From Ostreococcus lucimarinus (taxonomy: Eukaryota): a DNA stretch of 64,000 bases. Where the stretch lies: NCBI GenBank assembly GCA_000092065.1, contig CP000590.1; one strand, 5' to 3'. A model generated the notes under the pieces. The model saw only the letters and a list, made by a program, of their open reading frames with translations. It was not told the origin of the DNA and searched no databases. Position numbers and translations under genes: made by a program. Positions within the stretch are counted from its first letter, which is position 1. Each line of letters starts with the position of its first letter. Positions 1 through 64,000 of the stretch are shown one piece after another.

Positions 1-2755
1 GAGCCTGAGGGCGCATAACGAGGAAGCGATCGCGAAATATGCAAACTTTCCGGAGTTGGATAAGCCGGACGCGCACGTGGCGCGAGATGCGGATGGGTAC
101 TACGTCGTGAAGGAGGAGTGGCGAAAACCGACGAATCCCTTTGAAAAGTTGAAGCTCGCGAAGGATCCGATGCGAGAGTTGATCGGGATGAACGGGATCG
201 AGGAGATGGCCAAGGCGAGCGCGGCGGATTTCAAGGCTTGGGACGAGGCGTTGAATGACCCGGACGAGACCGATCAACGACCGAAGTGGGCGGGTTTGTT
301 TCATCGACGCAAAGGACACTACGGGCGATACATGATGCGACTCAAGCTTCCGAACGGACTCATTAACTCGACGCAGATGCGATATTTGGCGAGCGTGATT
401 AAAAAGTACGGCGAAGATGGGTGCTGCGACATCACGACGAGACAAAACATTCAGCTTCGTGGGGTTGAGTTGAAGGATGCGCCCGAAATCTTGCGCAAAC
501 TCGAAGAGCTCGGTATGTGCTCGTTGCAAAGCGGGTTGGACAACGTGCGCAACGCGACGGGGAACCCGCTCGCGGGTTTTGATCCGCAAGAAATCGTCGA
601 CACGCGACCTTACACGCTCGCCATTCAAGATTACGTCACCGGTGGTGGGCGCGGGAATCCAGCCATCGCTAACTTGGGGCGTAAGTGGAACGTGTGCGTC
701 GTCGGCAGCAGCGACTTTTTCGAGCATCCGGACATCAACGACTTGGCCTTCATTCCAGCGATGAAGGATGGCAAGTTCGGATTCAACATGATCGTCGGTG
801 GCTTCATATCTTCTCAGCGCGCAGCGGAGTCGGTCTCTCTCGATGCGTGGATCCCTGAGAACGAGCTTGTCGCCGCGACGCACGCCGTGTTGACGACGTT
901 TCGCGATTACGGCCATCGCGGCAACCGCCAAAAGTGCCGCATGATGTGGCTCATCGACGAGATGGGTTTGGAAACGTTTCGCACCGAAGTTGCGTCGCGC
1001 ATGCCAACGGGAGACTTGGCGCGCGGCGCCGAAGTGGATCTCATCGACCGAGAGTCTCCGCGACGCAGTTACATCGGCGTGCACGCGCAAAAGCAAGAGG
1101 GCTTGAGCTGGGTCGCCGCTGCCGTGCCGGGCGGACGTATGCAACCGGAAGATCTCGCGGAGATGGCTGATCTCGCGGACAAGTACGGCGAAGGTGAGAT
1201 TCGACTCACCGTCGAGCAAAACTTTATCATTCCCCACGTGCCGAACGATAAGATTGACGCCATTCTCCAAGAGCGTTTGTTTCAAGAGTACACGCCGTTC
1301 CCGGGCAAACTTGTGTCCAACATGGTGGCGTGCACCGGAAATCAGTTCTGCGGATTCGCGCAAATCGAGACGAAGCGACAAGCGCTCGAAATGGCGGAAC
1401 ACTTGGAAAGTTGCTTAGAACTTTCGAAGGACGTGCGCATGATTTGGACAGGTTGCCCGAACTCTTGCGCTCCGGTGCAAGTGGCGGACATTGGCCTCAT
1501 GGGCGCGCAGGTGAAGAATCCGACGGGCGAGAAGGGCATGGTACCAGGGGTGAACATCTTCATCGGTGGTACCGTCGGGCCGAACGGCCACTTGAAGGAA
1601 GCGCCAGAAATCGCAAAGGTCCCGTGCTCAGAGTTGAAGCCGGTTCTGGAACAGATTATGATTGAGAGGTTTGGCGCGACGCGCAAGGCGACGCCGACGC
1701 CGAATCCGGGGCGAGCGTCGCGCTGGAAAATCAACAAATCTGCGCAGTATACCAAGGGTGTCCCTAAAGCCATGGGTAAGGCGACGCACATTTGCACCGG
1801 ATGTGGTTACATTTATCAAGAGACGAAGAAGTTCGACGAGTTGCCGGATGACTACGTCTGTCCGTCGTGCAGCGCGCCGAAGTCCAAGTTTGAAGCGATG
1901 AAGCAGGAAGAGACGCCCACGAGCGCTCGCCCGGTCGTGGAGTACCCCGAAGGCACGCTCGCGACGCTGAAGAACGGCGAAACCGTTGAATTGAAGCTCG
2001 TTGAGAAGGAACAAGTGACGTCGAACACTGTACGCCTTCGATTTGAACTCCCGTCGCCGGAGCACATCCTCGGACTTCCCGTCGGGCAACACGTGACGGT
2101 GACCATCGACGGCGTGTCTCGTCCGTACACTCCGATCACGCGCGATGCGGACAAGGGTTTCATGGACCTTCTCGTGAAGATTTATGATCAAGGCGCGCTC
2201 ACGCAAAAGCTCAACGCCGTGGCCGTGGGATCTACCGTAGCGTTCGAAGGACCGAATGGGTTGGTGACGTACAGCGCTCGCGGCGAATTTTCTACGCGCA
2301 ATCCGGCGACGGGCTCTGTGGCGAAGAAATCATGCAAGAACATCGCCATGATCGCCGGTGGTACTGGCATCACCCCTATGCTTCAAGTCATTCGCCAAAT
2401 CTTCAACGATGTCGGGGACACGACGCGGGTCAACTTGTTATTCGCCAACGTCTCCTCGGCGGATATTCTCTTGAAGAAGGAGCTCGACGAGCTCGCGAGC
2501 GCGCACAAAAACTTGACGGTGCACTACGCGATCGACAAGGATGAACCAAACTGGAACGGCGAGGTTGGATACGTTTCAGAGGAAATGATCAAGAAGTGCG
2601 ACTTGCTGAAGCGAGGTGGCTTGATGGACAAATTGTTTTCATCCGCCGACGACACCGCGGTCCTCGTGTGCGGCCCGCCGGCGATGGTTGAGAAAGCCGT
2701 TGTGCCCGCGTTGGACGCACTGAATGTCTCTACAGATTCTCGAATTTTCTTTTAA
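1..2755 (+). CDS. NII: Nitrite reductase fused to a rubredoxin domain and an NAD(P)H cytochrome-b5-reductase-type FAD/NAD domain. The 5' end is cut by the window edge: the reading frame is open from nt 2, the listed M at 56 is a TTG, and the true start lies upstream.
   Basis: The N-terminal ~560 aa align along their length to plant ferredoxin-nitrite reductase (EKLKLAKDPM..., LFHRRKGHYGRYMMRLKLPNG, CCDITTRQNIQLRG, siroheme/4Fe-4S Cys cluster TGNQFCG...TGCPNSCA). A rubredoxin motif follows (CTGCGYIY...PDDYVCPSCSAPKSKFE), then a b5-reductase/NR-type flavin domain (RPYTPIT, GGTGITP, CGPPAM). The ORF is continuous to a stop at 2755. Confidence 0.9.
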   Translation, partial: SLRAHNEEAIAKYANFPELDKPDAHVARDADGYYVVKEEWRKPTNPFEKLKLAKDPMRELIGMNGIEEMAKASAADFKAWDEALNDPDETDQRPKWAGLFHRRKGHYGRYMMRLKLPNGLINSTQMRYLASVIKKYGEDGCCDITTRQNIQLRGVELKDAPEILRKLEELGMCSLQSGLDNVRNATGNPLAGFDPQEIVDTRPYTLAIQDYVTGGGRGNPAIANLGRKWNVCVVGSSDFFEHPDINDLAFIPAMKDGKFGFNMIVGGFISSQRAAESVSLDAWIPENELVAATHAVLTTFRDYGHRGNRQKCRMMWLIDEMGLETFRTEVASRMPTGDLARGAEVDLIDRESPRRSYIGVHAQKQEGLSWVAAAVPGGRMQPEDLAEMADLADKYGEGEIRLTVEQNFIIPHVPNDKIDAILQERLFQEYTPFPGKLVSNMVACTGNQFCGFAQIETKRQALEMAEHLESCLELSKDVRMIWTGCPNSCAPVQVADIGLMGAQVKNPTGEKGMVPGVNIFIGGTVGPNGHLKEAPEIAKVPCSELKPVLEQIMIERFGATRKATPTPNPGRASRWKINKSAQYTKGVPKAMGKATHICTGCGYIYQETKKFDELPDDYVCPSCSAPKSKFEAMKQEETPTSARPVVEYPEGTLATLKNGETVELKLVEKEQVTSNTVRLRFELPSPEHILGLPVGQHVTVTIDGVSRPYTPITRDADKGFMDLLVKIYDQGALTQKLNAVAVGSTVAFEGPNGLVTYSARGEFSTRNPATGSVAKKSCKNIAMIAGGTGITPMLQVIRQIFNDVGDTTRVNLLFANVSSADILLKKELDELASAHKNLTVHYAIDKDEPNWNGEVGYVSEEMIKKCDLLKRGGLMDKLFSSADDTAVLVCGPPAMVEKAVVPALDALNVSTDSRIFF

Positions 2756-3024
2756 GACAAAGCGAACAACTACATAGTTTACTCACAATTCATCAGCTCA
2801 CGTCGTTTGTCATTTAAAATCAGTCGACGTCTAAAACATGTTGCGCGGCGCGCGACTGCTTCCGGCGTTCGTTTGCGCACATGAGACTCGATAAGTTAGG
2901 AAAGAAGAGGAATAAGAAAATTACAAGCAACGTCTCCGTAACAAGGACGCGTGTGCACGGTTCATCTATCTACAATTTGTTTTCCCGATGAAGTTGATCG
3001 CGTCGAAAGTCGCGCGTTGCGCGC

Positions 3025-3877
3025 TTACGCATATTGCGCTGCGGCGGCGTTTTGCTTCTTGTAATCGTACATCGTACCGGCAGTGGCGACGATGATAGAG
3101 AACGCGATGAAGAAGCTCATCGTGCCGACGAGCGCTTGCGGCAAGCGGTCGTAGGTGACGACTTCGAAGGTGCAAGAAGAATCGTCGCCGTATCGCACGT
3201 AGCCGCTGGAGTCCGATTCCAAGACTTGGATAAAGTACTTGGCCGGCGCGATGTTCAACGGGAGCGGGATGTCGACGTTACCAGTCGCCGACCCGCCCGT
3301 GATGCCCGCTTTGAGATAGTCGGCCTCGACCACGGTTTGCTTGCATCGCTTGTTCTTGTTGACGATGTCTTTCTTCTTGCGCCACGGCTTGGAGGCGAGT
3401 TCGGAGTCGTCGTAGCACAACTTCACCATCATCGTGTTCCCCGACGTCGTGGAAGCACCGGTCCACGCCACGTTGATGGAGTTCAAACCACCCTGCGCTT
3501 TCTACGAACGTGAAAAACAAATAATCAAGTCAGTCTTCGAATCACGAACGAAATCGCCAGCGTCGCCGCGCCCGACCCCCAAAGGACACTCGCGCCGGTC
3601 GAACGCTTATCCGCCCTCGCGTCGTCTCCGCCCGCGCGTCGTCCCCACGCCACCCACGCGTCCACTCGCGCGTCGAGCGCGCGCCCGAATGCGTTATTTC
3701 TCGCGCGGTCGCGCGCACACGCACCGAACCAGCCGCGCACGCCCCGCCGTCGATCGTCGTCGTCACGCCGAGCGTGTTCGACGACATCTCGCTGTACTTG
3801 GTGAACGCGTGCGCGCCGTCCGCGAGCATCGCCGTGGCGGCGAGACCACCGATCAAGAGCTTCTTCAATTCAACCAT
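3025..3877 (-). CDS. NAR2: NAR2/NRT3 high-affinity nitrate transporter accessory protein. Two exons, join(3025..3501, 3725..3877) on the minus strand, 209 aa.
   Basis: Exon 2 carries the NAR2 signature VKLCYDDSELASKPWRKKKD (plant KLCYA...WRKT) and a C-terminal TM helix SFFIAFSIIVATAG. Exon 1 encodes a signal peptide (MVELKKLLIGGLAATAMLADGAHA). The intron runs 3502..3724 with donor GTGCGTGTGCG, branch ACTGAC (minus strand 3534..3529) 25 nt before the AG and a polypyrimidine tract. An in-frame TAG sits just upstream of exon 2. Confidence 0.75.
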
Positions 3878-4249
3878 CGTCGTTCGTGCGTCGTTCGCGC
3901 GTCGTCGTCGTCGTCGCGGGCGCGTCGAGGAGTGTCGACATCGGCGCGACGCGCGGCGTTTCGGGACGCCAAGCGTCGCCAAAGGGCGACCGTTGGTGAC
4001 CCTTCGTTCCAAGCGTCACACGGCTAAACATCGTTTATATACGCGCGTCGACCCGGTTTATTTTATTAACTATTACGCGTACGCGTGTAAGTTGTATTTT
4101 TACCTTGAATACGTAAAAACACGATGAGGGTTTCGTGAATGTTTTATGCGTCGTCGCGACGGGACGCGACGCGGTGCGACGCCGCGCGTCACTCCACAGC
4201 GCGTCAGCGAGCACGCCGCGACCTCGAATCGCGACAGCGCACGCGCGAA
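3878..4249. promoter_or_regulatory. Bidirectional promoter shared by divergent NAR2 and NRT2. It holds an AT-rich core at about 4020-4140 with TATA-like cgtttatatacgcg and ttattttattaactatta.
   Basis: Only 372 bp separate the two ATGs (3877 minus, 4250 plus). It is an AT-rich island in otherwise >65% GC sequence. The same NAR2/NRT2 head-to-head arrangement is known from Chlamydomonas. Confidence 0.45.
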
Positions 4250-5958
4250 ATGGCGATCACTAAAGAATTCAATGTCCCCGTGGACAGGTGCGTGTGGTTC
4301 GAGGCGCGCGCGAACGTGGGGGGGGGTTAAAGCGACGACGATGCGTCGCGGTTGTGTCGAAACGACGTGGTCGAATCGAGCGCGTGTGCGGTCGCGCGCG
4401 ATGGCGACGCGGCGCTCGAACGCGTCGATAACGATGAAAGATATATTTGTTTATGCTTTCATGCCCGCGAGACTGACGTGTAACGCGCGGTGCCGTCGTA
4501 CGTGGCCACAGCGAGCACAAGGCGATGAAGCTGAACGTCTTCAGCTTTGATCGCCCGCACCACTTGTCCTTCCACATGTCCTGGTTGGGTTTCTTCATCT
4601 CTTTCGTCTCGACGTTCGCGGCGGCGCCGATGATTCCGGTGATTCGTGAAGACTTGGGTCTCACGAAGCCGCAGCTCGGGAACGCTGGTTTGGCGGCGGT
4701 GACGGGTACTATTATTTGCCGCGTGCTGATGGGTACGGTGTGCGACCTCATCGGCCCGCGACTCGGTTTGTCGGTTATTCTTTTGGCCACCGCGCCCTTC
4801 TGCTTCGCCATGGCCATGGTGCAAGGCTTCGAAGGTTTCCTGATCTGCCGTTTGGGCATCGGTCTGGGTCTCGCCACGTTCGTGGCGTGCCAGTTCTGGA
4901 TGTCTTGCATGTTCAACAGCAAGTGCGTCGGTCTCGCCAACGCGACCGCCGCGGGCTGGGGTAACTTGGGCGGCGGAGTCACGCAATTCTTGATGCCGGG
5001 CATCTACGCCATCTGCTACTCGGCGACCAACAGCCGTGCGTTCACTGCCTGGCGTTGGGCGTACATCTTCCCGGGCATGTGCCACACCGTAGTCGGTTTG
5101 ATGGTCATGTACCTCGGCCAAGATTTGCCGGATGGTAACTACAAGGTGCTCACGACTTCGGGCGCGCTCGAAAAGAAGTCCTCCATGAAGGTCAACTTGA
5201 TCGGCATGAAGAACTACCGCATGTGGTGCATGGTCGCCACCTACGGTTTCTGCTTCGGCGTTGAACTCACGATGAACAACATCGTCGCCGGTTACCTCTT
5301 TGATCAATTCGGCGTCTCCCTCTCTGTCGCAGGCGTGTTGGCGTCTTGCTACGGTATGATGAACTTGTTCGCCCGCTCCGTGGGTGGCATCATCTCTGAC
5401 TGGTCTTCTAACCGCTTCGGTATGCGAGGACGTCTTTGGACTTTGTGGTCCACCCAAACGCTCGAAGGTGTGCTGTGCATCTTCATGGGTCTCTCCAAGG
5501 ACAACTTGGGCGCCACCATCGCGTTCATGGTGTTCTTCTCCATTTGCGTGCAGGCGTCCGAAGGCGCTTCTTACGGTATCGTGCCGTTCATCTCCCGCCG
5601 CGCTCTCGGTGTCGTCTCTGGTTTCATCGGTGCTGGCGGTAACGCTGGTGCCACCATCGCCACCGCCGCCTTCTTCACCAAGGATTCCATTGAGACGTAC
5701 GAAGGTCTCCAGTACCTCGGTTACACCGTCATCGGCGTCACCGCTTTGGTCATCCCGATTCACTTCCCAATGTGGGGCTCCATGTTCTTCCCGGCATCCA
5801 AAACGGCCACGGAAGAGGACTACTACATTCACAACGAGTTCACTCCGGAAGAAATCAAAGCTGGTCTCGCCGCTCCGGTCCAAAAGTTCTGCAACAACTC
5901 TCGCAACGAGCGCCCGGTTTGGAAGCGCGAGCAAGATGCGGTTGAAGCCTCCGCGTAA
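4250..5958 (+). CDS. NRT2: NRT2 high-affinity nitrate/nitrite transporter (MFS nitrate-nitrite porter family). Two exons, join(4250..4287, 4512..5958).
   Basis: 12 TM helices and the AGWGNLGGG NNP signature. Exon 1 (MAITKEFNVPVD) splices so that the junction reads PVDSEHKAMKLNVFSF...HLSFHMSW, matching the conserved NRT2 N-terminus (PVDSEHKA...FHLSW). The intron 4288..4511 has donor GTGCGTGTGG and branch ACTGAC at 4472..4477, 32 nt before the AG at 4510-4511. Confidence 0.85.
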
Positions 5959-6122
5959 TTCTTTTTTACTCTCGCGTCGCAAGAGTGCATCGTTTATAAA
6001 AAATCACCTCTACGTAGTGTGTAACATAACTCTTATTGCAAACTCTCCACGAACAGCCGACGTCTGGGGCGACGCGCGAAATTGATCAACAAATTGTCTT
6101 CCTACAAATTCAACTCTACGCT

Positions 6123-7550
6123 CTATCGCTGCCCGCCTTCGGCGGACGGTCCCACTTCGAGTCTACGCTGCACCTCCATCAATATGTGCGTCCCGATCCC
6201 CGCGGCGAAACCAATCGCCGTACTCTTAGTCGCGATCGTCACCGCAGCGGTCACCATGACGAGATACTTCTGGTGCTGATGCCATCCGGGTTTCGTCTTC
6301 AAGCCCATGCCAATGAGCTCCAAACTCGACGAAAATAACATGACTCCTAATATAGTCTTCGGAAAGTGCTCCAAGAGCTTCGTTAATGAGCTCCCGAATA
6401 ATAAACCGAGGGCAAGCTTGCACAAGCCGAGGAACACGATCGATCCTCCGCCGCGAGCACCGAAAGCGTACTGAGCCGCTAAACCGCCAGCGCCGTGGCA
6501 CGACGGCATCGCGCCTACCCAACACCCGACGATATTCATCATCCCCACGCTCGTCGCCACTGAGCTCGGCGACGCGGGAAAATCAGGAAACAATTCTTTG
6601 CTCAGTGCACACACGGAGATCACTGAATTTAACGTCGTCAATGGAAGTTGCGGGACGCCGGCGTTTACGATGCCGCGCTTTGCCTCGGACCACGACGCGC
6701 TCAAAATCTTTGGCGTGGCTGGTCCAAACTTCAATCCGCTCAGCGCGCCATCTTTCGTCATGGCCATGGTGATACCGAGCACAACGAGAATAAGCGCCAT
6801 GGGAATGTAGTGACGCATGCGTTTCCGACGTTCGCCATCCGCCTCAAGTTCGCCTCGCTCGTCGCGAATTGCCGGATACTCGGGCGAGCACACATACATG
6901 ACCGCACACATGGCCACGATGGTGACCAGTAGGCCATCCGTGCCAAACATCCCTCGCACCACACTAGCATCGCTCGACGTGTACACCGCGAGTAAAAACC
7001 CTTTCCTGGCGAGCAACAATCCAAGTCCCACTTGCATGCCTTGCACAACCGCGAGCGGCGTCACTTTATTAAACGTGTCCATCAATCTCGTCGTTCCAAG
7101 CACCAACACGATGGAAGACACGAACAAACCGGCGACCATAATTTCGTTGACATTCAACGGCGACTCTCCCAACGCCACCGCCGCGATCGTCTTCATCGGC
7201 TGCACGGGCATGGGTATCTCGTACAGAAACGCCGTGAGCACGTTGTACAATCCCGTGAACACGATTGTCGTCCCCGCGTCCACGCCACACTCGATCGACA
7301 TCCCGACGAGCAGCGGTAAAAAAGTCCCGAGATCTCCAAGCGCGCCGCTCGCCTCTCGCCAACCGAACTCGCGCCAAAACTTTTCCGCGCGCGCGCCGAC
7401 GACCGCCGCCGTCCCGCCGACGCGCCCTCTCGTCGCGCGCAGCTCCGACGCCGTCGTCTCGCCGCGCTTCTCGCGCGCGCCCGCGTCCACGACGCGAGCG
7501 TCATCATCGTCGTCCGCGATGCGAATCTCGTACTCACCCGCGGACGTCAT
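6123..7550 (-). CDS. MOT1: MOT1-family molybdate transporter
   Basis: Both MOT1 signature motifs are present, GDLGTFLPL...PVQPMKTIAAVA and FGAMPSCHGAGGLAAQYAFGARGG, in a multi-TM protein of 475 aa. ATG confirmed at 7550. Confidence 0.8.
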   Translation of the reverse strand: MTSAGEYEIRIADDDDDARVVDAGAREKRGETTASELRATRGRVGGTAAVVGARAEKFWREFGWREASGALGDLGTFLPLLVGMSIECGVDAGTTIVFTGLYNVLTAFLYEIPMPVQPMKTIAAVALGESPLNVNEIMVAGLFVSSIVLVLGTTRLMDTFNKVTPLAVVQGMQVGLGLLLARKGFLLAVYTSSDASVVRGMFGTDGLLVTIVAMCAVMYVCSPEYPAIRDERGELEADGERRKRMRHYIPMALILVVLGITMAMTKDGALSGLKFGPATPKILSASWSEAKRGIVNAGVPQLPLTTLNSVISVCALSKELFPDFPASPSSVATSVGMMNIVGCWVGAMPSCHGAGGLAAQYAFGARGGGSIVFLGLCKLALGLLFGSSLTKLLEHFPKTILGVMLFSSSLELIGMGLKTKPGWHQHQKYLVMVTAAVTIATKSTAIGFAAGIGTHILMEVQRRLEVGPSAEGGQR

Positions 7551-7770
7551 CGCGCGAGGGCGTCGTGACCTTTCGCGTCCCGCGAAAAGCGCTTTTTCGC
7601 GTGGATGCTCGACCCGCGCGCGTCGCCGCGCGCGCGGATGCGCGAGGAACGCTCGAGGAGATCGTGTTTAACCCAACCCGTGCGCGTGCGCGTCGCGCGC
7701 GAGGCGTAAGCGTCGCGCGCGCTGACGTGTGTGGACGCGAAATGAGAACGTGGGGACGCGCGCGCGCGCG

Positions 7771-7812
7771 CGCGACGAAGACGAAGACGAAGACGAAGAC
7801 GAAGACGAAGAC
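7771..7812. repeat. (GAAGAC)x7 hexanucleotide microsatellite in the MOT1 / CNX2 intergenic spacer
   Basis: gacgaagacgaagacgaagacgaagacgaagacgaagag read directly from the sequence. Confidence 0.9.
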
Positions 7813-7842
7813 GAAGAGACGATGGAAATCTCGCGCAACAGG

Positions 7843-9078
7843 CTAACCCCCTATCTTGATCATCGCGCGATTATCCTGCGCCGCGAGCTCGTGCATGCCC
7901 GCGTGCGCGGCCTTCTTTCGCTTGACCGCAGCGCCGATGACGCGCAAAATGTCGTCGTCCGACGCGCCCGAGCGCATGGCGTCTCGCAAGCTCACCTCTG
8001 AATTGCCGAATAAACAAACCTTCAAATTACCGTCCGCCATGATGCGTAAGCGGTTACATCCGCCGCAGAATGAGTTCGTCATGCTCGTGATGAAGCTCAC
8101 CGAACCTTTGTGACCGGGCAGGGTGAAGTTCTTCGCGACTTCCTCGCGCGGGTCGTCGACGCGCGTCAACGCGCCGTACGCCTCTTCTATTCTCGCGCGC
8201 ATCTCGGCGTACGACACCATCTTCTTCGTGCTCCACTTATTGCCGTCGAACGGCATGTACTCTATAAATCTCACATTAATCGGCTTGTCTTTCGTCAACG
8301 CCACGAAATCAAGCAGCTCGTCGTCGTTTTGCCCGCGCATGACGACGCAGTTCACCTTGACGCTCTGAAATCCGAGTTCGCACGCCTTGTCGACGCTCGC
8401 CAGTACCCGATCGTGCCCTTTCCTCCGCGTCATGAACTCAAACTTCGCCGGCACGAGCGTATCAAGCGACACATTCAAACGCGTCAATCCGTTCGCTCTA
8501 AGCGCGTCTAACCGCTTCGCGAGCGTCACTCCGTTCGTCGTGACGCTCGTCTCGCGCACCCCCGGCGTCCCGCTCACCCGTCGCACCACGTCTTCCAAAT
8601 CTTTTCTCAGCGTCGGCTCACCCCCGGTGAGCCGCACTTTATCCACCCCAGCCGCGGCAAATATTTTAACCACCCTCCCGATCTCATCCGCGGTGAGCAA
8701 CTCATCCTTCGCCGTCAAATCCACGCCGTCCTCGGGCATGCAATACCCGCACCGCAGGTTGCACTTTTCCGTCAAGCTGATGCGCAGGTAATTATGCCCT
8801 CGCCCGAACGCATCCACGAGTTCCGGCGCGACGTTCGCCGTTCGCGACGTCATCGCGCGCGCGGCGACTCGCGGATCGATTCGCGCCCTCGCCCGCGCGC
8901 CCTCGCCCGCGCGCGTCGGTTCCTCCACCGCTCGCCGCGGTGCACTTTTTGTCCCGAGCGCGCTCACCGCGTCCTCGCGCGCGCGTTCGACGCCCTGATC
9001 GCCGCGCGCGATCGCCGCGAGCGTCGCGCTCGCGCGCCGCGCGCCCGGGCGCGTCCACGCGCCGCGCGCGAGCGACAT
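7843..9078 (-). CDS. CNX2: Molybdenum cofactor biosynthesis protein A (GTP 3',8-cyclase, CNX2/MOCS1A-type radical SAM enzyme). The ORF extends to 9324, but the ATG at 9078 gives a 75-aa R/A/S-rich mitochondrial-type presequence and avoids overlap with the divergent gene starting at 9155.
   Basis: The radical-SAM core aligns with E. coli MoaA from [27 protein letters not shown] through GGEPTLRKD to the C-terminal FeS cysteines CGGCNRLR. The start choice is inference; alternatives are 9324 or 8853. Confidence 0.8.
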
Positions 9079-9154
9079 CCTCTGACGTCGCTTCGCGTCG
9101 TTTCGCCCTGTCGACCGGACCGCACCGCGCGTCACTCCGTCGCGCGCGCTCGCG

Positions 9155-9937
9155 ATGTCGCGCGCGCTCGAGGACGACCACGGCTCGTTCGCCGTGATAG
9201 ATCTCGTCGCGCACCTGTACCGCGGCGGCGCGGAAGATCGAGGCGCGCTCGCGAAGATTTGGTCGCGGTACAGCGATGCGACGGTTTCAGAGCGGAAGAC
9301 GACAGGTTTCGAGATGGTGCGCATGCATCACGCGACGCTGACGAGGATGTTTCGAGACGGTGCGTGCGACACGCTCAATTTTCGCGAGCGCGACGCGCGT
9401 CGGGACCGAGGGCGCGCGGTCGAGGGACGGGACGCAAAACGGCGCGAGACGGGACGACGACGAGGACGGGCGAGCGGGACGCGACGGACCGACTGACGAC
9501 GACGACGCGTTCGAACGCGAAAAGACCCGGATGGGGATTACTTAGATATCGAAGACGTGCGCATGACGTGGGAAGAGTTCGTGGACGCGCTGAGAGACGC
9601 CACGGGGGCGTCGGCGGATGAACCGGCGTCGCCGGAGAACGCGAAGTCGTACGACGCGCTCGAACGACCGGTGATGCAAAGAAATCAATCGTTCTCGAAC
9701 TTGGCGAAGGATTTGGAGGAAGTCATCGCCGCCGCGCGCTCGCCCGGGACGAGCGCGGACAACACGCCCGAAGGTTCGACGCGTGGGATTCAGAGAATTT
9801 CATCCTCTGGGATGCTTTTGGGCATCGGCTGCTCGAGCCGCGAACCGTCGCTTCGAGGCGGCAACGCGTTTCACGCGGGCATGACCGTGCGCTCGGAAGA
9901 TTTGAAGAGTCGCCTCGAGAAGAACGCGACGCAGTGA
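9155..9937 (+). CDS. Hypothetical protein of 205 aa. Two exons, join(9155..9359, 9525..9937). Function unknown; it lies inside the Moco/nitrate cluster.
   Basis: Exon 1 has unbiased composition up to ...TLTRMFRD. The GTGCGTGCGAC donor at 9360 and the ACTGAC branch at 9492..9497 (25 nt before the AG at 9523-9524) join it in phase to the ORF continuing [16 protein letters not shown]... No recognisable domain. Confidence 0.45.
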
Positions 9938-10070
9938 TCGTTTCCGCGAAATGCGCCGCATCAATACGCGTAATACGTCAATATAATCTATTGTACCTCG
10001 CTCCCGCGCCGAAAAGCGCAGCCAAAAGTCGCTTCGCCCCACAAGTCGTCGGCGTCGACGCGCGCGCGTC

Positions 10071-11447
10071 ATGCCCGCCGAAACCGAAACCGCGCGCAAG
10101 TACCACATCGTCGGCGACTACGCCACCGCGCTGAACCCTCGAAACGACGCGCGAAGCGTGGAAAAATACGCGCGACACTTGGTGCTGCGTCCCCACGGCG
10201 CGCGCATCCAACGCGCGCTGTGCGCCGCGCGCGTCCTCGTCGTCGGCTGCGGTGGCCTCGGGTGCCCGTGCGCGATATATCTCGCCGCCTCGGGCGTGGG
10301 AACGCTCGGATTGTGCGACGCGGACGCGGTGGAGCTGAGCAACTTGCATCGACAGGTGGGACACTCGACGGCGGCGACCGGGACGTCGAAGGCGAAGTCG
10401 TTGGCGGCGCGGTGCGAGGGATTGAACGATGGCGTTCGAGTCGTGGTGCGAGAAACGTTCGCGACGACGGAAAATGTGATGGAACTTGTGGCGGGGTACG
10501 ACTTGGTGTGCGATTGTAGCGATAATCCGAGGACGAGGTATTTGTTGTCGGACGCGTGCGCGAGCGCGGAGATTCCGCTCGTGAGCGCGGCGTGCGTGGG
10601 ATTTGAAGGGCAGCTCACGGTGCTGTGTGGCACGCGAGCGTGGAATGATGACGATGAATCGTTTGGGGAGTTTGCGCCCGCACCGTGTTATCGATGTTTG
10701 TTTCCGACGCCGCCGGCGTCGGGAGACGCCGGGACGTGCGGGGCGTCTGGCGTGCTCGGACCGCTGCCTGGCATCGTGGGTACTTTTCAAGCGCTCGAGG
10801 CCATGAAAACGCTGGCTGGGGTAGGGGAGTCCATGCGAGGAAAAATGTTAACGTTCGACGCGTTGAGCGCGAGACCGACGATGACGTTGAACATGCGGGA
10901 ACAGCGAGACGCCGCGTGCGCGTGTTGCTCGACGTTGACGTCTCACGACGGACGCTTCGACGTCGCGACGTACGATTACGACGCTTTCTTATCGTCGACG
11001 CCGTGTCCGATGCGCGGAAGAAAAGCGAGACGCGGTGGCGTTGATGTGAACGCGCCGCCGAAGTTTGGGGCGCGAGAAATGCCGGAGCGCGGCGGCGGCG
11101 GCTGGCGACGCGTGGATGCGAAAGCGGCGACGACGTACGTCAAAGATGAGGGCGTCACCGTAGTCGACGTGCGTCCCAAGCACATGTACGACGCAGCGCA
11201 CATACCTGGATCTATTTCGTTACCAATAGAAACGCTCGACGTCGAGACGTGGAACGGCGCCGTGGGCGCGGCGGTTGAAGGATACCGTCTGTGCTTCGTG
11301 TGCGCGGGAGGCAACAACAGCCAAAGAGCGGCGCAATGGTTCGTGGACGCGAAAGTCGCCACCGCTGCCCCGGCGAGCGTCGTCGACGTTTGTGGCGGTC
11401 TCGCCGCGATGCGCGACGCGGGCTACGACGTCCCGAGACTCGATTGA
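10071..11447 (+). CDS. MOCS3: MOCS3/CNX5 adenylyltransferase-sulfurtransferase (MoeB/ThiF E1-like domain plus C-terminal rhodanese domain)
   Basis: ThiF nucleotide-binding motif VLVVGCGGLGCP, zinc CxxC pairs, and a rhodanese domain with active-site Cys in CFVCAGGNNSQRAAQW. ATG at 10071. Confidence 0.85.
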   Translation: MPAETETARKYHIVGDYATALNPRNDARSVEKYARHLVLRPHGARIQRALCAARVLVVGCGGLGCPCAIYLAASGVGTLGLCDADAVELSNLHRQVGHSTAATGTSKAKSLAARCEGLNDGVRVVVRETFATTENVMELVAGYDLVCDCSDNPRTRYLLSDACASAEIPLVSAACVGFEGQLTVLCGTRAWNDDDESFGEFAPAPCYRCLFPTPPASGDAGTCGASGVLGPLPGIVGTFQALEAMKTLAGVGESMRGKMLTFDALSARPTMTLNMREQRDAACACCSTLTSHDGRFDVATYDYDAFLSSTPCPMRGRKARRGGVDVNAPPKFGAREMPERGGGGWRRVDAKAATTYVKDEGVTVVDVRPKHMYDAAHIPGSISLPIETLDVETWNGAVGAAVEGYRLCFVCAGGNNSQRAAQWFVDAKVATAAPASVVDVCGGLAAMRDAGYDVPRLD

Positions 11448-11655
11448 TTAAAATTGTTTCAACGCGCGGCGAGCACTTTATTTCTACAACAACACGCCTA
11501 CGATTCCACGCGCGCTTGCACGATCTCCGGTCGTTCACCCTTGGATTCCGCGGTTTGCATCGTCGCGAGCGCCGCCTCGACGACGCCCTCGGTGAGTTCG
11601 CCGCTCGCGCTCATCGCGTCCACCACCTCCTGCGCCTCTTCGGGCGATTGCGAGT

Positions 11656-12339
11656 TCAGAACTTTGTAGTAATTCGAAAAGTCGCGGCGACGATCGCCCC
11701 ACCCACGATTCGCCGCCACCACCGTCCACGCCGCGGCTTCTCGCCCTTATCCGACGCGGCGTCGCGCGTCGAGAGCGCGACCTCCGCGACGACGTCCTCT
11801 TCCGACCGCCCCTGCGGGCATCCGTTCGCCTCGAGATATCGCAACACGCCCTCGCTCGCGCCGCCCGCGTACTTGACCCAAAAGTCTCTGTCTTTCGCCA
11901 ACCACGCCGGCACCGGCGACGCGCGCGTCGTCGTCTCGCGCTCCGTCTCCGCCTCCGTCTCCGCCTCCGCCTCCGCCTCCGCCTCCGCGTCGCCCTCGCG
12001 CGTCACCACCCCGATCTGAAAATCTCTCAGCTGCGTCCACGCCCGCGCGCTGTGAATCTCCTCGAACTCATCGCTCGCCTCTTTCCCGAGCGCCCGCGCG
12101 ATCGCCAGCGCCGTCGACACCTGCCCCGCGTTGTTGAATCCCGGGTGCGTCGTCGCGAACGCCGTGATGTCGAACACGCGCTCGCGCACCACGATCCATC
12201 CGTCCGCGAGGCGCGCGTGCGCCGCGACGTCCTCGCGCGTGTACTTTCGCCACCTCGCGCGCTCGTCGTCCGTCGGCGCGCGCCGGAGCGCGTCGACGAC
12301 GGCGAGGTCGACGGCGACGTCGCGCCCGGACGCGTGCAT
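11656..12339 (-). CDS. Cytochrome b5-domain protein with a C-terminal tail-anchor helix, transcribed divergently from nitrate reductase. The listed ORF extends to 12798 through R-rich sequence.
   Basis: Heme-binding b5 fold YTREDVAAHARLADGWIVVRERVFDITAFATTHPGF...DEFEEIHS with both His ligands. An (EA)n linker is encoded by a (CTCCGC)n repeat at about 11941-11990. C-terminal hydrophobic tail RRGRWWRRIVGGAIVAATF. The C-terminal frame is uncertain: an alternative frame (ORF 11498..11722) also looks protein-like. Confidence 0.55.
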   Translation of the reverse strand: MHASGRDVAVDLAVVDALRRAPTDDERARWRKYTREDVAAHARLADGWIVVRERVFDITAFATTHPGFNNAGQVSTALAIARALGKEASDEFEEIHSARAWTQLRDFQIGVVTREGDAEAEAEAEAETEAETERETTTRASPVPAWLAKDRDFWVKYAGGASEGVLRYLEANGCPQGRSEEDVVAEVALSTRDAASDKGEKPRRGRWWRRIVGGAIVAATFRITTKF

Positions 12340-12658
12340 CGTCGCGCCGTTCGAGCGCGGACGACCGGACGCGTCGTCGGCGGCGCGCGGACGCGCGGCC
12401 GCGCGCGCGCGGACGCGTCGCGCGTCGCGCGCGCGCGTCGCGCGTCGCGTCGTGGCGCGACGACGTCGACGGGCGCGAAGCGTCACTTTGGTAAAAAAGG
12501 AAAAAATGCGTATGGGCAAACAGTATGACGCTTCGGCGACGCTTGGAGATTCCGAAACGACTCGGTCGACGGCTGGCGTCGACGCGACGCGACGCGCACA
12601 ACGCGGCCCTCGCGCGGTCGACGCGGCGTCGCGAGACTCGAAGCGTCGTCGTCGAGTC

Positions 12659-14324
12659 ATGGCGAACGCCGTCGTCGCGATCGTCGCCGCGGGCGCGGGC
12701 GCGTTCGCGGGCAAGCTGCTCGACGGGAAAAAGCGCGAGACGTCGCGAGGCGCGGACGACGCGGACGACGTCGACTTTAAGACGGACGCGAAGTCCAACG
12801 TCGATCACGCGGCGGCGGCGAAAAAGCATCAGTACCTGGCGCAGAAGTACCCGGAGGTGGACGAGCGAGACTTGAAGACGCCGGATAATTGGGTGAAGAG
12901 GCATCCGTGCGTGCGAGACGCGAGGCGACGCGAACGCGGGACGACGAGGACGCGGCGAACGACGACGGCGCGCGTGACTGACGGTGGTTTGCGTCGATCG
13001 TGGTGATAGGAATTTGATTCGTCTGACCGGGAAACACCCGTTTAACGTCGAGGCGTCGCTTCCGGAGTTGTATGATTACGGATTCATCTCGCCGGTGAAC
13101 TTGCACATCGTGCGGAATCACGGCGCGGTGCCGAAGTGCGATTGGGACACGCACAAGATTAACATTTGTGGCAACGTCCCGAAACCGTTCGAGATCGGTA
13201 TGGACGAGTTGGTGAAAATGCCGAGCGACACGTTCCCGTGCTTGGTGGTGTGCGCGGGGAACCGTCGGAAGGAACAAAACTTGGTCAAGTCGTCGATTGG
13301 GTTCTCGTGGGGGCCGTGCGCCATCGGAAACACGTACTGGACGGGCGTACCGCTGCGAGTGTTGCTCAACAGAGCGGGCATTCATAAGCCCGGTCCGGGT
13401 GCGCGATACGTGTGCTTGGCTGGTCCGCAAAACGAATTGCCGAAGGACTACCCCGATCAAGACGGTGGTCCGGGATCGTACGGCACATCCATCGACATGG
13501 AAACCGCGCTCGATCCGACGTGCGATGTCATTGTGGCGTACGAACAAAACGGTGCCAAGCTTCACCCAGACCATGGATTCCCAGTGCGGGTGATCATTCC
13601 CGGTTACATCGGTGGGCGCATGATAAAGTTTTTGAAGGAGATTAAAGTCACCGACAGAGAGTCAAACAACTTTTATCACTTCAACGATAACCGCGTGTTA
13701 CCGCCGCCAGTTGACGCTGAGCGCGCGACCGAGGAGGGATGGTGGTTCAAGCCCGAGTTCATCATCAACCAACTCAACATTAACGGTGCCATCGCGTACC
13801 CGGCGCCCGAAGAAGTCATTCCCAAGTCGCAAAAGACGTACGCCTTCAAAGGTTACGCCTACTCTGGCGGCGGTCGCAAGGTCATTCGCGCCGAGCTTTC
13901 CTTCGATCAAGGCTTGAGCTGGGAATTGAGTGATATTCACACTCGCGAAGAACCGCGATGGGCCGATTTCAGCTCCGGTGACAAGGCCAGGCACTGGTGC
14001 TGGTGCATGTGGACTCTCGAAGTGCCGATTGAGAAGCTCCTCGACAAAAAGTGCGTCGAAGTGTGCTTCCGCGCCGTCGATCAATCCATGAACAAAATGG
14101 ACGAGCGCCCGACGTGGAACGTCATGGGTATGTTGAACAACCCGTGGTACCGCGTCCGCATCCACCACACGCCCACGGGCGACGTTCGCGTGGAGCATCC
14201 GTGCATCGCCGGTCCGACCCCCGGCGGCTGGATGCAAAAGATGGCGGCTAAGGAACCCACCGGAGAACTTCTCTGGGGCTGGGGCGGCCAAGGCACGCCG
14301 GCCGCGCCCCCGAGAGAAGAATAA
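12659..14324 (+). CDS. NIA: Nitrate reductase, Mo-molybdopterin and dimerisation domains only. Two exons, join(12659..12906, 13010..14324), 520 aa. It stops in hinge 1 with no cytochrome-b5, FAD or NADH domains.
   Basis: NR-specific motifs TPDNWVKRHP|NLIRLTGKHPFN (splice junction), Mo-ligand Cys in LVVCAGNRRKEQNLVKSSIGFSWG, and the dimerisation domain WWFKPEFIINQLNING...YAFKGYAYSGGG...WNVMGMLNNPWYRV...GGWMQKMAAKE, then a stop after about 30 more residues followed by an AT-rich 3' UTR. Intron 12907..13009 with donor GTGCGTGCGAG and branch ACTGAC at 12977..12982. Confidence 0.8.
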
Positions 14325-14485
14325 ATTATTCGTGATGTTTTTCGATTTATTATGACCTCGTGTAAGATTATCACCATCATTCCTTAAGTCTCTCTCTCTT
14401 CGCCGTCGACGCTCGGCGTCGACGCTCGCGCGCCTCACACGCAGCCTCGCGTCCGACTTCGCTTCATCCCACGACCGCGCGCGCG

Positions 14486-14767
14486 ATGGATCTCATATTC
14501 ATCCTCCGTCAATACATCGGCATCGTCCTCTCCATGGCCGCCTTCGCCGGCTTCGCCTTCTGCACCAAACTCGAGCGACGCTTCGACCTCGACCAAACCA
14601 AAATCATTCACGTCTCCGTCGGTCTCGCCGTCGTCGGCCTGCTGTTCCACGAACTGCGCCCGTACAAGCGACAGGCTGGATTGACGTTTAGCAAAGAGCA
14701 GGCCGAGGAGGAGTGGAAGGCGCGCGAGGAGGAGATCGCCGCGGCGAAGACGAAGAAGAAAAAGTAA
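14486..14767 (+). CDS. Small hypothetical membrane protein (93 aa, two hydrophobic helices, Lys-rich tail)
   Basis: A real ATG with unbiased composition, sitting between the NR 3' UTR and the kinase gene. No recognisable family. Confidence 0.3.
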   Translation: MDLIFILRQYIGIVLSMAAFAGFAFCTKLERRFDLDQTKIIHVSVGLAVVGLLFHELRPYKRQAGLTFSKEQAEEEWKAREEEIAAAKTKKKK

Positions 14768-14987
14768 CTTTTCGACGGCGCGCGCGGGACGCGTCGAGTT
14801 CGCCGCTCGAGCGGCGCGGCGCGGCGTCGCGACGCGCGTAGGTTGTAATTCGATTAGCGTCGCGCTCGCGCGCCGCGCGTCCGTCCGCGTCGTCGTCGAC
14901 GGCGTCCGCGAGGCTTCGGGCGCGACGTCGACCCCGCGCCAAGGGACACGAAGAGGCGCGAGGAGACGGCACTCCGCGCCGCGACGC

Positions 14988-16781
14988 ATGGGATGCGCCG
15001 CGTCCTCCGCGAGCGCGTCCGCGCCCGCGAGCGCGCTCGCGCTCGTCGACTTCAACGCGCGATTCGCGGACGAGTACGTCGTGCGGGAGAAAATCGGCGT
15101 CGGACAGCAAGGGACGGTGTACCTGTGCGAGGACGCGGAGACCGGGACGACGCGCGCGATGAAGGAGACGCACATCGGGGTGTTCGGCGCGAACGCGAAG
15201 CGACGAGAGGCGTACTGCGAGATTGAATTGCTGTCGCAGATGCGACATCCGAACGTGGTGAGGATGGTGAAGGCGTACCAGACGAGCGCGGAGGTGCAGG
15301 TGGTCATGGAACACGCCGGGCGAGACACGTTGTTGACGTACCTCGTCGCTCTGGACGACGCCGAGGGGATGACGGAGGAAGAAAAGATGCACATTAAACA
15401 TGAATTGATTCGGCAGTTGGTGGACGCGGTCGCGCACGTGCACTCGAGGGATGTGGTGTTTCGGGATTTGAAGCACGAAAACGTCATGGTCACGAGCGAC
15501 GACGATTTGAGAAACGCGCAGATTAAGCTCGTTGATTTCGGTCGCGCGGCGTCGCTGCGCCGGGAAGATCGACTGAATAATCAGCCACCTCTCGGGACGT
15601 CGTTATTTCAAGCGCCCGAAGTAGAAGAGCGTCGAGAGTATGGACAAGCGGCGGATATGTGGGCCGTCGGCGTCTTCGTTTACTTTTTAGTCACGGGGCA
15701 GATGCCGTTCGAGCACACCGTGGCGGGGCTTTACAAGGTGCTGCGAGGAGAATATGAACCCATGGAAGAGTCAATAAATAAGCACGCGCGCAATTTGGTG
15801 GCTAAGCTTCTCGTGCTCGACCCGGCGAAACGAATCAACGCTGCTCAAGCGAGCACGCATCGATTCTTGCGGCAGAGAAACGCCGCGCACGTGCACGTCG
15901 GCGAGGGCGACGCGCTCAGAGTGCCGAAACACATGGAAAAAGCGGCAAAGAGACAACTCCGAGCGCTCGTGATGCAGGACAGTCTGGAGCTGCACACGGT
16001 GGGATTGCTCGCGGAGAAGCTCACGCCCGAGGATTTGAAGACGCTTCGGCGTTGGTTACGCATGAAGGCGGAAATGTCTGTGCGCGGAGGAGTGGCGAAC
16101 GCGCGCGAAAAAAATGCATCTCATAGTATCTCTCAGCGACAGTCTCCGGATGCTTCAATCCGAGCGGGTCACACGTACACCGACGAACTCCAGGCACACG
16201 TGGCGCTCAACGCGTTGTACAATGAAATGACGAAGGATCAAGGGAGTGAGTCCAACAGTAGAGAAGTGAGCTTCCATGGCGGCGCACTTACGAAAACGCA
16301 GTCGTACCAGAAGCTCACGGAAGCACTGGAAAATTTAGAAGAAATGAGTTCTGGTGACGAAGCCGATGTGCACAGGCCGTCTCCGCCAAAGAAGATTAGC
16401 AAAAGCTCGCTGAGCGACGCCGCGCGGCAAGAGTCCGCACAAAAGACTACTGGCACGAGTGATATCGCTACAAGCCGCAGTTTCGTCGGCTACGCGCATC
16501 AGAGCGGAATGTGTACGGTGGATGAGCTCATCACTGCTTGCATTAGCGCTGGCCTTCAATCCGTGGCGGACGAGTTGCAAACCGTTCGCGACGATTTGAA
16601 AAAAGAACGCTTGGCGAAGCTCGCGGCGACGGGCGCGGATACGCAGACGCAGAACGAGAGCGTCCTTCTCGACATCATGCTCTTCAGATACGAAGACTTA
16701 CTTGCGAAGGTCGAGAACGCGCACTTAGACCAAGTAAAGGACTGGTCAGTTCGAGCGGGAGTGATGGAGAACGGGCTGTAG
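14988..16781 (+). CDS. Ser/Thr protein kinase (CAMK/CDPK-related catalytic domain) with an N-terminal MGCAAS myristoylation/palmitoylation motif and a long non-catalytic C-terminus
   Basis: Kinase subdomains GVGQQGTVY...AMK, HRDLKHENVMV, DFG, APE. ATG at 14988. No EF hands. Confidence 0.8.
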   Translation: MGCAASSASASAPASALALVDFNARFADEYVVREKIGVGQQGTVYLCEDAETGTTRAMKETHIGVFGANAKRREAYCEIELLSQMRHPNVVRMVKAYQTSAEVQVVMEHAGRDTLLTYLVALDDAEGMTEEEKMHIKHELIRQLVDAVAHVHSRDVVFRDLKHENVMVTSDDDLRNAQIKLVDFGRAASLRREDRLNNQPPLGTSLFQAPEVEERREYGQAADMWAVGVFVYFLVTGQMPFEHTVAGLYKVLRGEYEPMEESINKHARNLVAKLLVLDPAKRINAAQASTHRFLRQRNAAHVHVGEGDALRVPKHMEKAAKRQLRALVMQDSLELHTVGLLAEKLTPEDLKTLRRWLRMKAEMSVRGGVANAREKNASHSISQRQSPDASIRAGHTYTDELQAHVALNALYNEMTKDQGSESNSREVSFHGGALTKTQSYQKLTEALENLEEMSSGDEADVHRPSPPKKISKSSLSDAARQESAQKTTGTSDIATSRSFVGYAHQSGMCTVDELITACISAGLQSVADELQTVRDDLKKERLAKLAATGADTQTQNESVLLDIMLFRYEDLLAKVENAHLDQVKDWSVRAGVMENGL

Positions 16782-16885
16782 TTAATATGTATGATTTCGA
16801 AATGAATCACAACACGACGAAGCTAAGCGCTAACACTCTTTTTTGTTTTTTCGATGTTTTTGCTTTGTAATGTACTCTCACGCTC

Positions 16886-18622
16886 TCACATGTAGCGCGG
16901 CCCGTACGCCGACGGCGAGTTTGGATCCATGCGCGCTCCCCATTGGAACTCCGTCATCAGACAGACGTGGTCACTCGACCACTGCGTATTGGGTAAACCA
17001 CCATACTTGGCGCGAACCTCGCGCTCACCGGGAAGTTCAAGTAAACTCACCGGCGCGAGGGCGTCTTCGGTATAGAAGACGTAATCCAGCGCACCGTTGA
17101 AGTCTTTGGTGCAATTGGTGAACAACGGCTCGCCGATGACGTCCACACGGTCGCGCTGGCGCTCCAGCGCCTCTGAATCCAAACATGGTTTATGCAAGTT
17201 AGTGTACGCCGACACGAGCGGAAGCGGGTGCGATAACTTCGTAGACGGTTGCAAGATTCCAAAAGGATCGATGCCAAGTTCTGGGTGGTCCGCGGGAACG
17301 CGACCGTTCGACAGGAGCGAGTGCGCCGCCGATCCTGGAACCGAGTTGAAATCTCCGCACACCACCATGGGAATTTCCGCAGACGTCGCAATCTTTTCCA
17401 AACCCTTGAGCAACGTGTGAACCTGCCATAACTTAACGTCGTTGTGCTCGGTGTTGGCATGAATGTGCGTATTCGCCACGCATAGCAACTGCCGTTTCCC
17501 TTGCAACAGTTGCTGGTCCACGTCCAACGCCTCGAGGACGACGATGAGAGCGATGTTATCCTTCATCAACCGGTTTAGCGCATCCTTCTTCTGCGTCGCT
17601 CCGCCGAGAGACTCGACCAGACTCAGCGCAGCCTTATTGAATTCTACCTCGTACTTCTTAATCAACGCAAACTTGTCCTTCTTGAAGAAGATGGCGCAGC
17701 CGTCGATGACAAATTTCCCTTCACTGAACACTTGCGCCGTCTTCTTCTTGTAAACTGAAGCGTAACCGTACTTGGCCATTTCACCTTGAAAAAAGTCCTC
17801 GTAGTGGTCGGATTGCACTTCCTGCAAGCAAAGAATATCTGCATTGTAGTTGACAATCTCCTTCAAGATGTTCTGTCGGCGGTACGCCCACGCCAACGCC
17901 CAGTCGGGGACGTACCCGTACATGTCGCTGTTACAGTATAGATCAGCAAGCACGTTGTACGTCGCCACCGTGAAAGTGCGAGGTTCTGGAGTGCTATTGT
18001 GCGAAATCTTCACCAAATTCCTTCTCGGTGGCTCCGGCGCTGGAATCACTCTGCCGGTTATCACATTTTGCGGCTGCGCTTGCTCGTTCCCACTCTTCGC
18101 GTCCACGGGTACGACTTCCAACTTCAACACGTGCCCGACGTCATCCGCGCTCACCGTATAGTTCCTCGTCTGACAAACTTCAATCCAAGGCTCCACTCGT
18201 TTCTTCTCATCGGGTTTGTCCTCTGCCCGCTCCGCCTTTGCCGCCTTCCATCCATCGACGTCATCCTTCGGAGACGCTCGATCCGCCTTGGTCGGGAATG
18301 GCTCCCCATTCGCGATCCGGTTACGATTCCACTCTCGCCACGCGTGCTTGAAGCATTCGGAATCGCAGTGATACGTGCGCGTCGCTATATTCAGAAGCGT
18401 AGCCTGTTCCGCCGGGTGCACCGAGCACACGTTCATTTTCGTCTTCTTCCCCGACCGAAACCATCGATACCGCACGTAACTCCCCTCGTGCGCGTTCTCC
18501 TTACCGATATCCTCCGTCGTCGACGTCCCATCGCTCTTACGCGTCACGATATACGGCGCGAGCTCCACGCCGACGATGGGCGTGTCGGTGTTCAGCGTCG
18601 CCCTCGTCACGGTCAAACTCAT
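16886..18622 (-). CDS. CCR4/nocturnin-like deadenylase (endonuclease-exonuclease-phosphatase family)
   Basis: EEP catalytic motifs FTVATYNVLADLY...ILCLQEVQSDHYEDFF...GDFNSVPGSAAHSLL. ATG at 18622. Confidence 0.75.
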   Translation of the reverse strand: MSLTVTRATLNTDTPIVGVELAPYIVTRKSDGTSTTEDIGKENAHEGSYVRYRWFRSGKKTKMNVCSVHPAEQATLLNIATRTYHCDSECFKHAWREWNRNRIANGEPFPTKADRASPKDDVDGWKAAKAERAEDKPDEKKRVEPWIEVCQTRNYTVSADDVGHVLKLEVVPVDAKSGNEQAQPQNVITGRVIPAPEPPRRNLVKISHNSTPEPRTFTVATYNVLADLYCNSDMYGYVPDWALAWAYRRQNILKEIVNYNADILCLQEVQSDHYEDFFQGEMAKYGYASVYKKKTAQVFSEGKFVIDGCAIFFKKDKFALIKKYEVEFNKAALSLVESLGGATQKKDALNRLMKDNIALIVVLEALDVDQQLLQGKRQLLCVANTHIHANTEHNDVKLWQVHTLLKGLEKIATSAEIPMVVCGDFNSVPGSAAHSLLSNGRVPADHPELGIDPFGILQPSTKLSHPLPLVSAYTNLHKPCLDSEALERQRDRVDVIGEPLFTNCTKDFNGALDYVFYTEDALAPVSLLELPGEREVRAKYGGLPNTQWSSDHVCLMTEFQWGARMDPNSPSAYGPRYM

Positions 18623-19043
18623 GCCGACGACTCCACCCCACGATCCGCACCAGCACCACCCTCGACGCCCTCAATCGATCGTCCAACGCCCTCAGCGCGC
18701 CCTCGACCCCCCCCCGCGTCCGCTCGCGTCCTCTTCCTCGCGCGTTTCGCGTGATTTCCGTTCGAAATGTCGATCTTCCCCGGCGATTACCCGCGCTCGA
18801 TCGCCGTCCCGCGTCGCGCGCGCGCGTTTTCGCGTCGCGCGCGCCGCGTTCCCGACGACGGCTTCGTCGCCCGCGCCGCGACGCGCTTCGCGCGCCCGCG
18901 GGCGTCTCGGCGCGGCGTTCTGCGCGCGTTTCGGCGTCGCGCGGCGGCGTCGATCCCTCGCGCGCGCGAAATCACCCCCGGTCGGCGACATCGACGTCGC
19001 CGACGGGGGGTTTTCTTCGCGAAAACGAAACGACGATTCGCGT

Positions 19044-19074
<31 letters not shown>

Positions 19075-19222
19075 ACCGAACCGCGCGCCGCAGCGCGCGA
19101 CGCGCGACGGCGCGCGGCGCGATCCTCGAGACGGCGAACGCGCGCGCGATCGCGCCCGGCGTCGTCGTCGCGGCGGCGCGACGGCGCGCGACGCCGAGGC
19201 GAACGACCCGAAGGCGCGTCAC

Positions 19223-20440
19223 ATGACGGTGAAACAGCGACCTCGGACGGGAGGGCGCGCGACGGCGCGCGAGGACGGCGCGCGCGAGGCGAACGAGGAA
19301 GCGCGAGCGCGCGCGAGCGGACGCGCGGCGCGAAGCGCGACGATCGGGAGTGGGTTGGCGTTGGCGTTGTGGTGGGCGTCGTCGCCTCGGTGGTGGACGG
19401 CGACGCGGGACGAAGGGAAACCGGCGGTGGACGCGCGCGCGGCGGCGTACGCGTTCGGGACGTCGACGGAGGCGATTTCGGGGTGGTCGCTGCGTGATGT
19501 CGCAGAATTTCTGGCGATGAGCGATGCGCGATGGTTGGGGTCGACGGTGGAGGCGACGGAGGCGGTTTCGCGAGACGACGGGCGAAAGCGCGTCGCGCGT
19601 CGCGCCGACGGGTTCGCGCGATTCGTCGCGACGCATCATAAAACTGGTACGGCGCTGATGCACGACGTGTTTTCGACGATCGCAAATAGATCGTCTCCGC
19701 CGTACACGTTCTTTGACGTGCGAGCGTTCGAAGACGCGGAGCTTGTGGTCAACGAGGTCACGGGGAAGGGACTCGAGCGCGCGGCGCGACGGCGATTCAG
19801 GGAAGCGGATATCGTGTTGGATTACCATTTCGGCAAGTCTTTGCCGGCTTTCATCGAGCAGAACGAAACCACGCGACTGCTACAATCCATGATTTCGGTG
19901 TCGAACGCCCGCGAATACAGAATTGTGCACGTCGTACGCGATCCGCTCGACGTCCTCGTGAGCGGTTTGGCGTATCACGCGCGATCGCCAAACGACGAAC
20001 GGTGGCTCTCTCGCGCGCGAGTCGCCGAGCTTTCGTACGCGGAATTCCTCAAAACTGCGAGCCCAAAAGATGCAATTGCGGCGGAGATGTCGTTTTCGGA
20101 CGACGAAATACGTATGCTCGCGCTGACTTACGTACAGTGCGAGCGAAATCGCGACACGTGCTTGAACTTGAGATTGGAGGCGTTCGAACGTAATTTCGAT
20201 CGCACGCTCGAGCGTGCGCTTCGGTTTCTTCGATTTCCCTCGCAGAACATCACGTCGATGATTCAAATTGCCAGCGTGCACGACGTCAGCAAGTGGTCGG
20301 AGGATGAGTTACGGAAAAACGAACATTACACGAAGCGCATCGATAGGCGGCCGTATTACGAAGCCGCGCGCGAAGACGATGACATATGGCGAACGATCAC
20401 CGCGCTTCGACGCGCGATGGGGTACGACGCGACCTCGTAG
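19223..20440 (+). CDS. Sulfotransferase-family protein, probably a type II membrane protein. The listed ORF starts at 18767 through R-rich junk.
   Basis: 5'-PAPS-binding loop HHKTGTAL and 3'-PB motif VVRDPLDVLVSGLAYH. N-terminal hydrophobic segment GSGLALALWWASS. The start at 19223 is the first ATG before the hydrophobic segment. Confidence 0.55.
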   Translation: MTVKQRPRTGGRATAREDGAREANEEARARASGRAARSATIGSGLALALWWASSPRWWTATRDEGKPAVDARAAAYAFGTSTEAISGWSLRDVAEFLAMSDARWLGSTVEATEAVSRDDGRKRVARRADGFARFVATHHKTGTALMHDVFSTIANRSSPPYTFFDVRAFEDAELVVNEVTGKGLERAARRRFREADIVLDYHFGKSLPAFIEQNETTRLLQSMISVSNAREYRIVHVVRDPLDVLVSGLAYHARSPNDERWLSRARVAELSYAEFLKTASPKDAIAAEMSFSDDEIRMLALTYVQCERNRDTCLNLRLEAFERNFDRTLERALRFLRFPSQNITSMIQIASVHDVSKWSEDELRKNEHYTKRIDRRPYYEAAREDDDIWRTITALRRAMGYDATS

Positions 20441-20557
20441 ATTTCGTCGTCGCAAGTGGTAAACAAACAAGCGCTGTGTAATAATTACGAAACGGTCCTT
20501 CTTCTATTGACGATCGAATGCGTCGAGGCGACCTCGTAGATTTTGTCGTCGCCGCGC

Positions 20558-21574
20558 TCAGGGGAGCCCTGCTTCGGGGATAGGAATGCCGTTTGGAGAC
20601 GCGTTCTCCTTGATCCATGGGTGATCTAGCAATCGGCTGAGCGGTATGCGCGACGCTGGCTCCTTGACGAGCAAGCTTCGAATGAGGTCCTTGGCGTTTT
20701 CGCTAATATACGACGGAAATTGTAAGTCCACTCGCAAGATGCGCTTGTACGTCTCGCTGTGCCCTTCGGCTTCAAACGGCGGCGTTCCGACCAAGAACTC
20801 GTACGCCAATACGCCCAGCGACCACACATCGACGGCGTAATCGTGGTCGCGACCTTCCACCATTTCTGGTGGCAAGTAATCCAGCGTACCGCAGAGCGTC
20901 TGTCTTCGACTGTTCGGCGCGTGCACCGACCAACCGAAATCCGCGATTTTCAATTCGCCCTTGATGCCGACGAGCAAGTTTTCCGGCTTGATGTCTCGAT
21001 GGATGACGTGCTTCTTGTGACAATAGATCAGCGCCCGAGCCAAAGAGGCGATATAAGTCGCACTTCGCCGCTCGCTAAACCGTTTTTGACGCTGCAACTC
21101 CTTGTACAACTCTCCCATCGCCGCGTACTCCAAAATCAAAAACACGCGCGTGTTGTCGTAAAAGTATCCGTACAGACGCAAAATATTCGGGTGTCTCAGG
21201 TGCGACTGAATCTCAATCTCCCGTCGCAACTGGTGTTCGACGTGCGACGCGCACAGCTGCGTCTTGTGCAACACCTTCAGCGCGACGATGTACTTACTCT
21301 TCTTCTCCCGCGCCAAGTACACCGAACCAAACTTGCCCTTCCCGAGCGGTTTACCGATGTCAAAATCTTCCAACTTCCACTCCTTCCCCGCCTGCGCCGC
21401 GCCATCCCGCCCGTCCCCTCCGACGTTCCCGATCCGTTCGTTCCCGAGCCCGAGCCCGAGCCCCTCTCCCGGCGTCCCTCTCGCGCCTCTCGGCGTCTTC
21501 CCGCTCGCCGTCGCGTCCCCCCGCGCGCCTCTCCCGCCCGTCCCGACGCCTTCGTTCTCCTTCTCCATCCTCAT
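20558..21574 (-). CDS. Aurora-type Ser/Thr kinase (339 aa). The listed ORF extends to 22072 through R-rich sequence.
   Basis: Aurora-like catalytic domain [32 protein letters not shown]...[10 protein letters not shown]...[31 protein letters not shown] at 21574 or 21568. Confidence 0.8.
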
Positions 21575-21908
21575 CGACGCGTCCGATCGCGCGCGCGCGC
21601 GTCCTCGTCCTCGCTCTTCGCGTCCTCGTCCTCGCGCGTCGCTCTTCGCGCTTCGCCTCGCGCCTCCGCGTCGCGTCGGGGGGACGAACGCGTCGAGCCG
21701 TTGGACTTTAAACGACACTCGCGTCGCCCGTTCGGCGCCGCGCGTCGCCGTCCCGCGTCTCCGGTCCGCCGCGCGCTCGTGCCGACGACGCGCGTCTCTT
21801 CCGCGCCGTTCGCCGCGATCCGGCGCGTCGGCGCGTCGCGTCGCGTCGTCGTGTGCCGCGTCGGCGCGTCGGCGCGGACGCCCGCGATGCGATGAAAACA
21901 CGCGCCGG

Positions 21909-21968
21909 ACTGTTTGCGCATACGTATATACGGAAACACACGTCGTACTGTTTGCGCATACGAATACG
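21909..21968. promoter_or_regulatory. Tandemly duplicated 22-nt element (actgtttgcgcatacgWata) with 38-bp period in the divergent Aurora kinase / PH-RCC1-BRX promoter
   Basis: Copies at 21909..21930 and 21947..21968, read directly, inside the 510-bp head-to-head spacer. Confidence 0.4.
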
Positions 21969-22083
21969 ACGCGAGGCGCGAAAGCCATCCACCGCGCGCG
22001 CGCGCGCGTCGTCACTCGCCGCCGCGCGCTCGGACCGCGCGCGACGCGCGACGCGCGCGCGCGCATGTCCACCGCGTAGCGCC

Positions 22084-24954
22084 ATGCGCGAGATCACCGC
22101 GGACGAGGCCGCGACGGCGACGAAGCGCGGCGCGCCGTTGGTCAAGCTGTGCCGACGCGGGGCGCCGCACGTCGTCTTCGCGCAGGCGCGCGCGGACGCG
22201 CTCACGTGGGTCGGCAGGCGCGAGCGCGAGAAACGGATCGCGTTCGCGCGCGTCGAGCGCGTGCTGCGAGGGAAACACACGGAGAATTTTCGACGGAAGG
22301 GTGGGCGGGCGCGGGACGACGCGCGATGCTTTTCGATCGTGTACGACGAGGGACGAGGAAGCGAGAGAAAGCGGACGTGGGACGCGGAGTGCGAGAGCGA
22401 AAGTCAGAGAGATGCGTGGGCGCTCGCGGTGGAGCTCGCGGCGCGCGCGGCGAGGGAGGAGGAGGATGAGGGAACGCGACGAGGGAACGCGAGCTCGAGC
22501 GGCGGCGGCGCGAGCGCGGAGGGGGAAGAGAGCGCGAGCGGGGGTGGGATCGGGACGGCGGTGACGGTGGCGCGCGCGGTTGGAAAGTTTAAGCAGCGAG
22601 GAATGCGTTCGCCGTCGTTGAGGGAGCGGGAGGAGAGGTTGGTGGACGGCGCGACGGACGCGTTCGGCGAGGCGATTCCGAGCGAGGTGTACGCGTGGGG
22701 ATGGGAAGCGGACGTCACGCGCGAGAGCGCGGCGGCGAGCGCGGCCGGTGGTGGATTCGCGACGAAAACGGCGCGTTGGCGGCGCGTGGACACGCCGCGC
22801 GTGCTCGAGGGAACGGATACTTTGGACGTCGTGGAAATAGCCATCGGCGCGCGGCACGGTTTGGCGCGCACGCGCGCCGGCGCCGTGTATTCCTGGGGTG
22901 AGGGCGCGGGCGGTAAGCTCGGACTTCCGTCCGCTCAAGACGCAGAGATGCCCACGCGCGTTGAGCTCGACGGTCGCGCCGTGACGCTGGCGTGTGGAGT
23001 CGCGCACTCGCTCGCCGTGGTGCGAGACGCGGACGCGTCTTCAGACGGAGACGGCGGCGACGCGTGCGTTTGGGGCGATCCGAACGCGGCACCGGGGCTG
23101 CTCGGGCGCCCGGAAGCGCGCGCCGTGACGTTTTTCCCGGGTAAAATATCTTTCGCGATGGATTCAATTTCCGCGGGGGGTGGCGTGAAGGTGGTACAAG
23201 TGTCTTGCGGACCGTGTCACACGGCGTGCGTGACGGAGACGGGTGCGTGTTTCACGTGGGGAGAGGGTTCGTTCTACGCCCTCGGCCACGGTGATCGAGA
23301 GTGCCAGCGCGCTCCCCGGGAATTAGAGACATTTCGCCGCGATAACCGCGTCGTGCTTCGCGTAGCGTGCGGCGTCTGGCATACGGCTGCAATCGTCGCC
23401 GCCGTGGGAAACACGATTCGCAAAGTGCCCGTCGTCGCGGACGACGACGAATTCGACACCGTGGATGGAGAGTTGTTCACCTGGGGCGACGGAGAAAGCG
23501 GTCAACTCGGTATACGTGGCGTCGAAGAAGCATCCGTGCCCACGGCGACTTCAGACCAGTTAGGAAAGCCAGGTAGCGAAGTCTGCAACGTGAGCTGCGG
23601 ACAGCATCACACCGTCGCGTTGACTTCAAAGGGTGACGTGTGGCTCGCCGGGTGCGTGGGCAAAGTAGATAATTCCCTCCGCGTCAAAGTGTTTACGCGA
23701 TTACCGAATTTCGAAACAGGATCTGTGAGTGCGGTAGAGAGCGGCGATAATCACGTCGTCGCCGCGACACGAGATGGACGAGTCTTCTCGTGGGGCGTCG
23801 GTAAAAACGGAAGGCTCGGTCACGGCAAAAACGACCGTGACAAAGCCGCTCCAGAAGAGATTGAGTCTTTGCGCGGGCGCACCGTTCTGAGAATAGCGTG
23901 CGGCCCGACGTCGAGCGCTTGTGTACTCAAACCAGCTCGCATGACGACCAAGCAAAAAGCGAGCATGGTGCGTTTGTCCACGTTTTCCCTGAAGCAAGCG
24001 ATTTCGTCGTTCAGAGCAGACGACACTTCAACGCGAGCTCTCGAACGAAGAGATGGCGACGGTAGCAACGTAGATACCGGCTCAACGTCCTCGTATAGCA
24101 CGAAACGAGATCAACGAAGTAGTGGTACCAGATCGCGCAACGGTGGCCGCGGTAGTCAAGGCTTGCGAAACGAAAAGCAAGCGCATCGAATCATGAGCGT
24201 GCTGAGCCCGACGTTTGAGAACATAGCGAAAACGTCGAATCGAATCGCCGGCGGCGAAACCACGAAAGCCACACCTCAGTCATCGCATCGTATGACACCC
24301 GCGTCGCCGAACGCAGTCTTGGCGCAAGCAGTGCAACCGATGAAGTTGGAGTTCCGTAACTCGATCCGAGTCGAGGAAGTTGTCCTTCCTGAGACGCCCG
24401 CGTCGCCTGCGATTGAACCGGCGCCGTCCCCGCCGCAGATCGAGAGGGAGCCGCCGCCGACTGAACCGCCGCCAGCACCATCACCAGTAACGTCTAGCGA
24501 CCATATGCGCGACGTTGACGTCGATAAATACTTCATGGACCGCGCGCGCCGCACCGCAAATGAGGCAGAAGCGCAGCTCATACGCCTCGCGGAAGAAGAG
24601 GCCGTGTTGGAGCGCGCGATGCAAGCTGCCATCGCCACCAAGTCAAAGGTGGTCAGAAACGCTCCTCCGCAGTCGCCTTCGAAGGCGACGCGAACGGTGA
24701 TCGCTAATGTTGGTCGGAGTGCCATGCGACGTGCGGATTGCGCGAGCATTCCAATCGGTGAAGCGCGCGAATGGATCGACGAGGTTGAAAACGGCGTATT
24801 CATGACGCTGCGAACGCACGGCGATCGCACGATTCTCAAACGTGTGCGCTTCAGCAAGCGCATATTTAGCAACGAATTAGCCAAACAGTGGTGGGAGGAA
24901 AACAAAGAGCGCGTTATACGCGAAAACGATCTCACCATTCTCGCGCCTGCTTAA
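22084..24954 (+). CDS. PH-RCC1-BRX protein (PRAF-like): N-terminal PH-like domain, RCC1 beta-propeller repeats, C-terminal BRX domain
   Basis: Seven RCC1 blades ([56 protein letters not shown]...). The C-terminal BRX motif [49 protein letters not shown] aligns with plant BREVIS RADIX/PRAF. Confidence 0.8.
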
Positions 24955-25008
24955 AACATTGGAAATGAAATTCGTCTGTATTCTACGATCAACTGCTGTG
25001 CTATTCTC

Positions 25009-25851
25009 CTAGTCGTCCGATTCTCGATCGGGCATCCACGACACTATGACGTACAAAAACGCCAAAAAGTCGTACAACGTGTGCGTAAACATCGCACTCC
25101 CTAACCCGTCGCGCACACTCTCGATCGAAAACAAAACGCTCGCCCACGTGGCCCACACCGCGTACTGCGGCGTGATGGCGTGCAGCGCGCCGAAAACCAG
25201 CGAAGTGCTCGCCAACGACCCCATCGCCGCGACGTCTGCGCCCGCCCCGAGCCCTTCCAACCGCGCGTCAACCCATGGCATGAGAAAGCCACGGAACAGC
25301 GCTTCCTCACCCACACCCGCGCCGCAACTCAGCGCCAAAATCCCGAGCACGCCGAGCGGCGCCACCGCCGGGAGCACGCTCTCCTCAAACATTTTCCTCA
25401 CCTCTCGTAAATACTCGTACTTGTCGCTCTGCGTCACCGCGAACGACAGCGATGCTAACAGAGGTATCATGTACAGCGCCGCCGCGTCGACGTTGAACGC
25501 GGCGACGCCGTCGATGACGTCCGGGTGCACGTCCGCGAACTGCGTCAATACTTGTGAGCCCACCGCCATGCCGGCGTAAAACGCCACCGACGCGCGAAGA
25601 AATCCGCGCGAGTCGATCGCTCCGGTTCGCGCGTTTACCGAACCGTCGCTCAGAGGCCCTTGATCGTCCGTGGACGACCGCGCGGCGACGAAACCATCGC
25701 GCGAGGCGCGAGGGAGGGCGAAACGGATAGACAGGGACGGCGTCGTCGTCGTCGCGCTGCGCGACGCGAGACGCGGCGAGCGGCGCGAACGCGACGTGGA
25801 CGCGCGCTCGACGCCGGCGCGCGCGCGCGCGGGAGCGAGGGCGACGCGCAT
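25009..25851 (-). CDS. CPBP/CAAX-protease family intramembrane metalloprotease (Abi domain) with an organellar-type N-terminal extension
   Basis: EEALFRGFL motif, conserved His in FGALHAIT and multiple TM helices. ATG at 25851. Confidence 0.65.
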   Translation of the reverse strand: MRVALAPARARAGVERASTSRSRRSPRLASRSATTTTPSLSIRFALPRASRDGFVAARSSTDDQGPLSDGSVNARTGAIDSRGFLRASVAFYAGMAVGSQVLTQFADVHPDVIDGVAAFNVDAAALYMIPLLASLSFAVTQSDKYEYLREVRKMFEESVLPAVAPLGVLGILALSCGAGVGEEALFRGFLMPWVDARLEGLGAGADVAAMGSLASTSLVFGALHAITPQYAVWATWASVLFSIESVRDGLGSAMFTHTLYDFLAFLYVIVSWMPDRESDD

Positions 25852-25911
25852 CGCGCGCTGAAAAGTGTGGTGGCGTCGCGCTCCGTACTACATGGTGCTT
25901 TCGCGCGCGCG

Positions 25912-26973
25912 TCACGTCTTCTTGGGCTTGCCCACGGTCAACAGCTCGGCGCCTAAGAATTTCACCGATTCCGCGACGCCGATGGCATCGCCCGAACCAA
26001 CCTTGATCAAACCACCGCGAAAGTGGTCGTAGCCAGCGTCGGCGCCTAAATCGCGCTCCGCCGCCGCGCGCGTCACGTGACTGTCCACCACCGCGAGCGT
26101 GCACTTTTCGCTTCGAATCGCGTCGAGCGTCGCGGCACACATCGCCTCGCGCGCCGCCGCACCGTCGGCGGCGCTTCCGATCGTCGGCGGAAGCACTAAA
26201 CGCGCGCCCGCCGCGAAGGCGGCCAACGCGCCGAATCCAAAGCCCATCGCGTGCCCGAGCGGCACCGGCACGCACACCGAATCCGTCTCCCTAATCTCCA
26301 ACGCCCGCACCGCGCGCGTCGCCGCGTCCGCGAACGTCATCCCTCCCACCGGCGCGTCCGCGCCACCGAAATAATACATCGCATCGTTCGCCGTCTCCAT
26401 CGCGTCGCTCGCCGTCTCGCCGTTCGCGTACGCCGCGCGCAGCACCTCCCACAAGATTACTTTATCCCGCACCGTCCCACCGCCCACCGCGATCGGTTCG
26501 TGCGCCCCGATCAGCCCTCCCGCCGTCTCCGCGTCTTCGCGTCTCACCATCGTCCCGCGCGTGCGTCCATCGCCGAACGTCTCCCGCAAATCATCCGTCG
26601 CCCTCGCGCCTCGCGCGCTCGTCCCCGCGAGCGCCGTCCCCAGGTACGCCACCACGCTCTCTCGCGCGTTCCCCGTCCCGACGCCCAGCGGTCTCGACGA
26701 CGCGTCGTATCCGAGGTCTTCCAGCGCGCGCGCGAACGTCAGCGCGCGATCGAGCAGTTCGCCGTACGTCCACTCGTCGCGCGCGCGCGTCCCGCTCGCG
26801 CCCGTCGTCGTCACCGCCGCGCGCTCGGCGTCCGCGCGTCGCAGCGCGTCGCGCGCGAAGCGTCCGAGCGTGTCCCGCGTCGCGCCGTTCGCGAGCCGTC
26901 GCGCGCGCATCGTCGACGCGTCGTCGGTCGCGTCTCGAAGTGCGCGCGTCGCCATTCGTCGTCGCGTCGCCAT
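25912..26973 (-). CDS. AMP-binding (adenylate-forming) enzyme-like protein, N-terminal subdomain only, with a degenerate P-loop
   Basis: Family landmarks WTYGELLDRALTFARALEDLGY and LGHAMGFGFGALAAFAAGARLVLP. The Ser/Thr/Gly-rich P-loop is replaced by YFGGADAPVGGMTFADAATRA. The protein ends after about 350 aa with no C-terminal subdomain. It could be a pseudo-enzyme or a decayed gene. Confidence 0.35.
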   Translation of the reverse strand: MATRRRMATRALRDATDDASTMRARRLANGATRDTLGRFARDALRRADAERAAVTTTGASGTRARDEWTYGELLDRALTFARALEDLGYDASSRPLGVGTGNARESVVAYLGTALAGTSARGARATDDLRETFGDGRTRGTMVRREDAETAGGLIGAHEPIAVGGGTVRDKVILWEVLRAAYANGETASDAMETANDAMYYFGGADAPVGGMTFADAATRAVRALEIRETDSVCVPVPLGHAMGFGFGALAAFAAGARLVLPPTIGSAADGAAAREAMCAATLDAIRSEKCTLAVVDSHVTRAAAERDLGADAGYDHFRGGLIKVGSGDAIGVAESVKFLGAELLTVGKPKKT

Positions 26974-26984
26974 TCGTCGACGCG

Positions 26985-27704
26985 ATGGCGCCGTCGCACG
27001 CGTACCTCGACCTCGACGTCGACGGACACCGAGAGAAACACGCGCGCGCGCGCGCCTTCGTCGCGGCGACGAACCTGCGGTACGGGTTCGACGGCGACGA
27101 CCTCGACGGATTGGGCGGCGCGCAGCGGAGTCGAATCGTCGAGCTGTACGAGGCGGATCGCGAGTGGGGCGCGCGCGGGGCGATTCGAATCGACGCGCCG
27201 ACGCGCGAGCGCGTGGTGTTTGAACTGTTCGACGCGAAGAGCGCGCGGGCGTGCGAGAATTTTCGAGCGCTGTGCGAGGGAATGGGGACGTCGAGAGCGA
27301 CGGGGCGGCGGCGGACGTACGAGGGGAGTCGAATGCATCGGTGCGTGAGGAATTTTATGATGCAGGGCGGCGATTACACGCACGGGAACGGGGCGGGGGG
27401 GGAATCGATTTGGGGGAAGAAGTTTAAGGACGACGCGGGAGGGTTGAAGCTGAAGCACGATGCGATGGGCGTGCTTTCGATGAGCAACACGGGGAAGAAT
27501 TCGAATTCGAGCCAATTTTTCGTCACGCTCGGAGCGTGTAAGCATTTGGACGGGAAACACGTGGTGTTCGGGAAATGCGTGCGCGGGATGGACGTACTGG
27601 AGAGAATTAACGATGAGTGCGCGGTAGACGCGGGCGGGACGTCGGAGGAACCGAAGGTGCCCGTCGTCGTCGCGGGGTGCGGCGTTCTCGACGCGCTCGA
27701 TTAG
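26985..27704 (+). CDS. Cyclophilin-type peptidyl-prolyl cis-trans isomerase with an N-terminal extension
   Basis: Canonical CLD core: HRCVRNFMMQGGD, SMSNTGKNSNSSQFFVT, GKHVVFGKCVRGMDVL. ATG at 26985; the listed start at 26940 is a GTG. Confidence 0.85.
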   Translation: MAPSHAYLDLDVDGHREKHARARAFVAATNLRYGFDGDDLDGLGGAQRSRIVELYEADREWGARGAIRIDAPTRERVVFELFDAKSARACENFRALCEGMGTSRATGRRRTYEGSRMHRCVRNFMMQGGDYTHGNGAGGESIWGKKFKDDAGGLKLKHDAMGVLSMSNTGKNSNSSQFFVTLGACKHLDGKHVVFGKCVRGMDVLERINDECAVDAGGTSEEPKVPVVVAGCGVLDALD

Positions 27705-27739
27705 AGAGGAATTCTAGCACATGTACTGTACGTTACAAT

Positions 27740-30700
27740 CTAAGGCGGGGATTCTTCCGTTTCTTTGAGAAGGCCCAGTGCATCGGGCGTTAGCTCCGAG
27801 TCGATCGCGCTCGCTTTACCCCACATCTTGCCCCACAGCGGATCGTCTCTCGGGACGATTTCGCTCGCGCAGAGGACGAGGAGAACATTCTTTATGGCTT
27901 CAGGGATCGCGTCCACGAGTTCCTCCGTCTTGGCGTGCTTGCGCAGTAAAGACGTAGCGTCTAAAATGGCGAGCAGGACGCTCGCAAACGCCGCAGCGTC
28001 TTCGTTTCGCATCTTTGAGCCGTATTGGAGCAACGTCTTTGATACGCAAGAAACCGCGATGCGCGCCGTGTTTTCTGCGGCGCCACCATCTTTGGCGCGC
28101 GTCTTGCGTACGGTTTCCGTCAGCTCCTGGAGCATCGTCAGCAAAACCGCATCAAACGTGGTAAGCCACAAGTCGCCGCCGGCGTCGAGCGATTCAGCGC
28201 CGAGCAACACGCGTTGCAACGTTAAAATCGCGTCATCGCGCACCATGGCGCGCGTATCTTCAAAGCTAATGCGACCGAGTTCGCGGACTAAATCGCCCCA
28301 AGCGCCGGCTATAATTTCAGCTTTTGCCTCATCAGTCACGGATGCGCTCGTTGCCCACGCGCACATCGCCATGTTTGCGTCCGAGAGCAATTGCAACGCG
28401 GCGACGCTTCGTTCGTCACCACCTTGCTCGCTGTCGACAAACGCGCTCGCCGCTTCGAGGCACGATCTCACGTTCGCGGCGTTCACTTTCGCCGCCTCTC
28501 GCATGATTCGCGTGAGTCCTGCAAATCCTGTTTCCGCAGCCTCCGCATGTCTCGCGCTCGCCATGAGAAGCTTGCACACCGTGTCCCAACTCTGTCGCGT
28601 TTTAATCTTGTCCGCGCCGTTGCTGATCAAAGAATCGATTTCGGCAACGATGCGGCCGAAGAACGCGTCTGCGACCGCGGGTTTGAGCGTGAACAAAACG
28701 GGCAGCGCATCTAACAAATCGTCGGCGACGTCCTCGTCGGTAGGAATCAGCTTGGCACACATTCGAATCAAGTCAAAAATGACGATTTCACACGCCGGTG
28801 ACGGGCTCTCTGACGCTTGGAGAACGGCTCTGAGGTAGCTCAATAGTATGGGTAAAACGGCACGAATACGGTCGCAATTGCGCAAAGTCACCATAAACAT
28901 GGCGTCGAGACAAAAGAGCGCGGCGTCTTCGTCATCTGCGGTGGCGGCGACGAGTCCGGGGTCCCCCGCGGCCCAAATTAGTGCTCGCATCAGATGTGTC
29001 AATGACTCGAGCTCCAAGAACTTTGTGTCGGCGAAAAGTTCTTTCACGCGACACGCTGTCGCACACGCCGTGGCAAGTTCCTCTATGCTCTGCTCCGCCT
29101 CGGACGGCGGTGGTAATGGCGAGTCGCGCCCGTCGTCGCCGGAAATCATCGCCGAAAATGACCGCAGCAAAGAAGAACCTTGGTTCCGCTTCGCCGCAGC
29201 GATCTCTCGTACTCGCATCGTCTGCATTTCCGATCGATGCGTGAAGTCGGATCCGCTTACAAATATATCCTCTGGAACCAAACCAACCTTAGTCATGCGC
29301 AGCACTGTGTCCAGAATATTGCACCATCCTTGACGAAGCGTGTCCCCGTACTTGTGTGCGATGCCAAAAATCGTCCGCGTCGCCGCGCAAGCCTTGATAT
29401 CCTCACCGAACACCACGAGCGGTCGCAATCGTTCGCCTGACGGCGACATCGCGTCCTTAGCCAAACTTTCATTGGAAAACTTGCATAGCGTGGCGACGAG
29501 TTGATCGAGAACTTCAGACATGCCGTGCGCAGCCGCAATGTTTGCCACCGACAGGAAACCTCCGAGGCTTGATTGCAACACTTTATCGTCCGCCGTGTGC
29601 TCAAACACGGCCGCAATCGCGGCTGTCGTCGAGCCCCAAACGATGCCGAATAATTCGCCGTCGTACAACGCCGCTTCAGCGAGATTGGGCGTCGGCGGTA
29701 GTTTGCCTTGGCCCGCCCCGACGTCGCGCGACAATTCCGCCCATCGGCTTGGCGTCAAGCTCATCGCCCCACCGTCGTCAAGCTTGATCTCGTCCGTGAC
29801 AATGGAATCGAATATGTTAACCAATACCTCGGCGGGCCAATCATTACCGCCATTTGTTCCGCGATTGTTGCGGATGAACTGTTCGAGCGTCATCTTATTC
29901 TTCACCTGCGCATTGTGTTGATCGGTGTTCAGCATAATTATACTGTACGACAGCACGTACGCCGAGTCCGCATCCGCTACGGAGTCCGGGTTCGCTTCAT
30001 AATAACGCGCAGCAAAACATTCGAGTATGCGAGAAATTTTCTGTGCTTCTCCGGGGAGCTTGAATCCAGACAAAAAGGATCGCAGAGCTCGATCAAGCGT
30101 GACATCTCGAAAGTCAAAGAGCTTGGTGTACTCATCCAAAACCGTGATAATGAACGCCGCGGGCTCGCCGAGGTAGTCGCCGACGACTTCCTTATCTAAA
30201 GCGGGCGCGAATTTCAAGAATCTCGCCACTGCCGCGGGTTCGAGCGGATCTGCCAAAAGTTTAATCTCTTGCATGAACGCCAAACCCTTCTTGTACGAGC
30301 GATTAAAATGTTCCGCCGCGCTCAATAGACGTCGCTTGAAGTATTTAGTCCTTGCACGAGCCTCGAACCGGCTTGGACCAGTGGTATCAGAGCCATCAGA
30401 CAGCGACCATGGGTCCATGACGACGGTGTTCGCGAATTCGAACGTCGGTCGCGTAGTCGCCGCCGGAGAGCGGTTGGACACAGCTTGCACAATGGACAAC
30501 AACCCTTCCAAGCTCAACAAATGCACGGGCGCGAGCGTCGCATCTCCTGGATACGATGCTTGCGCCAAAACACTCGTCACCTCTTCAAACACATTAGGCT
30601 TTGTGAGCTCGCAATCGTAGTACATGTACAAATCCGTCGCGAAATTGTCGTTCTTGCACAAATCCACGAGCGCCTCGAGTGCGACGCGTTGCGTCTCCTC

Positions 30701-32035
30701 TTCCACACCATTACGACTCGAGCACAGCGGCAAGAGAACCATGCGAACAAACACTTCTAAGTGTAACTTGAGTTCTTCTCGGAACTCACTGTAAATGATC
30801 GTTATGAGAGACGTCGACGCCGCCAACACGTGCGGCGAACACGACGTAACCACTCCGCACAACGCGCGCGAAAGATCATCCAAAACCAAATTCAATAGCG
30901 CATGATTCGCTCTGAAGTACTCAGCGTTCGCATCGATCATGATCGTCACGAGTTTTAGCCCAAACAAACTATTCGCATCCTCCGAACCACGACCGTGCGT
31001 GTCTGGGGCAATGAGACTCGTGGCGAACCGGAAAATTTCAATCAAAGCGGGCAACCCGTACGGCCCCTTCGCCACATCCGTGTGCTCGTGCGCGGTGACA
31101 TCCATTCCAGGTCCGGTCGCATGCGGACTATCGACGCCCGCATCGCCTCTCACGACCGCCGGGGGCGTAGCCGGGATCACGATGGCTTGCCTCGGCGACG
31201 TCAGTCGCGGTCCCTTCTCCCCCGTCGTCGCCTTTGCCTTTGCCGCGATCTCCCCCGTGCGCCGACTGACGTGATACACGATTTCGCTCAGCGTCTGCTT
31301 GCTCAATTCTCTCAACAACGGCGTCTCTTTCCCGCTCTGATGTCCAATACGATAGCACGCCTGAAACACGTCGCACAAATCGTCGTCGCTCAGCGCGTAA
31401 CCGCAGTCGCATCGCACGCACGCCGCCAGCACATACATAATCTGGCTCAACACCGCATCGTCATCGTCCACACTCGTCGCTTCAAACCTACACAGCGTCA
31501 CCGCGTCCGCGATGGCGTGCATGATCACCCCTGGGCCACCCGGCGCGTCCCTCGTCGCGACTTCGCTCTTCAAAATCTTCAAGATCGCGCTCAGCGCCTG
31601 CGCCGTGATCATCCCTCCCGTCTCCACGCTCCGTATCACGTCCAGAAACGGTTCGAGATATCGCAACGGAGTCATCGCATCGTCCTCTTCCGCGTCTCTC
31701 TCTTCGCTTTGCTCGCTCGCGTCGCTCGCGCTCGCTCGATCGCGTCCCCGCGCGCGCGTCCCCGCGTCCGCATCTTGCGTCCGTTCCGGCGGTCGCGCCG
31801 TCCGCAGCGCGACGAAGGCGTCCAACAGGGCGTCTTCGACGCCGTCTTCGTCGTACGCGTCGCTCGCGCCGTACAATCCGTACGCGTTGAGCGCGCTCGA
31901 GGCGCTCGAGCGACCGCTCCAGCGTTGATGCGCGCGCATCGAGGCGACGACGGCGCGCGCTTCGTGCTTGACGATCGTCGCGAAGCGCGCGGGATCGAAC
32001 GAGCGATTCGGCGGTGCGTCGACATCGCGCGTCAT
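27740..32035 (-). CDS. Large ARF guanine-nucleotide exchange factor with a Sec7 domain (BIG/GBF1/GNOM class)
   Basis: Sec7 catalytic region ...FKLPGEAQKISRILECFAARYYEANPDSV...YSIIMLNTDQHNAQVKNKMT with the glutamate finger. 1431 aa. ATG at 32035. Confidence 0.8.
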   Translation of the reverse strand: MTRDVDAPPNRSFDPARFATIVKHEARAVVASMRAHQRWSGRSSASSALNAYGLYGASDAYDEDGVEDALLDAFVALRTARPPERTQDADAGTRARGRDRASASDASEQSEERDAEEDDAMTPLRYLEPFLDVIRSVETGGMITAQALSAILKILKSEVATRDAPGGPGVIMHAIADAVTLCRFEATSVDDDDAVLSQIMYVLAACVRCDCGYALSDDDLCDVFQACYRIGHQSGKETPLLRELSKQTLSEIVYHVSRRTGEIAAKAKATTGEKGPRLTSPRQAIVIPATPPAVVRGDAGVDSPHATGPGMDVTAHEHTDVAKGPYGLPALIEIFRFATSLIAPDTHGRGSEDANSLFGLKLVTIMIDANAEYFRANHALLNLVLDDLSRALCGVVTSCSPHVLAASTSLITIIYSEFREELKLHLEVFVRMVLLPLCSSRNGVEEETQRVALEALVDLCKNDNFATDLYMYYDCELTKPNVFEEVTSVLAQASYPGDATLAPVHLLSLEGLLSIVQAVSNRSPAATTRPTFEFANTVVMDPWSLSDGSDTTGPSRFEARARTKYFKRRLLSAAEHFNRSYKKGLAFMQEIKLLADPLEPAAVARFLKFAPALDKEVVGDYLGEPAAFIITVLDEYTKLFDFRDVTLDRALRSFLSGFKLPGEAQKISRILECFAARYYEANPDSVADADSAYVLSYSIIMLNTDQHNAQVKNKMTLEQFIRNNRGTNGGNDWPAEVLVNIFDSIVTDEIKLDDGGAMSLTPSRWAELSRDVGAGQGKLPPTPNLAEAALYDGELFGIVWGSTTAAIAAVFEHTADDKVLQSSLGGFLSVANIAAAHGMSEVLDQLVATLCKFSNESLAKDAMSPSGERLRPLVVFGEDIKACAATRTIFGIAHKYGDTLRQGWCNILDTVLRMTKVGLVPEDIFVSGSDFTHRSEMQTMRVREIAAAKRNQGSSLLRSFSAMISGDDGRDSPLPPPSEAEQSIEELATACATACRVKELFADTKFLELESLTHLMRALIWAAGDPGLVAATADDEDAALFCLDAMFMVTLRNCDRIRAVLPILLSYLRAVLQASESPSPACEIVIFDLIRMCAKLIPTDEDVADDLLDALPVLFTLKPAVADAFFGRIVAEIDSLISNGADKIKTRQSWDTVCKLLMASARHAEAAETGFAGLTRIMREAAKVNAANVRSCLEAASAFVDSEQGGDERSVAALQLLSDANMAMCAWATSASVTDEAKAEIIAGAWGDLVRELGRISFEDTRAMVRDDAILTLQRVLLGAESLDAGGDLWLTTFDAVLLTMLQELTETVRKTRAKDGGAAENTARIAVSCVSKTLLQYGSKMRNEDAAAFASVLLAILDATSLLRKHAKTEELVDAIPEAIKNVLLVLCASEIVPRDDPLWGKMWGKASAIDSELTPDALGLLKETEESPP

Positions 32036-32248
32036 GTCGGGCGCGCGCGCGCGAGGGCGCGGCGAGTCGGCGTGTGAGGATCGATGGACGCGTCGCGGCA
32101 GTCTTGAACATCCAGCGCGCGGCGAGCGGCGACCGCGGCGCGGCGGCTCGATCGGAAACGATGCGCGCGAGCGCGCGGGTCGACGATCGGTTCGTGTGAC
32201 GCATGATTAATAACGTCTGTGTTCTAGCTATGTGTGCGATGTGCGCGG

Positions 32249-35200
32249 TCAAGGGTCGATTTCGCCGCGCTCGATGGCGGCTTGTCGCGCGGCGGCGCGC
32301 CGCTCGACGTCTTTTCGCGCGAGCTCGTCGGCTTGCGCGCGGAGGTTGGCGTATTCGGGCGGAATGCCGCCGGATTGCTCGAGCCACTTGCGCGCGGCGT
32401 CGTCGGGAAGTACGATGGCGACGTCCAAGCGCTCTTCATCGGACATTTGGGTGAGGTAGTGCTCGGCCCAATCCGGAAGCGGGACGCCTTCCTCCGCAGA
32501 GGCCATGCTGTGGATTTGGTCCTTGACGAGCCCCCAGAATTTTCCCTTGGAAGGGTCGTCCGACCAAATTGCGCTCATCAAATCGTCCCAATACACTTCT
32601 TGCTGTTCACCCCACGCGATGTCCCAAACCCCCATGCCACGATCGCGTGTGATACCAGCCTTTTCGAAGGCTTGCGCAAGCTGGCGACCGCCGATTTCTC
32701 GCGCCGTCGCGAGCGACTCCTTGAGCGAAAAGAGCATCTCTCTATTTTTCGGCTCGTGAAGAATCGCCACCGTACGCTGGGCCGCCTTAATCAACGTCTT
32801 TCTCACCTCATTGTACACTAATAAATCCAATTCAGGCGATAACTGCCTCATCACCTCGATGTGCTCAGTCTTGCCGACGCGCAGGTAACCTTCTTCGCGC
32901 GTAGGTTCGGCGGCGAGGGCGATGGGACCTAAATCACTCCACCCGTTCTGCATCACCATTTCGCACGCCAAATTCGTCGCAGCGGCGACATCGTGCATGC
33001 CGCGGGTCGTTACGTTCTCGGGACCGTACAAATAACGCTCCGCCATCTGGCCTGCGAGGAGTACGCACAGCTTGGCTTCGTAATACTCCATGGAGCGCAC
33101 CGTGCGAGCCGCGGGAGAGTCGACTTCATCCGGCACGTAGACGATTTGACCCGTGGCTACACCACCGTTAAACACCGTCACCTTGCTAATCTCGTCGTAC
33201 GAAGGCATGTGCATCGCGACCACGGCCTGCGCGGCGTAATAATTCACCACCGAGTCTCGTTCGTACGCGTCGAGTTGCGCGATGAGGGTATCTTCGAGCA
33301 TTCTATCGCGAGCCAAACTTCCGCTGCCACTTCCGTTGCGAACGAACGCTTGCGATCGTCGAATATCGTCGATGCAAAACAAGAAGTCACCCGTAGACGC
33401 GAGCGCCTTCTCGCCTTGCGCACAGCGCATGACGGCCGACTTGGTGAGGTTCTCGATGTCGGCGCCGCTGAAACCGGCAGTTTGTCTGGCGAGGTACTCG
33501 TAGTCCAAGTTGGGATCGACACTCGACGCGAACGATGGCTTGTTGCAGTGCAAGAACAAGATTTCTTGACGCGACTTCTTGTTCGGCAGACCCATCTCGA
33601 TGATGCGATCAAAACGACCGGCACGAATGAGCGCAGGATCGAGTACTTGCGGACGGTTCGTCGCCGCCAACACCATGATGCCCGTGGCGGTCGAGAAACC
33701 GTCCATCTCCGTCAGCATTTGATTGATCGTCGCCGTCGCTTCGTCGTTACCGTAAACCTGACCGGATTGTGTCTCAGTACGCTTCGTGCCGACGGCATCG
33801 AATTCATCGATGAAGATGATGCACGGCGCAACCTTCTTGGCTTGATCAAACAAGTTGCGAATACGCGCGGCTCCGACGCCGACGAACATCTCCATAAACT
33901 CCGTACCAGCGCATGAGAAGAAGGGCACATTTGCCTCGCCCGCGACACAACGAGCGAGCAACGTCTTACCCGTACCGGGCGGACCGCACAAAAGCACGCC
34001 TGCGGGAATGCGCGCGCCCATGGAGTTGTACTTTTCGAAATCCTTCAAGTAGGAAATGAGTTCAAACATTTCCGCCTTGACGTTGTCGATGCCGGTGATG
34101 TCCTTCAACGTCATCCCTTGGCGAACGTTCGAGTCGTAGTTACGCGTAGTCATGTTACCGAACATGTCTTCCGAGCTATCCTTGTACGTGCCTTCGTAAA
34201 TAAGCCACGCATAGAACACCATCACCATCGGCGTCAACGCGTTGAACAGGAACGCCGTAATCTCGAGCCAGCGAGGATACTTCTCCATCTCAATCTGAAT
34301 GACCCCTCCATTACCCGGTCTTTCGGTGACGAGCTTTTTGAACAACACCGGATCGTACGGAAGGTTGCAACCGAACACCTCCTCCGTGTCGTCGATGTAA
34401 TATCTAATGCTCGTCTCGTTGGCGCGGTACACCACGCGGTTGACGCGCCCGACGTCGAGTAATCTGTGGAACGACGTGTAAGACGTCTCCGTGGGGAATC
34501 TATCGGTGCCCATGGTTGAGTACGGATCGCGCAAGTACGCCAAGTTCACGTTGCGCACGAATCGTTCGCCGCGGTTGGAGAAAATCTTCTTGACGGGATT
34601 CTTCTTCTCCTGTTCGTACTTTTCGTACCGCTGGATGTCCTTCAAAACCTTTTCCTCCGCCGCGCTCAATTGCCTATTCCTACTCTCGGTGTGCTCACCA
34701 GTTTTCAACCCAACGAGTTCTTTCACCCTGTCCGCCATCACCTTCACCTTATCCACCTGTCCTCCCTGTTTGGGGGCCCTACGTTGGTGTTCTAAATTCA
34801 TTTTTTTCTTCTTCACCGTCCCGCGACGTCGTCGTCGTCTCTGCTTCGTCGGCGCCTCGACGACGCGCGGCTTATCCTCCGCGATCGCGTCGAGCTCTTC
34901 CAACAACTTCGCCGTCTCGTCCTCTTCATCCTTGGGATCGGAATCCACCGGCGCGATGTCGATCCCCACCCCCGCCACCTCGCCCACGCACGGCTCGCGC
35001 CGCGCGCTCGCCGTCGCCGCGCTCCTCGCCCCCTCCCGCCTCGCCTCGCGCGCCCCAGTCTCCAGCGCGCCCGCCGCTTTCGGCGCGCTCAACATCACCA
35101 ACGCCGCGATCGCGCCCATCTTCGTCGCCCGCTTCGCGCGCGCCCAGCCGTCGTCCGCGTTCGCGTCCCTCGCCGCGCGTCCCGCGCCGTCGTCGCCGCC

Positions 35201-35332
35201 GACGCCGCATCGCACCCCTCGTCCCCACCGCGCGCCCGCCTTCGCCCGCGCGACGCGCGCGCGTCGTCGTCCGAGTCCATCCGCGATCGCGCCGCGCGTC
35301 GGCGCGATCGTCGCGCCTCGCGCGATCGACAT
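32249..35332 (-). CDS. FtsH-like AAA+ protein with an intact ATPase but a lost zinc-protease motif (FtsHi-type). Long N-terminal extension, start uncertain; the ORF extends to 35605.
   Basis: Walker [12 protein letters not shown], Walker [12 protein letters not shown] and the SRH present. The M41 peptidase domain is present but HEXXH is replaced ([12 protein letters not shown] versus AYHEAGHAVV). Confidence 0.7.
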
Positions 35333-35889
35333 CGCGCGTCCGCGCGCGATCGGTCGAGTAAACCTAAGCCGCGATCGTCGAGCCGCGAATCGCGCGCGCG
35401 CGCGTCTCGAGGCGCGTCGAACCCGCGCGCGCGCGTCTCCCGACGCGTTCGCGACCTCGGCGCGCGCTTCGAGCGACCGCGCGTCGCGTCGCGCGCGTCG
35501 TCGTGTGCGCGCCGCCGCGCGCGGCGCGAGGGTTCGACGCGCGCTCGAATGATCGCGTTTCGTACGTCGTTTTCGACATACACTAGAGCATTTTAGCGCC
35601 ATCATTCAAAACGCTCGCGACGCGCGCCGACGCGCGCGCGACGGCGCGACGCGCGGCGACACCGCGACGCGCGACGATGTCGAGCGTCGCGCCGACGCGC
35701 GCGCGATGGTCGTCGCGGCGGTTCGCGGGCGACGCGGGACGCGCGCGCGACGCGCGCGCGACGCGACGGCGCGCGCGAGATTTGAACGCGGCGCCGGCGA
35801 CGCGCGCGGGCGACGGCGACGGCGACGGCGCGGCGCTGGATTTCAACGCGTGCGCGCGCGAGCACGCGCGAGCGTTTCGCGCGACGCCG

Positions 35890-36849
35890 ATGAGCGCGCG
35901 ACTGACGCGAGAGTTCGGGATGGGGGACTCGGGGACGGACGTGTCGCTCGCGCAGCGGTTGCTCGGGCGGGACGCGAGACGCGCGCACGGCGTGTGCGAC
36001 CGAGAGACGACGGAGGCGCTGCGCGCGTGGCAGATTTCGCGCGGATTAAAGCCGAGCGGGTTCTTCGGGGCGAGCTCGCGGGCGCAGATGGCGATGGAGG
36101 AGGAGCGGTGGCGCGAACTGGGGGGGGGGGCGCTGCTGGAGCGACTTTGGGAGGAGGAGGCGCGCGCGCGGGACGCGAGCGAACGCGCGAACGAACGCGC
36201 GGGAGGGAGCGGACGGACGCGCGGCGTGGTGGCGACGTCGACGACGCCGCGCGAAGCGCCGCGCGTCTCGCGCGTCGCGCGCGGCGCGTTGGTGTTGGTG
36301 GTCGCGTCGGCGGCTTTGGGCGCGGCGGCGCGTCTGAGAAATCGCGAGCGCTTCGCGGCGTTCGTCGATTCGGCGACGGCGTGGACGCGCGAATCGCGCG
36401 CGAAGGTCGCGCTCGACGTCGCGCGCGAGTTTATCGGCGCGTGCGGCGCGCGCGCGCGCGCGCGCTGGACCGAGATCGCCGCAGATTTCGCCGAGCGGCG
36501 CCGAGCGCTCGTCCGCGCCGCCGCGACGGCGATTTCTCGCGTTCGATCCGCGGCGGAACGCGTCGCGACGAACGACGCGCTCGACGCCGGCGCACCGCTC
36601 GCGGAGGGACACTTCGATGAAAACGGTCGCTGGTGGGAGTCCCCACTGCCCGCGTCCACGCCCAAAGCCGCCGACGCGAGGCCGCGTCCCGCCGAGCCGT
36701 CTCCGCGAGGCGGAGCGTCGACGGCTCGCGAGCGCGCCGAGCAAATGCGCGAGCGCTGGGTCAACATCCGTCGCCAACAGGTCGACGTCGGCGCGGACGA
36801 GCGTCGAGCGATTGAGCGCGTCTCTAAATTTCTCCGCGACGCCGAATGA
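35890..36849 (+). CDS. Hypothetical protein with a peptidoglycan-binding-like (PG_binding_1-type) domain and one predicted TM helix
   Basis: DVSLAQRLLGRDARRAHGVCDRETTEALRAWQISRGLKPSGFFGASS resembles the PGRP/PG_binding_1 repeat. A G11 homopolymer at 36120..36130 lies inside the CDS. ATG at 35890. Confidence 0.35.
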   Translation: MSARLTREFGMGDSGTDVSLAQRLLGRDARRAHGVCDRETTEALRAWQISRGLKPSGFFGASSRAQMAMEEERWRELGGGALLERLWEEEARARDASERANERAGGSGRTRGVVATSTTPREAPRVSRVARGALVLVVASAALGAAARLRNRERFAAFVDSATAWTRESRAKVALDVAREFIGACGARARARWTEIAADFAERRRALVRAAATAISRVRSAAERVATNDALDAGAPLAEGHFDENGRWWESPLPASTPKAADARPRPAEPSPRGGASTARERAEQMRERWVNIRRQQVDVGADERRAIERVSKFLRDAE

Positions 36850-36939
36850 GCGCGCGCGCGCGATTTCAATGTACACGCATTCGTCGCCCTCGATTCGCTC
36901 CGTCGCCGCGCCTCCGCCGCGCCCGCACTCGACGACGCC

Positions 36940-38802
36940 ATGCTCGGTTTAGACACCTACGGCTCGTCCGATTCCGACGACGAGAACGACGCGCTCGCGA
37001 ACGTCGCGTCCGTCAAGCGCCCGATCGCGTCCGCGCCGCCCGTCGACGCCGGCGCGTTGGCGCTCGAGCGCGCGCTCGACGGCGATGGCGGCTCGACGGG
37101 AATGCGCGTCGTTCCGCTCGCGTCCACGCGCACGGTCGTCGGTGCGCGCGACGCGCGAACGCGATGGCATCGATCGATCGCTCGACGCGCGCGCGTCGCG
37201 CGAGGAACGCGCGTGGACGATGGACTGACGGAGATTCGTTCGACGCGCGCAGACCCGACGACGCGAGAGATGCGCGTGAACCTGACGTACGACGAGATGA
37301 CGGCCCCGATCGAGGGACCGAGGCACGAGACGCGAGAGGATAGACTCACGGGGCGAGGGGCGAGGAATCACGCGCTCGGGCAGGTGGACGCGACGACGGT
37401 GAACGCGTTTAGTTTCGACGAACAGTACAATACGTACAATTCGCGGGGGTACGCGGCGGCGCCGTCGGGGACTGGGGTCGTCGGTGACGCCGACGCGATG
37501 CGAGCGAGCAAGGGGGAGACGGCGTTTAATATTTCTGCGGCGAAAAAACGAAGGATTCGCGAGGAAGTGCTCGCGGGGGTGGCGACGCCGGCGAGCGGCG
37601 AGACGGATACGTCGGCGTGGGCGCCGGCTCGAGCGGCGCAAAAGGTGCTCGTGCACGATGATTTGTCGGAGAAGGAGAAGGAGTACGTGAAATGGCACAT
37701 GGATAATCGCGAGGCAAAGCTTCGGGCGAAAGGAAAGTTGGAAGGTTTGGAGACGGGTCCGGGCGAGGACGGCGGCGCTCAAGACGACTCAAAGTTTACA
37801 AAGTTTCACGGCTCGGAGGAAGTCAACTACGCGGGGGATTCTTGGATTGCGGCGCCAAAGAGCGAGAAGCGCGATGGAGATGGAACTTGCTTCGCGCCGA
37901 ACAAGTGCGTGCACACGTTTAACGGTCACACGAAGGGTGTGTCAAAGATTGAATTTTTCCCTCACACCGGTCACCTGTTGCTCTCGGCGGGCATGGACAA
38001 CGTGGTCAAGATTTGGGACGTGTACAACAGTCGAAAGTGCATGCGCACGTACATGGGACACGACAAGGCGGTAAAAGACGTGTGCTTCAACGGCGATGGC
38101 ACGCGCTTCGTGTCGACGTCGTGGGATAAAAAGGTTCGATTGTGGGACACGGAGACTGGCAAAATAATCCAAACCGTGACGAGCGGGAAAATCGGTTACT
38201 GCGCGAAGATTCATCCAAAGCAAGACAACTTGGTGTTGATCGGGCAGAGCGATAAAAAAATCGTGCAGTGGGACATGAACAACGGGGACTTGGTGCAAGA
38301 GTACGACCAGCATCTCGGGCCGGTGAACTCGATCACTTTCGCCGACGGCGGCGAACGCTTCATGTCCTCTTCGGACGACAAAACGCTTCGAGTTTGGGAG
38401 TTTGGAATCCCGGTGACGACTAAATACATCGCTGACCCGTCGATGCACTCCGTGCCCGCGACTGCGATATCGAACAACGGCAAGTACATCATCGGTCAAT
38501 CGCTCGACAATCAAATTATCACCTTTAGCGTCGACGAACGCTTTCGAAGAAACAACAAGAAACGCTTTGGTGGTCACCACAACGCCGGTTACGCGTGCCA
38601 GCCCGCGTTTTCTACCGATGACAGCACCGTCGTTAGCGGCGACGGGTCTGGTAAGATCTTCTTCTGGGATTGGAAGACGTCCAAAATCATCAAATCCGTC
38701 AAGGCGCACGCCGAGGTGTGCATCGGCGTCGCTTGGCACCCGCTCAAGAGCTCCGTCGTCGCGTCGTGCAGTTGGGACAAGACGATCAAGCTGTGGAAGT
38801 AG
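36940..38802 (+). CDS. PRP17: Pre-mRNA splicing factor PRP17/CDC40 (WD40). A possible short in-frame intron at about 37142..37267 is not resolved.
   Basis: The N-terminus starts MLGLDTYGSSDSDDEND, includes a conserved NLTYDEMTAPIEGP block, and seven C-terminal WD40 repeats align to PRP17. ATG at 36940. Confidence 0.85.
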   Translation: MLGLDTYGSSDSDDENDALANVASVKRPIASAPPVDAGALALERALDGDGGSTGMRVVPLASTRTVVGARDARTRWHRSIARRARVARGTRVDDGLTEIRSTRADPTTREMRVNLTYDEMTAPIEGPRHETREDRLTGRGARNHALGQVDATTVNAFSFDEQYNTYNSRGYAAAPSGTGVVGDADAMRASKGETAFNISAAKKRRIREEVLAGVATPASGETDTSAWAPARAAQKVLVHDDLSEKEKEYVKWHMDNREAKLRAKGKLEGLETGPGEDGGAQDDSKFTKFHGSEEVNYAGDSWIAAPKSEKRDGDGTCFAPNKCVHTFNGHTKGVSKIEFFPHTGHLLLSAGMDNVVKIWDVYNSRKCMRTYMGHDKAVKDVCFNGDGTRFVSTSWDKKVRLWDTETGKIIQTVTSGKIGYCAKIHPKQDNLVLIGQSDKKIVQWDMNNGDLVQEYDQHLGPVNSITFADGGERFMSSSDDKTLRVWEFGIPVTTKYIADPSMHSVPATAISNNGKYIIGQSLDNQIITFSVDERFRRNNKKRFGGHHNAGYACQPAFSTDDSTVVSGDGSGKIFFWDWKTSKIIKSVKAHAEVCIGVAWHPLKSSVVASCSWDKTIKLWK

Positions 38803-38964
38803 TCTCCGAGCTCAATCTTTGTCGTTGATATATCTCGCGTAGCGCACTTCCTCACGCGCGCGCCTTCTCTTTGCGTCGGCGTCTTCGTGTCCGCGTCTCG
38901 CTGTCCTTTCGCTTTCGCGAATTCTGAGCGCATCTCGTCATTGCCCCGCGCCCGATCGTCCAGC

Positions 38965-40164
38965 ATGCGCCGTTCGCGCGCGCGCGCGCTCGCCGGCGCG
39001 CTCGCGCTCACACTCGCCTGCGCCGCCCTCCCCCGCGCGCTCGCGCGCGCTGATTCGCACGCGGCGTCGCATCTGCGACTCGCCACGTCGGATGTCCCGG
39101 TCGACACCGTCGACGCTTCGGAGCCCGCGCGCGACGCCGTGCGCGAGGCGCGCGCGCTGGTCGCCGACGCCGCGGCGCTCGAAGCGAAGTTCGAGGCGTT
39201 CGTGGACGCGTTCGATAAACGCGCCGAGTACGCGACGAAGACGGCGACGGAACGCGCTCGGAGAATCGTCATCTTTGGCGAAAATCTCGTCAAGGCGGCG
39301 ACGAATCAAGCGAACGATCGAGGCAGCGCGAACCACGGGGTGACGATGTTCAGCGATCTCACCGCGGAAGAGTTTGCGGCGCGGTATTTGGGTCACGTGC
39401 GGTTGTCGAGCGAGGAGAGGGAGAAACGGAAGGCGAGGGGAGGGGAGACGCTCGAGACGTTGCCGGTGGAACATTTGCCGGAGGAATTCGATTGGCGATT
39501 TAAGGGCGCGGTGACGCGGGTGAAGGATCAAGGACAGTGTGGATCGTGCTGGACGTTTTCAACGACGGGTGCGATCGAGGGCGCGCACTTCATCAGCACC
39601 GGAAAGCTCGTTGAATTGAGCGAACAACAACTCGTGGACTGCGACGTCGGTTGCGATCCAGACGTGCCGAACGCGTGCGATTCTGGCTGTAACGGCGGCT
39701 TGCCGTCGAACGCGATGGAGTACATCGTAGAGCACGGAGGCATCGATACCGAGAAGTCGTACCCGTACGTCGGCGAGAAGGGCGAGTGCAAGGCGAAGAA
39801 AGGCAAACTCGGCGCGACGCTCAAGAACTTCTCCTTCGTCAGCGACGACGAAAAACAAATGGCGGCGGCGTTGGTCAAATACGGCCCACTGTCCATCGGG
39901 ATCAACGCTGCGTGGATGCAAAGTTACATCGGCGGCGTCGCCTGCCCTTGGCTCTGCGACGCCGAGTCGCTCGATCACGGCGTCCTCATCGTCGGCTACG
40001 GCTCGAGCGGCTTCGCCCCGGTTCGATGGGCGCCCGAACCGTACTGGATCGTCAAGAATTCTTGGAGTCCGGCGTGGGGCGAGGGTGGATACTACCGCAT
40101 ATGCAAAGACAAAGGTTCGTGCGGCATCAACAACATGGTCGTCGCCGCGCACGGCGTCGACTGA
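38965..40164 (+). CDS. Papain-family (C1A) cysteine protease, cathepsin L-like, with signal peptide and propeptide
   Basis: QGQCGSCWTFS active-site Cys, His in DHGVLIVGYG, Asn in NSWSPAWGEGGYYRI. Signal peptide MRRSRARALAGALALTLACAAL. Confidence 0.85.
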   Translation: MRRSRARALAGALALTLACAALPRALARADSHAASHLRLATSDVPVDTVDASEPARDAVREARALVADAAALEAKFEAFVDAFDKRAEYATKTATERARRIVIFGENLVKAATNQANDRGSANHGVTMFSDLTAEEFAARYLGHVRLSSEEREKRKARGGETLETLPVEHLPEEFDWRFKGAVTRVKDQGQCGSCWTFSTTGAIEGAHFISTGKLVELSEQQLVDCDVGCDPDVPNACDSGCNGGLPSNAMEYIVEHGGIDTEKSYPYVGEKGECKAKKGKLGATLKNFSFVSDDEKQMAAALVKYGPLSIGINAAWMQSYIGGVACPWLCDAESLDHGVLIVGYGSSGFAPVRWAPEPYWIVKNSWSPAWGEGGYYRICKDKGSCGINNMVVAAHGVD

Positions 40165-40354
40165 TCGCGCTTCGCGTTCGCCTCGCGTCTTCATGCTTCT
40201 CTCGCGCCTCGTCGCCTTCATCGACGACGTCGCGCGCGTTTCTCGCATTTTCATCTCTGTATCTCATCATTCTAAAACTATCGTTACAATCGTATCTCGC
40301 CTCGCCGTCGTCGCGTTCGCGCGATAACCCTCGTCGTCTCGCCGCGCGTCCGCC

Positions 40355-40609
40355 CTACACCGCCTTCGGCCCGTTCGCGTCGAACGCCCCGCTCCACCTC
40401 TGGCTCGGTATCGCGTGCGCGGGATATATCGGCCGCTTCTCCCGCGCGCGCGAGTAGTTGAACGTCATCATCGCCAGCGCGCCGAGCGCGACGAATCCCC
40501 CGACCGTGTTTCGTTTCCACGCCTTCGGATCCGCGAACCACCCGCCGTACGTCGTCCACACGTGTCCCGTCACGCTCGTCGGTCCGCCGCCGCTCGCGGG
40601 CGCGCCCAT
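40355..40609 (-). CDS. Small single-TM protein (about 84 aa), possibly a mitochondrial membrane-complex subunit
   Basis: [52 protein letters not shown]... Unbiased composition, divergent from the proteasome subunit gene. No confident family. Confidence 0.3.
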
Positions 40610-40773
40610 GGTCGTCGCTGTGCGAACGCCGCCGATGGACGCGTCGTCGTCTGTCGTCGCGGCGCGTCGTCGATCCGCGATCGTCGAACGGCGGATCGTC
40701 ACACGACGACGCGCGCGCGCGCGACGCTCGACGCGACGCGACTCGACTCGACGGCGTCGCGACTCGACTCGAG

Positions 40774-41487
40774 ATGTTTCAGACGCGCAGCGAGTACGAC
40801 CGGGGCGTGAACACGTTCAGCCCGGAGGGACGGTTGTTTCAGGTGGAGTACGCCATCGAGGCGATCAAGCTCGGGTCGACGGCGATCGCGATAAAGACGC
40901 GCGAGGGCGTGGTGCTGGCGGTGGAGAAGCGCGCGACGTCGCCGCTGATGGACGCGTCGTCGCTGGAGAAGATCGCGGAGATCGACGCGCACGTGGGGTG
41001 CGCGGTGAGCGGGCTGACGGCGGACGCGTGGACGATGGTGGAACACGGACGGGCGGAGTGCCAGAATCATTACTTTACGTATAACGAACCGATGCCGGTG
41101 CTGAGCTGCACGACGTCGCTGTGCGAACTGGCGATGTCGTTCGCGGGCGAGGGGGAGAAGAGAATGTCGAGACCGTTCGGGGTGGCGCTGTTGGTGGCGG
41201 GGAAGGATGAGGACGGGTATCACTTGGTGCACACGGATCCGAGCGGTACGGCGGTGCAATATAAAGCGAAAGCGATCGGAAGCGGGAGCGAAGGCGCGCA
41301 GACGGCGCTGCAAGAGGAATATAGAGACGATTTGACGCTCAAAGAGGCGGAGACGCTGGCGTTGAAGACGTTGAAGGCGGTCATGGAGGAAAAGGTCAAC
41401 ACGACGAACGTCGACATGGCGCGCGTGGCGCCGGCGTACGTCAAGTATTCCGACGCCGCGATTCAGGAAATCATCGATCGTTTATGA
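40774..41487 (+). CDS. PSMA5: 20S proteasome alpha subunit type 5
   Basis: [42 protein letters not shown]... is near-identical to eukaryotic alpha-5 over its full length. Confidence 0.95.
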
Positions 41488-41627
41488 TGAGTGAGTAGAT
41501 TTAATTTCGGTTCGAGCTTGTAAGTTTCGTGTAAAAGATTCTTCGTTCAATGATTTACATTACGTGCCTTGCGGCGCGCGCGCGCTCAACTGTTTTAAAC
41601 TAATCGATTATTCATCCAGTATTCCTC

Positions 41628-42818
41628 TCATTTCTTCGCCTTCTTCGCCGAAAGCGGCGATTTACCGACGCCTTTTGAGGGGGTCGGGGTTTTGCGCTTC
41701 ACCGGCGTCGCCTTTTGTGTCGTCGGTGTTTTCGACGTCGACGCTTTCGCCTCCGCGCCGCCGTCGTCGCCGACGACGCGCTTCTTGTGCAAATTGATCA
41801 TCTTCGTCAAGACGTGGAATCCGTCGTGGATTTGGAACGGCGTTCGATTGAAATCAAAGTGCACCGTTCGCTGATCGTCGGATATCTCCACGTCGATTTC
41901 CGCCTCGGATTTGGTTTGAATCAAAATGAAAGGAAGCTGAATGCCGGTGGGCGGCGGACCGTCCCCCGCGAGGGCTTTTTGGTTGCGTTCCACGAGCGCC
42001 ACGAGCGCGTCGTGTTGCTCCACGAGCTCGGCGAGGTAGTTGGTCTTCTGCTCGAACGCATCTATCGACTCCGTGGACGCCAATTCCCGATTCGACGTTC
42101 TCGGTCCCGCCGCCTTCGCGGGCGGCGGCGATTCGCCCGGTTTCACGTATCCCTCGGGGTATCCGTTCCAGAATATTTCCTTCTTCTTCTTTCTGATGAT
42201 TTCTAGCGCCATGAGAACATTAAGCGCGTCGTACACCCGTCGACGCACGTTCTTTTCGTCGAAATCCGCGTTCGTTTCTTCTGCAGTCACGCGAAGCTCC
42301 TCGACGAGCTCGTTCGCCACCTCGTTGTAAGACGTGTGCTTCTTCTCTTCAACCTTTTCGCACACGCGCATGCTAAAATGTCGCAACCCTTTCTGCTCGC
42401 GCTCGCCCGTCCCAGGAGTTTGCGGTAATGATTTTCGAATTTTGGACGACTTGGGCGTCGCGTACGCCTCATCGTCGCCAACTTCTGCTTTGACGCCCGC
42501 GCGCAAGTTCGCGCGCGCCGTGGCGATGATCCGTCGCGCCTGCGCGACGAATTCCGCCGCCTCCTGACACTTCTTTTCGGCCACCTCCGCGTCGTACTTC
42601 CCGATCGTAGGCGTCATCGCGCGCATCACCGTCGCTGCGGACGTCCCCGCCCTTTGAAATCGCAACCCGTCGTCCTCCGCCGCCTCGCGCCCGCTCACCC
42701 TCGCCGCCAAATCCCCGCGCTCGGGCGTCCCAAACTTCGGCGTAAACGCCCCACTATCCTCAAATCCCAACCCCGGCGACGTCGACTCCCCCCGTCGTCC
42801 TCCCTCGACGTCCCCCAT
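41628..42818 (-). CDS. DP: Transcription factor DP (E2F dimerisation partner)
   Basis: DP DNA-binding domain KGLRHFSMRVCEKVEEKKHTSYNEVANELV...DEKNVRRRVYDALNVLMALEIIRKKKKEIFWNGYP. True ATG at 42818; the listed start at 42830 is a TTG. Confidence 0.8.
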   Translation of the reverse strand: MGDVEGGRRGESTSPGLGFEDSGAFTPKFGTPERGDLAARVSGREAAEDDGLRFQRAGTSAATVMRAMTPTIGKYDAEVAEKKCQEAAEFVAQARRIIATARANLRAGVKAEVGDDEAYATPKSSKIRKSLPQTPGTGEREQKGLRHFSMRVCEKVEEKKHTSYNEVANELVEELRVTAEETNADFDEKNVRRRVYDALNVLMALEIIRKKKKEIFWNGYPEGYVKPGESPPPAKAAGPRTSNRELASTESIDAFEQKTNYLAELVEQHDALVALVERNQKALAGDGPPPTGIQLPFILIQTKSEAEIDVEISDDQRTVHFDFNRTPFQIHDGFHVLTKMINLHKKRVVGDDGGAEAKASTSKTPTTQKATPVKRKTPTPSKGVGKSPLSAKKAKK

Positions 42819-43436
42819 GAACGCATTCAACGCATCCGCGTCGGCTAAGCCTACCCTCGCGCGTTCCGCTCGTCAGTCTCTCGCGTCTCTCGCTCGTCTC
42901 TCGTCTCTCGTCTCTCCTTCGCCTCGTTCCATTCGCACCTGAATCCCCGAGCACATCGTCGACGTCCGCGTACTCCGACACCCCCTACGCCTCGTTCGCG
43001 CGCCGCGCTTCGCCGTCAGTCGCCTCTTCGGTTTCGCCGCGTCTCGCGCGTCTTCGTCCTTTAAAATCTCCAAAAAATCTCCGCATAAAGCCATCTGTCG
43101 AATCGTCCGTCGTCCGTCGTCTCGCGTTCGCCTCGCGTCTCGCACGCACCGCGTCTCGCAGCGATCGAAACAGTTCCTCCGCCAGCGCGTCGTCGTCGCG
43201 CGAGGTCGTCGCCGTCGCCGTCGTCGCGCGTCGTCGTCGCGTCGACATGTCGAGCGCGAATTCCGAAACGTCGCGTCGCGCGTCGCGTCGCGCGCGCGAT
43301 GGGACGCGCGCGACGCGCGATGGGACGCGCGCGCGTCGCGCGCGTTCGCGCGGCTCGACGGCGCCGCGGTGCGCGCGCGTGTGACGCGCGCGACGCGACG
43401 ACGTCGGTTCGAACGACACTTCGCGACCGCGCGCGC

Positions 43437-43955
43437 ATGGCGACGTCGCGCGTCGCGCGCGCGACGCTGGACGTGCGAGGATACGCCGCGGATGGAAGCG
43501 CGCATCGCGTGAGCGCGCGCGCGAGCTTCGAGTACGCGTACGAGACGAGGGAGGACGACGCGAACGCGACGGTGCGAGTGATGCTCACGCCGAGCGACGG
43601 ACGGGCGACGTTCGCGCGGTACGCGTGCGCGCTGACGCGGGAACGGTTCGAAACGATGCGACGGGAACAGTCGTTGACGCTGCGGACGGCGAGGGAGTGC
43701 GCGGAGACGTGCGGGAGGGCGCTGGAGAAGGCGGCGCGCGGGGAGGGGCTCGCGGTGTTGGCGTGCGACGCGAAGAGCGGGAAAGCGAGGTTGGAGATCG
43801 TGGAGGAGTACGCGAATAGGTTGGTGAGCGTGATGGAGATGGAGTTTGAGATGATGGATGACGTCGAGGTCAGGGCGAGGGTGTCGGAGGAGTACGGGCG
43901 GATGAAGCGGACGTTGGCGGCGTACGAAGCCAAGTTTGGTCGGTTGGAGGCGTGA
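43437..43955 (+). CDS. Hypothetical protein (about 172 aa), no recognisable domain
   Basis: Unbiased composition from MATSRVARATLDVRGYAADG... to a stop at 43955. The upstream part of the listed ORF is R-rich. Confidence 0.3.
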   Translation: MATSRVARATLDVRGYAADGSAHRVSARASFEYAYETREDDANATVRVMLTPSDGRATFARYACALTRERFETMRREQSLTLRTARECAETCGRALEKAARGEGLAVLACDAKSGKARLEIVEEYANRLVSVMEMEFEMMDDVEVRARVSEEYGRMKRTLAAYEAKFGRLEA

Positions 43956-44043
43956 GGAAGACGCGCGCGTTTGATCGTTTGTATTGATAACCAGTAAGAA
44001 TCTCCGATACTAGTGCTTCTACTTTCCTTCTGCGGTCGTCGCG

Positions 44044-46965
44044 CTACATCGGATTTATGAGGCCGATTGGCTGAGTCTGGCCTAAGCGGCCGCGCGGAGG
44101 CGTCGGCGGACGATCGCGGTTGACGTCTTGCAGCCACAAGTTGTCGTCGATGCGGTCGGAGGGCGATAAAGACTCCATGGCGATCGGTGGTAACGGGTGG
44201 ATGAGCTTGGGGTATAACGTCAGATCGCGCCCTAACACCAGAATCGCTCCGGCGTTATTCGCGGTCCCGCAATAGTTTGTTGCGCTAAAGACGGTGAGCA
44301 GTTGTCCTTGGGCGAAACGCTCGAAACCGTCCATGACGCACTCGTGCGCGCGGATGATCATCTGGATCCCGTTCGTTTCGCAGAACGCCTTCACACGATC
44401 TGGCCCGAAAGTCACGAGACCTGGACCCCGCGCGTTCGGGCGTAAACCTTCGATACCATCGTTCTCTGTCGGGTCGCTCCAGAGAATGTCCATGAGCTCG
44501 ACGCCGCCGTTTTCCATGTTCAACGGTCGCTTCAGCTCATTGATTTGCGAGATGTGCGTCAAGCTACGGCCGATACCACCGTGCATGCAGCAAATACGAT
44601 CCTCGATGACGGCCGCAAGCGGGAGCCATTCGAACAACTCGTTGAATCTTCGCCAGACTGCGTCGCCCGCGGATTCGCCCAGACGCTCGACGCACTCGAT
44701 GCGGAATCCAAACAACGCATTGATGTCCGACTCTTCGTGGTTACCGCGAAGTAAATGCACAGCTTGCGGGTGCTCAATTTTCAGCGCGAGCAGCAGAGAA
44801 ATGGTCTCCAAGGAGTACGCACCGCGATCGACGTAGTCTCCCAAGAAAACGTAATCGATGTATGCGATGTCGCCCGCCGTCGATGGCGCGCCGTATTCGG
44901 CGAATAACCGCATCAAATCTCCAAACTGACCGTGCAGGTCGCCAAAGATTTTCGCCGGACCTTTCACCGTAAGTACGGTCTCTTCGTTCTTGAAACAATG
45001 CTCTGCGGCGTCGCATAACTCGTTGATGGCGCTCGCGCTAAGAAAGAATCGACGATCCGTGCTCGGCTCCCAGGTGTGCGGATGAAGCAAGTGCGTGAGC
45101 ACGGCCTTGTGCACGGGTTGCGCCCCGAGCTCAGCGGCGCGTCTCGCGCGCGCCATCTTCGCTGGAGTGTCTCCGGGGGTGAGCATATCCACACCGGGAG
45201 TACCGATGCGTCGCGCCTCGTTTTCAAACTGATCGATGGACAGCTGCCGCACCATGCTCGCGACGCCTCGCGGCGTTGACTTCGCGCCAGAATCTGGCGG
45301 CGCGGCGGCAACGACTACGGCACGATGATGTAACCTAACTTCCGACGCGGGCGTGCGTAGAGCCGATTCTGGGGAGCCGAAACGAGCGAATCCAGGCGAT
45401 GGCGTGTGCACGGACGATCCCGGAGAGCCAGAGTCAGATTCGCCCAACGAAAACTTTCTTCGAGCGACCAACTCGAGCGCGGCTGCCGCTTCTTGCGCGC
45501 TCGCCGCACGCAGCTCTTTCTCCGCAGCGGCGTTCATGTTGTCGGGCGAATCCGGGGACCCCGGCGAACCTCCGAGCGGTCGCAAGGCGATGCCCTCGGG
45601 AGACGAGGGCGAACTGAAGGATCCGTTTGAATACGTTGCGTCTCGTTGCGTGTTGATTGCGAACGAGTCTCGAACGTTTCTCGGCGAGTGCATTCCTAAT
45701 ATATCAGCCGACAGCCCGGTTTCACCGAGCCATTTACGCCAAGCCAAGGAATTCGGATCGATGAGAGTCGCGAGCTCTCGCGTGCGTTCGGCGCGCGTCG
45801 AACCGCTCTCTTGCGGCGGCTCTTCGAGCACGACCAAATCATCCAACAACGTTCCGTTTCTCAAACCACCGTGCACGAAAATGAATGGACCATACGCCAC
45901 ACTTGCATGGCGGCACCGTCGTCCGACGAGTGAGCTCGCGTCGTAGGAAAGCTGTGCCTTGCCCTCGGAACTCTTCGCGTCCCGCCATCCCGTGCTTCCA
46001 CCCGACGACGTGTCCAGCATCGACATCGTCGCTTCGTTCGTGACGAGCTGTCCCCCACCCGACGCCCCACCGGTGATGTGCAATCTCGTGTCCACGAATG
46101 CGGTCGCGTGCTGGTATCGACGCGTTGGTGCCTTGCCCGGCGCTTCGGCCCACTCCCAACGCCCGTCGCGGTGCCTAGCCAAACCGTACGCGTCATTCAG
46201 CGCGAAACCGTCCGCACCGCGGCCACCGCAGAGCAGCAACAGACCATCGCTTCGAGTACTCGCGCTCGCGTACGTTCTCGCGCTCGGCACGGGCCCACTC
46301 GGCGCGCACTTGGTCCATTCGTACGGTTTCGTCGTCGTGTCCAACACCCACGTATCGTCCAAGCACTTCGAACCGTCCGTCCCCCCGATCACCACCAAAA
46401 ATCTCTGCGCCACGAAACTCAACACGTGCGCGTATCGTTGCCCCGGACCTTGCCCCCGCACGTGCACGCGGTGCCACTTCGGGTCCCTCGTCGCTAAATC
46501 CAACACGTACAAATCTTCATCCGCCAACCCGTCCGGCCCGATGCCGCCGAGCACGACGAGCATCCCTCCCACCGTGGCCGCCCCGTGCGCCGCCCGCGGG
46601 CTCGGCACGTCACCGCCGCACTCCAACTTCCCCCACTCCCCGTTAAACGGGTCCAAGACGTGCAATTCATTCGTCGCGCCGCTCAGCTTGACCCACGCGC
46701 CCGCGTCTCGACCCGCCTGCGGGCTCAACCCCACGTTCGCGCTCGCGTTCGCCCCGCTTCCGCCCTCGAGCTCGGTCGCACCCCCGAACGTGACTATCTT
46801 CGTCTTTTGATTCCATCGCAGCGCCGTCATCGTGTGTCCACAGCGCGCGCCCGGCGCCGAAGACGTCGCGAACGTTTTCGAGTCATTCGCGAACGTCGAC
46901 GCGTTATTCGTCGCGTCCGCGAACCCAGCGCGCGATCGCGTCGCGTCGAACGGCGCGGCGAGCAT
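44044..46965 (-). CDS. Kelch-repeat Ser/Thr protein phosphatase of the BSU1/BSL (PPKL) type
   Basis: N-terminal kelch beta-propeller blades. C-terminal PPP catalytic domain GDYVDRG, GNHE, HGG, RAHE(CVMDGFE), plus LMDILWSDP. ATG at 46965; the listed 47037 is a TTG. Confidence 0.8.
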   Translation of the reverse strand: MLAAPFDATRSRAGFADATNNASTFANDSKTFATSSAPGARCGHTMTALRWNQKTKIVTFGGATELEGGSGANASANVGLSPQAGRDAGAWVKLSGATNELHVLDPFNGEWGKLECGGDVPSPRAAHGAATVGGMLVVLGGIGPDGLADEDLYVLDLATRDPKWHRVHVRGQGPGQRYAHVLSFVAQRFLVVIGGTDGSKCLDDTWVLDTTTKPYEWTKCAPSGPVPSARTYASASTRSDGLLLLCGGRGADGFALNDAYGLARHRDGRWEWAEAPGKAPTRRYQHATAFVDTRLHITGGASGGGQLVTNEATMSMLDTSSGGSTGWRDAKSSEGKAQLSYDASSLVGRRCRHASVAYGPFIFVHGGLRNGTLLDDLVVLEEPPQESGSTRAERTRELATLIDPNSLAWRKWLGETGLSADILGMHSPRNVRDSFAINTQRDATYSNGSFSSPSSPEGIALRPLGGSPGSPDSPDNMNAAAEKELRAASAQEAAAALELVARRKFSLGESDSGSPGSSVHTPSPGFARFGSPESALRTPASEVRLHHRAVVVAAAPPDSGAKSTPRGVASMVRQLSIDQFENEARRIGTPGVDMLTPGDTPAKMARARRAAELGAQPVHKAVLTHLLHPHTWEPSTDRRFFLSASAINELCDAAEHCFKNEETVLTVKGPAKIFGDLHGQFGDLMRLFAEYGAPSTAGDIAYIDYVFLGDYVDRGAYSLETISLLLALKIEHPQAVHLLRGNHEESDINALFGFRIECVERLGESAGDAVWRRFNELFEWLPLAAVIEDRICCMHGGIGRSLTHISQINELKRPLNMENGGVELMDILWSDPTENDGIEGLRPNARGPGLVTFGPDRVKAFCETNGIQMIIRAHECVMDGFERFAQGQLLTVFSATNYCGTANNAGAILVLGRDLTLYPKLIHPLPPIAMESLSPSDRIDDNLWLQDVNRDRPPTPPRGRLGQTQPIGLINPM

Positions 46966-47091
46966 TCTTCGCCCTCTGCGCGCCCGCGCGACGCGCAGTT
47001 CGCCGCTCGCGCGTCGTTCTGACGCGCAGTCGTTCAAGATTTTTGAATTTCAACGACGCGCGCGCGACAGTCGCGGCACTCGCGCGCGCGC

Positions 47092-48942
47092 ATGCCGCCG
47101 GCGACGCGGTCGCCGCTCGACGCGATCGCGCGAAACGTCGACATGCGCGCCTCGGCGCTGAGCGCGGTGGAGAAGTTGGCGCTCGAGGCCGACGCGACGG
47201 CGCTGTCGCCGATCGACGTCGCGCGCGCGCCGCGCGTCGAGACGACTCGCGCGCGCGAGAGCGACGCGACGGCGCGCGAGAGCGACGCGAACGCGCGCGA
47301 GGACGACGCGCGCGAGGACGACGCGGACGAGGCGTCGACGGCGACGACGGAGTATCGAGAGACGGTGGCGCTGCTGCGCGCGCAGACGACGGCGCTGCGC
47401 GAGGCGAACGAAGCGCGCGAGGAGCTCGAGGAAGCGCTTCGCGAGGCGGAGACGACGAAGGCGACGCTCGAGGGCGACGCGCTGGAGCGAATGCGCGCGG
47501 TGCGGGGAGAGATGGAATCGCTTCGCGCGACGCTGGAGGAGGTGGTGGAGAGTCGGCGACGCGCGCGAGAGGGGGAGGCGAACGCGGTGGCGCGAGCGAA
47601 GGCGTCGGAGGAGACGCTCGCGCGCGAGAGGGAATCGCACGAGCGCGCGGTGGAGGAAATGCGCGCGGAGCTGGCGCTCGCGCGGTCGAGCGCGGAAATC
47701 GCGGCTCGAGGCGTGCGAACGAAGGACGGCGTCGAAGTCACCGCGGAGCTGTACGAACAGTCGCACTCGATGGAAAAGAAGGCGTTGAAGGATGCGCAGC
47801 GGGCCAAAAACGCGCTCGTGGAGCAGAAGAAAACGCTCGAGGCGCTGGAGAAGCGATTGCGCGACACGAGGTCGCGCGCGGATTTAGCCGAAGCCAAGTG
47901 CCGAGAATTGAAATCGGCGCAAAAACGATGGGATCGATTGGAAGCCGGTGGTGATAACGCGTTCGCACAGTCCCCTGCCTCGGCAGCTACGCCGCGGACG
48001 CTGCGACAGAGCCATCGCGACGTGCGGGCGTACGCCGCCCAGCGCGTGGAGGCGTTGGAGAAGGATGTCAAGACGACGCGGCGCGAAGCTACGCTAGCGA
48101 CTGCGGATTTAGATTCAAAGTTAGCCGCCGAGTCAGGCACGCGTAGCGCTGTGCAAGGAAGCTTGGAGAGCGCACGCGCGCGTATCCGCGTGCTCGAAGG
48201 TGAGCGTGATGCGTTGCGAGCGCGCGCCGAGGCGGCAGAGACTGAGGTCGCAGATTTGAAGATGACGCTCAAGTTGACGGAGGAACGCGCGGCGCAAGCG
48301 GAGGAAACGGCGGCGAAAGAAATCGCGGCGGCTATGGACGCGATGCACCGAGTTCATTCGGCAGAAGACGCCCTGATGTCCGCCTCGCACCAGCAAGAGG
48401 AGGCGGTCAAGGCGAAAAGTGCAATGAAGCGGCGCGAATACGGAGAGAAGACGCGTGAGCTCGAGGAACGCATCGAAGCCGCTGAACGGGCGCGCGATGC
48501 CGCAGCGCAACGCGCACAAGTGGCGGAGGATGCACGCAGACGCGCCGAGTCCGAACTTGCGCGCGCGCAGACGAGCACAGCGCGCGACGGCGACGGCGCC
48601 GACGTCCGCGAACGAATTTGCGCCGCCGAGGACAGAGCGCTTCGCGCCGAGGAAGAGCTCTCTCAAGTCCGTAAAGCCGCGCGCGATGCCGCGCGCAACG
48701 CAAACGAATCCATCTCGCCGTCGCCCGAACGCGTGGCGCACCGACCACCGTTCTCGCAATCGCGACCGACTCGTCTTGCGCGCGAGCGCGACGGCCAACG
48801 CGCCGCCGCCGCCGAGCTCCTGCACAGCCTTCGCGCCAAACTCGAGGCCAGTTCCCCGTCGATCGGGCAGAAGTCGAAAAGTAGATTCACGGATGCCGAT
48901 CACGACGACGCCTCGTACGCTACGCCCGTGAAACGGGCTTGA
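47092..48942 (+). CDS. Long coiled-coil protein (616 aa), function unknown
   Basis: Uninterrupted ORF with heptad-like E/R/A/L-rich periodicity throughout. ATG at 47092. Confidence 0.5.
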   Translation: MPPATRSPLDAIARNVDMRASALSAVEKLALEADATALSPIDVARAPRVETTRARESDATARESDANAREDDAREDDADEASTATTEYRETVALLRAQTTALREANEAREELEEALREAETTKATLEGDALERMRAVRGEMESLRATLEEVVESRRRAREGEANAVARAKASEETLARERESHERAVEEMRAELALARSSAEIAARGVRTKDGVEVTAELYEQSHSMEKKALKDAQRAKNALVEQKKTLEALEKRLRDTRSRADLAEAKCRELKSAQKRWDRLEAGGDNAFAQSPASAATPRTLRQSHRDVRAYAAQRVEALEKDVKTTRREATLATADLDSKLAAESGTRSAVQGSLESARARIRVLEGERDALRARAEAAETEVADLKMTLKLTEERAAQAEETAAKEIAAAMDAMHRVHSAEDALMSASHQQEEAVKAKSAMKRREYGEKTRELEERIEAAERARDAAAQRAQVAEDARRRAESELARAQTSTARDGDGADVRERICAAEDRALRAEEELSQVRKAARDAARNANESISPSPERVAHRPPFSQSRPTRLARERDGQRAAAAELLHSLRAKLEASSPSIGQKSKSRFTDADHDDASYATPVKRA

Positions 48943-49016
48943 TAGATATTTAATGTACCAACTCCCGACTCCCAGCGACCTCGACCGCCACTCCGCGGCT
49001 CGCACGTCTCCCAACC

Positions 49017-49913
49017 ATGCGCCTGGATCTCGCCCGCGTCGCCAGATTCGCCCAGCGCACGACGGGCGACGCTTCGGACGCGACGCCGAGTCGTCACACC
49101 ACTCCAGCGCGGCGTAAAACAATTTCAATGACGCTCATGGCCATCGTGCACGGCTTTGGATTACTCACCTTAACCGTCCCGGAAAACGATCTCACGGCGA
49201 ACGGGTTCGACAACAGCACCGCGCGTACGCTCCTCGCGCTGTTTGCGTTCGATGTCGTCGCGTACTGGCGCGTGCTCGGAAGCGATCCCGGATACGTGGA
49301 CGCGAGCGAGGACGCGAACGACGACGCCGAGGACGGCGAGCGACGCGCGTGCGAAAAATGCGCCGGCGCGCGCGTGCCGCTGCGAGCGAAACACTGTCAC
49401 GTGTGCGAAAGATGCGTGCGAAAATTTGATCATCACTGCTTTTGGGTCGGGACGTGCGTGGGCGAGCGGAACCACGGACGGTTTTGGTGGTTTTTGTTGG
49501 CGCAGTCGTGCGTCGCGGCGCACGCGTGTTGGATCGCGGTCACGGGCGTCGTGGGAGCGACGGTGAATCACGCGACGTGGTTCGATGTCTGGCGTGATAA
49601 CGCGTGGAGTGCGATGGCGTGCGGATACACGCAAATGATGACGCTGTTTGTGGGATTTTTATTCGTGTTTCACAGTTATTTATTGCTCAGCGGGCAGACG
49701 ACGTGGGAGGTGAGCAGCGAGCAGCGGGTGACGTATTTGCGGTCTTTACCGCGCGGGAGCAAGCCATTTGACGAGGGTGCGATCGAAAACGCGCGCACGG
49801 CGTGTTTTCCGAGAAAGATTCCCAAAACTTGGCGCATTCCGAGTGTAGAAACGTTGCAGGCTCGAGAAAACGAGCAAACCTTCTTCCAAAACGATCACTA
49901 TAGCTGCTTCTAG
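49017..49913 (+). CDS. DHHC-type protein S-acyltransferase
   Basis: DHHC-CRD: [42 protein letters not shown], flanked by TM helices. Confidence 0.8.
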
Positions 49914-49936
49914 ATTTGCTTGTATTGCATAGACTT

Positions 49937-51025
49937 TTAGCCTTGAAAGAATGTGTGCTTCGAGGGTTCGCTCGGAACGTATTCTATCGGCCCGACGACG
50001 ACGGCGGCTTCGGGCAACGGCGCGCCAGGTGACGGGATCTTTTGAAAGAAGACCACCTCGTTCTCTTTGACAGCTTTCGCTGCGAGTGCGGCCACACGCG
50101 AGGCGAGCTCGCCGTGATACGTCGCCCACGAGACGATTTCTCCGGAGGCCTGCGCGCAATCGCGCACGGCTTCCTCCGCGCGCCTACACGCTGCGATGAC
50201 TTCGCCGCACTCGTCCGCAGCGCGCCGCGCCTCGGCGTGCGCGAGAAATGCCTCCGCTTCGTGCGTCTTCCAAGCTACCAGCACGCCGGCCGTCAAAAAT
50301 ATGTCCACGCCGTTCCAATCGCATCGACGCGACTGCAACACCGCGTTGGCATCGCGGTACAACTCGCTCGCGCCGCGATGCAGCCGCGCGCGCAAATTCG
50401 CCGCGCTTCCGCGTTCGAGCGCTCGCCGACACGCCGCGCCCTGCGCGTCACCGAGCGAAATCAACGTCATCACCTCCGCCATCGACGCCGTGAGTTCATT
50501 CGCCACGCATTCACCATCCAACGACGCCTTCAGCGGCGGCAAAACCGTCTCCTGCAAGTGCTTGAACATCCCCGCCGCGACTCTCGCGTTCTTCGAGCAG
50601 CTCGCCGCGCCCGCGTCGCCCAATCCTCCCTCCGCCATCCGCGCCGCCGTCTCTCGCGCGCAAAGTCTTCTGTGACACGACGCGAGTCCAAACAGCGCGA
50701 ACGCGCGCTCGCCGGCCAATCCCGGCGCCGGATACGACCTCGCCTCGCGTCCGCTCTCGAGCGTCGACGCCCATCGCGCCGTCGGCCCCTCCCCGCGGTC
50801 CAGCGCCTCCAGCGCGCCCTCCGCCTCCGTGATCACGTCCACGTATCGCTCGTACTTGCGCCTTCCGACGTCCGCGTCCGCGTGCGCCGCCGCGTGCGCG
50901 CACGACGCGCGCGCGGCGTTCAACGCGCGAAGTCGTTGGAACGCGAGCGAATCCGCGGCGCCGTCGGCGACGAACTCGATCGCCTCGGGCGTCAGCGCGC
51001 GCGCGTAGTCGATCGGCAGGAACAT
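49937..51025 (-). CDS. BROX-like BRO1-domain protein (362 aa). The listed ORF extends to 52360 through P/R-rich junk.
   Basis: Aligns with BROX, for example AAGMFKHLQETVLPPL with BROX AAGIFKHLKESHLPKL, and FFQKIP with BROX YFQKIP. No C-terminal CAAX. ATG at 51025. Confidence 0.6.
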   Translation of the reverse strand: MFLPIDYARALTPEAIEFVADGAADSLAFQRLRALNAARASCAHAAAHADADVGRRKYERYVDVITEAEGALEALDRGEGPTARWASTLESGREARSYPAPGLAGERAFALFGLASCHRRLCARETAARMAEGGLGDAGAASCSKNARVAAGMFKHLQETVLPPLKASLDGECVANELTASMAEVMTLISLGDAQGAACRRALERGSAANLRARLHRGASELYRDANAVLQSRRCDWNGVDIFLTAGVLVAWKTHEAEAFLAHAEARRAADECGEVIAACRRAEEAVRDCAQASGEIVSWATYHGELASRVAALAAKAVKENEVVFFQKIPSPGAPLPEAAVVVGPIEYVPSEPSKHTFFQG

Positions 51026-51108
51026 CTCGCGCGTCGTCGCGCGCGCGCGCGAGGGCCCGACGCGCCGTCGCGGCGCGCGGCGCGAGATGGCGTCGGACGG
51101 CGCGCGCG

Positions 51109-52260
51109 ATGCATCGAACTTTCGCCGCACCGCGACGCGCGCGCGGCGCGCGACGCGCGCGCGCGATGACGCGCGAATCACCCGCGACGGCGTCGACGTC
51201 CGCGCGCGCGTTTCTGCGCGGCGGCGCGTTCGAGCGCGCGGTGGCGACGCGTTCTTGGCCGTTTTTGGGCCTCTTCGCCGCGCGCGACGACGACGACGCG
51301 CGCGACGACGACGACGCGCGCGGCGAGGACGACGCGCGCGACGACGACGACGTCGCGAAAGTCGAGACCGTCGCGCGCGCGTCGCTCGATGGGCGCGTCG
51401 CGTACGATAAAGCGGCGTTGCTGCGACTTCGGGACGCGGCGGCGTCGAGCGGGACGCCGCCGGGCGCGACGGAGGAAGACATGCGGGCGTACCCTTGGCG
51501 CGCGCGCGTGGATGTGGGTCAAGGCGCGAGCGAGGTCGAGAATGACGCGGAGGAAGACGCGGTGACGGCGGCGGCGACGGCGAGGGTGGTGATGGAGACG
51601 GAGGCGGTCGCGCGCGCGCGGTCGGCGTGGCGCGAGCGGGAGACGTTCGAGGCGGACGCGGAACAGGCGGCGGTGGCGTTGAGGCGGGTGTTGGCGCGCG
51701 AATCGGAAGGTGACGGTGATGCGGTGAGCGAGGGTTATCGGGTGACGTTTCGCGACGGCGCCGTGCGGGCGTTCGTGCGAAAGCTGACGCGCGAACGGTT
51801 CGGCGATTTGTCGGCGGCGGATTTGGATCTTCGCGAGACGTCGCGAGAAGGAGAGACAGCGGTTTTGTACGGCACGCGAAGGCTCGCGGAAGACGGCGCG
51901 TACGAAGTGAGCGTGGCGTTCGTACATCCGTGGGATGGTGAACTCGAGCACGTGGTTTCGTGGCTCTCAAAACCGGCGGACGATTCGGAAACCGTCGTCT
52001 CGCCCGTGGGTTGGCTTCGCGCGAACGCCAGTCTCGGCGCCAGTTTACCCCCGAACGCGAAACGTGCGTACGACGACATCGCCACTGGTCGTGGCGATGC
52101 GCATGTGAACGTCTCAGCCGCGCGATTGTTTGTCGCGCTCGACGTCTCGACGAGCGCGTGCGGCCCTTTGGTGATGGAGTGTTACGATTTAGAATCGCGC
52201 GCGGGCGTAGAGTACTTCCTCGGGGGTGCCGACGCGGCGGAGCACGACGAGGATTATTAG
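51109..52260 (+). CDS. Hypothetical acidic protein (383 aa)
   Basis: Real ATG. Divergent from the BROX-like gene. Unbiased composition in the C-terminal two-thirds. No recognisable domain. Confidence 0.35.
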   Translation: MHRTFAAPRRARGARRARAMTRESPATASTSARAFLRGGAFERAVATRSWPFLGLFAARDDDDARDDDDARGEDDARDDDDVAKVETVARASLDGRVAYDKAALLRLRDAAASSGTPPGATEEDMRAYPWRARVDVGQGASEVENDAEEDAVTAAATARVVMETEAVARARSAWRERETFEADAEQAAVALRRVLARESEGDGDAVSEGYRVTFRDGAVRAFVRKLTRERFGDLSAADLDLRETSREGETAVLYGTRRLAEDGAYEVSVAFVHPWDGELEHVVSWLSKPADDSETVVSPVGWLRANASLGASLPPNAKRAYDDIATGRGDAHVNVSAARLFVALDVSTSACGPLVMECYDLESRAGVEYFLGGADAAEHDEDY

Positions 52261-52341
52261 CGAGATAGCTCGATAGGCTTTTGCAACGTGAATGACAACG
52301 ATTATTATATGCGTGCGCAGTACGGAGACGAACATCGTTGT

Positions 52342-53616
52342 CTAGTCGTCGATACCACACTTCAAGTTGGCTGGGAGCGACTCGTCGATTTTCTTTGGGT
52401 ACGCCAAATTCAAGTTGCTCATGATTTCTACGAACTCCTCTTTGGTCTTCTTCAACCCTAATCGCGGGTTGAGCTCTTTTTCCTCACCGATCGTACTCAC
52501 CATACGCCCCTTGTAGTCGTGCGCTGGATACACGAGCGTCTCGTCGGGGAGTTCGAAGAGTTGAGTGCGCACCGAGTCGTATAGTTTTTCGCTCGAACCA
52601 CCTTGGAAATCGGTTCGACCGCATCCACGAATGAGTAACGCGTCGCCCGTGAAGACCATATTATCGCACACGTAGCTCACGCATCCGTCGGTGTGCCCCG
52701 GAGTCGCGCGGACTTCCAAGTTGATGACGTTGGAATCGGCGCCGAAAGAAATCACGTCGCCGTGCTTGATGTGCACGTCTGCGCGCGCGCCTGAAGACTC
52801 TGCGATGACGCTTTGCAGACCGGTGACTTTCGCCTTCAAATCACCGCTGCCCGTGATGTGATCGGCGTGGCAGTGCGTGTTGATGGCGTACTTGAGCTTC
52901 AAGCCCAAATCGTTGACAACCGCCAAATCACGGTCCACCATCTCCTTCAACGGATCGATTAACACCGCCTCCTTGCTCACCGGGTCCCCCAATAAGTACG
53001 TGTACGTCGAGCTCCCGCTTGTGTCGAACAACTGTCGGAAAATCAACCCTGCATCCGGGCGCAACCCCTCGCGCACGAAATCCGCCAACGGCGGCTTGGA
53101 GAAAAACTTCAAGTCCATCGCTCTCGCGCGTTGCAACGCCCCCGCCTGCGGCCATCGCTGCTCGCGAGCCTTGAACAGTATATACGCCATACTCGCTCGC
53201 GTTGCCGTCGAGCACTGCACCATCGTCGGTCGCGGTAACGCCTCCATGGCGTCCGCCAGCTTCTTCGCCAAGCCTCGCGTGAGCGTCGCGCCCTCCACGA
53301 CGAATTGTTTAAACCCATCGCCGAGCGCTTTCTTCGCCGCCGCCGGAAACGCGGCGTCGCTCTCGGCGTTCATGTATATCCACGACTTGAACTCACCCTC
53401 GCTCAGCGCTCGATCGACGTCCGCGGCGGAGAGATCGCCGACGAGCGTGATTCGTTCGCTCGAGAATTCTCGCGCGTGCGGTAAGTCGAGCGGCATCGTC
53501 CGCGTGAGACGACGCAGAAGCGCGAACGGGGGCCGGGAGACTCGAAACGAGACACCGCGAGGGTTCGTCGAGGGGCTGGATGCGAGTCGTGAGCACAGGG
53601 ACGCCGTGACGCGCAT
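52342..53616 (-). CDS. ETHE1: ETHE1-type persulfide dioxygenase (metallo-beta-lactamase fold) with an N-terminal DUF442/phosphatase-like (rhodanese-related) domain and a presequence
   Basis: C-terminal domain: [62 protein letters not shown]-terminal about 170 aa contain QCSTATRAS (Cys-X4-Arg). Start ATG at 53616 or 53496; the listed 53721 is a GTG. Confidence 0.75.
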
Positions 53617-53893
53617 GGGTGTGCCTGTGGCGCGCGATGGCGCGTCCGGGCGGCACCGCAGTCGGCACCGAGATGTGGAATCGACGCCGAGGGCGAGTTC
53701 GCGAGCGCGAGAGCGCGGCACGCGATCGACGGCGCGCGAAAACCAAACGACACGAGAGGAAGGGTAAAACGCGATGGAACGAGAACGAGAACGAGCGAAC
53801 GCGAGAGCGGTCGACGCGACGGCGCGCGCGCCGAGGCGCGGAAACGACTACGTGTTCGACGGTCGGCCACCACAAAACTAAACTTAACCGCGC

Positions 53894-54388
53894 CTACACC
53901 GCGCGCATCAACAGATAAATCCTATCATCGATCTCAATCTCCTGCAAATTCTTCGGATCGGCCTTCAAGTTCATCAATAATCCACCGAAGGAGATGTACG
54001 CGCTCGCGCGAGTCAATCCTCCCGCGTTTTCGTCGACCTTTTTGTAACACTTCCCGTACATCACGTACTCGTACCCATCCGCCAGCGACGGCTTCCCGCT
54101 CTGATCGAACGCGTCGTCTTCCGGAGTTCCATCCAGCGACAGCGTCGGCGCGAGCGCCAGGGAGAATCTCTGTCCGACCGTCAACGGGTACACGTCGACG
54201 TTGACGTCGATCGTGAGCTCTGCGTCGAATTCGCTTCGGCACTTGTACCTCGACACGCGATCGAATTTCTTTCCATCCGGATCGCGATCGATGACTTCAA
54301 ACATATCCTCGTACTTCGTCGCCCCCCCCGCGGTGGCTTTCTGCGCCGTCGCCGCCGCGGCGGCGGATTTCTTTTTACTTCCCGCCAT
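53894..54388 (-). CDS. RPB8: RNA polymerase I/II/III common subunit RPB8 (RPABC3)
   Basis: FEVIDRDPDGKKFDRVSRYKC...LADGYEYVMYGKCYK...SFGGLLMNL...IYLLMR aligns end to end with RPB8. ATG at 54388. Confidence 0.85.
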   Translation of the reverse strand: MAGSKKKSAAAAATAQKATAGGATKYEDMFEVIDRDPDGKKFDRVSRYKCRSEFDAELTIDVNVDVYPLTVGQRFSLALAPTLSLDGTPEDDAFDQSGKPSLADGYEYVMYGKCYKKVDENAGGLTRASAYISFGGLLMNLKADPKNLQEIEIDDRIYLLMRAV

Positions 54389-54620
54389 GCGCGTCGTTGA
54401 TTCTCGTGCCGCGTTCCGCGCGACGCCGGCGTTCGCGCCTCGACGATCGCGCGCTTCGAGCGCGACGACGCGACGCGGCCGCCTTCGCGCGACGCTCGAC
54501 GTTCGCGCGGGCGGTCGCGCGCGAGAGTGCGGTCGCGGTCGCGGCGCGGAATCTCGCAGGGTTACGGCGACGCCCACCCGCGCAAACAGTGCGACACCGA
54601 CGACGCCGACCGCGCGCCCG

Positions 54621-54650
54621 TTTTTCGCGCGTTTTTCGTCGCGAAAAACC
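54621..54650. promoter_or_regulatory. Near-palindromic tttttcgcgcgtttttcgtcgcgaaaaacc element 50-80 bp upstream of the HSP90 ATG (possible heat-shock-element-like site)
   Basis: Inverted nTTCn/nGAAn arms read from the sequence. Function inferred only from position in the HSP90/RPB8 divergent promoter. Confidence 0.25.
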
Positions 54651-54700
54651 GGCACCGACGCGCGGTCGCGTCACACCGCGACGCGCGACGCGAACGCACC

Positions 54701-57319
54701 ATGAGCGAAGACACCGAAACCTTCGCCTTCCAGGCCGAGATCAACCAGCTGTTGTCGTTGATCATCAACGTGCGTCTCGACGCCGACCGCGACCGCGCGC
54801 GCGCCGCGAACGATCGCGGCGTCGCGACGCGCATCGCGATGGCGCGTCGCGGGACGACGGCGCGTCGAACGCATCGACGCGCTCGCGACGCGAGCGAACG
54901 ACTGACGAGGAAATCGTGGATTCGAAACGATCGCAGACGTTTTATTCCAACAAGGAAATCTTCTTGCGCGAGCTCATCAGGTGCGAGGCGCGAACGGCGA
55001 CGCGATTCGCGCGCGATGGCGATCGACGCATCGCGATGCGATGGCGGCGGTTGACTTTACGCGATGACGATGCGCGCGGGCGGGCGCGGGGGGGACGGAC
55101 GCGAGCGCGCGATGCGTGAGAATTCGTTTCGACGGGCGCGCGCGCGGGCGAGGACGCGCGCGCGAGGGATGGGGTAGAAAACGCGCGATCGTGATTCGGG
55201 CGTGCGTTTTCGAGTCATCTTCCAGAAGGGTGAAGAAGGCGCGACGGCGAGGACGAGCGGCGGCGCGCGCGAGCGAGACGCTTGGACGAACGGTGTGACT
55301 GACGACGAACGGTGTGTACGCGCGAATAATAGTAACTCTTCCGATGCGCTCGATAAGATTCGATTCGAGGGCTTGACGGATAAGTCCAAGCTCGAGTCCC
55401 AACCCGAGCTGTTCATTCACGTCGTGCCGGACAAGACGAATAACACGCTGACCATCATCGATAGCGGCGTGGGGATGACCAAGGCGGATCTCGTGAACAA
55501 TCTCGGTACGATCGCGCGTTCTGGTACGAAAGCGTTCATGGAAGCGCTCACCGCGGGGGCGGATATCTCGATGATTGGCCAGTTCGGCGTCGGTTTCTAC
55601 TCGTCGTACTTGGTCGCCGAAAAGGTCGTCGTGTACACCAAGCACAACGACGACGAGGGCTACCGATGGGAATCTCAAGCCGGTGGTTCGTTCACGGTGA
55701 CCAAGGACGCGTCCGCGAACGAACTCGGTCGTGGTACGAAGATGGTGCTTCACTTGAAGGATGATCAGCTCGAGTACCTCGAGGAGCGCCGCCTGAAGGA
55801 TTTGGTCAAGAAGCACTCTGAATTCATCTCGTACCCGATTTCGCTTTGGACCGAGAAGACGACCGAGAAGGAAGTCTCCGACGACGAAGCCGAGGAGGCT
55901 GGCGAGGAAGAAGAGGGCAAGATCACCGAAATCAAGGACGAGGGTGACGAGGTCAAGGAGAAGAAGACGAAGACGATCAAGGAAGTTTCTCACGAGTGGG
56001 CCATCATGAACAAGCAAAAGCCGATTTGGATGCGCGTGCCGGAAGAAATCACCAAGGATGAGTATGCTGCGTTCTACAAGTCGCTCACCAACGATTGGGA
56101 AGAGCAACTTGCGGTGAAGCACTTCGCCGTCGAAGGTCAATTGGAGTTCAAGTCGGTGCTCTTCGTCCCGAAGCGCGCGCCGTTTGATATGTTCGACGGC
56201 AAGAAGAAGTCGAACAACATCAAGTTGTACGTCCGTCGCGTTTTCATCATGGACAACTGCGAGGACATCATTCCGGAATACTTGGGCTTCGTTAAGGGCA
56301 TCGTCGACTCCGAAGATTTGCCGCTCAACATTTCTCGCGAAATGCTCCAGCAAAACAAGATTCTCAAGGTTATCAAGAAGAACATCGTCAAGAAGTGCCT
56401 CGAGATGTTCAATGAAATCGCCGAGAACAAGGATGACTACACCAAGTTCTACGAATCTTTCGGCAAGAACTTGAAGCTCGGTATTCACGAAGATGCGCAA
56501 AACCGCAGCAAGATCGCTGAGTTGATCCGATACTCTTCCACCAAGTCTGGCGAAGAGCAAACGTCGCTCAAGGATTACGTCACGCGCATGAAGGAGGGCC
56601 AAAAGGACATCTACTACATTACCGGCGAATCCAAGAAGGCGGTCGAGAACTCTCCGTTCATCGAGAAGCTCAAGAAGCGTGGCTACGAAGTTCTCTTCAT
56701 GACCGATCCGATCGACGAGTATGCGGTGCAACAGCTCAAGGAGTACGACGGCAAGAAGCTCGTCTCCGTCACCAAGGAAGGTCTGGAGCTCGACGAAACC
56801 GAGGAAGAGAAGAAGCAAAAGGAGGAAGTCAAGGCGCAATACGAGAACTTGTGCCGATTGATCAAGGACATCTTGGGCGACAAGATCGAGAAGTGCGTCG
56901 TCTCCGACCGCGTCGTCGACTCCCCGTGCGTGCTCGTCACCGGCGAATACGGCTGGAGCGCCAACATGGAGCGCATCATGAAGGCGCAAGCGCTTCGCGA
57001 CAACTCCATGGGTAGCTACATGTCGAGCAAGAAGACGATGGAAATCAATCCGGATAACTCCATCATGAAGGAGTTGCGCAAGCGCGCCGATGCGGACAAG
57101 GGTGACAAGACTGTCAAGGATTTGGTCCTCCTCGTATTCGAAACTGCGATGCTCACCTCTGGCTTCTCCTTGGACGAGCCGACGACGTTCGGCGGTCGCA
57201 TCCACCGCATGATCAAGCTCGGTCTCTCCATCGATGAGGACGACGCCCCGGCGGTTGATGACTTGCCCGCGCTCGAGGAAGAAGTCGACGAAGGTTCCCG
57301 CATGGAAGAAGTCGATTAA
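54701..57319 (+). CDS. HSP90: Cytosolic HSP90. Three exons, join(54701..54769, 54937..54980, 55333..57319), 699 aa.
   Basis: Exon 1 [23 protein letters not shown], exon 2 [14 protein letters not shown](S), exon 3 [14 protein letters not shown]... to the C-terminal MEEVD. Both introns have GTGCG donors and ACTGAC branch sites (54901..54906 and 55298..55303), 28 and 27 nt before their AGs. Splice phases are consistent. Confidence 0.9.
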
Positions 57320-57565
57320 TCGCCGCGCGCAGCAGTTGTGTTGACAAAAACGAGAGCGCCGCGTCGGCGGCGAGGATAATAGAAGAAAATACGCACCCCT
57401 CCTTACGAGGCGTCGAGATATACACCATCAACGTGATGTAACGTCAGATTCACGCGCACACGATTCATTCGCTCGACCGCCCTCTCGTCCGCTACGCGCT
57501 CGAACCAGCCCGGCCCAACACCGTCGCGACGAGCGCGACGCGCCGCACACGCCGCCTCCGTCGGC

Positions 57566-58860
57566 ATGGCGCCCGATCGCCGACCCCCCGACGGCAAATG
57601 GGCGCGCGCGCGCATCACGCGGCCGACGTTCGGCGCCATGGCGTCATCCATAGGCGCTGTGGTCGTCCCCGTCGCGATCGCGATGGCGCTCTGCGTGTGG
57701 TTGGTGACGCTGTTGCGCGGTGACGCCACCGAAGACGCGGAGGCGACGAGCGGTGGGGTGATCTCGGCGGTGTACACCGAAAAGGTACGACGATTTAAGA
57801 CGCGCGCGCGGCGAACGGACGATTGAACGACGCGTGGGATGGGAAAACCTGATGTTGGCGCGCCGCGAGAGGGTGTTGAGACGCGGAAACGCGACCTCAT
57901 CGACGATGATACTGACGCACGCGATGTGATTTCGCGAGTAAACAGAGCGGTGATAGCGAGTACGTCAAATTTACGGGTAGTGTGGAGAACGCGGCGGTGT
58001 TCGTGGGGTTCATTACCGCCATGACGTTTGCCCTTTTTCTGCTCTTCAAGTATCGAATGGGCAAGGTGATTTGGGCGTACATGGGCTTCAGCGGATTGTT
58101 GATATTCGGCGTGCTCGGGGGAAATATTCTCATGCGAGTGCTGCAAAAGTTAGATATAGCGATAGATATGGTGACGGTGGGGCTGCTGATGTGGAATTTC
58201 TCAATCGGCGGCGTGCTGATGACATTTTTCTGGCACGGACCTCTGGTGGTGAAGCAAGGATATTTAATTTGTGTGTCCACGATCGTGTCGTTTTACTTCA
58301 CGCAGATTCCCGAGTGGACGACGTGGTCGCTTTTGATCGCGATGGCGCTGTACGATCTGTACGCCGTGCTCACGCCGAACGGGCCGCTCAGGTTGATGGT
58401 GGAGTTGGCGCAAGAGCGCGACGAAGACATTCCCGCGCTCGTGTACGAATCAAGGGGCGGAAGTTTCGGCGACGCGCGCGCTCGCGCGCGGCAAAATTCT
58501 GGTGTATCGGGCGAGGCAGTCGGGGCCGATGGGTCGCCGTACGATCCGTCGTTGGAAGCCGACGACGAAGACGGTGAGTTCGGACTTCCCGATTCCATCA
58601 AACTCGGTCTCGGAGATTTCATCTTCTACAGCGTCCTCGTCGGTCGAGCGGCGATGTGGTCTCCGATCACGTGCGCGTTTTGTTTCATCGCCGTGCTGCT
58701 TGGTTTAGTGCTCACGCTCGTCGCCCTCGGCATGTACGGCAAGGCGCTTCCCGCGCTCCCCGTGTCCATCGCCCTGGGCTCGGCGACGTACTTTCTCTCT
58801 CGATTTTTCCTCGAGCCCGCGATCGTGCAGTCCTACGCCAGGCACTTCCTGTGCGAATAG
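57566..58860 (+). CDS. Presenilin (GxGD intramembrane aspartyl protease). Probably two exons, join(57566..57784, 57946..58860).
   Basis: Catalytic motifs LYDLYAVLTPNGPLR (YD), KLGLGDFIFYSVLVG (GLGD) and PALPVSIALG (PAL). Exon 1 encodes TM1 ending ...VYTEK. The intron has a GTACGA donor and branch ACTGAC at 57911..57916. Confidence 0.7.
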
Positions 58861-59045
58861 CGCGCGACTCGAATATTTCCCGACGACTCGCGTCGTCGTC
58901 GCCATCCGTAGAATGTAAACTTAGCCAGCCGCGTATTCCGCGCGTCGCGTCCGCCGCGCCCCGACCGGCCCTGGACGACGCGTCCCCACACCCGCGCGCG
59001 CGCCCGGTCGCGCCGATCGCCCCGTCGCGCTCGATTTCGACCGCG

Positions 59046-59557
59046 ATGTCCCTCGTCGTCGCGCGCGCGTCGACGCGCGCGCCGACGCGCGCCGGCGCGT
59101 CCGCGCGTCCGTCCCATCCGTCCCGCTCGAGGTTTCCCGCTCGAGGTTTGTCCCCAGTCTGTCGAAGCTCGGCGAGCGGAGACGGCGTCCCCGACCCGAT
59201 CAGCGCGCGCGAGAAAGCCGACGCCGCGCGCAAAGCCCTGCAGGGCGCGCTCGGGAACAAGCGCGACGTCCTGAGCAAGTTCGACGGCGGAGGAAAGGGC
59301 GGCGGGCCGCTGGACTGGTTCTTCGGCGGCGGCGGCGGCGACGACGACGGCGAAAACGCGCAAGCGCGAAAAATCGCCAACTGGGTCTTCCTCGCCTTCG
59401 TGGTGCTTTTGTTGTTCAAACCAGTCACCGCGGTGATCGTGAATGCGGTGTATTACGCGTTCGGGTGGCGCACGGGACGAGAGGCGCCGACGGAGGCGGA
59501 GCTCGCGGCGATGAACGCGCCCGCGGACGCGAGCGTGATATCAAAGTACGCCGCCGA

Positions 59558-59597
<40 letters not shown>

Positions 59598-59600
59598 TAG
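59046..59600 (+). CDS. Hypothetical membrane protein with an organellar-type presequence and a C-terminal poly-Asp tail
   Basis: MSLVVARASTRAPTRAG... presequence, one TM (IANWVFLAFVVLLLF), and a (GAC)n microsatellite encoding D13 at about 59560-59597. Confidence 0.35.
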
Positions 59601-59727
59601 TTAAATTTGTTTGTTGCTTGTATTAGACGTAACATCGTAGGCGGAGGTATTTCCCGCGGCGTCGTTCCGCGGCTCGTCGACGAAGCCGAGCGCGCCGCGC
59701 GCCCCTCCTCACATTCGCGCACGCACC

Positions 59728-60363
59728 ATGGTCAAGCAAATCGCCAGCGCGGAAGAATTCGCCGCCATTAAAGCGGCCGGTAAACCGGTGCGTGCGTCGA
59801 CGCGCGATCGCGCGCGAATCGACGTCGACCGCGACGCGATCGCACTCGGCACCGTCTCGGAATGCGAACGCGCGATCGACGCGCGCGACGCGACGTTCGT
59901 CGAGCGAGGCGCGCGCGCGCGGGTCTGAAACGTGCGCGTCGTCATCGCGCGTCGATGCGCGGCGTCGCGCTCGCGCTCCACGCGTCTGGAACGATGCATT
60001 CGAACGCGTCGCGCGGCGGCGATCGATCGATCGCCGCGCGAAAACCGACGCGAGCCGAGCGAAGACTGACGACGTCACGCCGCGAACGCGCGTCGCGCGA
60101 AACAGGTCGTCGTTGATTTCACCGCGAGCTGGTGCGGACCGTGCAAGTCCATCGCGCCGTTCTTCGAGGAATTGGCGGCCAAGTACCCAGAAGTTGAATT
60201 CGTCAAGATCGACGTCGACGAACTCGAAGACGTCGCGGCCGAGTGCGGAATCTCCGCGATGCCGACGTTCCAAGTGTACTCCAACGGCGTGAAGGTTTCT
60301 GAAATGACTGGTGCGGACAAGGACAAGCTGTCCGCGCTCGTCAAGGATGCCAACGAGTTGTAG
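59728..60363 (+). CDS. TRX: Thioredoxin (h-type). Two exons, join(59728..59787, 60106..60363), 106 aa.
   Basis: Exon 1 MVKQIASAEEFAAIKAAGKP and exon 2 VVVDFTASWCGPCKSIAPFF... join in phase to give a canonical 106-aa thioredoxin. Intron has donor GTGCGTGCGTC and branch ACTGAC at 60065..60070, 33 nt before the AG at 60104-60105. Confidence 0.9.
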
Positions 60364-60498
60364 GTGGATGAAGCGCGCGCTAGACGTACGAAAAGTTCAG
60401 GTGTAATCAGAGCGTCACTCGCGAACGTTTCAATTTATTTATCCGCTCGCGCGTTCGGGTTCCTTAATATTTCGCATTAAAATGAATCAAGCATTAAC

Positions 60499-61824
60499 CT
60501 AGGCCACGGGACTCCCGCCGTCGTCGTCGTCTCCGGACGGGAGCGAGGCCCCGGGCGGGCCCGTCGGACCGCGCGGCGTGGGGGTCAACAGTTTGGGGTT
60601 GTAACCGTCGATGTAAGTTTCGGATTGGCGCAAAAACGCGCCGAACGCCACGGCTTCGAGCACAAGGCGACGCTGCGACGCATATGCGAGCGTGAGCGTC
60701 TGTACTTTCTTCTCCGCGACCGCGTCGTTCACCGCATCCATGAGCTCTTCCGGGGTCACCGCGTTCATGCCCACCGCGTCTTGCATCTCGCGTTGCAAAT
60801 CTTCGATCGAACCGAACAACGCGCCGGTTTGGCGCTCGGCCACTTGTACGCCCTCCATGGAAACGATGCGCGCCGTTTGCGCCAACGTGGACTGATCAAA
60901 GTTCTGAATGTATTGCTTCAGAGTGAGTTGACTCCCCGTCCCGCTCGAGGGGGCGCTGTCGCTGAACAAGTCGAAATCCTCGCCGCCAAAGTTTTGCGGC
61001 GCCGCGTCAGCCTCGTCGATGGAATCCATCGCGCTGGCGCTGTTGAACAAGCGTTCGAGCGCCATGGCGCTCTCCATCGGGTCCATGGGCAAAGTGCCCA
61101 CCATGCGATCGAGCTGGAACCGCTTATCCGCGCGCGTGACAAAGTATCCAAACATGATCGACGCCGCGTACACCTGCGCCGCCTGAAGCTTGGACATCCG
61201 CACGAGCTGCGACGAGTACGCGTTCTCCCCCGCCCCTCCCAACACGGCCATCAGGTGTTCTCGCACCATGTCCAGCGCCTCCTTGCTGTGCACGCCGTCC
61301 GTCAACCGATTCAAATCGATCCCCTTCAGCATCGTCGTCTCGTCCAACGGCGGCAACATATCCACGCCGACGCTCAAAAACTTTTGAATGATCGTCGTGT
61401 ACATGATATCCTCCAGCCCGTTCCTCCGCTCCAGCGCCCGCACGTCCGCGATTCGTTTAAACAGCACCAACTGCTCCGTCTTCGCCTCCTCGCTCGCGCT
61501 CTTCGCCTCGCGTTCGACTTCCTCGCCCAGCCCGTCCAACTGCGAATCCACCGCCGCGTCGAACATCTCCGGCGCCGTTCGCAGTATGTACGCCAGCTGC
61601 TGCCCTCGCGGGCTCTCCGGCGTGCTCGGCGCTTTCAGTCCCGCCGCTGGATTCGTCTCCGCGTCCCCGAAGCCGTCGCCGCGTCCCGTCGCGCGCGCGC
61701 GTCCCGTCGCCCTCGCCCTCGCCGCGCGTCCCGCGTCCCATCGTCCGCGCGCGCGCGTCGCCGTCGCGCGCGCGCGCGCGCGCGTCGCCTCGAGCGTCGC
61801 TCGACCGATCGTCGCCGTCGCCAT
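60499..61824 (-). CDS. Conserved hypothetical protein, possibly DUF760-like and organelle-targeted
   Basis: Long unbiased ORF. N-terminal R/A/T-rich presequence. ATG at 61824; the listed 61887 is a TTG. Confidence 0.4.
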   Translation of the reverse strand: MATATIGRATLEATRARARATATRARGRWDAGRAARARATGRARATGRGDGFGDAETNPAAGLKAPSTPESPRGQQLAYILRTAPEMFDAAVDSQLDGLGEEVEREAKSASEEAKTEQLVLFKRIADVRALERRNGLEDIMYTTIIQKFLSVGVDMLPPLDETTMLKGIDLNRLTDGVHSKEALDMVREHLMAVLGGAGENAYSSQLVRMSKLQAAQVYAASIMFGYFVTRADKRFQLDRMVGTLPMDPMESAMALERLFNSASAMDSIDEADAAPQNFGGEDFDLFSDSAPSSGTGSQLTLKQYIQNFDQSTLAQTARIVSMEGVQVAERQTGALFGSIEDLQREMQDAVGMNAVTPEELMDAVNDAVAEKKVQTLTLAYASQRRLVLEAVAFGAFLRQSETYIDGYNPKLLTPTPRGPTGPPGASLPSGDDDDGGSPVA

Positions 61825-61949
61825 CGCCGTCGCGCGCGTCGTCGCGCCGCGTCGTCGTCTGTCGACGCGCGGCGAAACAATTTCCAAAACATTCGCGCGT
61901 CGCCACCGCGCGACGCGCGACGACGGCGACGCGCGCGCGTCGCGCGAGC

Positions 61950-62819
61950 ATGGCGACGCGCGCGCTTCGCGCGATGGCGACGCGCGCGACGCGCGCGACG
62001 GCGACGGCGACGCCGACGCTTCGACAATCGATGACGGCGCTCGTGCGACTCGTGCACCCGGACGTGCTCGCGGCGACGCACCCCGAGCACGCGCGCGCGA
62101 ACGGCGACGCGCTGGCGCACCTGCAGGGGACGCTGGACGACGCGCGCGGGCGAGGGGCGCTGCCGGGGGCGAGGGTGCGGCGATTGCGATTTTACGTGCG
62201 GGACGACGCGCGCGCGGAGGGCGTGCGAGACGTCGGGTTCACGCTGCGCACGACGGGAGGGGACTGTCGAAACGTGATGCGACGGGATTTGGGCGCGCTG
62301 TTCGCGCAGGTGGGGATCGAGCGGGAGTTCGAGTGGGGGGAGGGCGATTGGGGCGCGACGCGGACGGAGACGGAGGCGGAGGACGAAGGCGCGCGAGGAC
62401 GCGGGGAGGGCGAGACGTCGAGGTCGAGCGAGACGCCGGAGGTGGCGCAGGCGTACAGAGAACAGACGACGACGAACGCGGGGGGCGGTGGGACGCGGAC
62501 GAGGGACGTGCACGAGGCGCTCAAGGCGTTGGATCCCGCGTTCGAGGGCGTCGCCGCCGTCGCGTGGTTGCGCGACGCGAGCGAAAACGCGGACGAGGGC
62601 GAACGGAAGCGCATCGTCATGTTTGAGGTGATTCCGCATCTCGTGCGCGAGGGATGGAATCTGAAGGGCGAGACGCTGGAGGCGATTTGGCGCGGCGAAC
62701 GCGACGAGAAGGTTTTATTGGACGGGTTGGACGGCGGCAGCGCGTTGGCCGTCGTGTCCATTTTAAAGCACACGAAGAATCTCGAGCGCATGTACGGACC
62801 AGCGCCGCGGAAGGATTAG
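61950..62819 (+). CDS. Hypothetical protein, possibly DUF4460/DUF4461 (TCAIM-like) mitochondrial protein
   Basis: LVRLVHPDVLAATHPEHARANGDALAHLQ...RRLRFYVRDD resembles the DUF4460 HPD motif. Low confidence. Confidence 0.3.
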   Translation: MATRALRAMATRATRATATATPTLRQSMTALVRLVHPDVLAATHPEHARANGDALAHLQGTLDDARGRGALPGARVRRLRFYVRDDARAEGVRDVGFTLRTTGGDCRNVMRRDLGALFAQVGIEREFEWGEGDWGATRTETEAEDEGARGRGEGETSRSSETPEVAQAYREQTTTNAGGGGTRTRDVHEALKALDPAFEGVAAVAWLRDASENADEGERKRIVMFEVIPHLVREGWNLKGETLEAIWRGERDEKVLLDGLDGGSALAVVSILKHTKNLERMYGPAPRKD

Positions 62820-62929
62820 GACGTAGAATCGATCGTCCGCTAGGTACGAGTAGGTAGCGCTTGTGTAAATAGTTAGCGAAAGATGTCGAGGTGATGTATC
62901 GTTACAAACAAGTGCGTCGTCGTGATAAT

Positions 62930-63931
62930 TCAGAATATTTGCGCGTTTCCTTGGCGAAGATTTTCGTTATCGTCTCGTTCGTAAGCGACCACGTAGCACT
63001 CGCGTTCGAATTCTTGAAGCGAGTTGAAAATGAGCTCATCGCGCGCCACGTAGGAAGTCACGCGCTCGTCGTCGTAAGTCTTCCACGCCTTCGATTTGCG
63101 CTCGCGGATGTGCGCGACGAAGTGCCCGAGCTCAACCGTGTTCCCGTGGTGCGAGATGACGGCGAGCAAGTCGAACGGTCTCGTAGCCGCCACCGATCGC
63201 GTGTTGTGACGCTTCACACCCGGGGTATCGGGCGAACTTTTGGACGCGTTGTTAGCGTGTTCGAGATCCGAATCGTCTCCAGACGATTTGGGGACGACGA
63301 TTTCGGCGGCGGCGGATCCAGCGTGCATCAGCGACATCTTTGAAGGAAGACGAATCGAAGCCGTGAGCTTTTGCAAACGCAACACACCGCGCGCTATCAC
63401 CGCATTGAATCGCTTGAGGTGCAAGAGGAGGAATTTCGGCTCTGAGACGATTTGTCGAGTCGAGATTGCGAACAAGCATCCACACGAACACTTGCGTTCG
63501 AGCTTTTCTGGAATGAAGTACCGATCGAGCAGCGCGTCGACAGACTCGTTCTCGTCGATGATGAGCTGCAACGTCAGCATGTACATCGATTCGTCCATCA
63601 CGCTCCTTTCGCCGCAGCTGACGCACGATAGCGCGTGCTCGATGCGCCACGCGAAGTTTTGTCGACTCGGACAGTGCGCCGCGTCGTCACCCATTTCGCG
63701 CTCGATCGTGTCCAACATTTGCGTCATGAATTCCATTGCGTCGTGTTGATCGAACTCTCCGTACTCGTCCCGCACGCGACCCATTTCGCGCTTCACGCCC
63801 GACGCGCTCAACTCGCTCGCGTCCGATCTGAAAAACTCGCCGAGCGCGGCGAGTAACGGTTTACCGTCCTCGTCTCCAGACACCTCGTGAACCGACTCCA
63901 CGAATCCACGCATGCTTCGCAACAACTGCAA
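62930..63931 (-). CDS. Ubiquitin-specific protease (C19 family), 3' portion only. The Cys-box exon must lie upstream, beyond an intron or the window end.
   Basis: QHDAMEFMTQMLD (QQD box), zinc-ribbon CxxC pairs, His box LLAVISHHGNTVELGHFVAHI...WKTYDDERVT. No Cys box within the ORF. Confidence 0.6.
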   Translation of the reverse strand: MQLLRSMRGFVESVHEVSGDEDGKPLLAALGEFFRSDASELSASGVKREMGRVRDEYGEFDQHDAMEFMTQMLDTIEREMGDDAAHCPSRQNFAWRIEHALSCVSCGERSVMDESMYMLTLQLIIDENESVDALLDRYFIPEKLERKCSCGCLFAISTRQIVSEPKFLLLHLKRFNAVIARGVLRLQKLTASIRLPSKMSLMHAGSAAAEIVVPKSSGDDSDLEHANNASKSSPDTPGVKRHNTRSVAATRPFDLLAVISHHGNTVELGHFVAHIRERKSKAWKTYDDERVTSYVARDELIFNSLQEFERECYVVAYERDDNENLRQGNAQIF

Positions 63932-64000
63932 AGACGCGGCGATGTAGCACGAATTCCCTAAATTTTCAATCCCGCCCGTCTCGCGCGCCGGTCGCCGTCG

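What the first reader, a model, noticed from the sequence alone, without database searches (positions are those of the whole stretch)
1..2755. Nitrite reductase fused to rubredoxin and an NAD(P)H cytochrome-b5-reductase flavin domain
A ferredoxin-type NiR (siroheme/4Fe-4S) continues in one uninterrupted ORF into a rubredoxin CxxCG...CPxC domain and then an RPYTPIT/GGTGITP/CGPPAM flavoprotein domain identical in type to the C-terminus of NR. This would let NAD(P)H drive nitrite reduction directly through FAD and rubredoxin Fe without ferredoxin. Together with the truncated NR, the reductase module appears to have moved from NR to NiR within the same cluster. I recall a similar NiR fusion reported for Mamiellales, but I cannot verify that here.
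Basis: partly seen in the sequence, partly recalled or inferred. Interest (0 to 1): 0.65.

Follow-up and report, generated by a model that had tools for sequence, protein, structure and literature searches.

The report
Nitrite reductase fused to own reductase
The window starts inside the single nitrite reductase gene of the marine picoalga Ostreococcus lucimarinus, which does carry a built-in rubredoxin and NADH-flavin reductase tail, but this fusion was already described in sister species and was not taken from nitrate reductase.

Summary
One uninterrupted frame (window 2-2755, running off the left edge) encodes a plant-type siroheme/[4Fe-4S] nitrite reductase (NiR), a 4-Cys rubredoxin (Rd), and FAD_binding_6/NAD_binding_1 domains.

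The organism is Ostreococcus lucimarinus CCE9901. The full protein is 987 aa with a transit-peptide-like N-terminus.

The fusion is real. It is conserved in Ostreococcus, Bathycoccus and Micromonas-like sequences, in Chlamydomonas sp. UWO241 and in other algae. It is present in a complete transcript. In an intron-rich relative it lies within one exon.

It is already published as NIRFU (Cuvelier 2017). In O. tauri the tail was listed as a separate 'Cytb5R' gene.

- A full-length canonical nitrate reductase (NR) sits just left of the window.
- The in-window 'truncated NR' is a separate, transcribed paralogue.
- The flavin domain is cytochrome-b5-reductase-type: 45% identity to an animal CBR3, against 31% to the alga's own NR.

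The most likely function is NADH → FAD → Rd → [4Fe-4S] → siroheme, alongside ferredoxin. This is untested, and ordinary Rd potentials argue against it. Bacterial NirA–Rd–reductase fusions support it.

The fusion is known, so interest is modest. The split NR-like/cytochrome b5 gene pair is the fresher lead.

The parts
1..2755 (+). C-terminal 917 codons plus the stop of the nitrite reductase-rubredoxin-flavin reductase fusion gene (NII1/NIRFU orthologue). The start codon and 70 codons of presequence lie left of the window.
   Evidence: Open frame. Full 987-aa ORF on contigs that are 99.5% identical.
83..1687 (+). Ferredoxin-type nitrite reductase module: two NIR_SIR_ferr/NIR_SIR repeats. The siroheme/[4Fe-4S] cysteines are C444, C450, C485 and C489 (nt 1328-1354 and 1451-1471).
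   Evidence: Pfam. 681 bits against tobacco NiR 3B0G over aa 28-562, with the cysteine motifs aligned. Motif positions.
1688..1786 (+). Linker 1. Its start carries the conserved motif FGATRKATPTPN.
   Evidence: The motif is conserved in all fusion homologues down to about 45% identity. AF2 pLDDT is 47-55 here.
1787..1897 (+). Rubredoxin domain: CxxCGY ... CPxC[S/G]AxKxxF, with four invariant cysteines.
   Evidence: Pfam Rubredoxin and RUBY_RBDX. PDB rubredoxins at 29-33 bits. Invariance shown.
1898..1990 (+). Linker 2, between the rubredoxin and the flavin domain.
   Evidence: Variable in the alignment. pLDDT about 58-60.
1991..2272 (+). FAD-binding domain of cytochrome-b5-reductase type (RPYTPIT at nt 2120-2140).
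   Evidence: Pfam FAD_binding_6. CBR3 structures are the best PDB matches.
2348..2698 (+). NAD(H)-binding domain: GGTGITP (nt 2357-2377), CGPPAM (nt 2669-2686), and the Asp of the 'YxxD' motif (nt 2522-2536).
   Evidence: Pfam NAD_binding_1. The Asp column is invariant in all fusions and all CBRs.
3025..11447 (.). Remainder of the nitrate-assimilation cluster: NAR2 (3025-3486, -), NRT2 (4525-5958, +), MOT1 (6123-7550, -), CNX2/MoaA (7843-9324, -), CNX5/MoeB (10071-11447, +).
   Evidence: Pfam. Same gene order on contigs L001-L004 and in the published O. tauri cluster.
12659..14324 (+). It is an NR-like paralogue of 520 aa with Moco and dimerisation domains only. Exon 1 is 12659-12906, the GT..AG intron is 12907-13009, exon 2 is 13010-14324. 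It is not part of the fusion and is listed only because the finding invokes it.
   Evidence: Pfam. 330 bits against Pichia NR and 212 bits against sulfite oxidase. Splice and stop confirmed by an Ostreococcus transcript of 523 aa at 90% identity.
11656..12330 (-). Cytochrome b5 gene lying head-to-head with the NR-like paralogue. It resembles the haem domain of NR.
   Evidence: Pfam Cyt-b5. 35% identical to the haem domain of the canonical NR. Called as a 223-aa gene on the contigs.

Best explanation
This is the O. lucimarinus orthologue of the Mamiellales nitrite reductase fusion protein NIRFU, and it is the alga's only nitrite reductase.

The domain order is: plastid presequence, plant-type siroheme/[4Fe-4S] NiR, a linker of about 30 residues, rubredoxin, a linker of about 30 residues, then a cytochrome-b5-reductase-type FAD/NADH domain.

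Proposed mechanism:
1. NADH gives a hydride to FAD. NADH is preferred over NADPH in this model because the Asp that sets NADH preference in b5 reductases is invariant.
2. The flavin passes single electrons to the tethered rubredoxin iron, which takes the place of cytochrome b5.
3. Rubredoxin delivers them to the [4Fe-4S] cluster and siroheme, where nitrite is reduced to ammonium.

This gives a pyridine-nucleotide route, for example in the dark. It probably operates in addition to photosynthetic ferredoxin.

Shown here: the gene, the domains, the cofactor-binding motifs, the conservation of the fusion, and the CBR-type origin of the flavin domain.
Inferred: the direction and sequence of electron flow, the NADH preference, and continued use of ferredoxin.
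For: - Domains and motifs are all present.
- The window is O. lucimarinus CCE9901. Its MOT1 protein is an exact match to XP_001420100.1. The deposited NiR model matches the window up to ...ERFGA.
- The fusion is the sole NiR listed for each Mamiellales genome (Table 1 in PMC4620153). The NiR module must therefore be the working assimilatory enzyme.
- Full-length fusions occur in many lineages: Ostreococcus spp. (86-100% identity), Bathycoccus (67%), Micromonas-like sequences (64-67%), several unnamed algae (45-51%) and Chlamydomonas sp. UWO241 (47%). All keep the four Rd cysteines and the linker motif.
- A complete MMETSP transcript of 967 aa carries all the domains.
- In an intron-rich relative, one exon spans the NiR C-terminus, Rd, FAD and NAD domains.
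- Only a few fusion-type cluster representatives appear among the best 150 of 1.84 billion 50%-identity representatives. Two of them are full length and the rest are fragments. The architecture is therefore rare but selected.
- Independent bacterial proteins join NirA to a 4-Cys Rd-like knuckle at the same position, followed by a reductase. Some have Rieske plus FAD_binding_6/NAD_binding_1; one has Pyr_redox_2 plus Rubredoxin_C, the classical rubredoxin reductase. This argues that Rd feeds the NirA module.
- AF2 gives confident domains joined by low-confidence linkers, consistent with a tethered shuttle.
- The Asp equivalent to the residue that sets NADH preference in CBR is invariant (its role is from my memory of rat CBR D239 mutagenesis).
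- Cuvelier et al. reported a predicted plastid transit peptide and light-responsive expression, and proposed ferredoxin- plus NAD(P)H-dependent reduction.
Against: - No enzymology exists for any member. [quoted passage not shown]
- From textbook values recalled, not computed here: typical rubredoxins sit near -100 to +50 mV, whereas the spinach NiR [4Fe-4S] and siroheme sit near -365 and -290 mV. The Rd-to-cluster step would be about 0.3 V uphill unless this Rd is strongly tuned.
- The natural partner of a CBR-type flavin domain is cytochrome b5, and a cytochrome b5 gene lies 9 kb away.
- AF2 pTM is only 0.63 and no coordinates were available, so no Rd-to-cluster distance supports docking.
- I did not test whether the ferredoxin-docking surface is retained.
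Confidence: 0.6

Rival explanations
1. The Rd-CBR tail does not supply the six electrons for catalysis. It does accessory redox work: re-reducing or reactivating an oxidised cluster or siroheme, or removing O2, NO or hydroxylamine that leaks from the active site, as rubredoxin chains do in anaerobes. Ferredoxin remains the only catalytic donor.
For: Ordinary rubredoxin potentials are too positive to reduce the NiR cluster efficiently (recalled values, not computed here). The NiR module is 55-58% identical to plant ferredoxin-NiRs over its whole length. In one relative the fusion gene sits beside a truncated globin, a class linked to NO handling.
Against: Bacterial NirA fusions carry full reductase chains, which looks like bulk electron supply. 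The linker and Rd are strictly conserved across roughly 45-100% identity. No detoxifying catalytic domain is present.
Confidence: 0.2
2. The CBR-type tail reduces a different acceptor in trans. NiR serves as a scaffold. One candidate is the tail-anchored cytochrome b5 and the NR-like Moco-only protein encoded in the same cluster, which lack a flavin reductase of their own.
For: The flavin domain is closest to true cytochrome b5 reductases. The cluster encodes an NR-haem-like cytochrome b5 head-to-head with a Moco/dimer-only NR paralogue. In another Mamiellales-like organism the NiR-fusion cluster and the NR-like cluster report the same longest-contig length (164,102 bp), so they may lie on one contig there.
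Against: NiR carries a plastid-type presequence (predicted for M. commoda). The cytochrome b5 has a C-terminal tail anchor and the NR-like protein an N-terminal hydrophobic stretch, which suggests a different compartment or membrane face. An invariant rubredoxin lies between the flavin and everything else. A housekeeping CBR is expected in any eukaryote. The fusion also occurs in lineages for which I have no evidence of the split pair.
Confidence: 0.1
3. One reading: the flavin module was transferred from nitrate reductase to nitrite reductase within the cluster, leaving NR truncated.
For: Both modules belong to the same Pfam families. A Moco-only NR-like gene exists in the window.
Against: An intact five-domain NR lies next to NiR (published gene order). 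The flavin domain is 31% identical to that NR but 45% identical to an animal CBR3. Mean identity across the alignment is fusion-CBR 48% and fusion-NR 39%. In a bootstrapped NJ tree the fusion domains group beside the CBRs and never inside the plant/green-algal NRs, although deep nodes are weak (33-52%). The Moco-only paralogue is old and shared with Pycnococcus, Pseudoscourfieldia and Pyramimonas.
Confidence: 0.03
4. Gene-model artefact: two adjacent genes (NII1 and a separate 'Cytb5R') that merely share a reading frame.
For: O. tauri was listed with a separate Cytb5R gene. The deposited O. lucimarinus model is a 633-aa 'partial' protein ending at ...ERFGA.
Against: There is no stop codon in the reading frame between the modules. 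The junction sequence is conserved across distant lineages. Gene calls on independent contigs of the same organism are single ORFs of 987 aa, and other lineages give single ORFs of about 880-1070 aa. There is a complete 967-aa transcript. One exon spans the junction in an intron-rich species. RNA-seq-improved models in M. commoda show the fusion.
Confidence: 0.02

Closest known systems
NIRFU, the nitrite reductase fusion protein of Micromonas commoda (XP_002507511; Cuvelier et al. [quoted passage not shown]
   Same: Same domain order (NiR, rubredoxin, FNR/cytochrome-b5-reductase-like domain). Same order of algae. Plastid-type presequence. Same position in the nitrate-assimilation cluster.
   Different: This is the O. 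lucimarinus copy. Its deposited model stops after the NiR part. The paper limited the fusion to four Mamiellales; here it is also found in Chlamydomonas sp. UWO241 and in other unnamed algae.
Plant ferredoxin-nitrite reductase (tobacco Nii3, PDB 3B0G; spinach, PDB 2AKJ)
   Same: 662-681 bits over aa 28-562. The siroheme/[4Fe-4S] cysteine motifs are conserved.
   Different: Plant enzymes end where linker 1 begins. They have no internal reductase and depend on free ferredoxin.
NADH-cytochrome b5 reductase (CYB5R3; PDB 1NDH, 1UMK)
   Same: Best structural-sequence match of the tail at 197-205 bits. RPYTP, GTGITPMLQ and CGPP motifs are shared. The Asp linked to NADH preference is conserved.
   Different: It is fused to an enzyme rather than membrane-anchored. 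Its immediate acceptor is a rubredoxin iron centre, not the haem of cytochrome b5.
NAD(P)H-nitrite reductase of the NirB type (bacteria, fungi)
   Same: Works alike in principle: a pyridine nucleotide feeds a flavin, then an iron-sulfur relay, then a siroheme/[4Fe-4S] NIR_SIR module in one polypeptide.
   Different: NirB uses Pyr_redox_2 and a BFD-type [2Fe-2S] domain placed N-terminal to the siroheme module. None of these domains is present here. The two are not homologous fusions.
Uncharacterised bacterial NirA-Rd-like-Rieske-FAD/NAD and Rieske-NirA-Rd-like-rubredoxin-reductase fusions (P0469, P0444, P0459, P0439)
   Same: A 4-Cys knuckle follows the NirA module at the same position and is itself followed by an NAD(P)H-flavin reductase.
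   Different: Only 29-32% identical overall. They have an extra Rieske domain. The knuckle is shorter and lacks the CGY/AxKxxF rubredoxin signature. At least P0469 comes from a bacterial genome assembly. They are probably independent inventions.
Assimilatory NAD(P)H-nitrate reductase, C-terminal cytochrome b reductase fragment (corn, PDB 1CNE/2CND)
   Same: Same fold family (FAD_binding_6/NAD_binding_1).
   Different: Clearly more distant (125-139 bits; 31% identity to the alga's own NR). There is no cytochrome b5 domain between the catalytic and flavin modules.

Membership tests
Ferredoxin-type (NirA) siroheme nitrite reductase | Two NIR_SIR_ferr plus NIR_SIR repeats | tested here: met
   Pfam E 1e-42 and 5e-48, two stretches each.
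Ferredoxin-type (NirA) siroheme nitrite reductase | Four cysteines (Cx5C ... Cx3C) that bind the [4Fe-4S] cluster and bridge to siroheme | tested here: met
   C444/C450 and C485/C489 are present and align with the tobacco NiR motifs.
Ferredoxin-type (NirA) siroheme nitrite reductase | Closer to nitrite reductases than to sulfite reductases | tested here: met
   662-681 bits against plant NiR; 72-87 bits against sulfite reductase haemoproteins. It lies in the NRT2/NAR2/NR cluster.
Ferredoxin-type (NirA) siroheme nitrite reductase | Accepts electrons from reduced ferredoxin | not testable with these tools
   Needs an enzyme assay. The docking residues were not mapped because the mutagenesis paper is not held.
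Rubredoxin | Two CxxC knuckles about 20 residues apart with the rubredoxin signature (CxxCGY ... CPxCxxxKxxF) | tested here: met
   The sequences are HICTGCGY and VCPSCSAPKSKF. Pfam 26.9 bits (cut-off 23). The four cysteines are invariant in 19 fusion sequences.
Rubredoxin | Binds one iron atom and cycles between Fe(III) and Fe(II) | not testable with these tools
   Needs spectroscopy and potentiometry.
NADH-cytochrome b5 reductase (FNR superfamily) | RxY(T/S) FAD motif, GxGxxP and CGPxxM NADH motifs | tested here: met
   RPYTPIT, GGTGITP and CGPPAM are present. Pfam FAD_binding_6 and NAD_binding_1.
NADH-cytochrome b5 reductase (FNR superfamily) | Closer to CBR than to the NR reductase fragment | tested here: met
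   205 against 125-139 bits. 222-241 against 50-176 bits. 45% against 31% identity. NJ tree, with weak deep support.
NADH-cytochrome b5 reductase (FNR superfamily) | Reduces cytochrome b5 | not testable with these tools
   There is no cytochrome b5 domain in this protein; the adjacent acceptor is rubredoxin.
NIRFU (Mamiellales NiR fusion) | Single polypeptide in the order NiR, rubredoxin, FNR/CBR-like domain | tested here: met
   Orthologues at 64-88% identity, including Bathycoccus prasinos.
NIRFU (Mamiellales NiR fusion) | N-terminal plastid transit peptide | tested here: inconclusive
   The N-terminus is outside the window. On contig L001 it is a 70-residue Ala/Arg/Thr-rich presequence. No targeting predictor was available.
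NirB-type NAD(P)H-nitrite reductase | Pyr_redox_2 FAD/NAD domain and BFD-like [2Fe-2S] domain N-terminal to NIR_SIR | tested here: not met
   Neither domain was detected. It may work like NirB but is not a member.
   for similarity. An intact five-domain NR lies next to NiR.

The most novel reading that the evidence does not exclude
The CBR-type tail on the plastid nitrite reductase is the missing flavin reductase of the split nitrate-reductase-like system encoded 9-11 kb downstream. That system is a Moco/dimer-only NR paralogue plus an NR-haem-like, tail-anchored cytochrome b5. Under this reading the cluster encodes a three-protein, mARC-like nitrate/nitrite (or NO-forming) redox chain physically coupled to nitrite reduction. 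This is a redistribution of NR's three modules over three genes.
Probability: 0.06. Interest if true: 0.7.

Novelty: already known. Interest (0 to 1): 0.3.

Why it matters
Ostreococcus, Micromonas and Bathycoccus are among the most abundant eukaryotic phytoplankton. Nitrite reduction is the most electron-costly step of their nitrate use.

A nitrite reductase that can draw on NADH through its own flavin and rubredoxin would uncouple that step from photosynthetic ferredoxin, which matters at night, in deep mixing and under iron stress. It would also be a compact, self-sufficient enzyme for engineering.

That idea is already in the literature, and nobody has tested it. What this analysis adds:
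- The tail comes from a cytochrome b5 reductase, not from nitrate reductase.
- The fusion is wider than Mamiellales.
- Bacteria built analogous NirA-rubredoxin-reductase chains.
- The public O. lucimarinus gene model omits the tail.

Tried and rejected
Rejected after the locus was extended with near-identical contigs, which showed an intact NR next door, and after similarity tests.
- **In-window Moco gene as sulfite oxidase.** Considered because plant sulfite oxidase is also Moco plus dimerisation domain only. Rejected: 330 bits to Pichia NR against 190-212 bits to sulfite oxidases, and the NR-type motifs (VRNHG, CAGNRRKEQN, DNRVLP) are aligned and conserved.
- **In-window Moco gene as a mis-assembled or pseudogenised NR.** Rejected: complete transcripts of 521-523 aa exist in Ostreococcus and Micromonas, and there are orthologues of 495-510 aa in Pycnococcus, Pseudoscourfieldia and Pyramimonas.
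- **First NJ/bootstrap script.** Timed out. It was rewritten. Deep nodes remain weakly supported, so I rely mainly on pairwise scores.
- **Derelle et al. 2006 (PMC1544224) and the spinach NiR-ferredoxin mutagenesis paper (PMC2902899).** Neither is held. The original O. tauri description is cited only through PMC4620153, and the ferredoxin-docking residues could not be mapped.
- **AF2 model.** It gave per-residue confidence only, with no coordinates or PAE, so no Rd-to-cluster distance could be measured.
- **The 165/166-nt extra segment at 11517-11681.** Tested as an intron and rejected: there is no GT..AG at any permitted boundary.
- **Literature searches for a biochemical study of the fusion or a description of the NR-like paralogue.** Nothing was found beyond PMC5344333 and PMC4620153.


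Full report
**1. Observation**

Frame 2 of the + strand is open from window base 2 to a TAA stop at 2753-2755, which is 917 codons. Pfam finds the following, all above curated cut-offs:
- two NIR_SIR_ferr/NIR_SIR repeats
- a rubredoxin at aa 597-630
- FAD_binding_6 at aa 664-757
- NAD_binding_1 at aa 783-899

The first 562 residues align end to end with tobacco and spinach ferredoxin-nitrite reductases at 662-681 bits. The alignment includes the Cx5C and Cx3C motifs that hold the [4Fe-4S] cluster and siroheme.

One correction is needed. The ORF does not begin at the TTG at base 56. It runs off the left edge of the window.

**2. Organism and context**

The window's MOT1 protein is an exact match to XP_001420100.1 of Ostreococcus lucimarinus CCE9901. 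The deposited NiR model of that genome, XP_001419920.1, matches the window including a strain-specific Ala.

Four metagenome contigs carry an identical NRT2 and are 99.2-99.7% identical to window 1-16000. They extend the locus to the left. The full NiR gene encodes 987 aa, and its first 70 residues are an Ala/Arg/Thr-rich presequence.

The gene order on the contigs and in the window is:
- NAR1
- canonical NR on the opposite strand (939-967 aa; Moco, dimerisation, Cyt-b5, FAD_binding_6 and NAD_binding_1 domains)
- the NiR fusion
- NAR2, NRT2, MOT1, CNX2, CNX5
- a cytochrome b5 gene on the minus strand
- an NR-like protein with Moco and dimerisation domains only
- a 93-aa ORF, then a protein kinase

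This reproduces the published O. tauri cluster NAR1-NIA1-NII1-Cytb5R-NAR2-NRT2-MOT1-CNX2-CNX5. [quoted passage not shown] The rest of the window, 15-64 kb, holds ordinary housekeeping genes.

**3. Is the fusion real?**

Yes. The evidence:
- There is no stop codon in the reading frame between the modules.
- Gene calls on independent contigs of this organism give a single 987-aa product.
- Full-length homologues with the same order exist in other Ostreococcus (86-88% identity), Bathycoccus prasinos (67%) and Micromonas-like sequences (64-67%). There is also a more distant set at 45-51%, which includes a complete MMETSP transcript of 967 aa and Chlamydomonas sp. UWO241 (953 aa, an intron-rich gene).
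- All nineteen sequences examined keep the four rubredoxin cysteines, the CGY/AxKxxF signature and a linker motif FGAxR(K/R)xxPxPN at the end of the NiR module.
- In an intron-rich, unnamed eukaryote the last exon alone spans the NiR C-terminus, Rd, FAD and NAD domains.
- In another compact-genome alga the fusion sits beside NRT2, CNX2 and a truncated globin.
- Only a few fusion-type cluster representatives appear among the best 150 of 1.84 billion 50%-identity representatives, two of them full length and the rest fragments. The architecture is rare but conserved.

**4. Already known**

Cuvelier et al. 2017 (PMC5344333) named the Micromonas commoda protein NIRFU. They described the C-terminal rubredoxin and cytochrome-b5-reductase-like FNR domain and predicted a chloroplast transit peptide.

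The points that appear to go beyond that paper are:
- the O. lucimarinus deposited model stops at ...ERFGA and is flagged partial
- the fusion extends beyond Mamiellales

**5. The 'module moved from NR' idea**

This idea is contradicted on three counts.
1. The cluster's canonical NR keeps its own haem and flavin domains.
2. The Moco-only gene in the window is a distinct paralogue.
   - It is 49% identical to the canonical NR over the Moco and dimerisation domains.
   - It is NR-like rather than sulfite-oxidase-like (330 against 190-212 bits), and the NR-type motifs (VRNHG, CAGNRRKEQN, DNRVLP) are aligned and conserved.
   - It has two exons (12659-12906 and 13010-14324) and encodes 520 aa.
   - An Ostreococcus transcript of 523 aa and a Micromonas transcript of 521 aa end at the same place.
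   - Orthologues of 495-510 aa exist in Pycnococcus, Pseudoscourfieldia and Pyramimonas.
   - It is an old gene, not a recent truncation.
3. The NiR tail is cytochrome-b5-reductase-like.
   - Against solved structures it scores 197-205 bits with mammalian CYB5R3, but 125-139 bits with maize and Ulva NR FAD domains.
   - It is 45% identical (236 bits) to a brittle-star CBR3 and 31% identical (131 bits) to the alga's own NR.
   - Fifteen of the 16 CBRs sampled score 222-241 bits (the sixteenth aligned only in part), whereas 14 NRs score 50-176 bits.
   - Mean alignment identity is 48% (fusion-CBR) against 39% (fusion-NR).
   - In a bootstrapped NJ tree the fusion domains form a group (52% support) next to the CBRs, never inside plant or green-algal NRs. 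Deep nodes are weak.

**6. Mechanism**

I commit to NADH → FAD → Rd-Fe → [4Fe-4S] → siroheme → nitrite, operating alongside ferredoxin.

Shown:
- all cofactor motifs are present
- the fusion is conserved
- it is the only NiR listed in these genomes
- the flavin domain is of CBR type
- the Asp of the CBR 'YT(L/V)D' motif is invariant in every fusion; by my recollection of rat CBR D239 mutagenesis, this Asp selects NADH over NADPH
- AF2 gives confident modules (pLDDT 82 overall; flavin domain about 90; Rd 71-79) joined by two low-confidence linkers at about aa 570-595 and 632-655, with pTM 0.63; this is compatible with a tethered shuttle but does not demonstrate docking

Independent support comes from bacteria. 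Proteins 29-32% identical to the query join NirA to a 4-Cys knuckle at the same position, followed by one of three arrangements:
- Rieske plus FAD_binding_6/NAD_binding_1 (P0469, P0444)
- Rieske alone (P0459)
- Pyr_redox_2 plus Rubredoxin_C, the classical rubredoxin reductase (P0439)

P0469 lies in a bacterial genome assembly near nrfH and nrfA.

Inferred:
- the direction and order of electron transfer
- continued use of ferredoxin
- a dark or non-photosynthetic role

The main caveat comes from recalled textbook values, not computed here. Ordinary rubredoxins are about 0.3 V more positive than the NiR cluster. Either this Rd is tuned low, or the tail has an accessory rather than a catalytic role.

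**7. Rivals**

- Accessory or protective redox role: 0.2.
- Trans-donation to the neighbouring cytochrome b5 and NR-like pair: 0.1. This is attractive because the tail is CBR-type and that pair lacks a reductase. It is weakened by predicted topology: a plastid presequence on NiR, against a tail anchor on the cytochrome b5 and an N-terminal hydrophobic stretch on the NR-like protein.
- Transfer from NR: 0.03.
- Gene-model artefact: 0.02.

**8. Verdict**

The feature is real, correctly read at the domain level, and already published for sister species. The evolutionary interpretation is wrong.

Interest is modest (0.3), because the biochemistry is still open. The by-products may be more interesting than the finding itself: the CBR origin of the tail, the wider distribution, the bacterial analogues, and the split NR-like/cytochrome b5 pair.

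Noticed in passing
window 12659-14324 (+): An NR-like protein of 520 aa with only the Moco and dimerisation domains. It has two exons and a 103-nt GT..AG intron at 12907-13009. The NR-type motifs are conserved and there is an N-terminal hydrophobic stretch (MANAVVAIVAAGAGAFAGKLL). It is transcribed and conserved in Ostreococcus, Micromonas, Pycnococcus, Pseudoscourfieldia and Pyramimonas. It exists in addition to the canonical five-domain NR. I found no description of it in the searchable literature, and the published tables count one NR per genome.
   Followed up: partly
window 11656-12330 (-): A cytochrome b5 gene lies head-to-head with the NR-like gene. Its haem domain resembles the haem domain of NR (FEEIHSARAW; 35% identity to the canonical NR). 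On the near-identical contigs it ends in a tail anchor (...IVGGAIVAASARGIVGVLL). Together the two genes look like a split NR lacking a flavin reductase, which recalls mARC plus tail-anchored cytochrome b5 plus CBR.
   Followed up: partly
window 11517-11681: A 165/166-nt segment is present in the window but absent from four otherwise 99.2-99.7% identical metagenome contigs. It falls in the 3' end of the cytochrome b5 gene and replaces the tail anchor with ...TFRITTKF*. It is not bounded by GT..AG and has no second copy in the window. It may be a strain indel or an assembly difference.
   Followed up: partly
window 1-1690 versus XP_001419920.1: The deposited O. lucimarinus CCE9901 NiR model is a 633-aa 'partial' protein ending at ...ERFGA. 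It omits the rubredoxin and flavin domains even though the reading frame continues for another 354 codons.
   Followed up: yes
L005 8001-10889 (P0469); also P0444, P0459, P0439: Uncharacterised proteins join NirA to a 4-Cys rubredoxin-like knuckle and then to one of three arrangements: Rieske plus FAD_binding_6/NAD_binding_1, Rieske alone, or a Pyr_redox_2/Rubredoxin_C rubredoxin reductase (the last one also has an N-terminal Rieske domain). P0469 comes from a bacterial genome assembly and lies near nrfH/nrfA-like genes; the sources of the other three were not determined.
   Followed up: partly
L008 1200-7850: In an unnamed compact-genome alga the NiR fusion (878 aa) is flanked by a truncated globin (Bac_globin), CNX2 and an NRT2-like transporter. 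Truncated globins are linked to NO handling in algal nitrate metabolism.
   Followed up: no
L009 10001-16363; L006 8175-11434: The fusion also exists in intron-rich green algae. One is Chlamydomonas sp. UWO241 (953 aa). The other is an unnamed eukaryote in which a single last exon spans the NiR C-terminus, Rd, FAD and NAD domains. This is wider than the four Mamiellales listed in the 2017 paper.
   Followed up: partly
window 14486-14767 (+): A 93-aa ORF with two hydrophobic stretches lies directly after the NR-like gene. It is called as a gene of the same length on the contigs and has no Pfam match.
   Followed up: no

What the first reader, a model, noticed from the sequence alone, without database searches (positions are those of the whole stretch)
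1..16781. Physically clustered nitrate assimilation, molybdate uptake and Moco biosynthesis genes
Within 17 kb the window carries NII, NAR2, NRT2, MOT1, CNX2 (MoaA), MOCS3/CNX5, a cyt b5, NIA, plus a small unknown gene, a small membrane protein and a protein kinase. This is a eukaryotic metabolic gene cluster covering substrate import, both reduction steps, molybdate import and two steps of Moco synthesis and sulfuration. The two unknown small genes (9155..9937 and 14486..14767) and the kinase are embedded in it and are candidates for cluster-associated functions. Plant NR is controlled by kinase phosphorylation of hinge 1, which this NR lacks, so the kinase may act on another target.
Basis: partly seen in the sequence, partly recalled or inferred. 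Interest (0 to 1): 0.6.

Follow-up and report, generated by a model that had tools for sequence, protein, structure and literature searches.

The report
Ostreococcus nitrate cluster hides split reductase
The window holds the already published nitrate and molybdenum gene cluster of the tiny marine alga Ostreococcus. The gene read as nitrate reductase is really a second, shortened copy that stays next to its own cytochrome b5, a kinase and two small unknown genes across related algae, and I found no paper that describes this.

Summary
The cluster is real. It is the chromosome-10 nitrate/Mo cluster published for O. tauri (NAR1-NIA-NII-NAR2-NRT2-MOT1-CNX2-CNX5). The window comes from O. lucimarinus or a near-identical strain and starts inside NII.

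The canonical five-domain NIA lies just upstream of base 1. The gene at 12659..14324 is a paralogue, here called NR2, with only the Moco and dimerisation domains. It keeps the nitrate-type active site. It shares a WGWGG hinge motif with a full-length Prasinococcus NR, so it arose by losing the heme and FAD domains.

NR2 stays linked to four other genes in Ostreococcus, two Bathycoccus-like lineages and Micromonas pusilla:
- a tail-anchored cytochrome b5;
- an N-myristoylatable CaMK-like kinase;
- a 93-aa membrane protein ending in KKxx;
- in Ostreococcus and M. pusilla, the "unknown" gene 9155..9937.

In Pseudoscourfieldia, NR2 also sits in the nitrate cluster. The unknown gene is one spliced gene of 205 aa. 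Its O. tauri orthologue peaks with NIA/NII/NRT2 and is phosphorylated on a conserved RxxS site.

Best reading (inferred): a split, membrane-anchored nitrate reductase fed by the neighbouring b5 and controlled by phosphorylation. The cluster is known. I found no description of the NR2 module.

The parts
2..2755 (+). NII, nitrite reductase fused to rubredoxin and a cytochrome-b5-reductase-type FAD/NAD domain ('NIRFU'). About 70 N-terminal codons are cut off by the window edge.
   Evidence: Pfam NIR_SIR, NIR_SIR_ferr, Rubredoxin, FAD_binding_6 and NAD_binding_1. The full gene is 987 aa in contigs L001-L006. The C-terminal part matches CYB5R3 at E 3e-59 and the maize NR FAD domain only at 3e-39. 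The fusion was described in PMC5344333.
3025..3877 (-). NAR2, the accessory protein of NRT2. Exons 3877..3725 and 3501..3025, intron 3724..3502. The product is 209 aa with a signal peptide and a C-terminal TM segment.
   Evidence: PF16974:NAR2 on the same gene in L001-L006. Splice model with a GTGCGTG 5' site and an ACTGAC branch motif.
4525..5958 (+). NRT2, high-affinity nitrate transporter, 477 aa.
   Evidence: Pfam MFS_1. The exact protein is found on 24 contigs. It is 52% identical to the NRT2 in the Pseudoscourfieldia nitrate cluster.
6123..7550 (-). MOT1, molybdate transporter, 475 aa.
   Evidence: Pfam MFS_MOT1, E 1e-60.
7843..9078 (-). CNX2 (MoaA-type radical SAM enzyme, first step of Moco synthesis). 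Probably 411 aa, starting at 9078. The ORF itself runs on to 9324.
   Evidence: Pfam Radical_SAM plus Mob_synth_C. Called as 411 aa in L001-L006. Start coordinate.
9155..9937 (+). Gene X, one spliced gene of 205 aa. Exons 9155..9359 and 9525..9937, intron 9360..9524. It has an N-terminal helical domain and a disordered C-terminal half. The C-terminal half carries two conserved phi-x-R-x-x-S-x-x-x-phi motifs ([23 protein letters not shown]) and SLRGGNAF. It starts 76 bp from CNX2, on the opposite strand.
   Evidence: Intron with GTGCGTG and ACTGAC motifs. The M. pusilla orthologue has no intron there and aligns straight across the junction (51% identity, E 1e-60). Family alignments A2/A3. The O. 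tauri orthologue ostta10g00980 is co-regulated with NIA/NII/NRT2. It is also detected as a protein, with the phosphopeptide RNES*FNQLAR.
10071..11447 (+). CNX5/MOCS3, adenylyltransferase/sulfurtransferase for MPT synthase, 458 aa.
   Evidence: Pfam ThiF (E 9e-67) plus Rhodanese.
11517..11681 (.). 165-bp insertion absent from all six near-identical metagenome contigs. It changes the last roughly 10 residues of the cytochrome b5 tail.
   Evidence: blastn breakpoints. Sequence comparison. It is unique within the window and has no GT..AG ends on either strand.
11656..12339 (-). Tail-anchored cytochrome b5, 227 aa in the window. It consists of a heme domain (HPGF...EIHS, with an 8-residue insertion between the two heme-ligand His), an acidic (EA)n linker, a conserved PxWLxxDRDFWVxYxGG..VLRYLxxxGxPQ region and a C-terminal hydrophobic tail. 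Its start is 319 bp from the NR2 start, on the opposite strand.
   Evidence: Pfam Cyt-b5. PDB matches. Family alignment A5. Hydropathy of the tail 2.0. Orthologues lie next to NR2 in L012, L014, L016 and L017.
12659..14324 (+). NR2, a truncated nitrate-reductase paralogue of 520 aa. Exons 12659..12906 and 13010..14324, intron 12907..13009. It has an N-terminal hydrophobic segment (residues 3-22), then a Moco domain and a dimerisation domain. It ends 11 residues after a WGWGG hinge motif. There is no heme or FAD/NAD domain.
   Evidence: Pfam. Splice model. 46% identity to the canonical NIA. Pichia NR 2bih at E 3e-103. NR-type residues Asn (FNDNRV) and Met/Met (WNVMGM). Phylogeny. The WGWGG motif is shared only with the full-length Prasinococcus NR.
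14486..14767 (+). Small membrane protein of 93 aa. It has an N-terminal TM segment, a conserved HE[LM]RPY motif and a C-terminal KKxx end.
   Evidence: The exact sequence equals XP_001419926.1 of O. lucimarinus. Orthologues in M. pusilla (E 7e-13) and just downstream of the b5 gene in L014 and L016, with a weaker match (E 0.085) at the same position in L012. Hydropathy.
14988..16781 (+). CaMK-group protein kinase of 597 aa. The N-terminus is MGC (a myristoylation/palmitoylation-type motif). The catalytic loop reads FRDLK. The C-terminal regions are conserved. There are no EF hands.
   Evidence: Pfam Pkinase. Best PDB matches are CASK, DAPK, CDPK and CaMK. Orthologue alignment A1. M. pusilla orthologue. 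The O. tauri orthologue ostta10g01020 is annotated 'CAMK-like' and is seen as a protein and a phosphoprotein.

Best explanation
The window carries the 3' two-thirds of the known Ostreococcus nitrate/molybdenum supercluster. To that is attached a conserved module for which I found no description.

Shown:
- The gene order NII-NAR2-NRT2-MOT1-CNX2-geneX-CNX5-b5-NR2-small93-kinase matches the O. tauri chromosome-10 order.
- The canonical NIA and NAR1 lie just upstream of the window.
It descends from a full-length green-algal NR that lost its heme and FAD/NAD(P)H domains. It keeps the Mo-ligand Cys, both substrate Arg and the Asn/Met/Met triad that separates nitrate reductases from sulfite oxidases.
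- NR2 stays linked to the same cytochrome b5, CaMK-like kinase and small KKxx membrane protein in four Mamiellales lineages, although gene order and orientation have been shuffled. Gene X is linked as well in Ostreococcus and M. pusilla.
- In Pseudoscourfieldia, NR2 sits inside the nitrate cluster.

Inferred mechanism: NR2 is the catalytic subunit of a split nitrate reductase. Electrons would pass from NAD(P)H through a separately encoded cytochrome-b5 reductase (not identified) to the neighbouring tail-anchored b5, and then to the Mo centre. There nitrate is reduced to nitrite, or nitrite to NO. The logic is that of the mARC/Cyb5/Cyb5R system. All the parts look membrane-attached:
- an N-terminal hydrophobic segment on NR2;
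- a tail anchor on the b5, replaced by a CaaX end in Pyramimonas;
- an MGC N-terminus on the kinase;
- a KKxx membrane protein, which points to the ER.

The kinase and gene X would form the control layer. Gene X is nitrate-cluster-co-expressed and is phosphorylated on an RxxS site of the type CaMK/CDPK/SnRK1 kinases prefer.

My confidence by layer: cluster identity about 0.95; NR2 as a truncated but functional NR paralogue about 0.85; b5 as its electron donor about 0.5; kinase/gene X as its regulators about 0.35. The single figure of 0.55 is for the statement as a whole.
For: Cluster identity:
- Pfam assignments.
- The published O. tauri order and the locus-tag order with annotations.
- The 93-aa protein is an exact match to O. 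lucimarinus XP_001419926.1.

Canonical NIA off-window:
- Contigs L001-L006 match the window at 99.0-99.7%. Three of them (L001-L003) reach far enough upstream to carry a 939-967-aa five-domain NR on the opposite strand to NII, and L002 and L003 also show NAR1.

NR2 is NR-type:
- Pichia NR 2bih scores E 3e-103, against about 1e-60 for sulfite oxidases.
- The engineered chicken SO variants 3r19/3r18 carry N (and M) at the aligned positions and outscore wild-type SO.
- The query has FNDNRV and WNVMGM where SO has NDYKGF and WNLRGV.

NR2 arose by domain loss:
- In an NJ tree rooted on chicken SO, the NR2 clade (bootstrap 91) is sister to the full-length Prasinococcus NR (bootstrap 100), inside the NRs.
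- Among 120 NR homologues, the hinge motif G(E/H)L(L/N)WGWGGxGxPA occurs only in NR2 proteins and in the Prasinococcus NR. The Prasinococcus protein continues for 386 more residues into its b5 and FAD/NAD domains. NR2 proteins stop 7-35 residues after the motif.

NR2 is under constraint:
- 63-87% identity from Ostreococcus to Pseudoscourfieldia and Pyramimonas, including an MMETSP transcript.

Conserved linkage:
- L012/L013 and L014-L016: NIA(-) NR2(+) kinase(-) b5(+) small93(-).
- M. pusilla CCMP1545: NIA(-) small93(+) kinase(-) geneX(+) NR2(-) b5(+).
- Pseudoscourfieldia: NR2-NAR1-NIA-..-NAR2-NRT2-NII.

The b5 family is narrow. There are 99 hits in 5.8 billion proteins. The named ones are all prasinophyte green algae, and the heme domain has a distinctive signature.

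Membrane signals.

Gene X:
- Orthology.
- Co-expression with NIA/NII/NAR2/NRT2 in O. tauri.
- Protein detected and phosphosite RNES*F mapped.
Against: - No experiment links NR2 to the b5, the kinase or gene X. The partnership rests on conserved adjacency alone.
- No cytochrome-b5 reductase is in the module. The only such domain nearby is fused to NII, which has been predicted to be plastid-targeted.
- In Micromonas commoda-like contigs (L007-L009), in L010 and in Pseudoscourfieldia, no b5 or kinase lies within 10 kb of NR2.
- Chloropicon has the b5 but no NR2 appeared among the best NR hits.
- Bathycoccus prasinos has gene X at an unlinked locus.
- In the O. tauri infection data set, the presumed NR2 locus tag (ostta10g01010) is absent from the differentially expressed list. 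The b5 and the kinase change at only one time point, so they are not tightly co-regulated with the core nitrate genes.
- I found no protein or transcript evidence for NR2 in Ostreococcus itself. The supplementary files held were cut.
- From memory, not checked here: O. tauri NIA knock-outs (Lozano et al. 2014) cannot grow on nitrate. If so, NR2 does not replace NIA in bulk assimilation.
- In the window, the b5 tail is shortened by a 165-bp insertion.
- The N-terminal segment of NR2 is only borderline hydrophobic (1.66) and is less so outside the Mamiellales.
Confidence: 0.55

Rival explanations
1. One reading: the window holds a complete pathway cluster whose NIA is an unusual NR lacking hinge 1. 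The cytochrome b5, the kinase and the two small genes are loosely associated passengers.
For: All the named domains are present. The NR-like gene has NR-type catalytic residues.
Against: A separate five-domain NIA lies just upstream of the window in contigs that are 99.0-99.7% identical to it, and also in O. tauri. The in-window gene is a distinct paralogue clade, 46% identical to NIA. The 'passengers' stay linked to that paralogue in four lineages despite rearrangement.
Confidence: 0.05
2. The Moco-plus-dimerisation protein is a plant-type sulfite oxidase. It sits in the cluster only because it also needs Moco.
For: The domain architecture is the same as plant SO, with no heme and no FAD. JGI names homologues with a generic molybdopterin-enzyme label.
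Against: Sulfite oxidases score 40 or more orders of magnitude worse than NR. The SO substrate residues Tyr322, Arg450 and Val452 are replaced by Asn, Met and Met, which are the substitutions carried by the better-scoring chicken SO variants 3r18/3r19. From my own knowledge, those variants were engineered to gain nitrate-reductase activity. The protein nests inside the NR clade and shares a hinge motif with a full-length NR.
Confidence: 0.03
3. NR2 is a decaying remnant of a duplicated NR, and its neighbours are linked to it by chance or by hitch-hiking with the nitrate cluster.
For: The protein cannot draw electrons from NAD(P)H on its own. It was annotated only as 'predicted protein, partial' in O. 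lucimarinus. It is not in the O. tauri differentially expressed list. Reviews count one NR per Mamiellales genome.
Against: The reading frames are intact, and identity is 63-87% across at least three prasinophyte orders. All catalytic residues are invariant and the intron is correctly spliceable. There is a Pyramimonas transcript. Against the population contigs there are 3-5 nucleotide differences and only 1 amino-acid change, which is weak evidence. The same partners recur in rearranged orders.
Confidence: 0.05
4. The NR2 module is functional but does not serve assimilation. It makes or removes nitric oxide, either by nitrite-to-NO reduction at the Mo site or by re-reducing nitrate made from NO by a globin. 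Its output feeds the kinase/gene X signalling pair, which tunes the canonical nitrate genes.
For: In one GC-74% Micromonas-like genome a globin gene directly follows NR2 (L010). An NR homologue with an inserted globin domain exists (P0100). Chlamydomonas NR works with THB1 and with ARC in NO turnover. The module contains a kinase and a nitrate-co-regulated phosphoprotein. From memory, NIA knock-outs of O. tauri do not grow on nitrate, so NR2 is not a back-up assimilatory enzyme.
Against: The globin adjacency is seen in one lineage only. No NO data exist. NR2 itself is not among the genes regulated with the nitrate cluster.
Confidence: 0.25
5. The kinase and gene X regulate the canonical pathway (NIA, NRT2/NAR2 or NII) and have no special tie to NR2. 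The b5 serves other enzymes.
For: Gene X is co-expressed with NIA/NII/NRT2, not detectably with NR2. Gene X is unlinked to NR2 in Bathycoccus prasinos. In every case where the kinase is near NR2, it is also near NIA.
Against: The kinase and the b5 flank NR2 directly in every Mamiellales locus where they are linked at all. The b5 and NR2 share a short head-to-head intergenic region in both Ostreococcus and M. pusilla. The canonical NIA has its own heme domain and needs no free b5.
Confidence: 0.2

Closest known systems
Ostreococcus tauri chromosome-10 nitrate/molybdenum cluster (Derelle et al. 2006, summarised in Sanz-Luque et al. 2015, PMC4620153; McDonald et al. 2010, PMC2944026)
   Same: The genes and their order NII(+Cytb5R)-NAR2-NRT2-MOT1-CNX2-...-CNX5 are the same. 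The O. tauri locus tags ostta10g00930..01020 continue with unnamed product, MoeB, cytochrome b5 and kinase, in the window's order.
   Different: The published cluster stops at CNX5 and counts a single NR per genome. The gene between CNX2 and CNX5, the b5, NR2, the 93-aa protein and the kinase are not discussed as part of it in any paper I could search.
Eukaryotic assimilatory NAD(P)H nitrate reductase (EUKNR; Pichia angusta Mo domain 2BIH/2BII; plant NIA1/NIA2)
   Same: The Moco and dimerisation domains match at E 3e-103. NR2 has the Cys ligand in CAGNRRKEQN, both substrate Arg, and the NR-specific Asn and Met residues. It sits phylogenetically inside the NR clade.
   Different: NR2 has no cytochrome b5 domain and no FAD/NAD(P)H domain, so it cannot be a self-sufficient NAD(P)H:nitrate reductase. 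It has an N-terminal hydrophobic segment instead of the acidic N-terminal extension. It ends just after a hinge-1 remnant.
mARC / cytochrome b5 / cytochrome b5 reductase three-component system (outer mitochondrial membrane)
   Same: The proposed logic is the same: a membrane-anchored Mo catalytic subunit without redox partner domains of its own, supplied by a tail-anchored b5 and a separate flavoprotein. mARC also reduces nitrite to NO (papers found; the rest is my own knowledge).
   Different: mARC has a MOSC-domain Mo site, not the sulfite-oxidase fold. Here the partnership is inferred from gene adjacency only, and the reductase is unidentified.
Plant-type sulfite oxidase (1OGP)
   Same: The two-domain architecture is identical (Moco plus dimerisation, no heme).
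   Different: The substrate pocket is NR-type and the sequence similarity is much lower (E 3.5e-56 against 2.6e-103). NR2 branches within the NRs.
Control of plant NR by CDPK/SnRK1 phosphorylation of hinge 1 and 14-3-3 binding
   Same: The kinase belongs to the same broad group (CaMK/CDPK-SnRK-like). The phospho-acceptor motif phi-x-R-x-x-S-x-x-x-phi is of the same type.
   Different: The motif is not in an NR. It is in a separate 205-aa protein, and in the kinase's own tail in the Bathycoccus-like lineages. The kinase has no EF hands. No 14-3-3 site was looked for or found.
NR variants with exchanged partner domains (raphidophyte NR with an inserted truncated haemoglobin; Chlamydomonas NR-THB1 and NR-ARC pairs)
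   Same: These show that the NR Mo domain and its electron-transfer partners can be recombined. A globin gene lies directly after NR2 in one Micromonas-like genome.
   Different: Those systems keep a full NR diaphorase. NR2 has lost it.

Membership tests
Published Mamiellales nitrate/Mo gene cluster | Gene content and order NII-NAR2-NRT2-MOT1-CNX2-CNX5, with NAR1-NIA upstream | tested here: met
   Pfam. Near-identical contigs show NAR1 and NIA upstream. Order as in O. tauri.
Published Mamiellales nitrate/Mo gene cluster | Coordinated expression of the members | tested here: inconclusive
   From O. tauri data only. NAR1, NIA, NII, NAR2, NRT2 and ostta10g00980 (gene X) share one profile. MOT1, CNX2, CNX5, the b5 and the kinase change at a single time point. 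NR2 is not listed.
Eukaryotic assimilatory nitrate reductase (EUKNR holoenzyme) | Moco-binding domain with Cys ligand, plus dimerisation domain | tested here: met
   Pfam E 6e-52 and 6e-44. Alignment to 2bih includes CAGNRRKEQN.
Eukaryotic assimilatory nitrate reductase (EUKNR holoenzyme) | Nitrate-type substrate pocket (Asn in place of SO Tyr322; Met in place of SO Arg450 and Val452) | tested here: met
   FNDNRV and WNVMGM align to NDYKGF and WNLRGV of chicken SO. Both are conserved across the NR2 clade.
Eukaryotic assimilatory nitrate reductase (EUKNR holoenzyme) | Cytochrome b5 heme domain in the same polypeptide | tested here: not met
   No Cyt-b5 hit. The protein ends 11 residues after the WGWGG motif. 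The next downstream gene on the same strand is the 93-aa protein.
Eukaryotic assimilatory nitrate reductase (EUKNR holoenzyme) | FAD and NAD(P)H-binding domains in the same polypeptide | tested here: not met
   No FAD_binding_6 or NAD_binding_1 hit in NR2 or in any of about 20 clade members.
Eukaryotic assimilatory nitrate reductase (EUKNR holoenzyme) | Nitrate-reducing activity | not testable with these tools
   Needs an enzyme assay.
Sulfite oxidase (plant type) | Two-domain Moco plus dimerisation architecture without heme | tested here: met
Sulfite oxidase (plant type) | Sulfite-binding residues (Tyr322, Arg450 in chicken numbering) and placement in the SO clade | tested here: not met
   The residues are Asn and Met. 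In the SO-rooted tree NR2 lies inside the NRs.
Three-component Mo-enzyme/b5/b5-reductase system (mARC-like logic) | Separately encoded, membrane-anchored cytochrome b5 dedicated to the Mo subunit | tested here: inconclusive
   A tail-anchored b5 is adjacent in four lineages and head-to-head with NR2 in two of them. It is not adjacent in three others. No interaction data exist.
Three-component Mo-enzyme/b5/b5-reductase system (mARC-like logic) | Separate NAD(P)H-cytochrome b5 reductase | tested here: not met
   None in the module. The only CYB5R-type domain nearby is fused to NII. The rest of the genome could not be searched.
Three-component Mo-enzyme/b5/b5-reductase system (mARC-like logic) | MOSC-type Mo domain | tested here: not met
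   NR2 has the sulfite-oxidase-family fold. The resemblance is in logic only.
CDPK/SnRK-type NR kinases | CaMK-group catalytic domain with intact catalytic residues | tested here: met
   Best PDB matches are CASK, DAPK, CDPK and CaMK. The Gly loop, the Lys in AMKE, DFG and APE are present. The catalytic loop reads FRD instead of HRD in all orthologues. The loop Lys is Gln in the two Bathycoccus-like lineages.
CDPK/SnRK-type NR kinases | EF-hand calcium-binding domain (CDPK), or phosphorylation of NR hinge 1 | tested here: not met
   No EF-hand Pfam hit in the C-terminal half. NR2 has no hinge Ser region. The kinase's target is unknown.

The most novel reading that the evidence does not exclude
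Prasinophyte green algae run a second nitrate-reducing system that is naturally 'un-fused'. It would consist of a membrane-anchored NR Mo subunit (NR2) supplied by a dedicated tail-anchored cytochrome b5. It would be switched by a dedicated lipid-anchored CaMK-like kinase through the phosphoprotein gene X, and it would sit at the ER or another cytosol-facing membrane. It would act in nitrate sensing or NO turnover rather than in bulk assimilation. This would be a new architecture for eukaryotic nitrate reduction. It would also be a living example of reversal of the domain fusion proposed to have created EUKNR (PMC6400420).
Probability: 0.3. Interest if true: 0.75.

Novelty: new variant of a known kind. 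Interest (0 to 1): 0.55.

Why it matters
Ostreococcus, Bathycoccus and Micromonas are among the most abundant marine picoeukaryotes. Their nitrate use matters for ocean nitrogen and carbon budgets. Reviews list one NR per genome for these algae.

A conserved second Mo subunit with its own b5, kinase and phosphoprotein would mean that part of their nitrate or NO biochemistry has been missed. It would also give a natural test case for how the three modules of eukaryotic NR work when separated.

It gives a concrete candidate function to four 'hypothetical' genes. One of them (ostta10g00980) is already among the most strongly nitrate-cluster-co-regulated genes in O. tauri and is a rhythmic phosphoprotein.

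Gene targeting by homologous recombination is available in O. tauri, so the predictions can be tested directly.

If the inference is wrong, the finding reduces to a known gene cluster plus a corrected annotation.

Tried and rejected
1. Is gene X an EF-hand protein? The loop [11 protein letters not shown] looked calcium-binding. There is no Pfam hit. The AlphaFold model of the O. tauri orthologue is a helical bundle with a disordered tail, and it has no Foldseek match in the PDB below E 0.1. A profile search of 1.84 billion representatives found only 41 family members and no annotated relative. The function stays unknown.

2. Was gene X split off from, or fused to, the kinase? The SLRGGN[AS]F and RxxS motifs of gene X recur in the kinase C-terminal tail of the GC-43% and GC-50% lineages. 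But Bathycoccus prasinos has a separate full-length gene X at an unlinked locus. I therefore keep only 'shared motifs', not a fusion argument.

3. My first splice model for gene X (intron to 9545, 198 aa) was wrong. The family alignment showed seven missing residues. The corrected acceptor is at 9524.

4. Did the FAD/NAD domain lost by NR2 end up on NII? No. The NII C-terminus is closer to CYB5R3 (E 3e-59) than to NR FAD domains (3e-39).

5. Is the free b5 the released NR heme domain? Inconclusive. It scores 37-51 bits against NR heme domains and 33-34 bits against ordinary b5 fragments.

6. Is NR2 a pre-fusion relic of NR evolution? Rejected by the tree and by the shared hinge motif.

7. Is the 165-bp insertion an intron or a repeat? 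It has no GT..AG ends on either strand, is unique in the window, and is unrelated to the three introns.

8. Do the co-regulated promoters share a motif? The k-mer comparison gave only CG-rich words found everywhere. AAACGACG is shared by the four core regions, but that could be chance.

9. Population dN/dS against the metagenome contigs has too few differences to be informative.

10. I looked for expression or protein evidence for NR2 (presumed ostta10g01010) in three O. tauri data sets. Nothing was found, but the stored files were cut.

11. The rest of the window up to 43 kb holds unrelated genes, so the cluster ends at the kinase.

Full report
**What is in the region**

- 2..2755 (+): a nitrite reductase fused at its C-terminus to a rubredoxin and an FAD/NAD reductase domain. 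Its 5' end is cut by the window edge.
- 4525..5958 (+): NRT2.
- 6123..7550 (-): MOT1.
- 7843..9078 (-): a MoaA-type CNX2.
- 10071..11447 (+): a ThiF plus rhodanese CNX5/MOCS3.
- Within 11656..12798 (-): a cytochrome b5.
- 12984..14324 (+): a protein with only the Moco-binding and dimerisation domains.
- 14988..16781 (+): a protein kinase.

NAR2 is on the minus strand in two exons. Beyond the kinase, up to 43 kb, the genes are unrelated: a phosphatase-family protein, a sulfotransferase, another kinase, an RCC1 protein, a Sec7 protein, FtsH and others. The cluster therefore ends at 16781.

**Whose genome, and what lies outside the window**

An exact look-up of the NRT2 protein returned six contigs (L001-L006) that match the window at 99.0-99.7% over 12-16 kb. 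The 93-aa protein at 14486..14767 is identical to O. lucimarinus CCE9901 XP_001419926.1. So the window is O. lucimarinus or a very close strain.

The contigs that extend upstream show two genes that the window lacks. One is a 939-967-aa nitrate reductase with all five domains, on the opposite strand to NII. The other is a formate/nitrite transporter (NAR1). This matches the published O. tauri cluster NAR1-NIA-NII-Cytb5R-NAR2-NRT2-MOT1-CNX2-CNX5 (Derelle 2006, quoted in PMC4620153). The cluster as such is therefore real, highly non-random and already known. The NII fusion is also known, as 'NIRFU' (PMC5344333).

**The gene called NIA is a truncated paralogue**

With its 103-nt intron removed (GT..AG), the gene at 12659..14324 encodes 520 aa. 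I call it NR2. It is 46% identical to the canonical NIA of the same locus.

It is a nitrate reductase, not a sulfite oxidase.
- The Pichia NR Mo domain scores E 3e-103, against about 1e-60 for sulfite oxidases.
- The best-scoring sulfite oxidases are the engineered chicken variants 3r19 and 3r18. They carry the substitutions that the query has naturally: FNDNRV against NDYKGF, and WNVMGM against WNLRGV. From my own knowledge, those variants were made to confer nitrate-reductase activity.
- The Mo-ligand Cys and both substrate Arg residues are present.

A database search found a tight clade of such two-domain proteins, 495-576 aa long and 61-87% identical. They occur in Mamiellales metagenomes, in Pseudoscourfieldia marina and in a Pyramimonas transcriptome.

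In a neighbour-joining tree (368 columns, 100 bootstraps, rooted on chicken SO), this clade is monophyletic (91). It is sister (100) to the full-length NR of Prasinococcus, and it lies inside the full-length NRs.

Decisively, all NR2 proteins end 7-35 residues after a motif G(E/H)L(L/N)WGWGGxGxPA. Among the 120 best NR homologues, that motif occurs otherwise only in the Prasinococcus NR. There it is followed by 386 more residues that include the heme and FAD/NAD domains. NR2 therefore arose from a full-length NR by loss of its electron-transfer domains. It is not a relic of the state before the domains fused. The deep branching order, including where the canonical Mamiellales NIA belongs, is unsupported in my tree.

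**A conserved module around NR2**

I fetched the loci of NR2 homologues and of the b5 homologue.
- Two Bathycoccus-like lineages (L012/L013, GC 43%; L014-L016, GC 50%): NIA(-) NR2(+) kinase(-) b5(+). An exon of the 93-aa protein lies just downstream of the b5 on the opposite strand.
- Micromonas pusilla CCMP1545 (L017): NIA(-) small93(+) kinase(-) geneX(+) NR2(-) b5(+). An RWP-RK/NLP-type regulator lies a few genes further on.
- The window and O. tauri: geneX(+) CNX5(+) b5(-) NR2(+) small93(+) kinase(+).

The kinases are 39-47% identical, including in their C-terminal regions. The b5 proteins are about 56% identical. The same genes have thus stayed together through several inversions.

In Pseudoscourfieldia, which belongs to a different class, NR2 sits at the end of the nitrate cluster next to NAR1 and NIA. 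No b5 or kinase lies within 10 kb there.

In Micromonas commoda-like contigs NR2 has left the cluster and stands alone. In a GC-74% relative it is followed by a globin gene.

**The partners**

*Cytochrome b5.* It has both heme-ligand His residues, with an unusual 8-residue insertion between them. It also has an acidic linker, a second conserved region and a hydrophobic C-terminal tail. In Pyramimonas the tail is replaced by a CaaX end. The family is narrow: 99 hits in 5.8 billion proteins, and the named ones are all prasinophyte green algae.

*Kinase.* It belongs to the CaMK group. It starts with MGC or MGxC in all five orthologues examined and has no EF hands.

*The 93-aa protein.* It has an N-terminal TM segment and ends in KKxx in all four orthologues, which is the form of an ER-retrieval signal.

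*NR2.* In the Mamiellales it begins with a moderately hydrophobic Ala/Gly-rich stretch followed by lysines.

All the parts therefore look membrane-attached.

**The 'unknown small gene'**

The two ORFs at 9155..9496 and 9557..9937 are one gene.
- An intron at 9360..9524 starts with GTGCGTGCGA, like the NR2 and NAR2 introns. It carries the same ACTGAC branch motif.
- The M. pusilla orthologue, which has no intron there, aligns across the junction (E 1e-60).
- The product is 205 aa and belongs to a family confined to the Mamiellales.
- It has a confidently modelled helical N-terminal domain with no structural relatives, and a disordered tail.
- The tail holds two near-invariant motifs of the form phi-x-R-x-x-S-x-x-x-phi, plus SLRGGNAF. 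Similar motifs occur in the kinase tail of the Bathycoccus-like lineages.

Published O. tauri data bear directly on this gene.
- The gene between CNX2 and CNX5, ostta10g00980, shows the same dawn-peaking expression and the same repression during virus infection as NAR1, NIA, NII, NAR2 and NRT2.
- MOT1, CNX2, CNX5, the b5 and the kinase change at one time point only.
- Its peptides [24 protein letters not shown] and RNESFNQLAR match homologue P0295, which confirms the orthology. The second peptide is phosphorylated on the Ser of the predicted motif.
- The kinase orthologue, annotated 'CAMK-like', is also detected as a protein and a phosphoprotein.

**How it most likely works**

Shown:
- a catalytically complete NR Mo subunit without electron-transfer domains;
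- conserved linkage to a dedicated b5, a kinase, a small membrane protein and, partly, gene X;
- co-expression of gene X with the nitrate genes, and its phosphorylation.

Inferred:
- NR2 receives electrons from the neighbouring b5, which is reduced by an unlinked b5 reductase. This makes a split nitrate (or nitrite-to-NO) reductase on a cytosol-facing membrane.
- The kinase and gene X form its control layer, or link it to the canonical pathway.

Weak points:
- There is no reductase in the module.
- The linkage is lost in some lineages.
- Chloropicon has the b5, but no NR2 was detected there.
- NR2 does not appear among the co-regulated O. tauri genes.
- I have no expression evidence for NR2 in Ostreococcus itself.
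- From memory, NIA knock-outs fail to grow on nitrate. That argues for a non-assimilatory role.

**Comparison with what is known, and novelty**

The cluster up to CNX5 and the NII fusion are published. Reviews count one NR in each Mamiellales genome. A broad study of NR evolution does not mention a truncated prasinophyte paralogue. Nine literature searches, including searches by accession and locus tag, found no description of NR2 or of its module. The library lacks most subscription journals, so this absence is not proof.

I class the finding as a known cluster that contains a new variant of a known enzyme kind. Overall interest is moderate. It would be higher if the split-enzyme mechanism is confirmed.

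Noticed in passing
window 11517..11681: A 165-bp insertion is absent from all six 99.0-99.7%-identical metagenome contigs. It replaces the end of the cytochrome b5 tail: ...AIVAATFRITTKF* in the window against ...AIVAASARGIVGVLL* in the contigs. This may weaken the membrane anchor in this strain. It is unique in the window and has no intron-like ends.
   Followed up: partly
window about 11990..12030 (b5 linker): The acidic (Glu-Ala/Glu-Thr)n linker of the cytochrome b5 varies by in-frame indels of 6-18 nt between the window and the population contigs.
   Followed up: no
window 3502..3724 (-), 9360..9524 (+), 12907..13009 (+): All three introns in the region begin with GTGCGTG. Each carries (G)ACTGAC 22-35 nt before the 3' AG. 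This looks like a strict splice-site and branch-site code that can be used to find introns in this genome.
   Followed up: partly
L010 11888..12304 (GC-74% Micromonas-like contig, ERZ28548082): A 138-aa globin gene lies directly downstream of the NR2 homologue on the same strand. This recalls NR-haemoglobin partnerships in NO turnover. It was seen in one lineage only.
   Followed up: no
L017 14694..18407 (Micromonas pusilla CCMP1545, GG663738.1): A 1237-aa GAF_NLP/RWP-RK/PB1 regulator (NLP/NIT2-like) lies about 4 kb from the NR2-b5 pair. The Sanz-Luque review mentions this factor as lying along the nitrogen cluster.
   Followed up: no
L011 12964..16098 (Pseudoscourfieldia marina CP150406.1): The canonical five-domain NIA of this alga is very divergent. 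It is about 30% identical to NR2 and forms a long basal branch in the tree. Unrecognised introns in the called product may contribute.
   Followed up: no
proteins P0034, P0073, P0097: Other truncated NR forms exist outside the prasinophyte NR2 clade. P0034 (490 aa) has a hydrophobic N-terminus and stops after GGWM. P0097 (608 aa) has an N-terminal TM segment, the Mo domains and a b5-like end, but no FAD domain. In the tree they fall near stramenopile and other algal NRs. Domain loss from NR may therefore be recurrent. Some of these may be fragments from short contigs.
   Followed up: no
outside the window, upstream of NAR1 (O. tauri ostta10g00900; L002 1..419): Another 'unnamed product' just beyond NAR1 shares the strong nitrate-cluster expression profile in O. 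tauri. It is a further uncharacterised cluster member.
   Followed up: no
window 14988..16781 and orthologues (alignment A1): The kinase catalytic loop reads FRD instead of the usual HRD in all orthologues. The loop Lys (DLK) is Gln in the two Bathycoccus-like lineages, which raises the question of whether those copies are fully active.
   Followed up: partly
window 9079..9154, 3878..4524; L002 420..714, 4684..5267: The 8-mer AAACGACG occurs in all four intergenic regions that drive the strongly co-regulated genes (CNX2/geneX, NAR2/NRT2, NAR1, NIA/NII). It does not occur in the five other intergenic regions compared. This could be chance in such CG-rich DNA.
   Followed up: partly
window 20558..22072 (-) and 18767..20440 (+): A second protein kinase and a sulfotransferase-domain protein lie a few kb beyond the cluster. 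There is no evident link to nitrogen metabolism.
   Followed up: no

Follow-up and report, generated by a model that had tools for sequence, protein, structure and literature searches.

The window analysed here, a stretch of 64,000 nt from Ostreococcus lucimarinus CCE9901 (contig CP000590.1), holds 11 introns built on one plan: GT..AG ends, a GTRCG donor and exactly one ACTGAC motif, 19-33 nt from the AG. In all probability, they are spliceosomal introns of the ordinary U2 type (GT-AG), members of the 'constrained' class found in the intron-poor bulk genome, i.e. all of it except the atypical part of chromosome 2. This combination of donor, branch and spacing is already known, and its confirmation is a rediscovery, because it was published for this very genome in 2008. 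Six of the proteins encoded in the window have identical GenBank/UniRef entries from strain CCE9901, and the GC content (57-66%), the 11 introns in ~38 genes and the length of the record (613,585 bp) are compatible with the bulk genome, without singling out a chromosome.

A sequence-only reading had proposed seven introns with GTGCG donors and one ACTGAC each, at 25, 25, 32, 28, 27, 25 and 33 nt from the AG. All seven are real, and donors and gaps are exact. Four further ACTGAC introns were found, in PRP17, in the presenilin gene, and two in the gene for the transcription factor DP. The 11 introns are the following (a slash separates exon from intron; gaps run from the motif to the AG):

3724..3502, minus strand: NAR2 intron, 223 nt, phase 0; donor tcg/GTGCGTGTGCG; branch aagACTGACttg, gap 25 nt; acceptor CGTAG
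4288..4511, plus strand: NRT2 intron 1, 224 nt, first coding exon 38 nt; donor cag/GTGCGTGTGG; branch gagACTGACgtg, gap 32 nt; acceptor CACAG
9360..9524, plus strand: gene 9155 intron, 165 nt, phase 1; donor acg/GTGCGTGCGAC; branch ccgACTGACgac, gap 25 nt; acceptor AAAAG
12907..13009, plus strand: Mo-domain NR-like gene intron, 103 nt; donor tcc/GTGCGTGCGAG; branch gtgACTGACggt, gap 25 nt; acceptor GATAG
37142..37252, plus strand: PRP17 intron, 111 nt, in frame and stop-free; donor tcg/GTGCGCGCGAC; branch tggACTGACgga, gap 21 nt; acceptor CGCAG
42985..43149, minus strand: DP intron 1, 165 nt, phase 0; donor gcg/GTGCGTGCGAG; branch gcgACTGACggc, gap 28 nt; acceptor CGTAG
42851..42938, minus strand: DP intron 2, 88 nt, phase 1; donor cag/GTGCGAATGG; branch gagACTGACgag, gap 19 nt; acceptor GGTAG
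54770..54936, plus strand: HSP90 intron 1, 167 nt, first coding exon 69 nt; donor aac/GTGCGTCTCG; branch acgACTGACgag, gap 28 nt; acceptor CGCAG
54981..55332, plus strand: HSP90 intron 2, 352 nt, preceding exon 44 nt; donor cag/GTGCGAGGCG; branch gtgACTGACgac, gap 27 nt; acceptor AATAG
57785..57945, plus strand: presenilin intron, 161 nt, phase 0; donor aag/GTACGACGAT; branch gatACTGACgca, gap 27 nt; acceptor AACAG
59788..60105, plus strand: thioredoxin (TRX) intron, 318 nt, first coding exon 60 nt; donor ccg/GTGCGTGCGTC; branch aagACTGACgac, gap 33 nt; acceptor AACAG

Outside the DP gene, two kinds of records support these introns. Five spliced products are identical to GenBank proteins: HSP90 (699 aa, XP_001419938.1), TRX (105 aa, XP_001419941.1), NRT2 (494 aa, XP_001419922.1), NAR2 (209 aa, XP_001420099.1) and the product of gene 9155 (span 9155..9943, 205 aa, function unassigned, XP_001419923.1). 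The alignment of the HSP90 N-terminus with the solved N-domain 4x9l_A is also gapless across both intron junctions. In addition, transcript contigs show intron removal in four genes. For the Mo-domain gene (CDS 12659..14324), a contig from SRR847308 covers 12650..12907 and continues directly over 13010..14387, all at 100% identity, and the partial GenBank model XP_001419925.1 has the same junction. In the presenilin gene, a contig joins 57784 to 57946, a junction also present in XP_001419939.1. Exactly the PRP17 intron is missing from two contigs of different runs, and the TRX intron from five contigs of five samples. The spliced NAR2 product is recorded in the JGI/IMG and Logan assemblies as well, and could be obtained solely from spliced RNA, which brings to three (Mo-domain gene, TRX and NAR2) the initially proposed introns whose junctions are seen in RNA.

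The donor is GTGCGTG in 6 of the 11 introns, GTGCG in 10 and GTRCG in all, while ACTGAC is invariant and its extended form GACTGACG is found in 9. The claims of a uniform GTGCG donor and of a branch that is 'always gACTGAC' hold for the seven introns on which they were made and fail for presenilin, whose intron starts with GTACGACG, a GTACGA donor, and has tACTGAC. The shortest intron has 88 nt and the longest 352 nt; the initial seven have 103-352 nt, in agreement with the 100-350 nt announced, and some do follow very short first coding exons, down to 38, 60 and 69 nt. All 11 introns begin at most 310 nt from the start codon, a 5' bias that is usual in intron-poor genomes. Their composition is 40% G and 14% T, with a GC content of 58-71% and no polypyrimidine tract. 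In this sample of 11, one of which ends with AAG, the AG used is the first one that lies 19 nt or more past the motif and has no G before it; the AGs lying between motif and acceptor are all either GAG or at most 6 nt from the motif. With the branch adenosine placed by the motif, as we infer, the distance from branch to 3' splice site would be 22-36 nt.

Could such motif pairs co-occur by chance in a GC-rich sequence, the introns being artefacts of forced homology? None of the motifs is over-represented in the window: ACTGAC was found 16 times (20.3±4.7 expected), GTGCG 304 times (357 expected) and GTGCGTG 23 times (15.9 expected, reported as not enriched), and ~60% of random sites have a GTGCG at most 400 nt upstream. 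However, the composite pattern (G-ACTGAC, preceded by GTGCG at 40-400 nt and followed by a non-GAG AG at 19-35 nt), close to a scan that the sequence-only reading had proposed, occurs 11 times in the window, against 1.7±1.2 and at most 5 in 300 dinucleotide-preserving shuffles. Moreover, the exact absence of introns from transcript contigs already refutes chance, and the identity of GenBank proteins to spliced products, as well as the conservation of intron positions and motifs between species (see below), speak against it too. We give this explanation practically no credit. Since GTGCG occurs ~1 per 420 nt per strand, it adds little specificity; the specificity comes from ACTGAC and its spacing, and GTGCG alone is uninformative. 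Eleven of the 16 ACTGAC hexamers lie at intron branch positions. Among the others, the one at 35901 was rejected as a branch site, being coding (RLT) beside a PG_binding_1-like domain, those at 31205 and 31265 are inside and antisense to a Sec7 gene, and those at 44925 and 16750 are not intronic either. A relaxed scan (GT[AG][CA]G..CT[GA]AC..AG) combined with open-frame tests returned 145 candidates, nearly all within well-supported ORFs, and no convincing intron lacking ACTGAC; a codon-usage log-odds map of the non-coding segments was too noisy to use.

As a practical predictor, which it had been claimed to be, the motif pair proved useful in PRP17, where it led to a transcript-confirmed intron that GenBank misses. 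The GenBank model has 500 aa; the spliced product, already recorded, has 583 aa, and the correction consists of a true N-terminal exon and the confirmed intron, together with the loss of a false annotated intron of 30 nt. Retention of this intron would add 37 residues without truncation, and might, as a far more speculative possibility, permit self-regulation of the splicing factor. The Mo-domain gene goes from a partial GenBank model to a full protein of 520 aa. It had been named NR or NIA, wrongly: the NR-type molybdenum domain is present, the haem and FAD domains are absent, and the full NR (967 aa) is encoded outside the window. For presenilin, positions 1-62 of the Pfam Presenilin profile are missing from the unspliced ORF; the spliced product (377 aa) was already recorded. 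At the end of the window, a UCH gene that seemed devoid of its Cys box was discarded as a candidate, its frame running off the window. The idea that the motifs re-annotate split genes goes too far for the seven introns first proposed, as these were all in the 2007 annotation; the corrected models are those of PRP17, DP and the Mo-domain gene.

In the DP gene, which gains two 5' exons, the introns are supported by cross-species conservation, and remain predictions from genomic sequence. Intron 1 occupies the same position in two other Ostreococcus-like genomes, L092 (RDA/GTACGCGCGAC, branch GCGACTGACGA, 27 nt, CGCAG) and L093 (donor GTGCGCGATGG, branch GGGACTGACGA, 19 nt, CAG), and the exon 2 peptide GV.(E/D/G)YA.VDD(V/I)LG is conserved. 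The position of intron 2 is occupied in L092 (aag/GTGCGTGTGCG, branch GGCGACTGACGAAG, 33 nt), and has no counterpart in L093. A second candidate acceptor, TAG at 42845, would give an intron 2 of 94 nt, and either acceptor keeps the frame. Neither of the two full DP models was found on record, and a homology search gave no transcript-derived N-terminus.

Conservation was also seen for three of the first seven introns. The position of NRT2 intron 1 is shared with related metagenome loci, and ACTGAC is present in 17 of 18 distinct Ostreococcus-like sequences, outside of which motif the intron is not alignable among them. In a tabulated scan, near-identical contigs had seemed to carry NRT2 without the intron, but aligning their DNA revealed it in place. 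For gene 9155, five other Ostreococcus-like lineages retain ACTGAC in the orthologous intron, with donors GTGCGTG, GTACGCG and GTATGTG. Orthologous NAR2 introns with GACTGACG were found at three loci, and three other loci, from three clades, have NAR2 without intron. Altogether, the orthologous NRT2, gene 9155, NAR2 and DP introns keep their position, a GTRCG-type donor and ACTGAC, and their interior is not alignable.

These data bear on the possibility that the introns arose as copies within a mobile family, comparable to Micromonas introner elements, and share GTGCG and ACTGAC by common descent rather than by selection. The intron of the Mo-domain gene and DP intron 1, two unrelated introns, have the same first 22 nt (GTGCGTGCGAGACGCGAGGCGA), for ~0.01 such match expected, and introns do turn over between close lineages, as seen with the NAR2 intron, missing in three clades, and DP intron 2, absent in L093. 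But apart from this 22-mer, an all-against-all blastn of the 11 introns yielded just short CG-rich matches of 12-17 nt, lengths are spread from 88 to 352 nt, and orthologous introns keep only their signals and diverge elsewhere, which is the pattern expected under selection on the signals. A mobile origin therefore appears highly improbable.

If the introns are, as we believe, ordinary U2-type ones, established splicing biochemistry suggests how they would be recognised. The 5' end of a standard U1 would base-pair to GUGCGU, position +3 forming a wobble and +4 being mismatched; GUAGUA of U2 would pair with ACUGAC, with one G-U pair and the penultimate A bulged; and the 3' splice site would be found by distance-limited scanning from the branch. 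The misfit of GTGCGTG with standard U1 at +4 might instead mean that these introns have a specialised splicing machinery of their own, with co-evolved snRNAs, distinct from that used by the weak-signal introns of chromosome 2, a possibility raised by Irimia and Roy (PMC2483917). We find this very unlikely: spliceosomal RNAs are single-copy in O. tauri (PMC2483917), one strong U1 candidate with a standard pairing region exists in each of five Mamiellales (10.1101/2022.06.08.495308), and U12-type signals (donor [AG]TATCCTT; branch TCCTTAAC 10-15 nt from the 3' splice site) were found in none of the 11 introns. The C-box motif was also absent from all 11, and an Rfam search of the window detected no RNA family, hence no snRNA gene.

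Within the ordinary U2-type reading, a more speculative step, to which we give little probability, is that Ostreococcus swapped a pyrimidine-tract-assisted 3' end for a branch-anchored mode, at fixed orthologous positions and via protein factors. In the branch-anchored mode, GACTGACG would be near-invariant, a pyrimidine tract would be absent, and splicing would go to the first AG that lies 19 nt or more downstream and is not part of GAG; the older mode would be the one still seen in Micromonas-like and Bathycoccus-like loci. Because U1 and U2 RNAs are reported to be unchanged, such a shift would sit in protein factors (SF1/BBP, U2AF or U1C).

The value of the signature has to be weighed accordingly. 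As a discovery it carries little weight, having been published in 2008, with the U1 question addressed in 2022. Its practical value is modest but real, since it corrects public gene models in the window; the use of ACTGAC with its spacing is supported for re-annotating Ostreococcus genomes, and would help to flag eukaryotic genes split by prokaryote-style callers in marine metagenomes.

The closest known system is the constrained class of O. lucimarinus itself, for which Irimia and Roy (PLoS Genet 2008, PMC2483917) reported a GTGCGTG donor consensus, a broad peak of branch-AG distances at ~20-35 nt outside chromosome 2 and, in EST-confirmed introns outside chromosome 2, ACTGAC in 87.15% and GACTGACG in 66.5%. 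The window introns have the same genome, donor, branch, spacing and weak preference for CGCAG acceptors. Nothing substantive differs: 11/11 ACTGAC and 9/11 GACTGACG are within sampling error of 87% and 66.5%, in a set that was motif-led, and from which the ~1/8 of introns without ACTGAC implied by the published figure could escape. The interpretation is also the same, as a rigid branch site typical of intron-poor compact genomes, proposed from the sequence here, was their conclusion for this genome (PMC2483917). Donors of the GYGCGY type extend to the Mamiellales as a whole, with the U1 pairing region unchanged and no compensating U1 snRNA change (bioRxiv 10.1101/2022.06.08.495308).

Other Mamiellales-like loci, of lower identity and of lower or higher GC, have NRT2 intron 1 at the same codon position, with donors of the GTRCGY or GTAAGT type; taxon names for these divergent loci were inferred from identity and GC content. 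They came from the NRT2 scan, seven other metagenome contigs being 99.4-100% identical to the window and useless for footprinting. ACTGAC was present in 0 of 13 sequences of the low-GC group and 1 of 6 of the high-GC group, compared to 17 of 18 Ostreococcus-like ones. Instead, low- and high-GC loci have motifs that resemble CTAAC or CTCAC, and their 3' tails are rich in pyrimidines (fractions 0.62 and 0.77, versus 0.56 in Ostreococcus-like loci).

Chromosome-2-type introns of Ostreococcus measure 40-65 bp and have weak signals at donor and branch (PMC2367439, PMC2483917), whereas those of the window are 88-352 nt long with strong signals. Micromonas introner elements (Simmons et al. 2015, PMC4540971) belong to the same algal order and likewise vary in presence between close lineages, but form repeated families with full-length similarity, whereas the window introns share splicing signals alone, with blastn matches of 12-22 nt. 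Finally, hemiascomycete yeasts (GTATGT, TACTAAC) offer a similar picture of intron-poor genomes with a near-invariant branch, a strong non-standard donor, 5'-crowded introns and an uncompensated U1. Ostreococcus differs by ACTGAC instead of ACTAAC, GTGCGT instead of GTATGT, and GC-rich (58-71%), G-rich introns, and the likeness has been argued to result from convergence, not shared ancestry (PMC2483917).

The sequence-only reading had proposed a common architecture for seven introns, one each in the gene it called NR (an NR-like Mo-domain gene), NAR2 and NRT2, two in HSP90, and one each in gene 9155 (9155..9943, a 205-aa protein) and TRX. The seven donors (in that order GTGCGTGCGAG, GTGCGTGTGCG, GTGCGTGTGG, GTGCGTCTCG, GTGCGAGGCG, GTGCGTGCGAC and GTGCGTGCGTC) were all found where claimed in the window sequence, and so was a single ACTGAC per intron, located 25, 25, 32, 28, 27, 25 and 33 nt, respectively, before the acceptor AG. 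The introns are 103-352 nt long, and some follow very short first coding exons (38 nt in NRT2, 60 nt in TRX, 69 nt in HSP90). Splicing at the proposed junctions regained conserved protein sequence in HSP90, TRX and NRT2. Spliced HSP90 reads ..LSLIIN, then two further junction-flanked peptides (15 and 10 residues), and aligns without gaps to a solved HSP90 N-domain; the TRX junction joins ..AAGKP to VVVDFTASWCGPC, and that of NRT2 joins ..VPVDS to EHKAMKL.

An exact-sequence look-up showed that the spliced products of HSP90, TRX, NRT2, NAR2 and gene 9155 are GenBank proteins of O. lucimarinus CCE9901, encoded on a record of 613,585 bp, and the junction of the Mo-domain gene is that of a partial GenBank model; all seven introns were therefore already publicly annotated. 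For the Mo-domain gene, contig L008 (run SRR847308) is intron-less, with 100% identity on both sides of 12907..13009. Intron-less contigs were found for TRX (five, from five samples), and the spliced NAR2 product is recorded in the JGI and Logan assemblies. Runs that yielded spliced contigs include SRR847308, SRR28369057, SRR28369095 and DRR699210. GT-AG introns are thus spliced out of RNA at these junctions, and the GenBank-identical products and intron-less contigs bear out the interpretation that the introns are real.

Several transcript contigs span neighbouring genes: L009 (57197..58938) connects the 3′ end of HSP90 with presenilin, L090 (35801..38969) connects gene 35677 with PRP17, and L094-L098 (59245..61703) connect TRX with the convergent DUF760 gene. 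They suggest that transcription units overlap in a very compact genome, or that the assembly merged them.

The name NR/NIA given to the Mo-domain gene needs correction. A known cluster of nitrate-assimilation and molybdenum-cofactor genes occupies the start of the window, with the following features:

1..16800, cluster, in order: nitrite reductase (fused redox domains), NAR2, NRT2, MOT1-type molybdate transporter, MoaA/CNX2, gene 9155, MOCS3/ThiF, cytochrome b5, NR-like Mo-domain gene
11656..~12340, minus strand: separate cytochrome b5 gene, adjoining the Mo-domain gene on the opposite strand
12659..14324, plus strand: Mo-domain gene

The product of the last gene, 520 aa after splicing, contains the NR-type molybdenum and dimerisation domains only, without haem or FAD domain. 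Among solved structures it is closest to the nitrate reductase Mo domain 2bih (E 2.6e-103; sulfite oxidase gives ~1e-62). The canonical 967-aa NR, with Mo, cytochrome b5 and FAD domains, is located beyond the window start, on the upstream side of the nitrite reductase gene. Within the cluster, the Mo-domain and cytochrome b5 genes resemble a "split" NR-like pair. Between the MOCS3/ThiF-like and cytochrome b5 genes, alignments to natural-population contigs otherwise 99.4-99.7% identical break at 11468..11682, which indicates a variable insertion/deletion of ~170-210 nt.

Further introns were sought by examining the leftover ACTGAC sites of the window, and four were added:

57785..57945: presenilin intron, joining an upstream exon; putative branch gatACTGACgca, 27 nt before CAG
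37142..37252: PRP17 intron, 111 nt; GTGCGCGCG .. GGACTGACGG .. 21 nt .. CGCAG
42985..43149, minus strand: DP intron 1
42851..42938, minus strand: DP intron 2 (42845..42938 with an alternative acceptor)

The presenilin ORF lacked the first 62 profile positions; the junction is supported by transcript contig L009 and by the GenBank model. Its donor, GTACGACG, is not GTGCG, so the claim that the donor is always GTGCG does not hold. The PRP17 intron was invisible to ORF analysis because it is in frame and stop-free. It is missing exactly from two transcript contigs of different runs. The GenBank model XP_001419932.1 (500 aa) begins downstream of this 111-nt intron, and so misses it, and excises 30 nt (~37642..37671) which both transcript contigs keep. 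Retention of the intron would add 37 residues to this splicing factor, without truncation. In the DP transcription factor gene, two 5′ introns match the signature and preserve the reading frame; a search for a DP transcript found none. Intron 1 lies at the same codon in two other Ostreococcus-like genomes, with GACTGACG 27 and 19 nt before AG, and the exon 2 peptide is conserved in both. Intron 2 is present in one of them (L092) and absent in the other (L093). Altogether, 11 of the 16 ACTGAC hexamers of the window are putative branch sites, the other five being coding or antisense.

These 11 introns contain one ACTGAC each (within GACTGACG in 9 of the 11), 19-33 nt before the AG. AGs inside this gap are all GAG, or at most 6 nt from the motif, so that the acceptor is the first AG outside these two classes that lies 19 nt or more past the motif. 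All 11 introns begin no more than 310 nt from the start codon. G makes up 40% of their bases, C 27%, A 20% and T 14% (window GC, 57-66%), and none has a pyrimidine tract. On the sense strand they are strongly G-rich and T-poor, with a CpG observed/expected ratio of 2.1 versus 1.7 for the window. Neither a relaxed motif scan nor checks of Pfam coverage, which examined part of the genes independently of the motif, turned up an intron lacking ACTGAC.

The 11 do not form a repeat family, with one exception: in two unrelated genes, the Mo-domain intron (12907..12928, plus strand) and DP intron 1 (43128..43149, minus strand) have the same first 22 nt, GTGCGTGCGAGACGCGAGGCGA. Shuffled sequence would give ~0.01 matches of this kind. 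The match could come from an extended donor preference or from shared ancestry; this start is missing from the DP orthologues in L092 and L093.

Taken singly, none of the motifs is enriched in the window: ACTGAC occurs 16 times versus 20.3±4.7 in shuffles, GTGCG 304 times versus 357 expected, and GTGCGTG 23 times versus 15.9. The composite pattern combines G-ACTGAC with a GTGCG 40-400 nt before it and an AG other than GAG 19-35 nt after it. The window contains 11 instances, versus 1.7±1.2 (maximum 5) in 300 dinucleotide-preserving shuffles. The signal is the arrangement of the motifs, not the single motifs. Used as a strict rule in the window, this pattern gave 10 true introns, 1 miss and 1 false match (31265, antisense to a Sec7 gene). 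On each strand a GTGCG turns up roughly every 420 nt, and of the 23 GTGCGTG sites just 6 serve as donors. In the motif pair proposed as an intron predictor, ACTGAC and its spacing are the informative part; GTGCG is too frequent to be of use.

NRT2 was used to scan metagenome contigs, which gave 80 loci. Nearly all carry intron 1 at the same codon; four are intron-less. Of 18 distinct Ostreococcus-like sequences, 17 have ACTGAC 24-59 nt before AG, and the other has GCTGAC in its place; donors are GTGCGTG, GTGCGCG, GTGCGCT or GTACGCG, and the intron interiors could not be aligned across these sequences. Among more distant loci, ACTGAC was found in 0 of 13 of lower GC and 1 of 6 of higher GC, and their introns have pyrimidine-rich tails. 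ACTGAC is also kept in the gene 9155 intron of five further lineages, and in the NAR2 intron of three (L024, L036, L037). The motif and its spacing are conserved under divergence. Closely related Ostreococcus-like lineages differ in intron presence, both for NAR2 (absent in three clades, L019, L023 and L031) and for DP intron 2 (absent in one). Gene 9155 intron orthologues (L014, L023, L024) carry overlapping tandem branch motifs, ACTGACTGAC or ACTGACTGACTGAC.

From established splicing biochemistry, U1 would pair imperfectly with GUGCGU, ACUGAC would pair with U2 GUAGUA leaving the penultimate A bulged, and the 3′ splice site would be picked by scanning from the branch.

The signature matches that described for this genome by Irimia & Roy in 2008 (PMC2483917), making the present one a faithful rediscovery. 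Among EST-confirmed introns outside chromosome 2, they reported ACTGAC in 87.15% and GACTGACG in 66.5%, an "atypical consensus GTGCGTG" donor, a broad peak of branch-AG distance at 20-35 bp and a weak CGCAG acceptor preference. Their reading was that intron-poor genomes converge on strong signals (PMC2483917). A 2022 preprint found GYGCGY donors across Mamiellales and a standard U1 snRNA pairing region, hence no compensating U1 change (10.1101/2022.06.08.495308). We conclude that the intron signature is real, was correctly read, and is already known.

Follow-up and report, generated by a model that had tools for sequence, protein, structure and literature searches.

Can a nitrate reductase (NR) that ends where its heme domain should begin be a working enzyme and, if so, where would its electrons come from? 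The question is raised by a truncated NR (tNR) gene in a 64,000-nucleotide stretch of Ostreococcus lucimarinus contig CP000590.1 (the window). Few marine picoeukaryotes are as abundant as Ostreococcus, Micromonas and Bathycoccus, and new production in the ocean rests on nitrate use.

The tNR gene occupies window positions 12659–14324 of the plus strand and comprises two exons that encode a 520-residue protein (Table 1). Across the splice junction the protein reads WVKRHP followed by NLIRLTGKHPFN. The intron is private to the window's species: contigs of the same species (L017–L021) keep the gap, whereas those of other Ostreococcus species (L022–L038) have a contiguous ORF, which validates the junction. 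Pfam matches only PF00174 (residues 120–305, 8.7e-52) and PF03404 (residues 334–469, 7.9e-44). The gene model and these matches agree with the initial annotation, which had described a two-exon NR frame with an RHP junction, the Mo-ligand cysteine in CAGNRRKEQ and a full dimerisation domain. The same search of the protein found neither a cytochrome b5 heme domain (PF00173) nor FAD and NAD(P)H domains (PF00970 and PF00175). An AlphaFold model of tNR had a mean pLDDT of 65 and a disordered tail, and no conclusion was drawn from it.

Table 1 Features of the tNR locus, in window coordinates
Feature	Position	Strand	Description
Nitrite reductase (NiR) + rubredoxin + b5-reductase-type FAD/NAD domain (1946–2752)	1..2755	+	Cut by left window edge
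Cytochrome b5-like gene	11656..12339	-	227 aa; Pfam PF00173, residues 34–112, 1.5e-11
b5 C-terminal tail	11674–11727	-	Weakly hydrophobic; predicted tail anchor
b5 second motif PVPxWLxxDRDFWVxYxGG...LRYLE	11809–11910	-	Conserved in family alignment
b5 heme domain	12004–12240	-	Within cytochrome b5-like gene
b5–tNR intergenic region	12340..12658		319 bp between start codons; 71% GC
tNR exon 1	12659..12906	+	Residues 1–19, acidic linker, then conserved NR N-terminal segment ...PEVDERDLKTPDNWVKRHP
tNR intron	12907..13009	+	103 nt; GTGCGT donor, CTGAC branch, AG acceptor
tNR exon 2	13010..14324	+	Mo-cofactor domain 13119–13676; dimerisation domain 13761–14168; TAA 14322–14324
Cys164 codon, Mo ligand	13251..13253	+	In CAGNRRKEQN; does not vary among the tNRs and active NRs aligned
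Asn310 codon in DNR	13689..13691	+	NR-type residue; sulfite oxidase has Tyr322 there
Met455-Gly-Met457 codons in WNVMGM	14124..14132	+	NR-type; sulfite oxidase has Arg450 and Val452
tNR C-terminal peptide GELLWGWGGQGTPAAPP	14262..14312	+	Conserved; hinge-1 remnant; found in 112 tNR sequences
93-aa protein	14486..14767	+	Two predicted membrane segments; conserved beside tNR or kinase
Ser/Thr protein kinase	14988..16781	+	Pfam PF00069, 5.3e-53; N-terminal MGC(A/S)xS acylation motif conserved

The truncation is a genuine property of the gene. The protein ends 29 residues past GGWM, where about 30 had been estimated, and all 112 tNR-clade sequences fetched stop within 60 residues of a WGWGG motif; Mamiellophyceae orthologues share this end, and the ORF is intron-free in other Ostreococcus species. 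The 3′ flank (14325–14440) is 48% GC against about 60% nearby, in keeping with the AT-rich flank remarked on earlier. A tblastn search of full-length NRs against the whole window returned three pieces, namely tNR itself (to 14234), the b5 gene (12004–12249) and the NiR-fused FAD/NAD domain (1946–2752), the last being, as had been claimed, the window's sole NR-type FAD/NAD domain; no FAD/NAD coding sequence was found downstream of tNR. An assembly error or missed downstream exons can be dismissed, since the 112 sequences end alike, the tblastn search finds nothing downstream, and the lengths of MMETSP records agree (523 aa in Ostreococcus and 521 aa in Micromonas, both labelled 'type:complete', and 495 aa in Pyramimonas). 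As MMETSP holds transcript records, tNR is transcribed.

Judged by alignment, the active site of tNR is complete and NR-type, with every NR catalytic residue kept: Cys164, Arg118, Asn310 and Met455/457 are all present and invariant in the clade. That tNR is instead a plant-type sulfite oxidase, with which it shares a two-domain (Mo plus dimerisation) architecture, or else a decaying, inactive NR copy, is barely credible. No sulfite-type pocket (Tyr322, Arg450 and Val452 in chicken numbering) was found in the alignment, where tNR has Asn, Met and Met at those positions; its specificity residues are the Asn and Met-Gly-Met of NR rather than the Tyr and Arg-Gly-Val of sulfite oxidase, and sulfite oxidase identity was rejected on these pocket residues. 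3R18 and 3R19, sulfite oxidases engineered to reduce nitrate, have the same Asn at the DNR position. Indeed, the best PDB match of tNR is Pichia NR (2BIH; 2.6e-103, 350 bits), with sulfite oxidases scoring about 1e-60 and about 200 bits, and tNR nests among NRs in the tree.

The tNR paralogue was found in Mamiellophyceae, Pseudoscourfieldia and Pyramimonas; there was no Chloropicon tNR among the matches listed. In a tree built by neighbour-joining only, the tNR clade is monophyletic (bootstrap 90) and its sister is the five-domain NR of Prasinococcus (bootstrap 100). In that protein (P0028) a WGWGG motif lies directly ahead of the b5 domain, as at the end of tNR. We infer that tNR is a paralogue of ancient origin, produced when a five-domain NR of the Prasinococcus type was truncated immediately behind the hinge-1 WGWGG. 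Between Ostreococcus species tNR is 88–91% identical, compared with 42–63% for its neighbours, and its dN/dS is 0.05–0.075 against 0.09–0.10 for NiR, with dS near saturation in dN/dS estimates. tNR is under stronger purifying selection than its neighbours. This low dN/dS, the transcript records and the end common to 112 sequences all argue against an inactive copy. The papers covered by a full-text search contained no description of a truncated NR.

The initial annotation held that the NR of this genome had been cut down to its Mo module. This is contradicted by contig L009, whose sequence is 99.8% identical to window positions 1–9196. At about 0.8 kb past the left end of the window, L009 encodes a complete five-domain NR (P0229, 967 aa), divergent from NiR. 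The five-domain NR/NiR order on L009 matches that published for the O. tauri cluster (PMC4620153; PMC4855317 supplement). Within its own borders the window does look as though the organism's only NR had been trimmed, with the neighbouring b5 and the NiR-fused flavin domain replacing what was lost: it contains no further fragment of an NR, whether Mo, heme or flavin, the flavin domain of the NiR fusion is of the b5-reductase type and the b5 is a conserved neighbour. With L009 from the same species, tNR as the genome's only NR is rejected, and the NiR flavin domain shows no special relationship to the NR subtype that gave rise to tNR, so that such a replacement is very unlikely. A second canonical NR locus with tNR as its inactive paralogue had also been envisaged; the locus exists (P0229), but the inactive paralogue does not, as tNR is constrained and transcribed. 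Coexistence of tNR with a five-domain NR is documented by L009 for the window's species, and also by L007, L014, L005 and L012. In the window's species the Mo sites of both proteins are intact, and nitrate reduction there can hence be explained without tNR.

Elsewhere the five-domain protein has decayed. It has lost Mo-site residues in M. pusilla CCMP1545, in the Ostreococcus species of P0243/P0244, in P0241 and in Pseudoscourfieldia, while the heme, FAD and NAD motifs are kept. The asymmetry is evident when P0244 is compared with P0229: identity is 48% in the Mo domain and 53% in the dimerisation domain but 80%, 89% and 82% in the b5, FAD and NAD domains, and dN/dS of the five-domain protein is 0.54 in the N-terminal half against 0.10 in the C-terminal half. 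In these lineages the dimerisation domain has diverged as fast as the Mo domain, which argues against an obligatory heterodimer of tNR and the five-domain protein. The same two M. pusilla sequences appear in an independent published alignment (PMC6400420 supplement). Where the five-domain Mo site is lost, in M. pusilla CCMP1545, another Ostreococcus species and Pseudoscourfieldia, tNR is intact; the P0244 species is among them, its contig L015 matching L022 at 100% over 4.6 kb. From these sequences, several related algae seem to have no working catalytic site other than that of tNR.

The pattern also bears on whether tNR might be an auxiliary enzyme that takes no part in bulk nitrate assimilation. 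It could, for instance, be anchored in a membrane and depend on b5 to reduce nitrite to NO or to remove another N-oxide, working with the neighbouring b5 in the manner of mARC, and the five-domain NR would be assimilatory wherever its Mo site is intact. Such a role would fit the intact five-domain NR of the window's species, the O. tauri studies that take the five-domain gene ostta10g00920 as the NR, and the conserved module of tNR, b5, kinase and small membrane protein with its membrane-targeting features. We consider it unlikely, however: M. pusilla CCMP1545, the L015/L022 Ostreococcus species and Pseudoscourfieldia have intact NRT2, NAR2, NiR or NAR1 genes, yet no other NR-type Mo site, and tNR matches assimilatory NR exactly in its substrate-pocket residues.

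The divergent b5 gene, which had been placed 320 bp upstream on the opposite strand, does lie 319 bp from the tNR ATG, matches PF00173 and retains both His ligands. Its AF2 model (pLDDT 76) has a b5 fold with Foldseek TM scores of about 0.8 to b5 structures, outer-membrane b5 included; His65 and His96 align with the axial heme ligands, and an atypical eight-residue insertion lies between them. The head-to-head pair is present at every Ostreococcus locus (L006, L017–L038) and in M. pusilla CCMP1545 (L012), and in Bathycoccus-like contigs the b5 is 3 kb from tNR. Pairing or close neighbourhood is thus conserved across three genera, which upholds the earlier view of the b5 as a partner gene. No b5 was found within 10 kb of tNR in M. 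commoda-type and Pseudoscourfieldia loci, and Chloropicon has members of the family too, at sites distant from nitrogen genes. The intergenic region presumably acts as a bidirectional promoter. Descent of this b5 from a relocated fragment of the tNR ancestor is unsupported, as it is only marginally closer to NR heme domains (50–64 bits) than to classical b5 (43–47 bits).

Several features of the cluster point towards a membrane. Residues 1–19 of tNR (12659–12715) are hydrophobic and Ala/Gly/Val-rich, and a hydrophobic 17-mer in this segment (Kyte–Doolittle about 1.7–2.1) is kept in Ostreococcus, Bathycoccus-like and Micromonas tNRs and is weaker in those of Pseudoscourfieldia and Pyramimonas. 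Kinase orthologues adjoin tNR in Ostreococcus, Bathycoccus-like and M. pusilla loci, and no Pfam family matched the 93-aa protein. Taken together, the tNR N terminus, the b5 tail, the acylated kinase and the small membrane protein weakly suggest a membrane-associated complex. At the other end of the cluster, NiR fusions of this kind are known as NIRFU (PMC5344333). The flavin domain of the fusion is of the b5-reductase type and has no close relationship to the Prasinococcus-type NR, the source subtype of tNR, and its origin as a relocated piece of the tNR ancestor is therefore unsupported.

Electron supply in trans, proposed at the outset, holds as the sole way in which tNR can work, since the polypeptide has no heme, FAD or NAD domain. 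tNR is probably a catalytic, nitrate-reducing Mo subunit that is supplied in trans from a b5-type heme, with the neighbouring b5, the reductase half of the five-domain protein or both as donor. Nitrate would be reduced at the tNR Mo centre with electrons arriving from that heme. One candidate donor is the putatively tail-anchored b5 transcribed divergently from tNR; another, compatible with the first, would be the five-domain NR, through its heme-FAD-NAD(P)H half. As trans-reductase the five-domain protein appears a stronger candidate than the NiR flavin domain, given that in several lineages with tNR the five-domain protein has lost its Mo site. Its own Mo domain would then be dispensable, and would have decayed in several of them; the window's species, with both Mo sites intact, would represent a redundant system or an intermediate stage. 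A broader proposal, which we make tentatively and hold somewhat less firmly, is that assimilatory NR in Mamiellophyceae and related prasinophytes is a two-gene enzyme that arose by complementary decay. Its Mo site would lie in tNR and the five-domain 'NR' would serve mainly as an NAD(P)H-FAD-heme feeder, having lost its Mo site at least three times, with the tail-anchored b5, the acylated kinase and the small membrane protein perhaps organizing the system at the membrane.

If the nitrate-reducing site does reside in the 520-residue tNR, the annotated five-domain 'NR' is only the reductase module in some species. What is inferred about nitrate use from genes would then need revision, as would the NR markers used in metatranscriptomics, the design of O. 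tauri knock-outs and the models of NR regulation. It would also be a case, natural and repeated, in which complementary loss of domains has split a multidomain redox enzyme; fusion, the opposite process, is the proposed origin of eukaryotic NR (PMC6400420).

Comparison with known systems places tNR closest to the five-domain eukaryotic NR (EUKNR). It has the Mo-cofactor and dimerisation domains of that enzyme with all catalytic and substrate-pocket residues matching, is 51–55% identical to green-algal NRs and is located in a nitrate-assimilation gene cluster; unlike it, tNR has no heme, FAD or NAD(P)H domains, ends past the hinge-1 motif, has a hydrophobic N terminus and is accompanied by a separate five-domain NR. 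Chlamydomonas NR:NOFNiR (ARC) offers a precedent: the heme-FAD-NAD(P)H half of NR there supplies a separate Mo enzyme with electrons in trans, independently of NR's own Mo centre (PMC6473468). However, the acceptor in that system is of the MOSC family and converts nitrite to NO, whereas the acceptor proposed here is a sulfite-oxidase-family NR Mo domain. The mARC/cytochrome b5/b5 reductase system similarly combines a separate Mo enzyme bearing an N-terminal anchor with a tail-anchored b5 and a flavin reductase, anchoring of tNR and its b5 being predicted only, but mARC has the MOSC fold and tNR matches PF00174 and PF03404 only. That NR domain make-up is not fixed in algae is shown by raphidophyte NR2-2/2HbN and other NR domain variants (PMC6128913), although in these a globin domain is added to a single polypeptide and tNR loses the whole reductase half. 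Plant sulfite oxidase, SorAB and YedYZ (MsrPQ) are likewise sulfite-oxidase-family Mo subunits without fused heme, and in bacterial SorAB and YedYZ (MsrPQ) the heme partner is a separate polypeptide; their specificity residues are nonetheless sulfite-oxidase-type or of their own type, and tNR is much closer to NR. The name 'YedYZ catalytic subunit' carried by tNR homologues at JGI is an automatic label.

The truncated nitrate reductase (tNR), which comprises the Mo-cofactor and dimerization domains of nitrate reductase (NR), is spliced at 12906|13010 to give a protein of 520 aa whose only Pfam families are PF00174 and PF03404. The splice junction is valid because other Ostreococcus species keep the same frame, continuous and without an intron. 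The intron (12907–13009) is confined to the window's species, the gene being uninterrupted in four other Ostreococcus-type groups. Records of 521–523 aa from Ostreococcus and Micromonas are flagged 'type:complete', a Pyramimonas record (MMETSP) has 495 aa, and the C terminus lies within 60 residues of the hinge-1 motif WGWGG in all 112 of the 112 clade members fetched. The stop codon is genuine. The initial annotation, which described an NR frame without heme, FAD or NAD domains beside an opposite-strand cytochrome b5, is borne out on both counts; b5 and tNR are head-to-head, 319 bp apart. tNR lacks reductase domains, has an NR-type Mo site, and is both conserved and transcribed.

Features of the window and of compared contigs
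Feature	Location	Strand
NiR fused to rubredoxin and FAD/NAD domain, cut by window edge	1–2755	+
NAR2	3025–3432	-
NRT2	4525–5958	+
MOT1	6123–7550	-
CNX2	7843–9324	-
CNX5	10071–11447	+
Cytochrome b5	11656–12339	-
tNR (truncated NR)	12659–14324	+
93-aa membrane protein, two segments	14486–14767	+
Protein kinase	14988–16781	+
Five-domain 'NR', Mo site lost, M. pusilla CCMP1545 GG663738.1	L012 1–3157	-
Five-domain 'NR', Mo site lost	L015 10001–13042	+
Five-domain 'NR', Mo site lost	L005 12964–16098	-

The further proposal that NR had been 'reduced' to this module does not hold. Contig L009, a 99.8% match to window 1–9196, carries leftward of that match an intact NR with all five domains (Mo, dimerization, heme, FAD and NAD(P)H) on one polypeptide (P0229, 967 aa; about −803 to −3706 when projected onto the window), divergent from NiR and followed by NAR1. 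Studies of O. tauri take the equivalent gene, ostta10g00920, as 'the' NR, and reviews give a single NR for each Mamiellales genome. The 'NIA1' of McDonald 2010 fits tNR by position. The region is part of the nitrate-assimilation cluster of an Ostreococcus-type alga, syntenic with that published for O. tauri (PMC4620153); besides this synteny, the genus is supported by the UniRef and NCBI names in the 90% clusters to which the nearest homologues belong. Its NiR fusion is the already known NIRFU, with a b5-reductase-type flavin part that matches NADH-b5 reductase 3 (1e-59) better than the corn NR FAD domain (2e-39).

All catalytic residues of tNR are NR-type (Arg118, Cys164, Asn310 and Met455/457), and the pocket agrees with that of 3R19, a sulfite oxidase engineered into a nitrate reductase. 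Across Ostreococcus species tNR is 88–91% identical, against 42–63% for CNX5, b5, the kinase and the small protein, and its dN/dS (0.05–0.075) is below that of NiR (0.09–0.10), with dS near saturation. Such conservation indicates that tNR is functional.

The two-domain make-up is common to all of the best 20 database matches (61–87% identity), Pseudoscourfieldia and Pyramimonas among them. Neighbour joining, the only tree method used, groups the tNRs over 391 columns of the Mo and dimerization domains in one monophyletic clade (bootstrap 90), with the five-domain Prasinococcus NR as its sister (bootstrap 100). Since hinge 1 of the latter contains GGHLNWGWGGEGSPA immediately ahead of its b5 domain, tNR is a Prasinococcus-type NR severed just past this motif. 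tNR shares 55% identity with Chlamydomonas NR, against 46% with the five-domain NR of its own species. The five-domain proteins of Mamiellophyceae form a clade outside the other NRs, a placement open to long-branch effects.

The Mo site has disappeared from several five-domain 'NRs' that still carry the heme, FAD and NAD motifs. That of M. pusilla CCMP1545 has the altered Mo-site sequences LLASAGNRRKELR, VENVSS and NLLGCG; further cases are P0243/P0244, P0241 and a Pseudoscourfieldia protein of 1044 aa. The proteins of L012, L015 and L005 lack the Mo-ligand Cys along with other pocket residues, and an intact tNR coexists with each of them; one locus holds both proteins in M. pusilla and Pseudoscourfieldia. 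Contig L015, which encodes P0244, has exactly the synteny of Ostreococcus and overlaps the tNR-bearing contig L022 at 100% over 4.6 kb. Between P0244 and P0229 identity is 48% (Mo) and 53% (dimerization) versus 80% (b5), 89% (FAD) and 82% (NAD), and five-domain dN/dS is 0.54 for the N-terminal half versus 0.10 for the C-terminal half. An independent source, the supplement of PMC6400420, includes the same M. pusilla sequences as two EUKNRs, on which the paper's main text is silent. In these lineages an NR-type Mo site is found in tNR alone, the remaining pathway being intact. A partial literature search found no description of this NR truncation or of five-domain proteins without a Mo site.

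tNR would reduce nitrate via a b5-type heme acting in trans, supplied by the neighbouring b5, the reductase half of the five-domain protein, or both. A precedent for supply in trans comes from plant nia mutants, where defects in separate domains complement one another intragenically. Another is Chlamydomonas NR, which feeds NOFNiR (PMC6473468).

The order CNX5–b5(−)–tNR(+)–small protein–kinase is kept in all Ostreococcus-type loci with enough flank, and the b5–tNR pair is again divergent in M. pusilla. On Bathycoccus-like contigs tNR and the five-domain NR are divergent, with kinase and b5 adjoining. On one of these, L014, the two (2475–5438(−) and 5540–7609(+)) lie head-to-head only about 100 bp apart, which suggests a shared promoter. 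No b5 occurs near tNR in M. commoda-type and Pseudoscourfieldia loci, and the b5 family is present in Chloropicon too, so the b5–tNR link is supportive, not strict. The b5 protein has a b5 fold and retains both heme ligands, with an 8-residue insertion between them; it also has a second, conserved motif, and its predicted tail anchor is weak. A GCCTCC-type repeat (11940–11995(−)) encodes a (Glu-Ala)n acidic linker between heme domain and second motif, where orthologues carry Asp/Glu runs of variable length.

The kinase N terminus is always MGC(A/S)xS. Kinase and 93-aa protein adjoin tNR in Ostreococcus and M. pusilla, and the kinase alone does so in Bathycoccus-like contigs. A GAF_NLP/RWP-RK/PB1 regulator lies 4 kb from the M. 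pusilla tNR–b5 pair (L012 14694–18407(−)). Directly downstream of a Micromonas-type tNR is a 138-aa globin gene (L004 11888–12304(+); PF00042), recalling the NR–globin fusions of raphidophytes.
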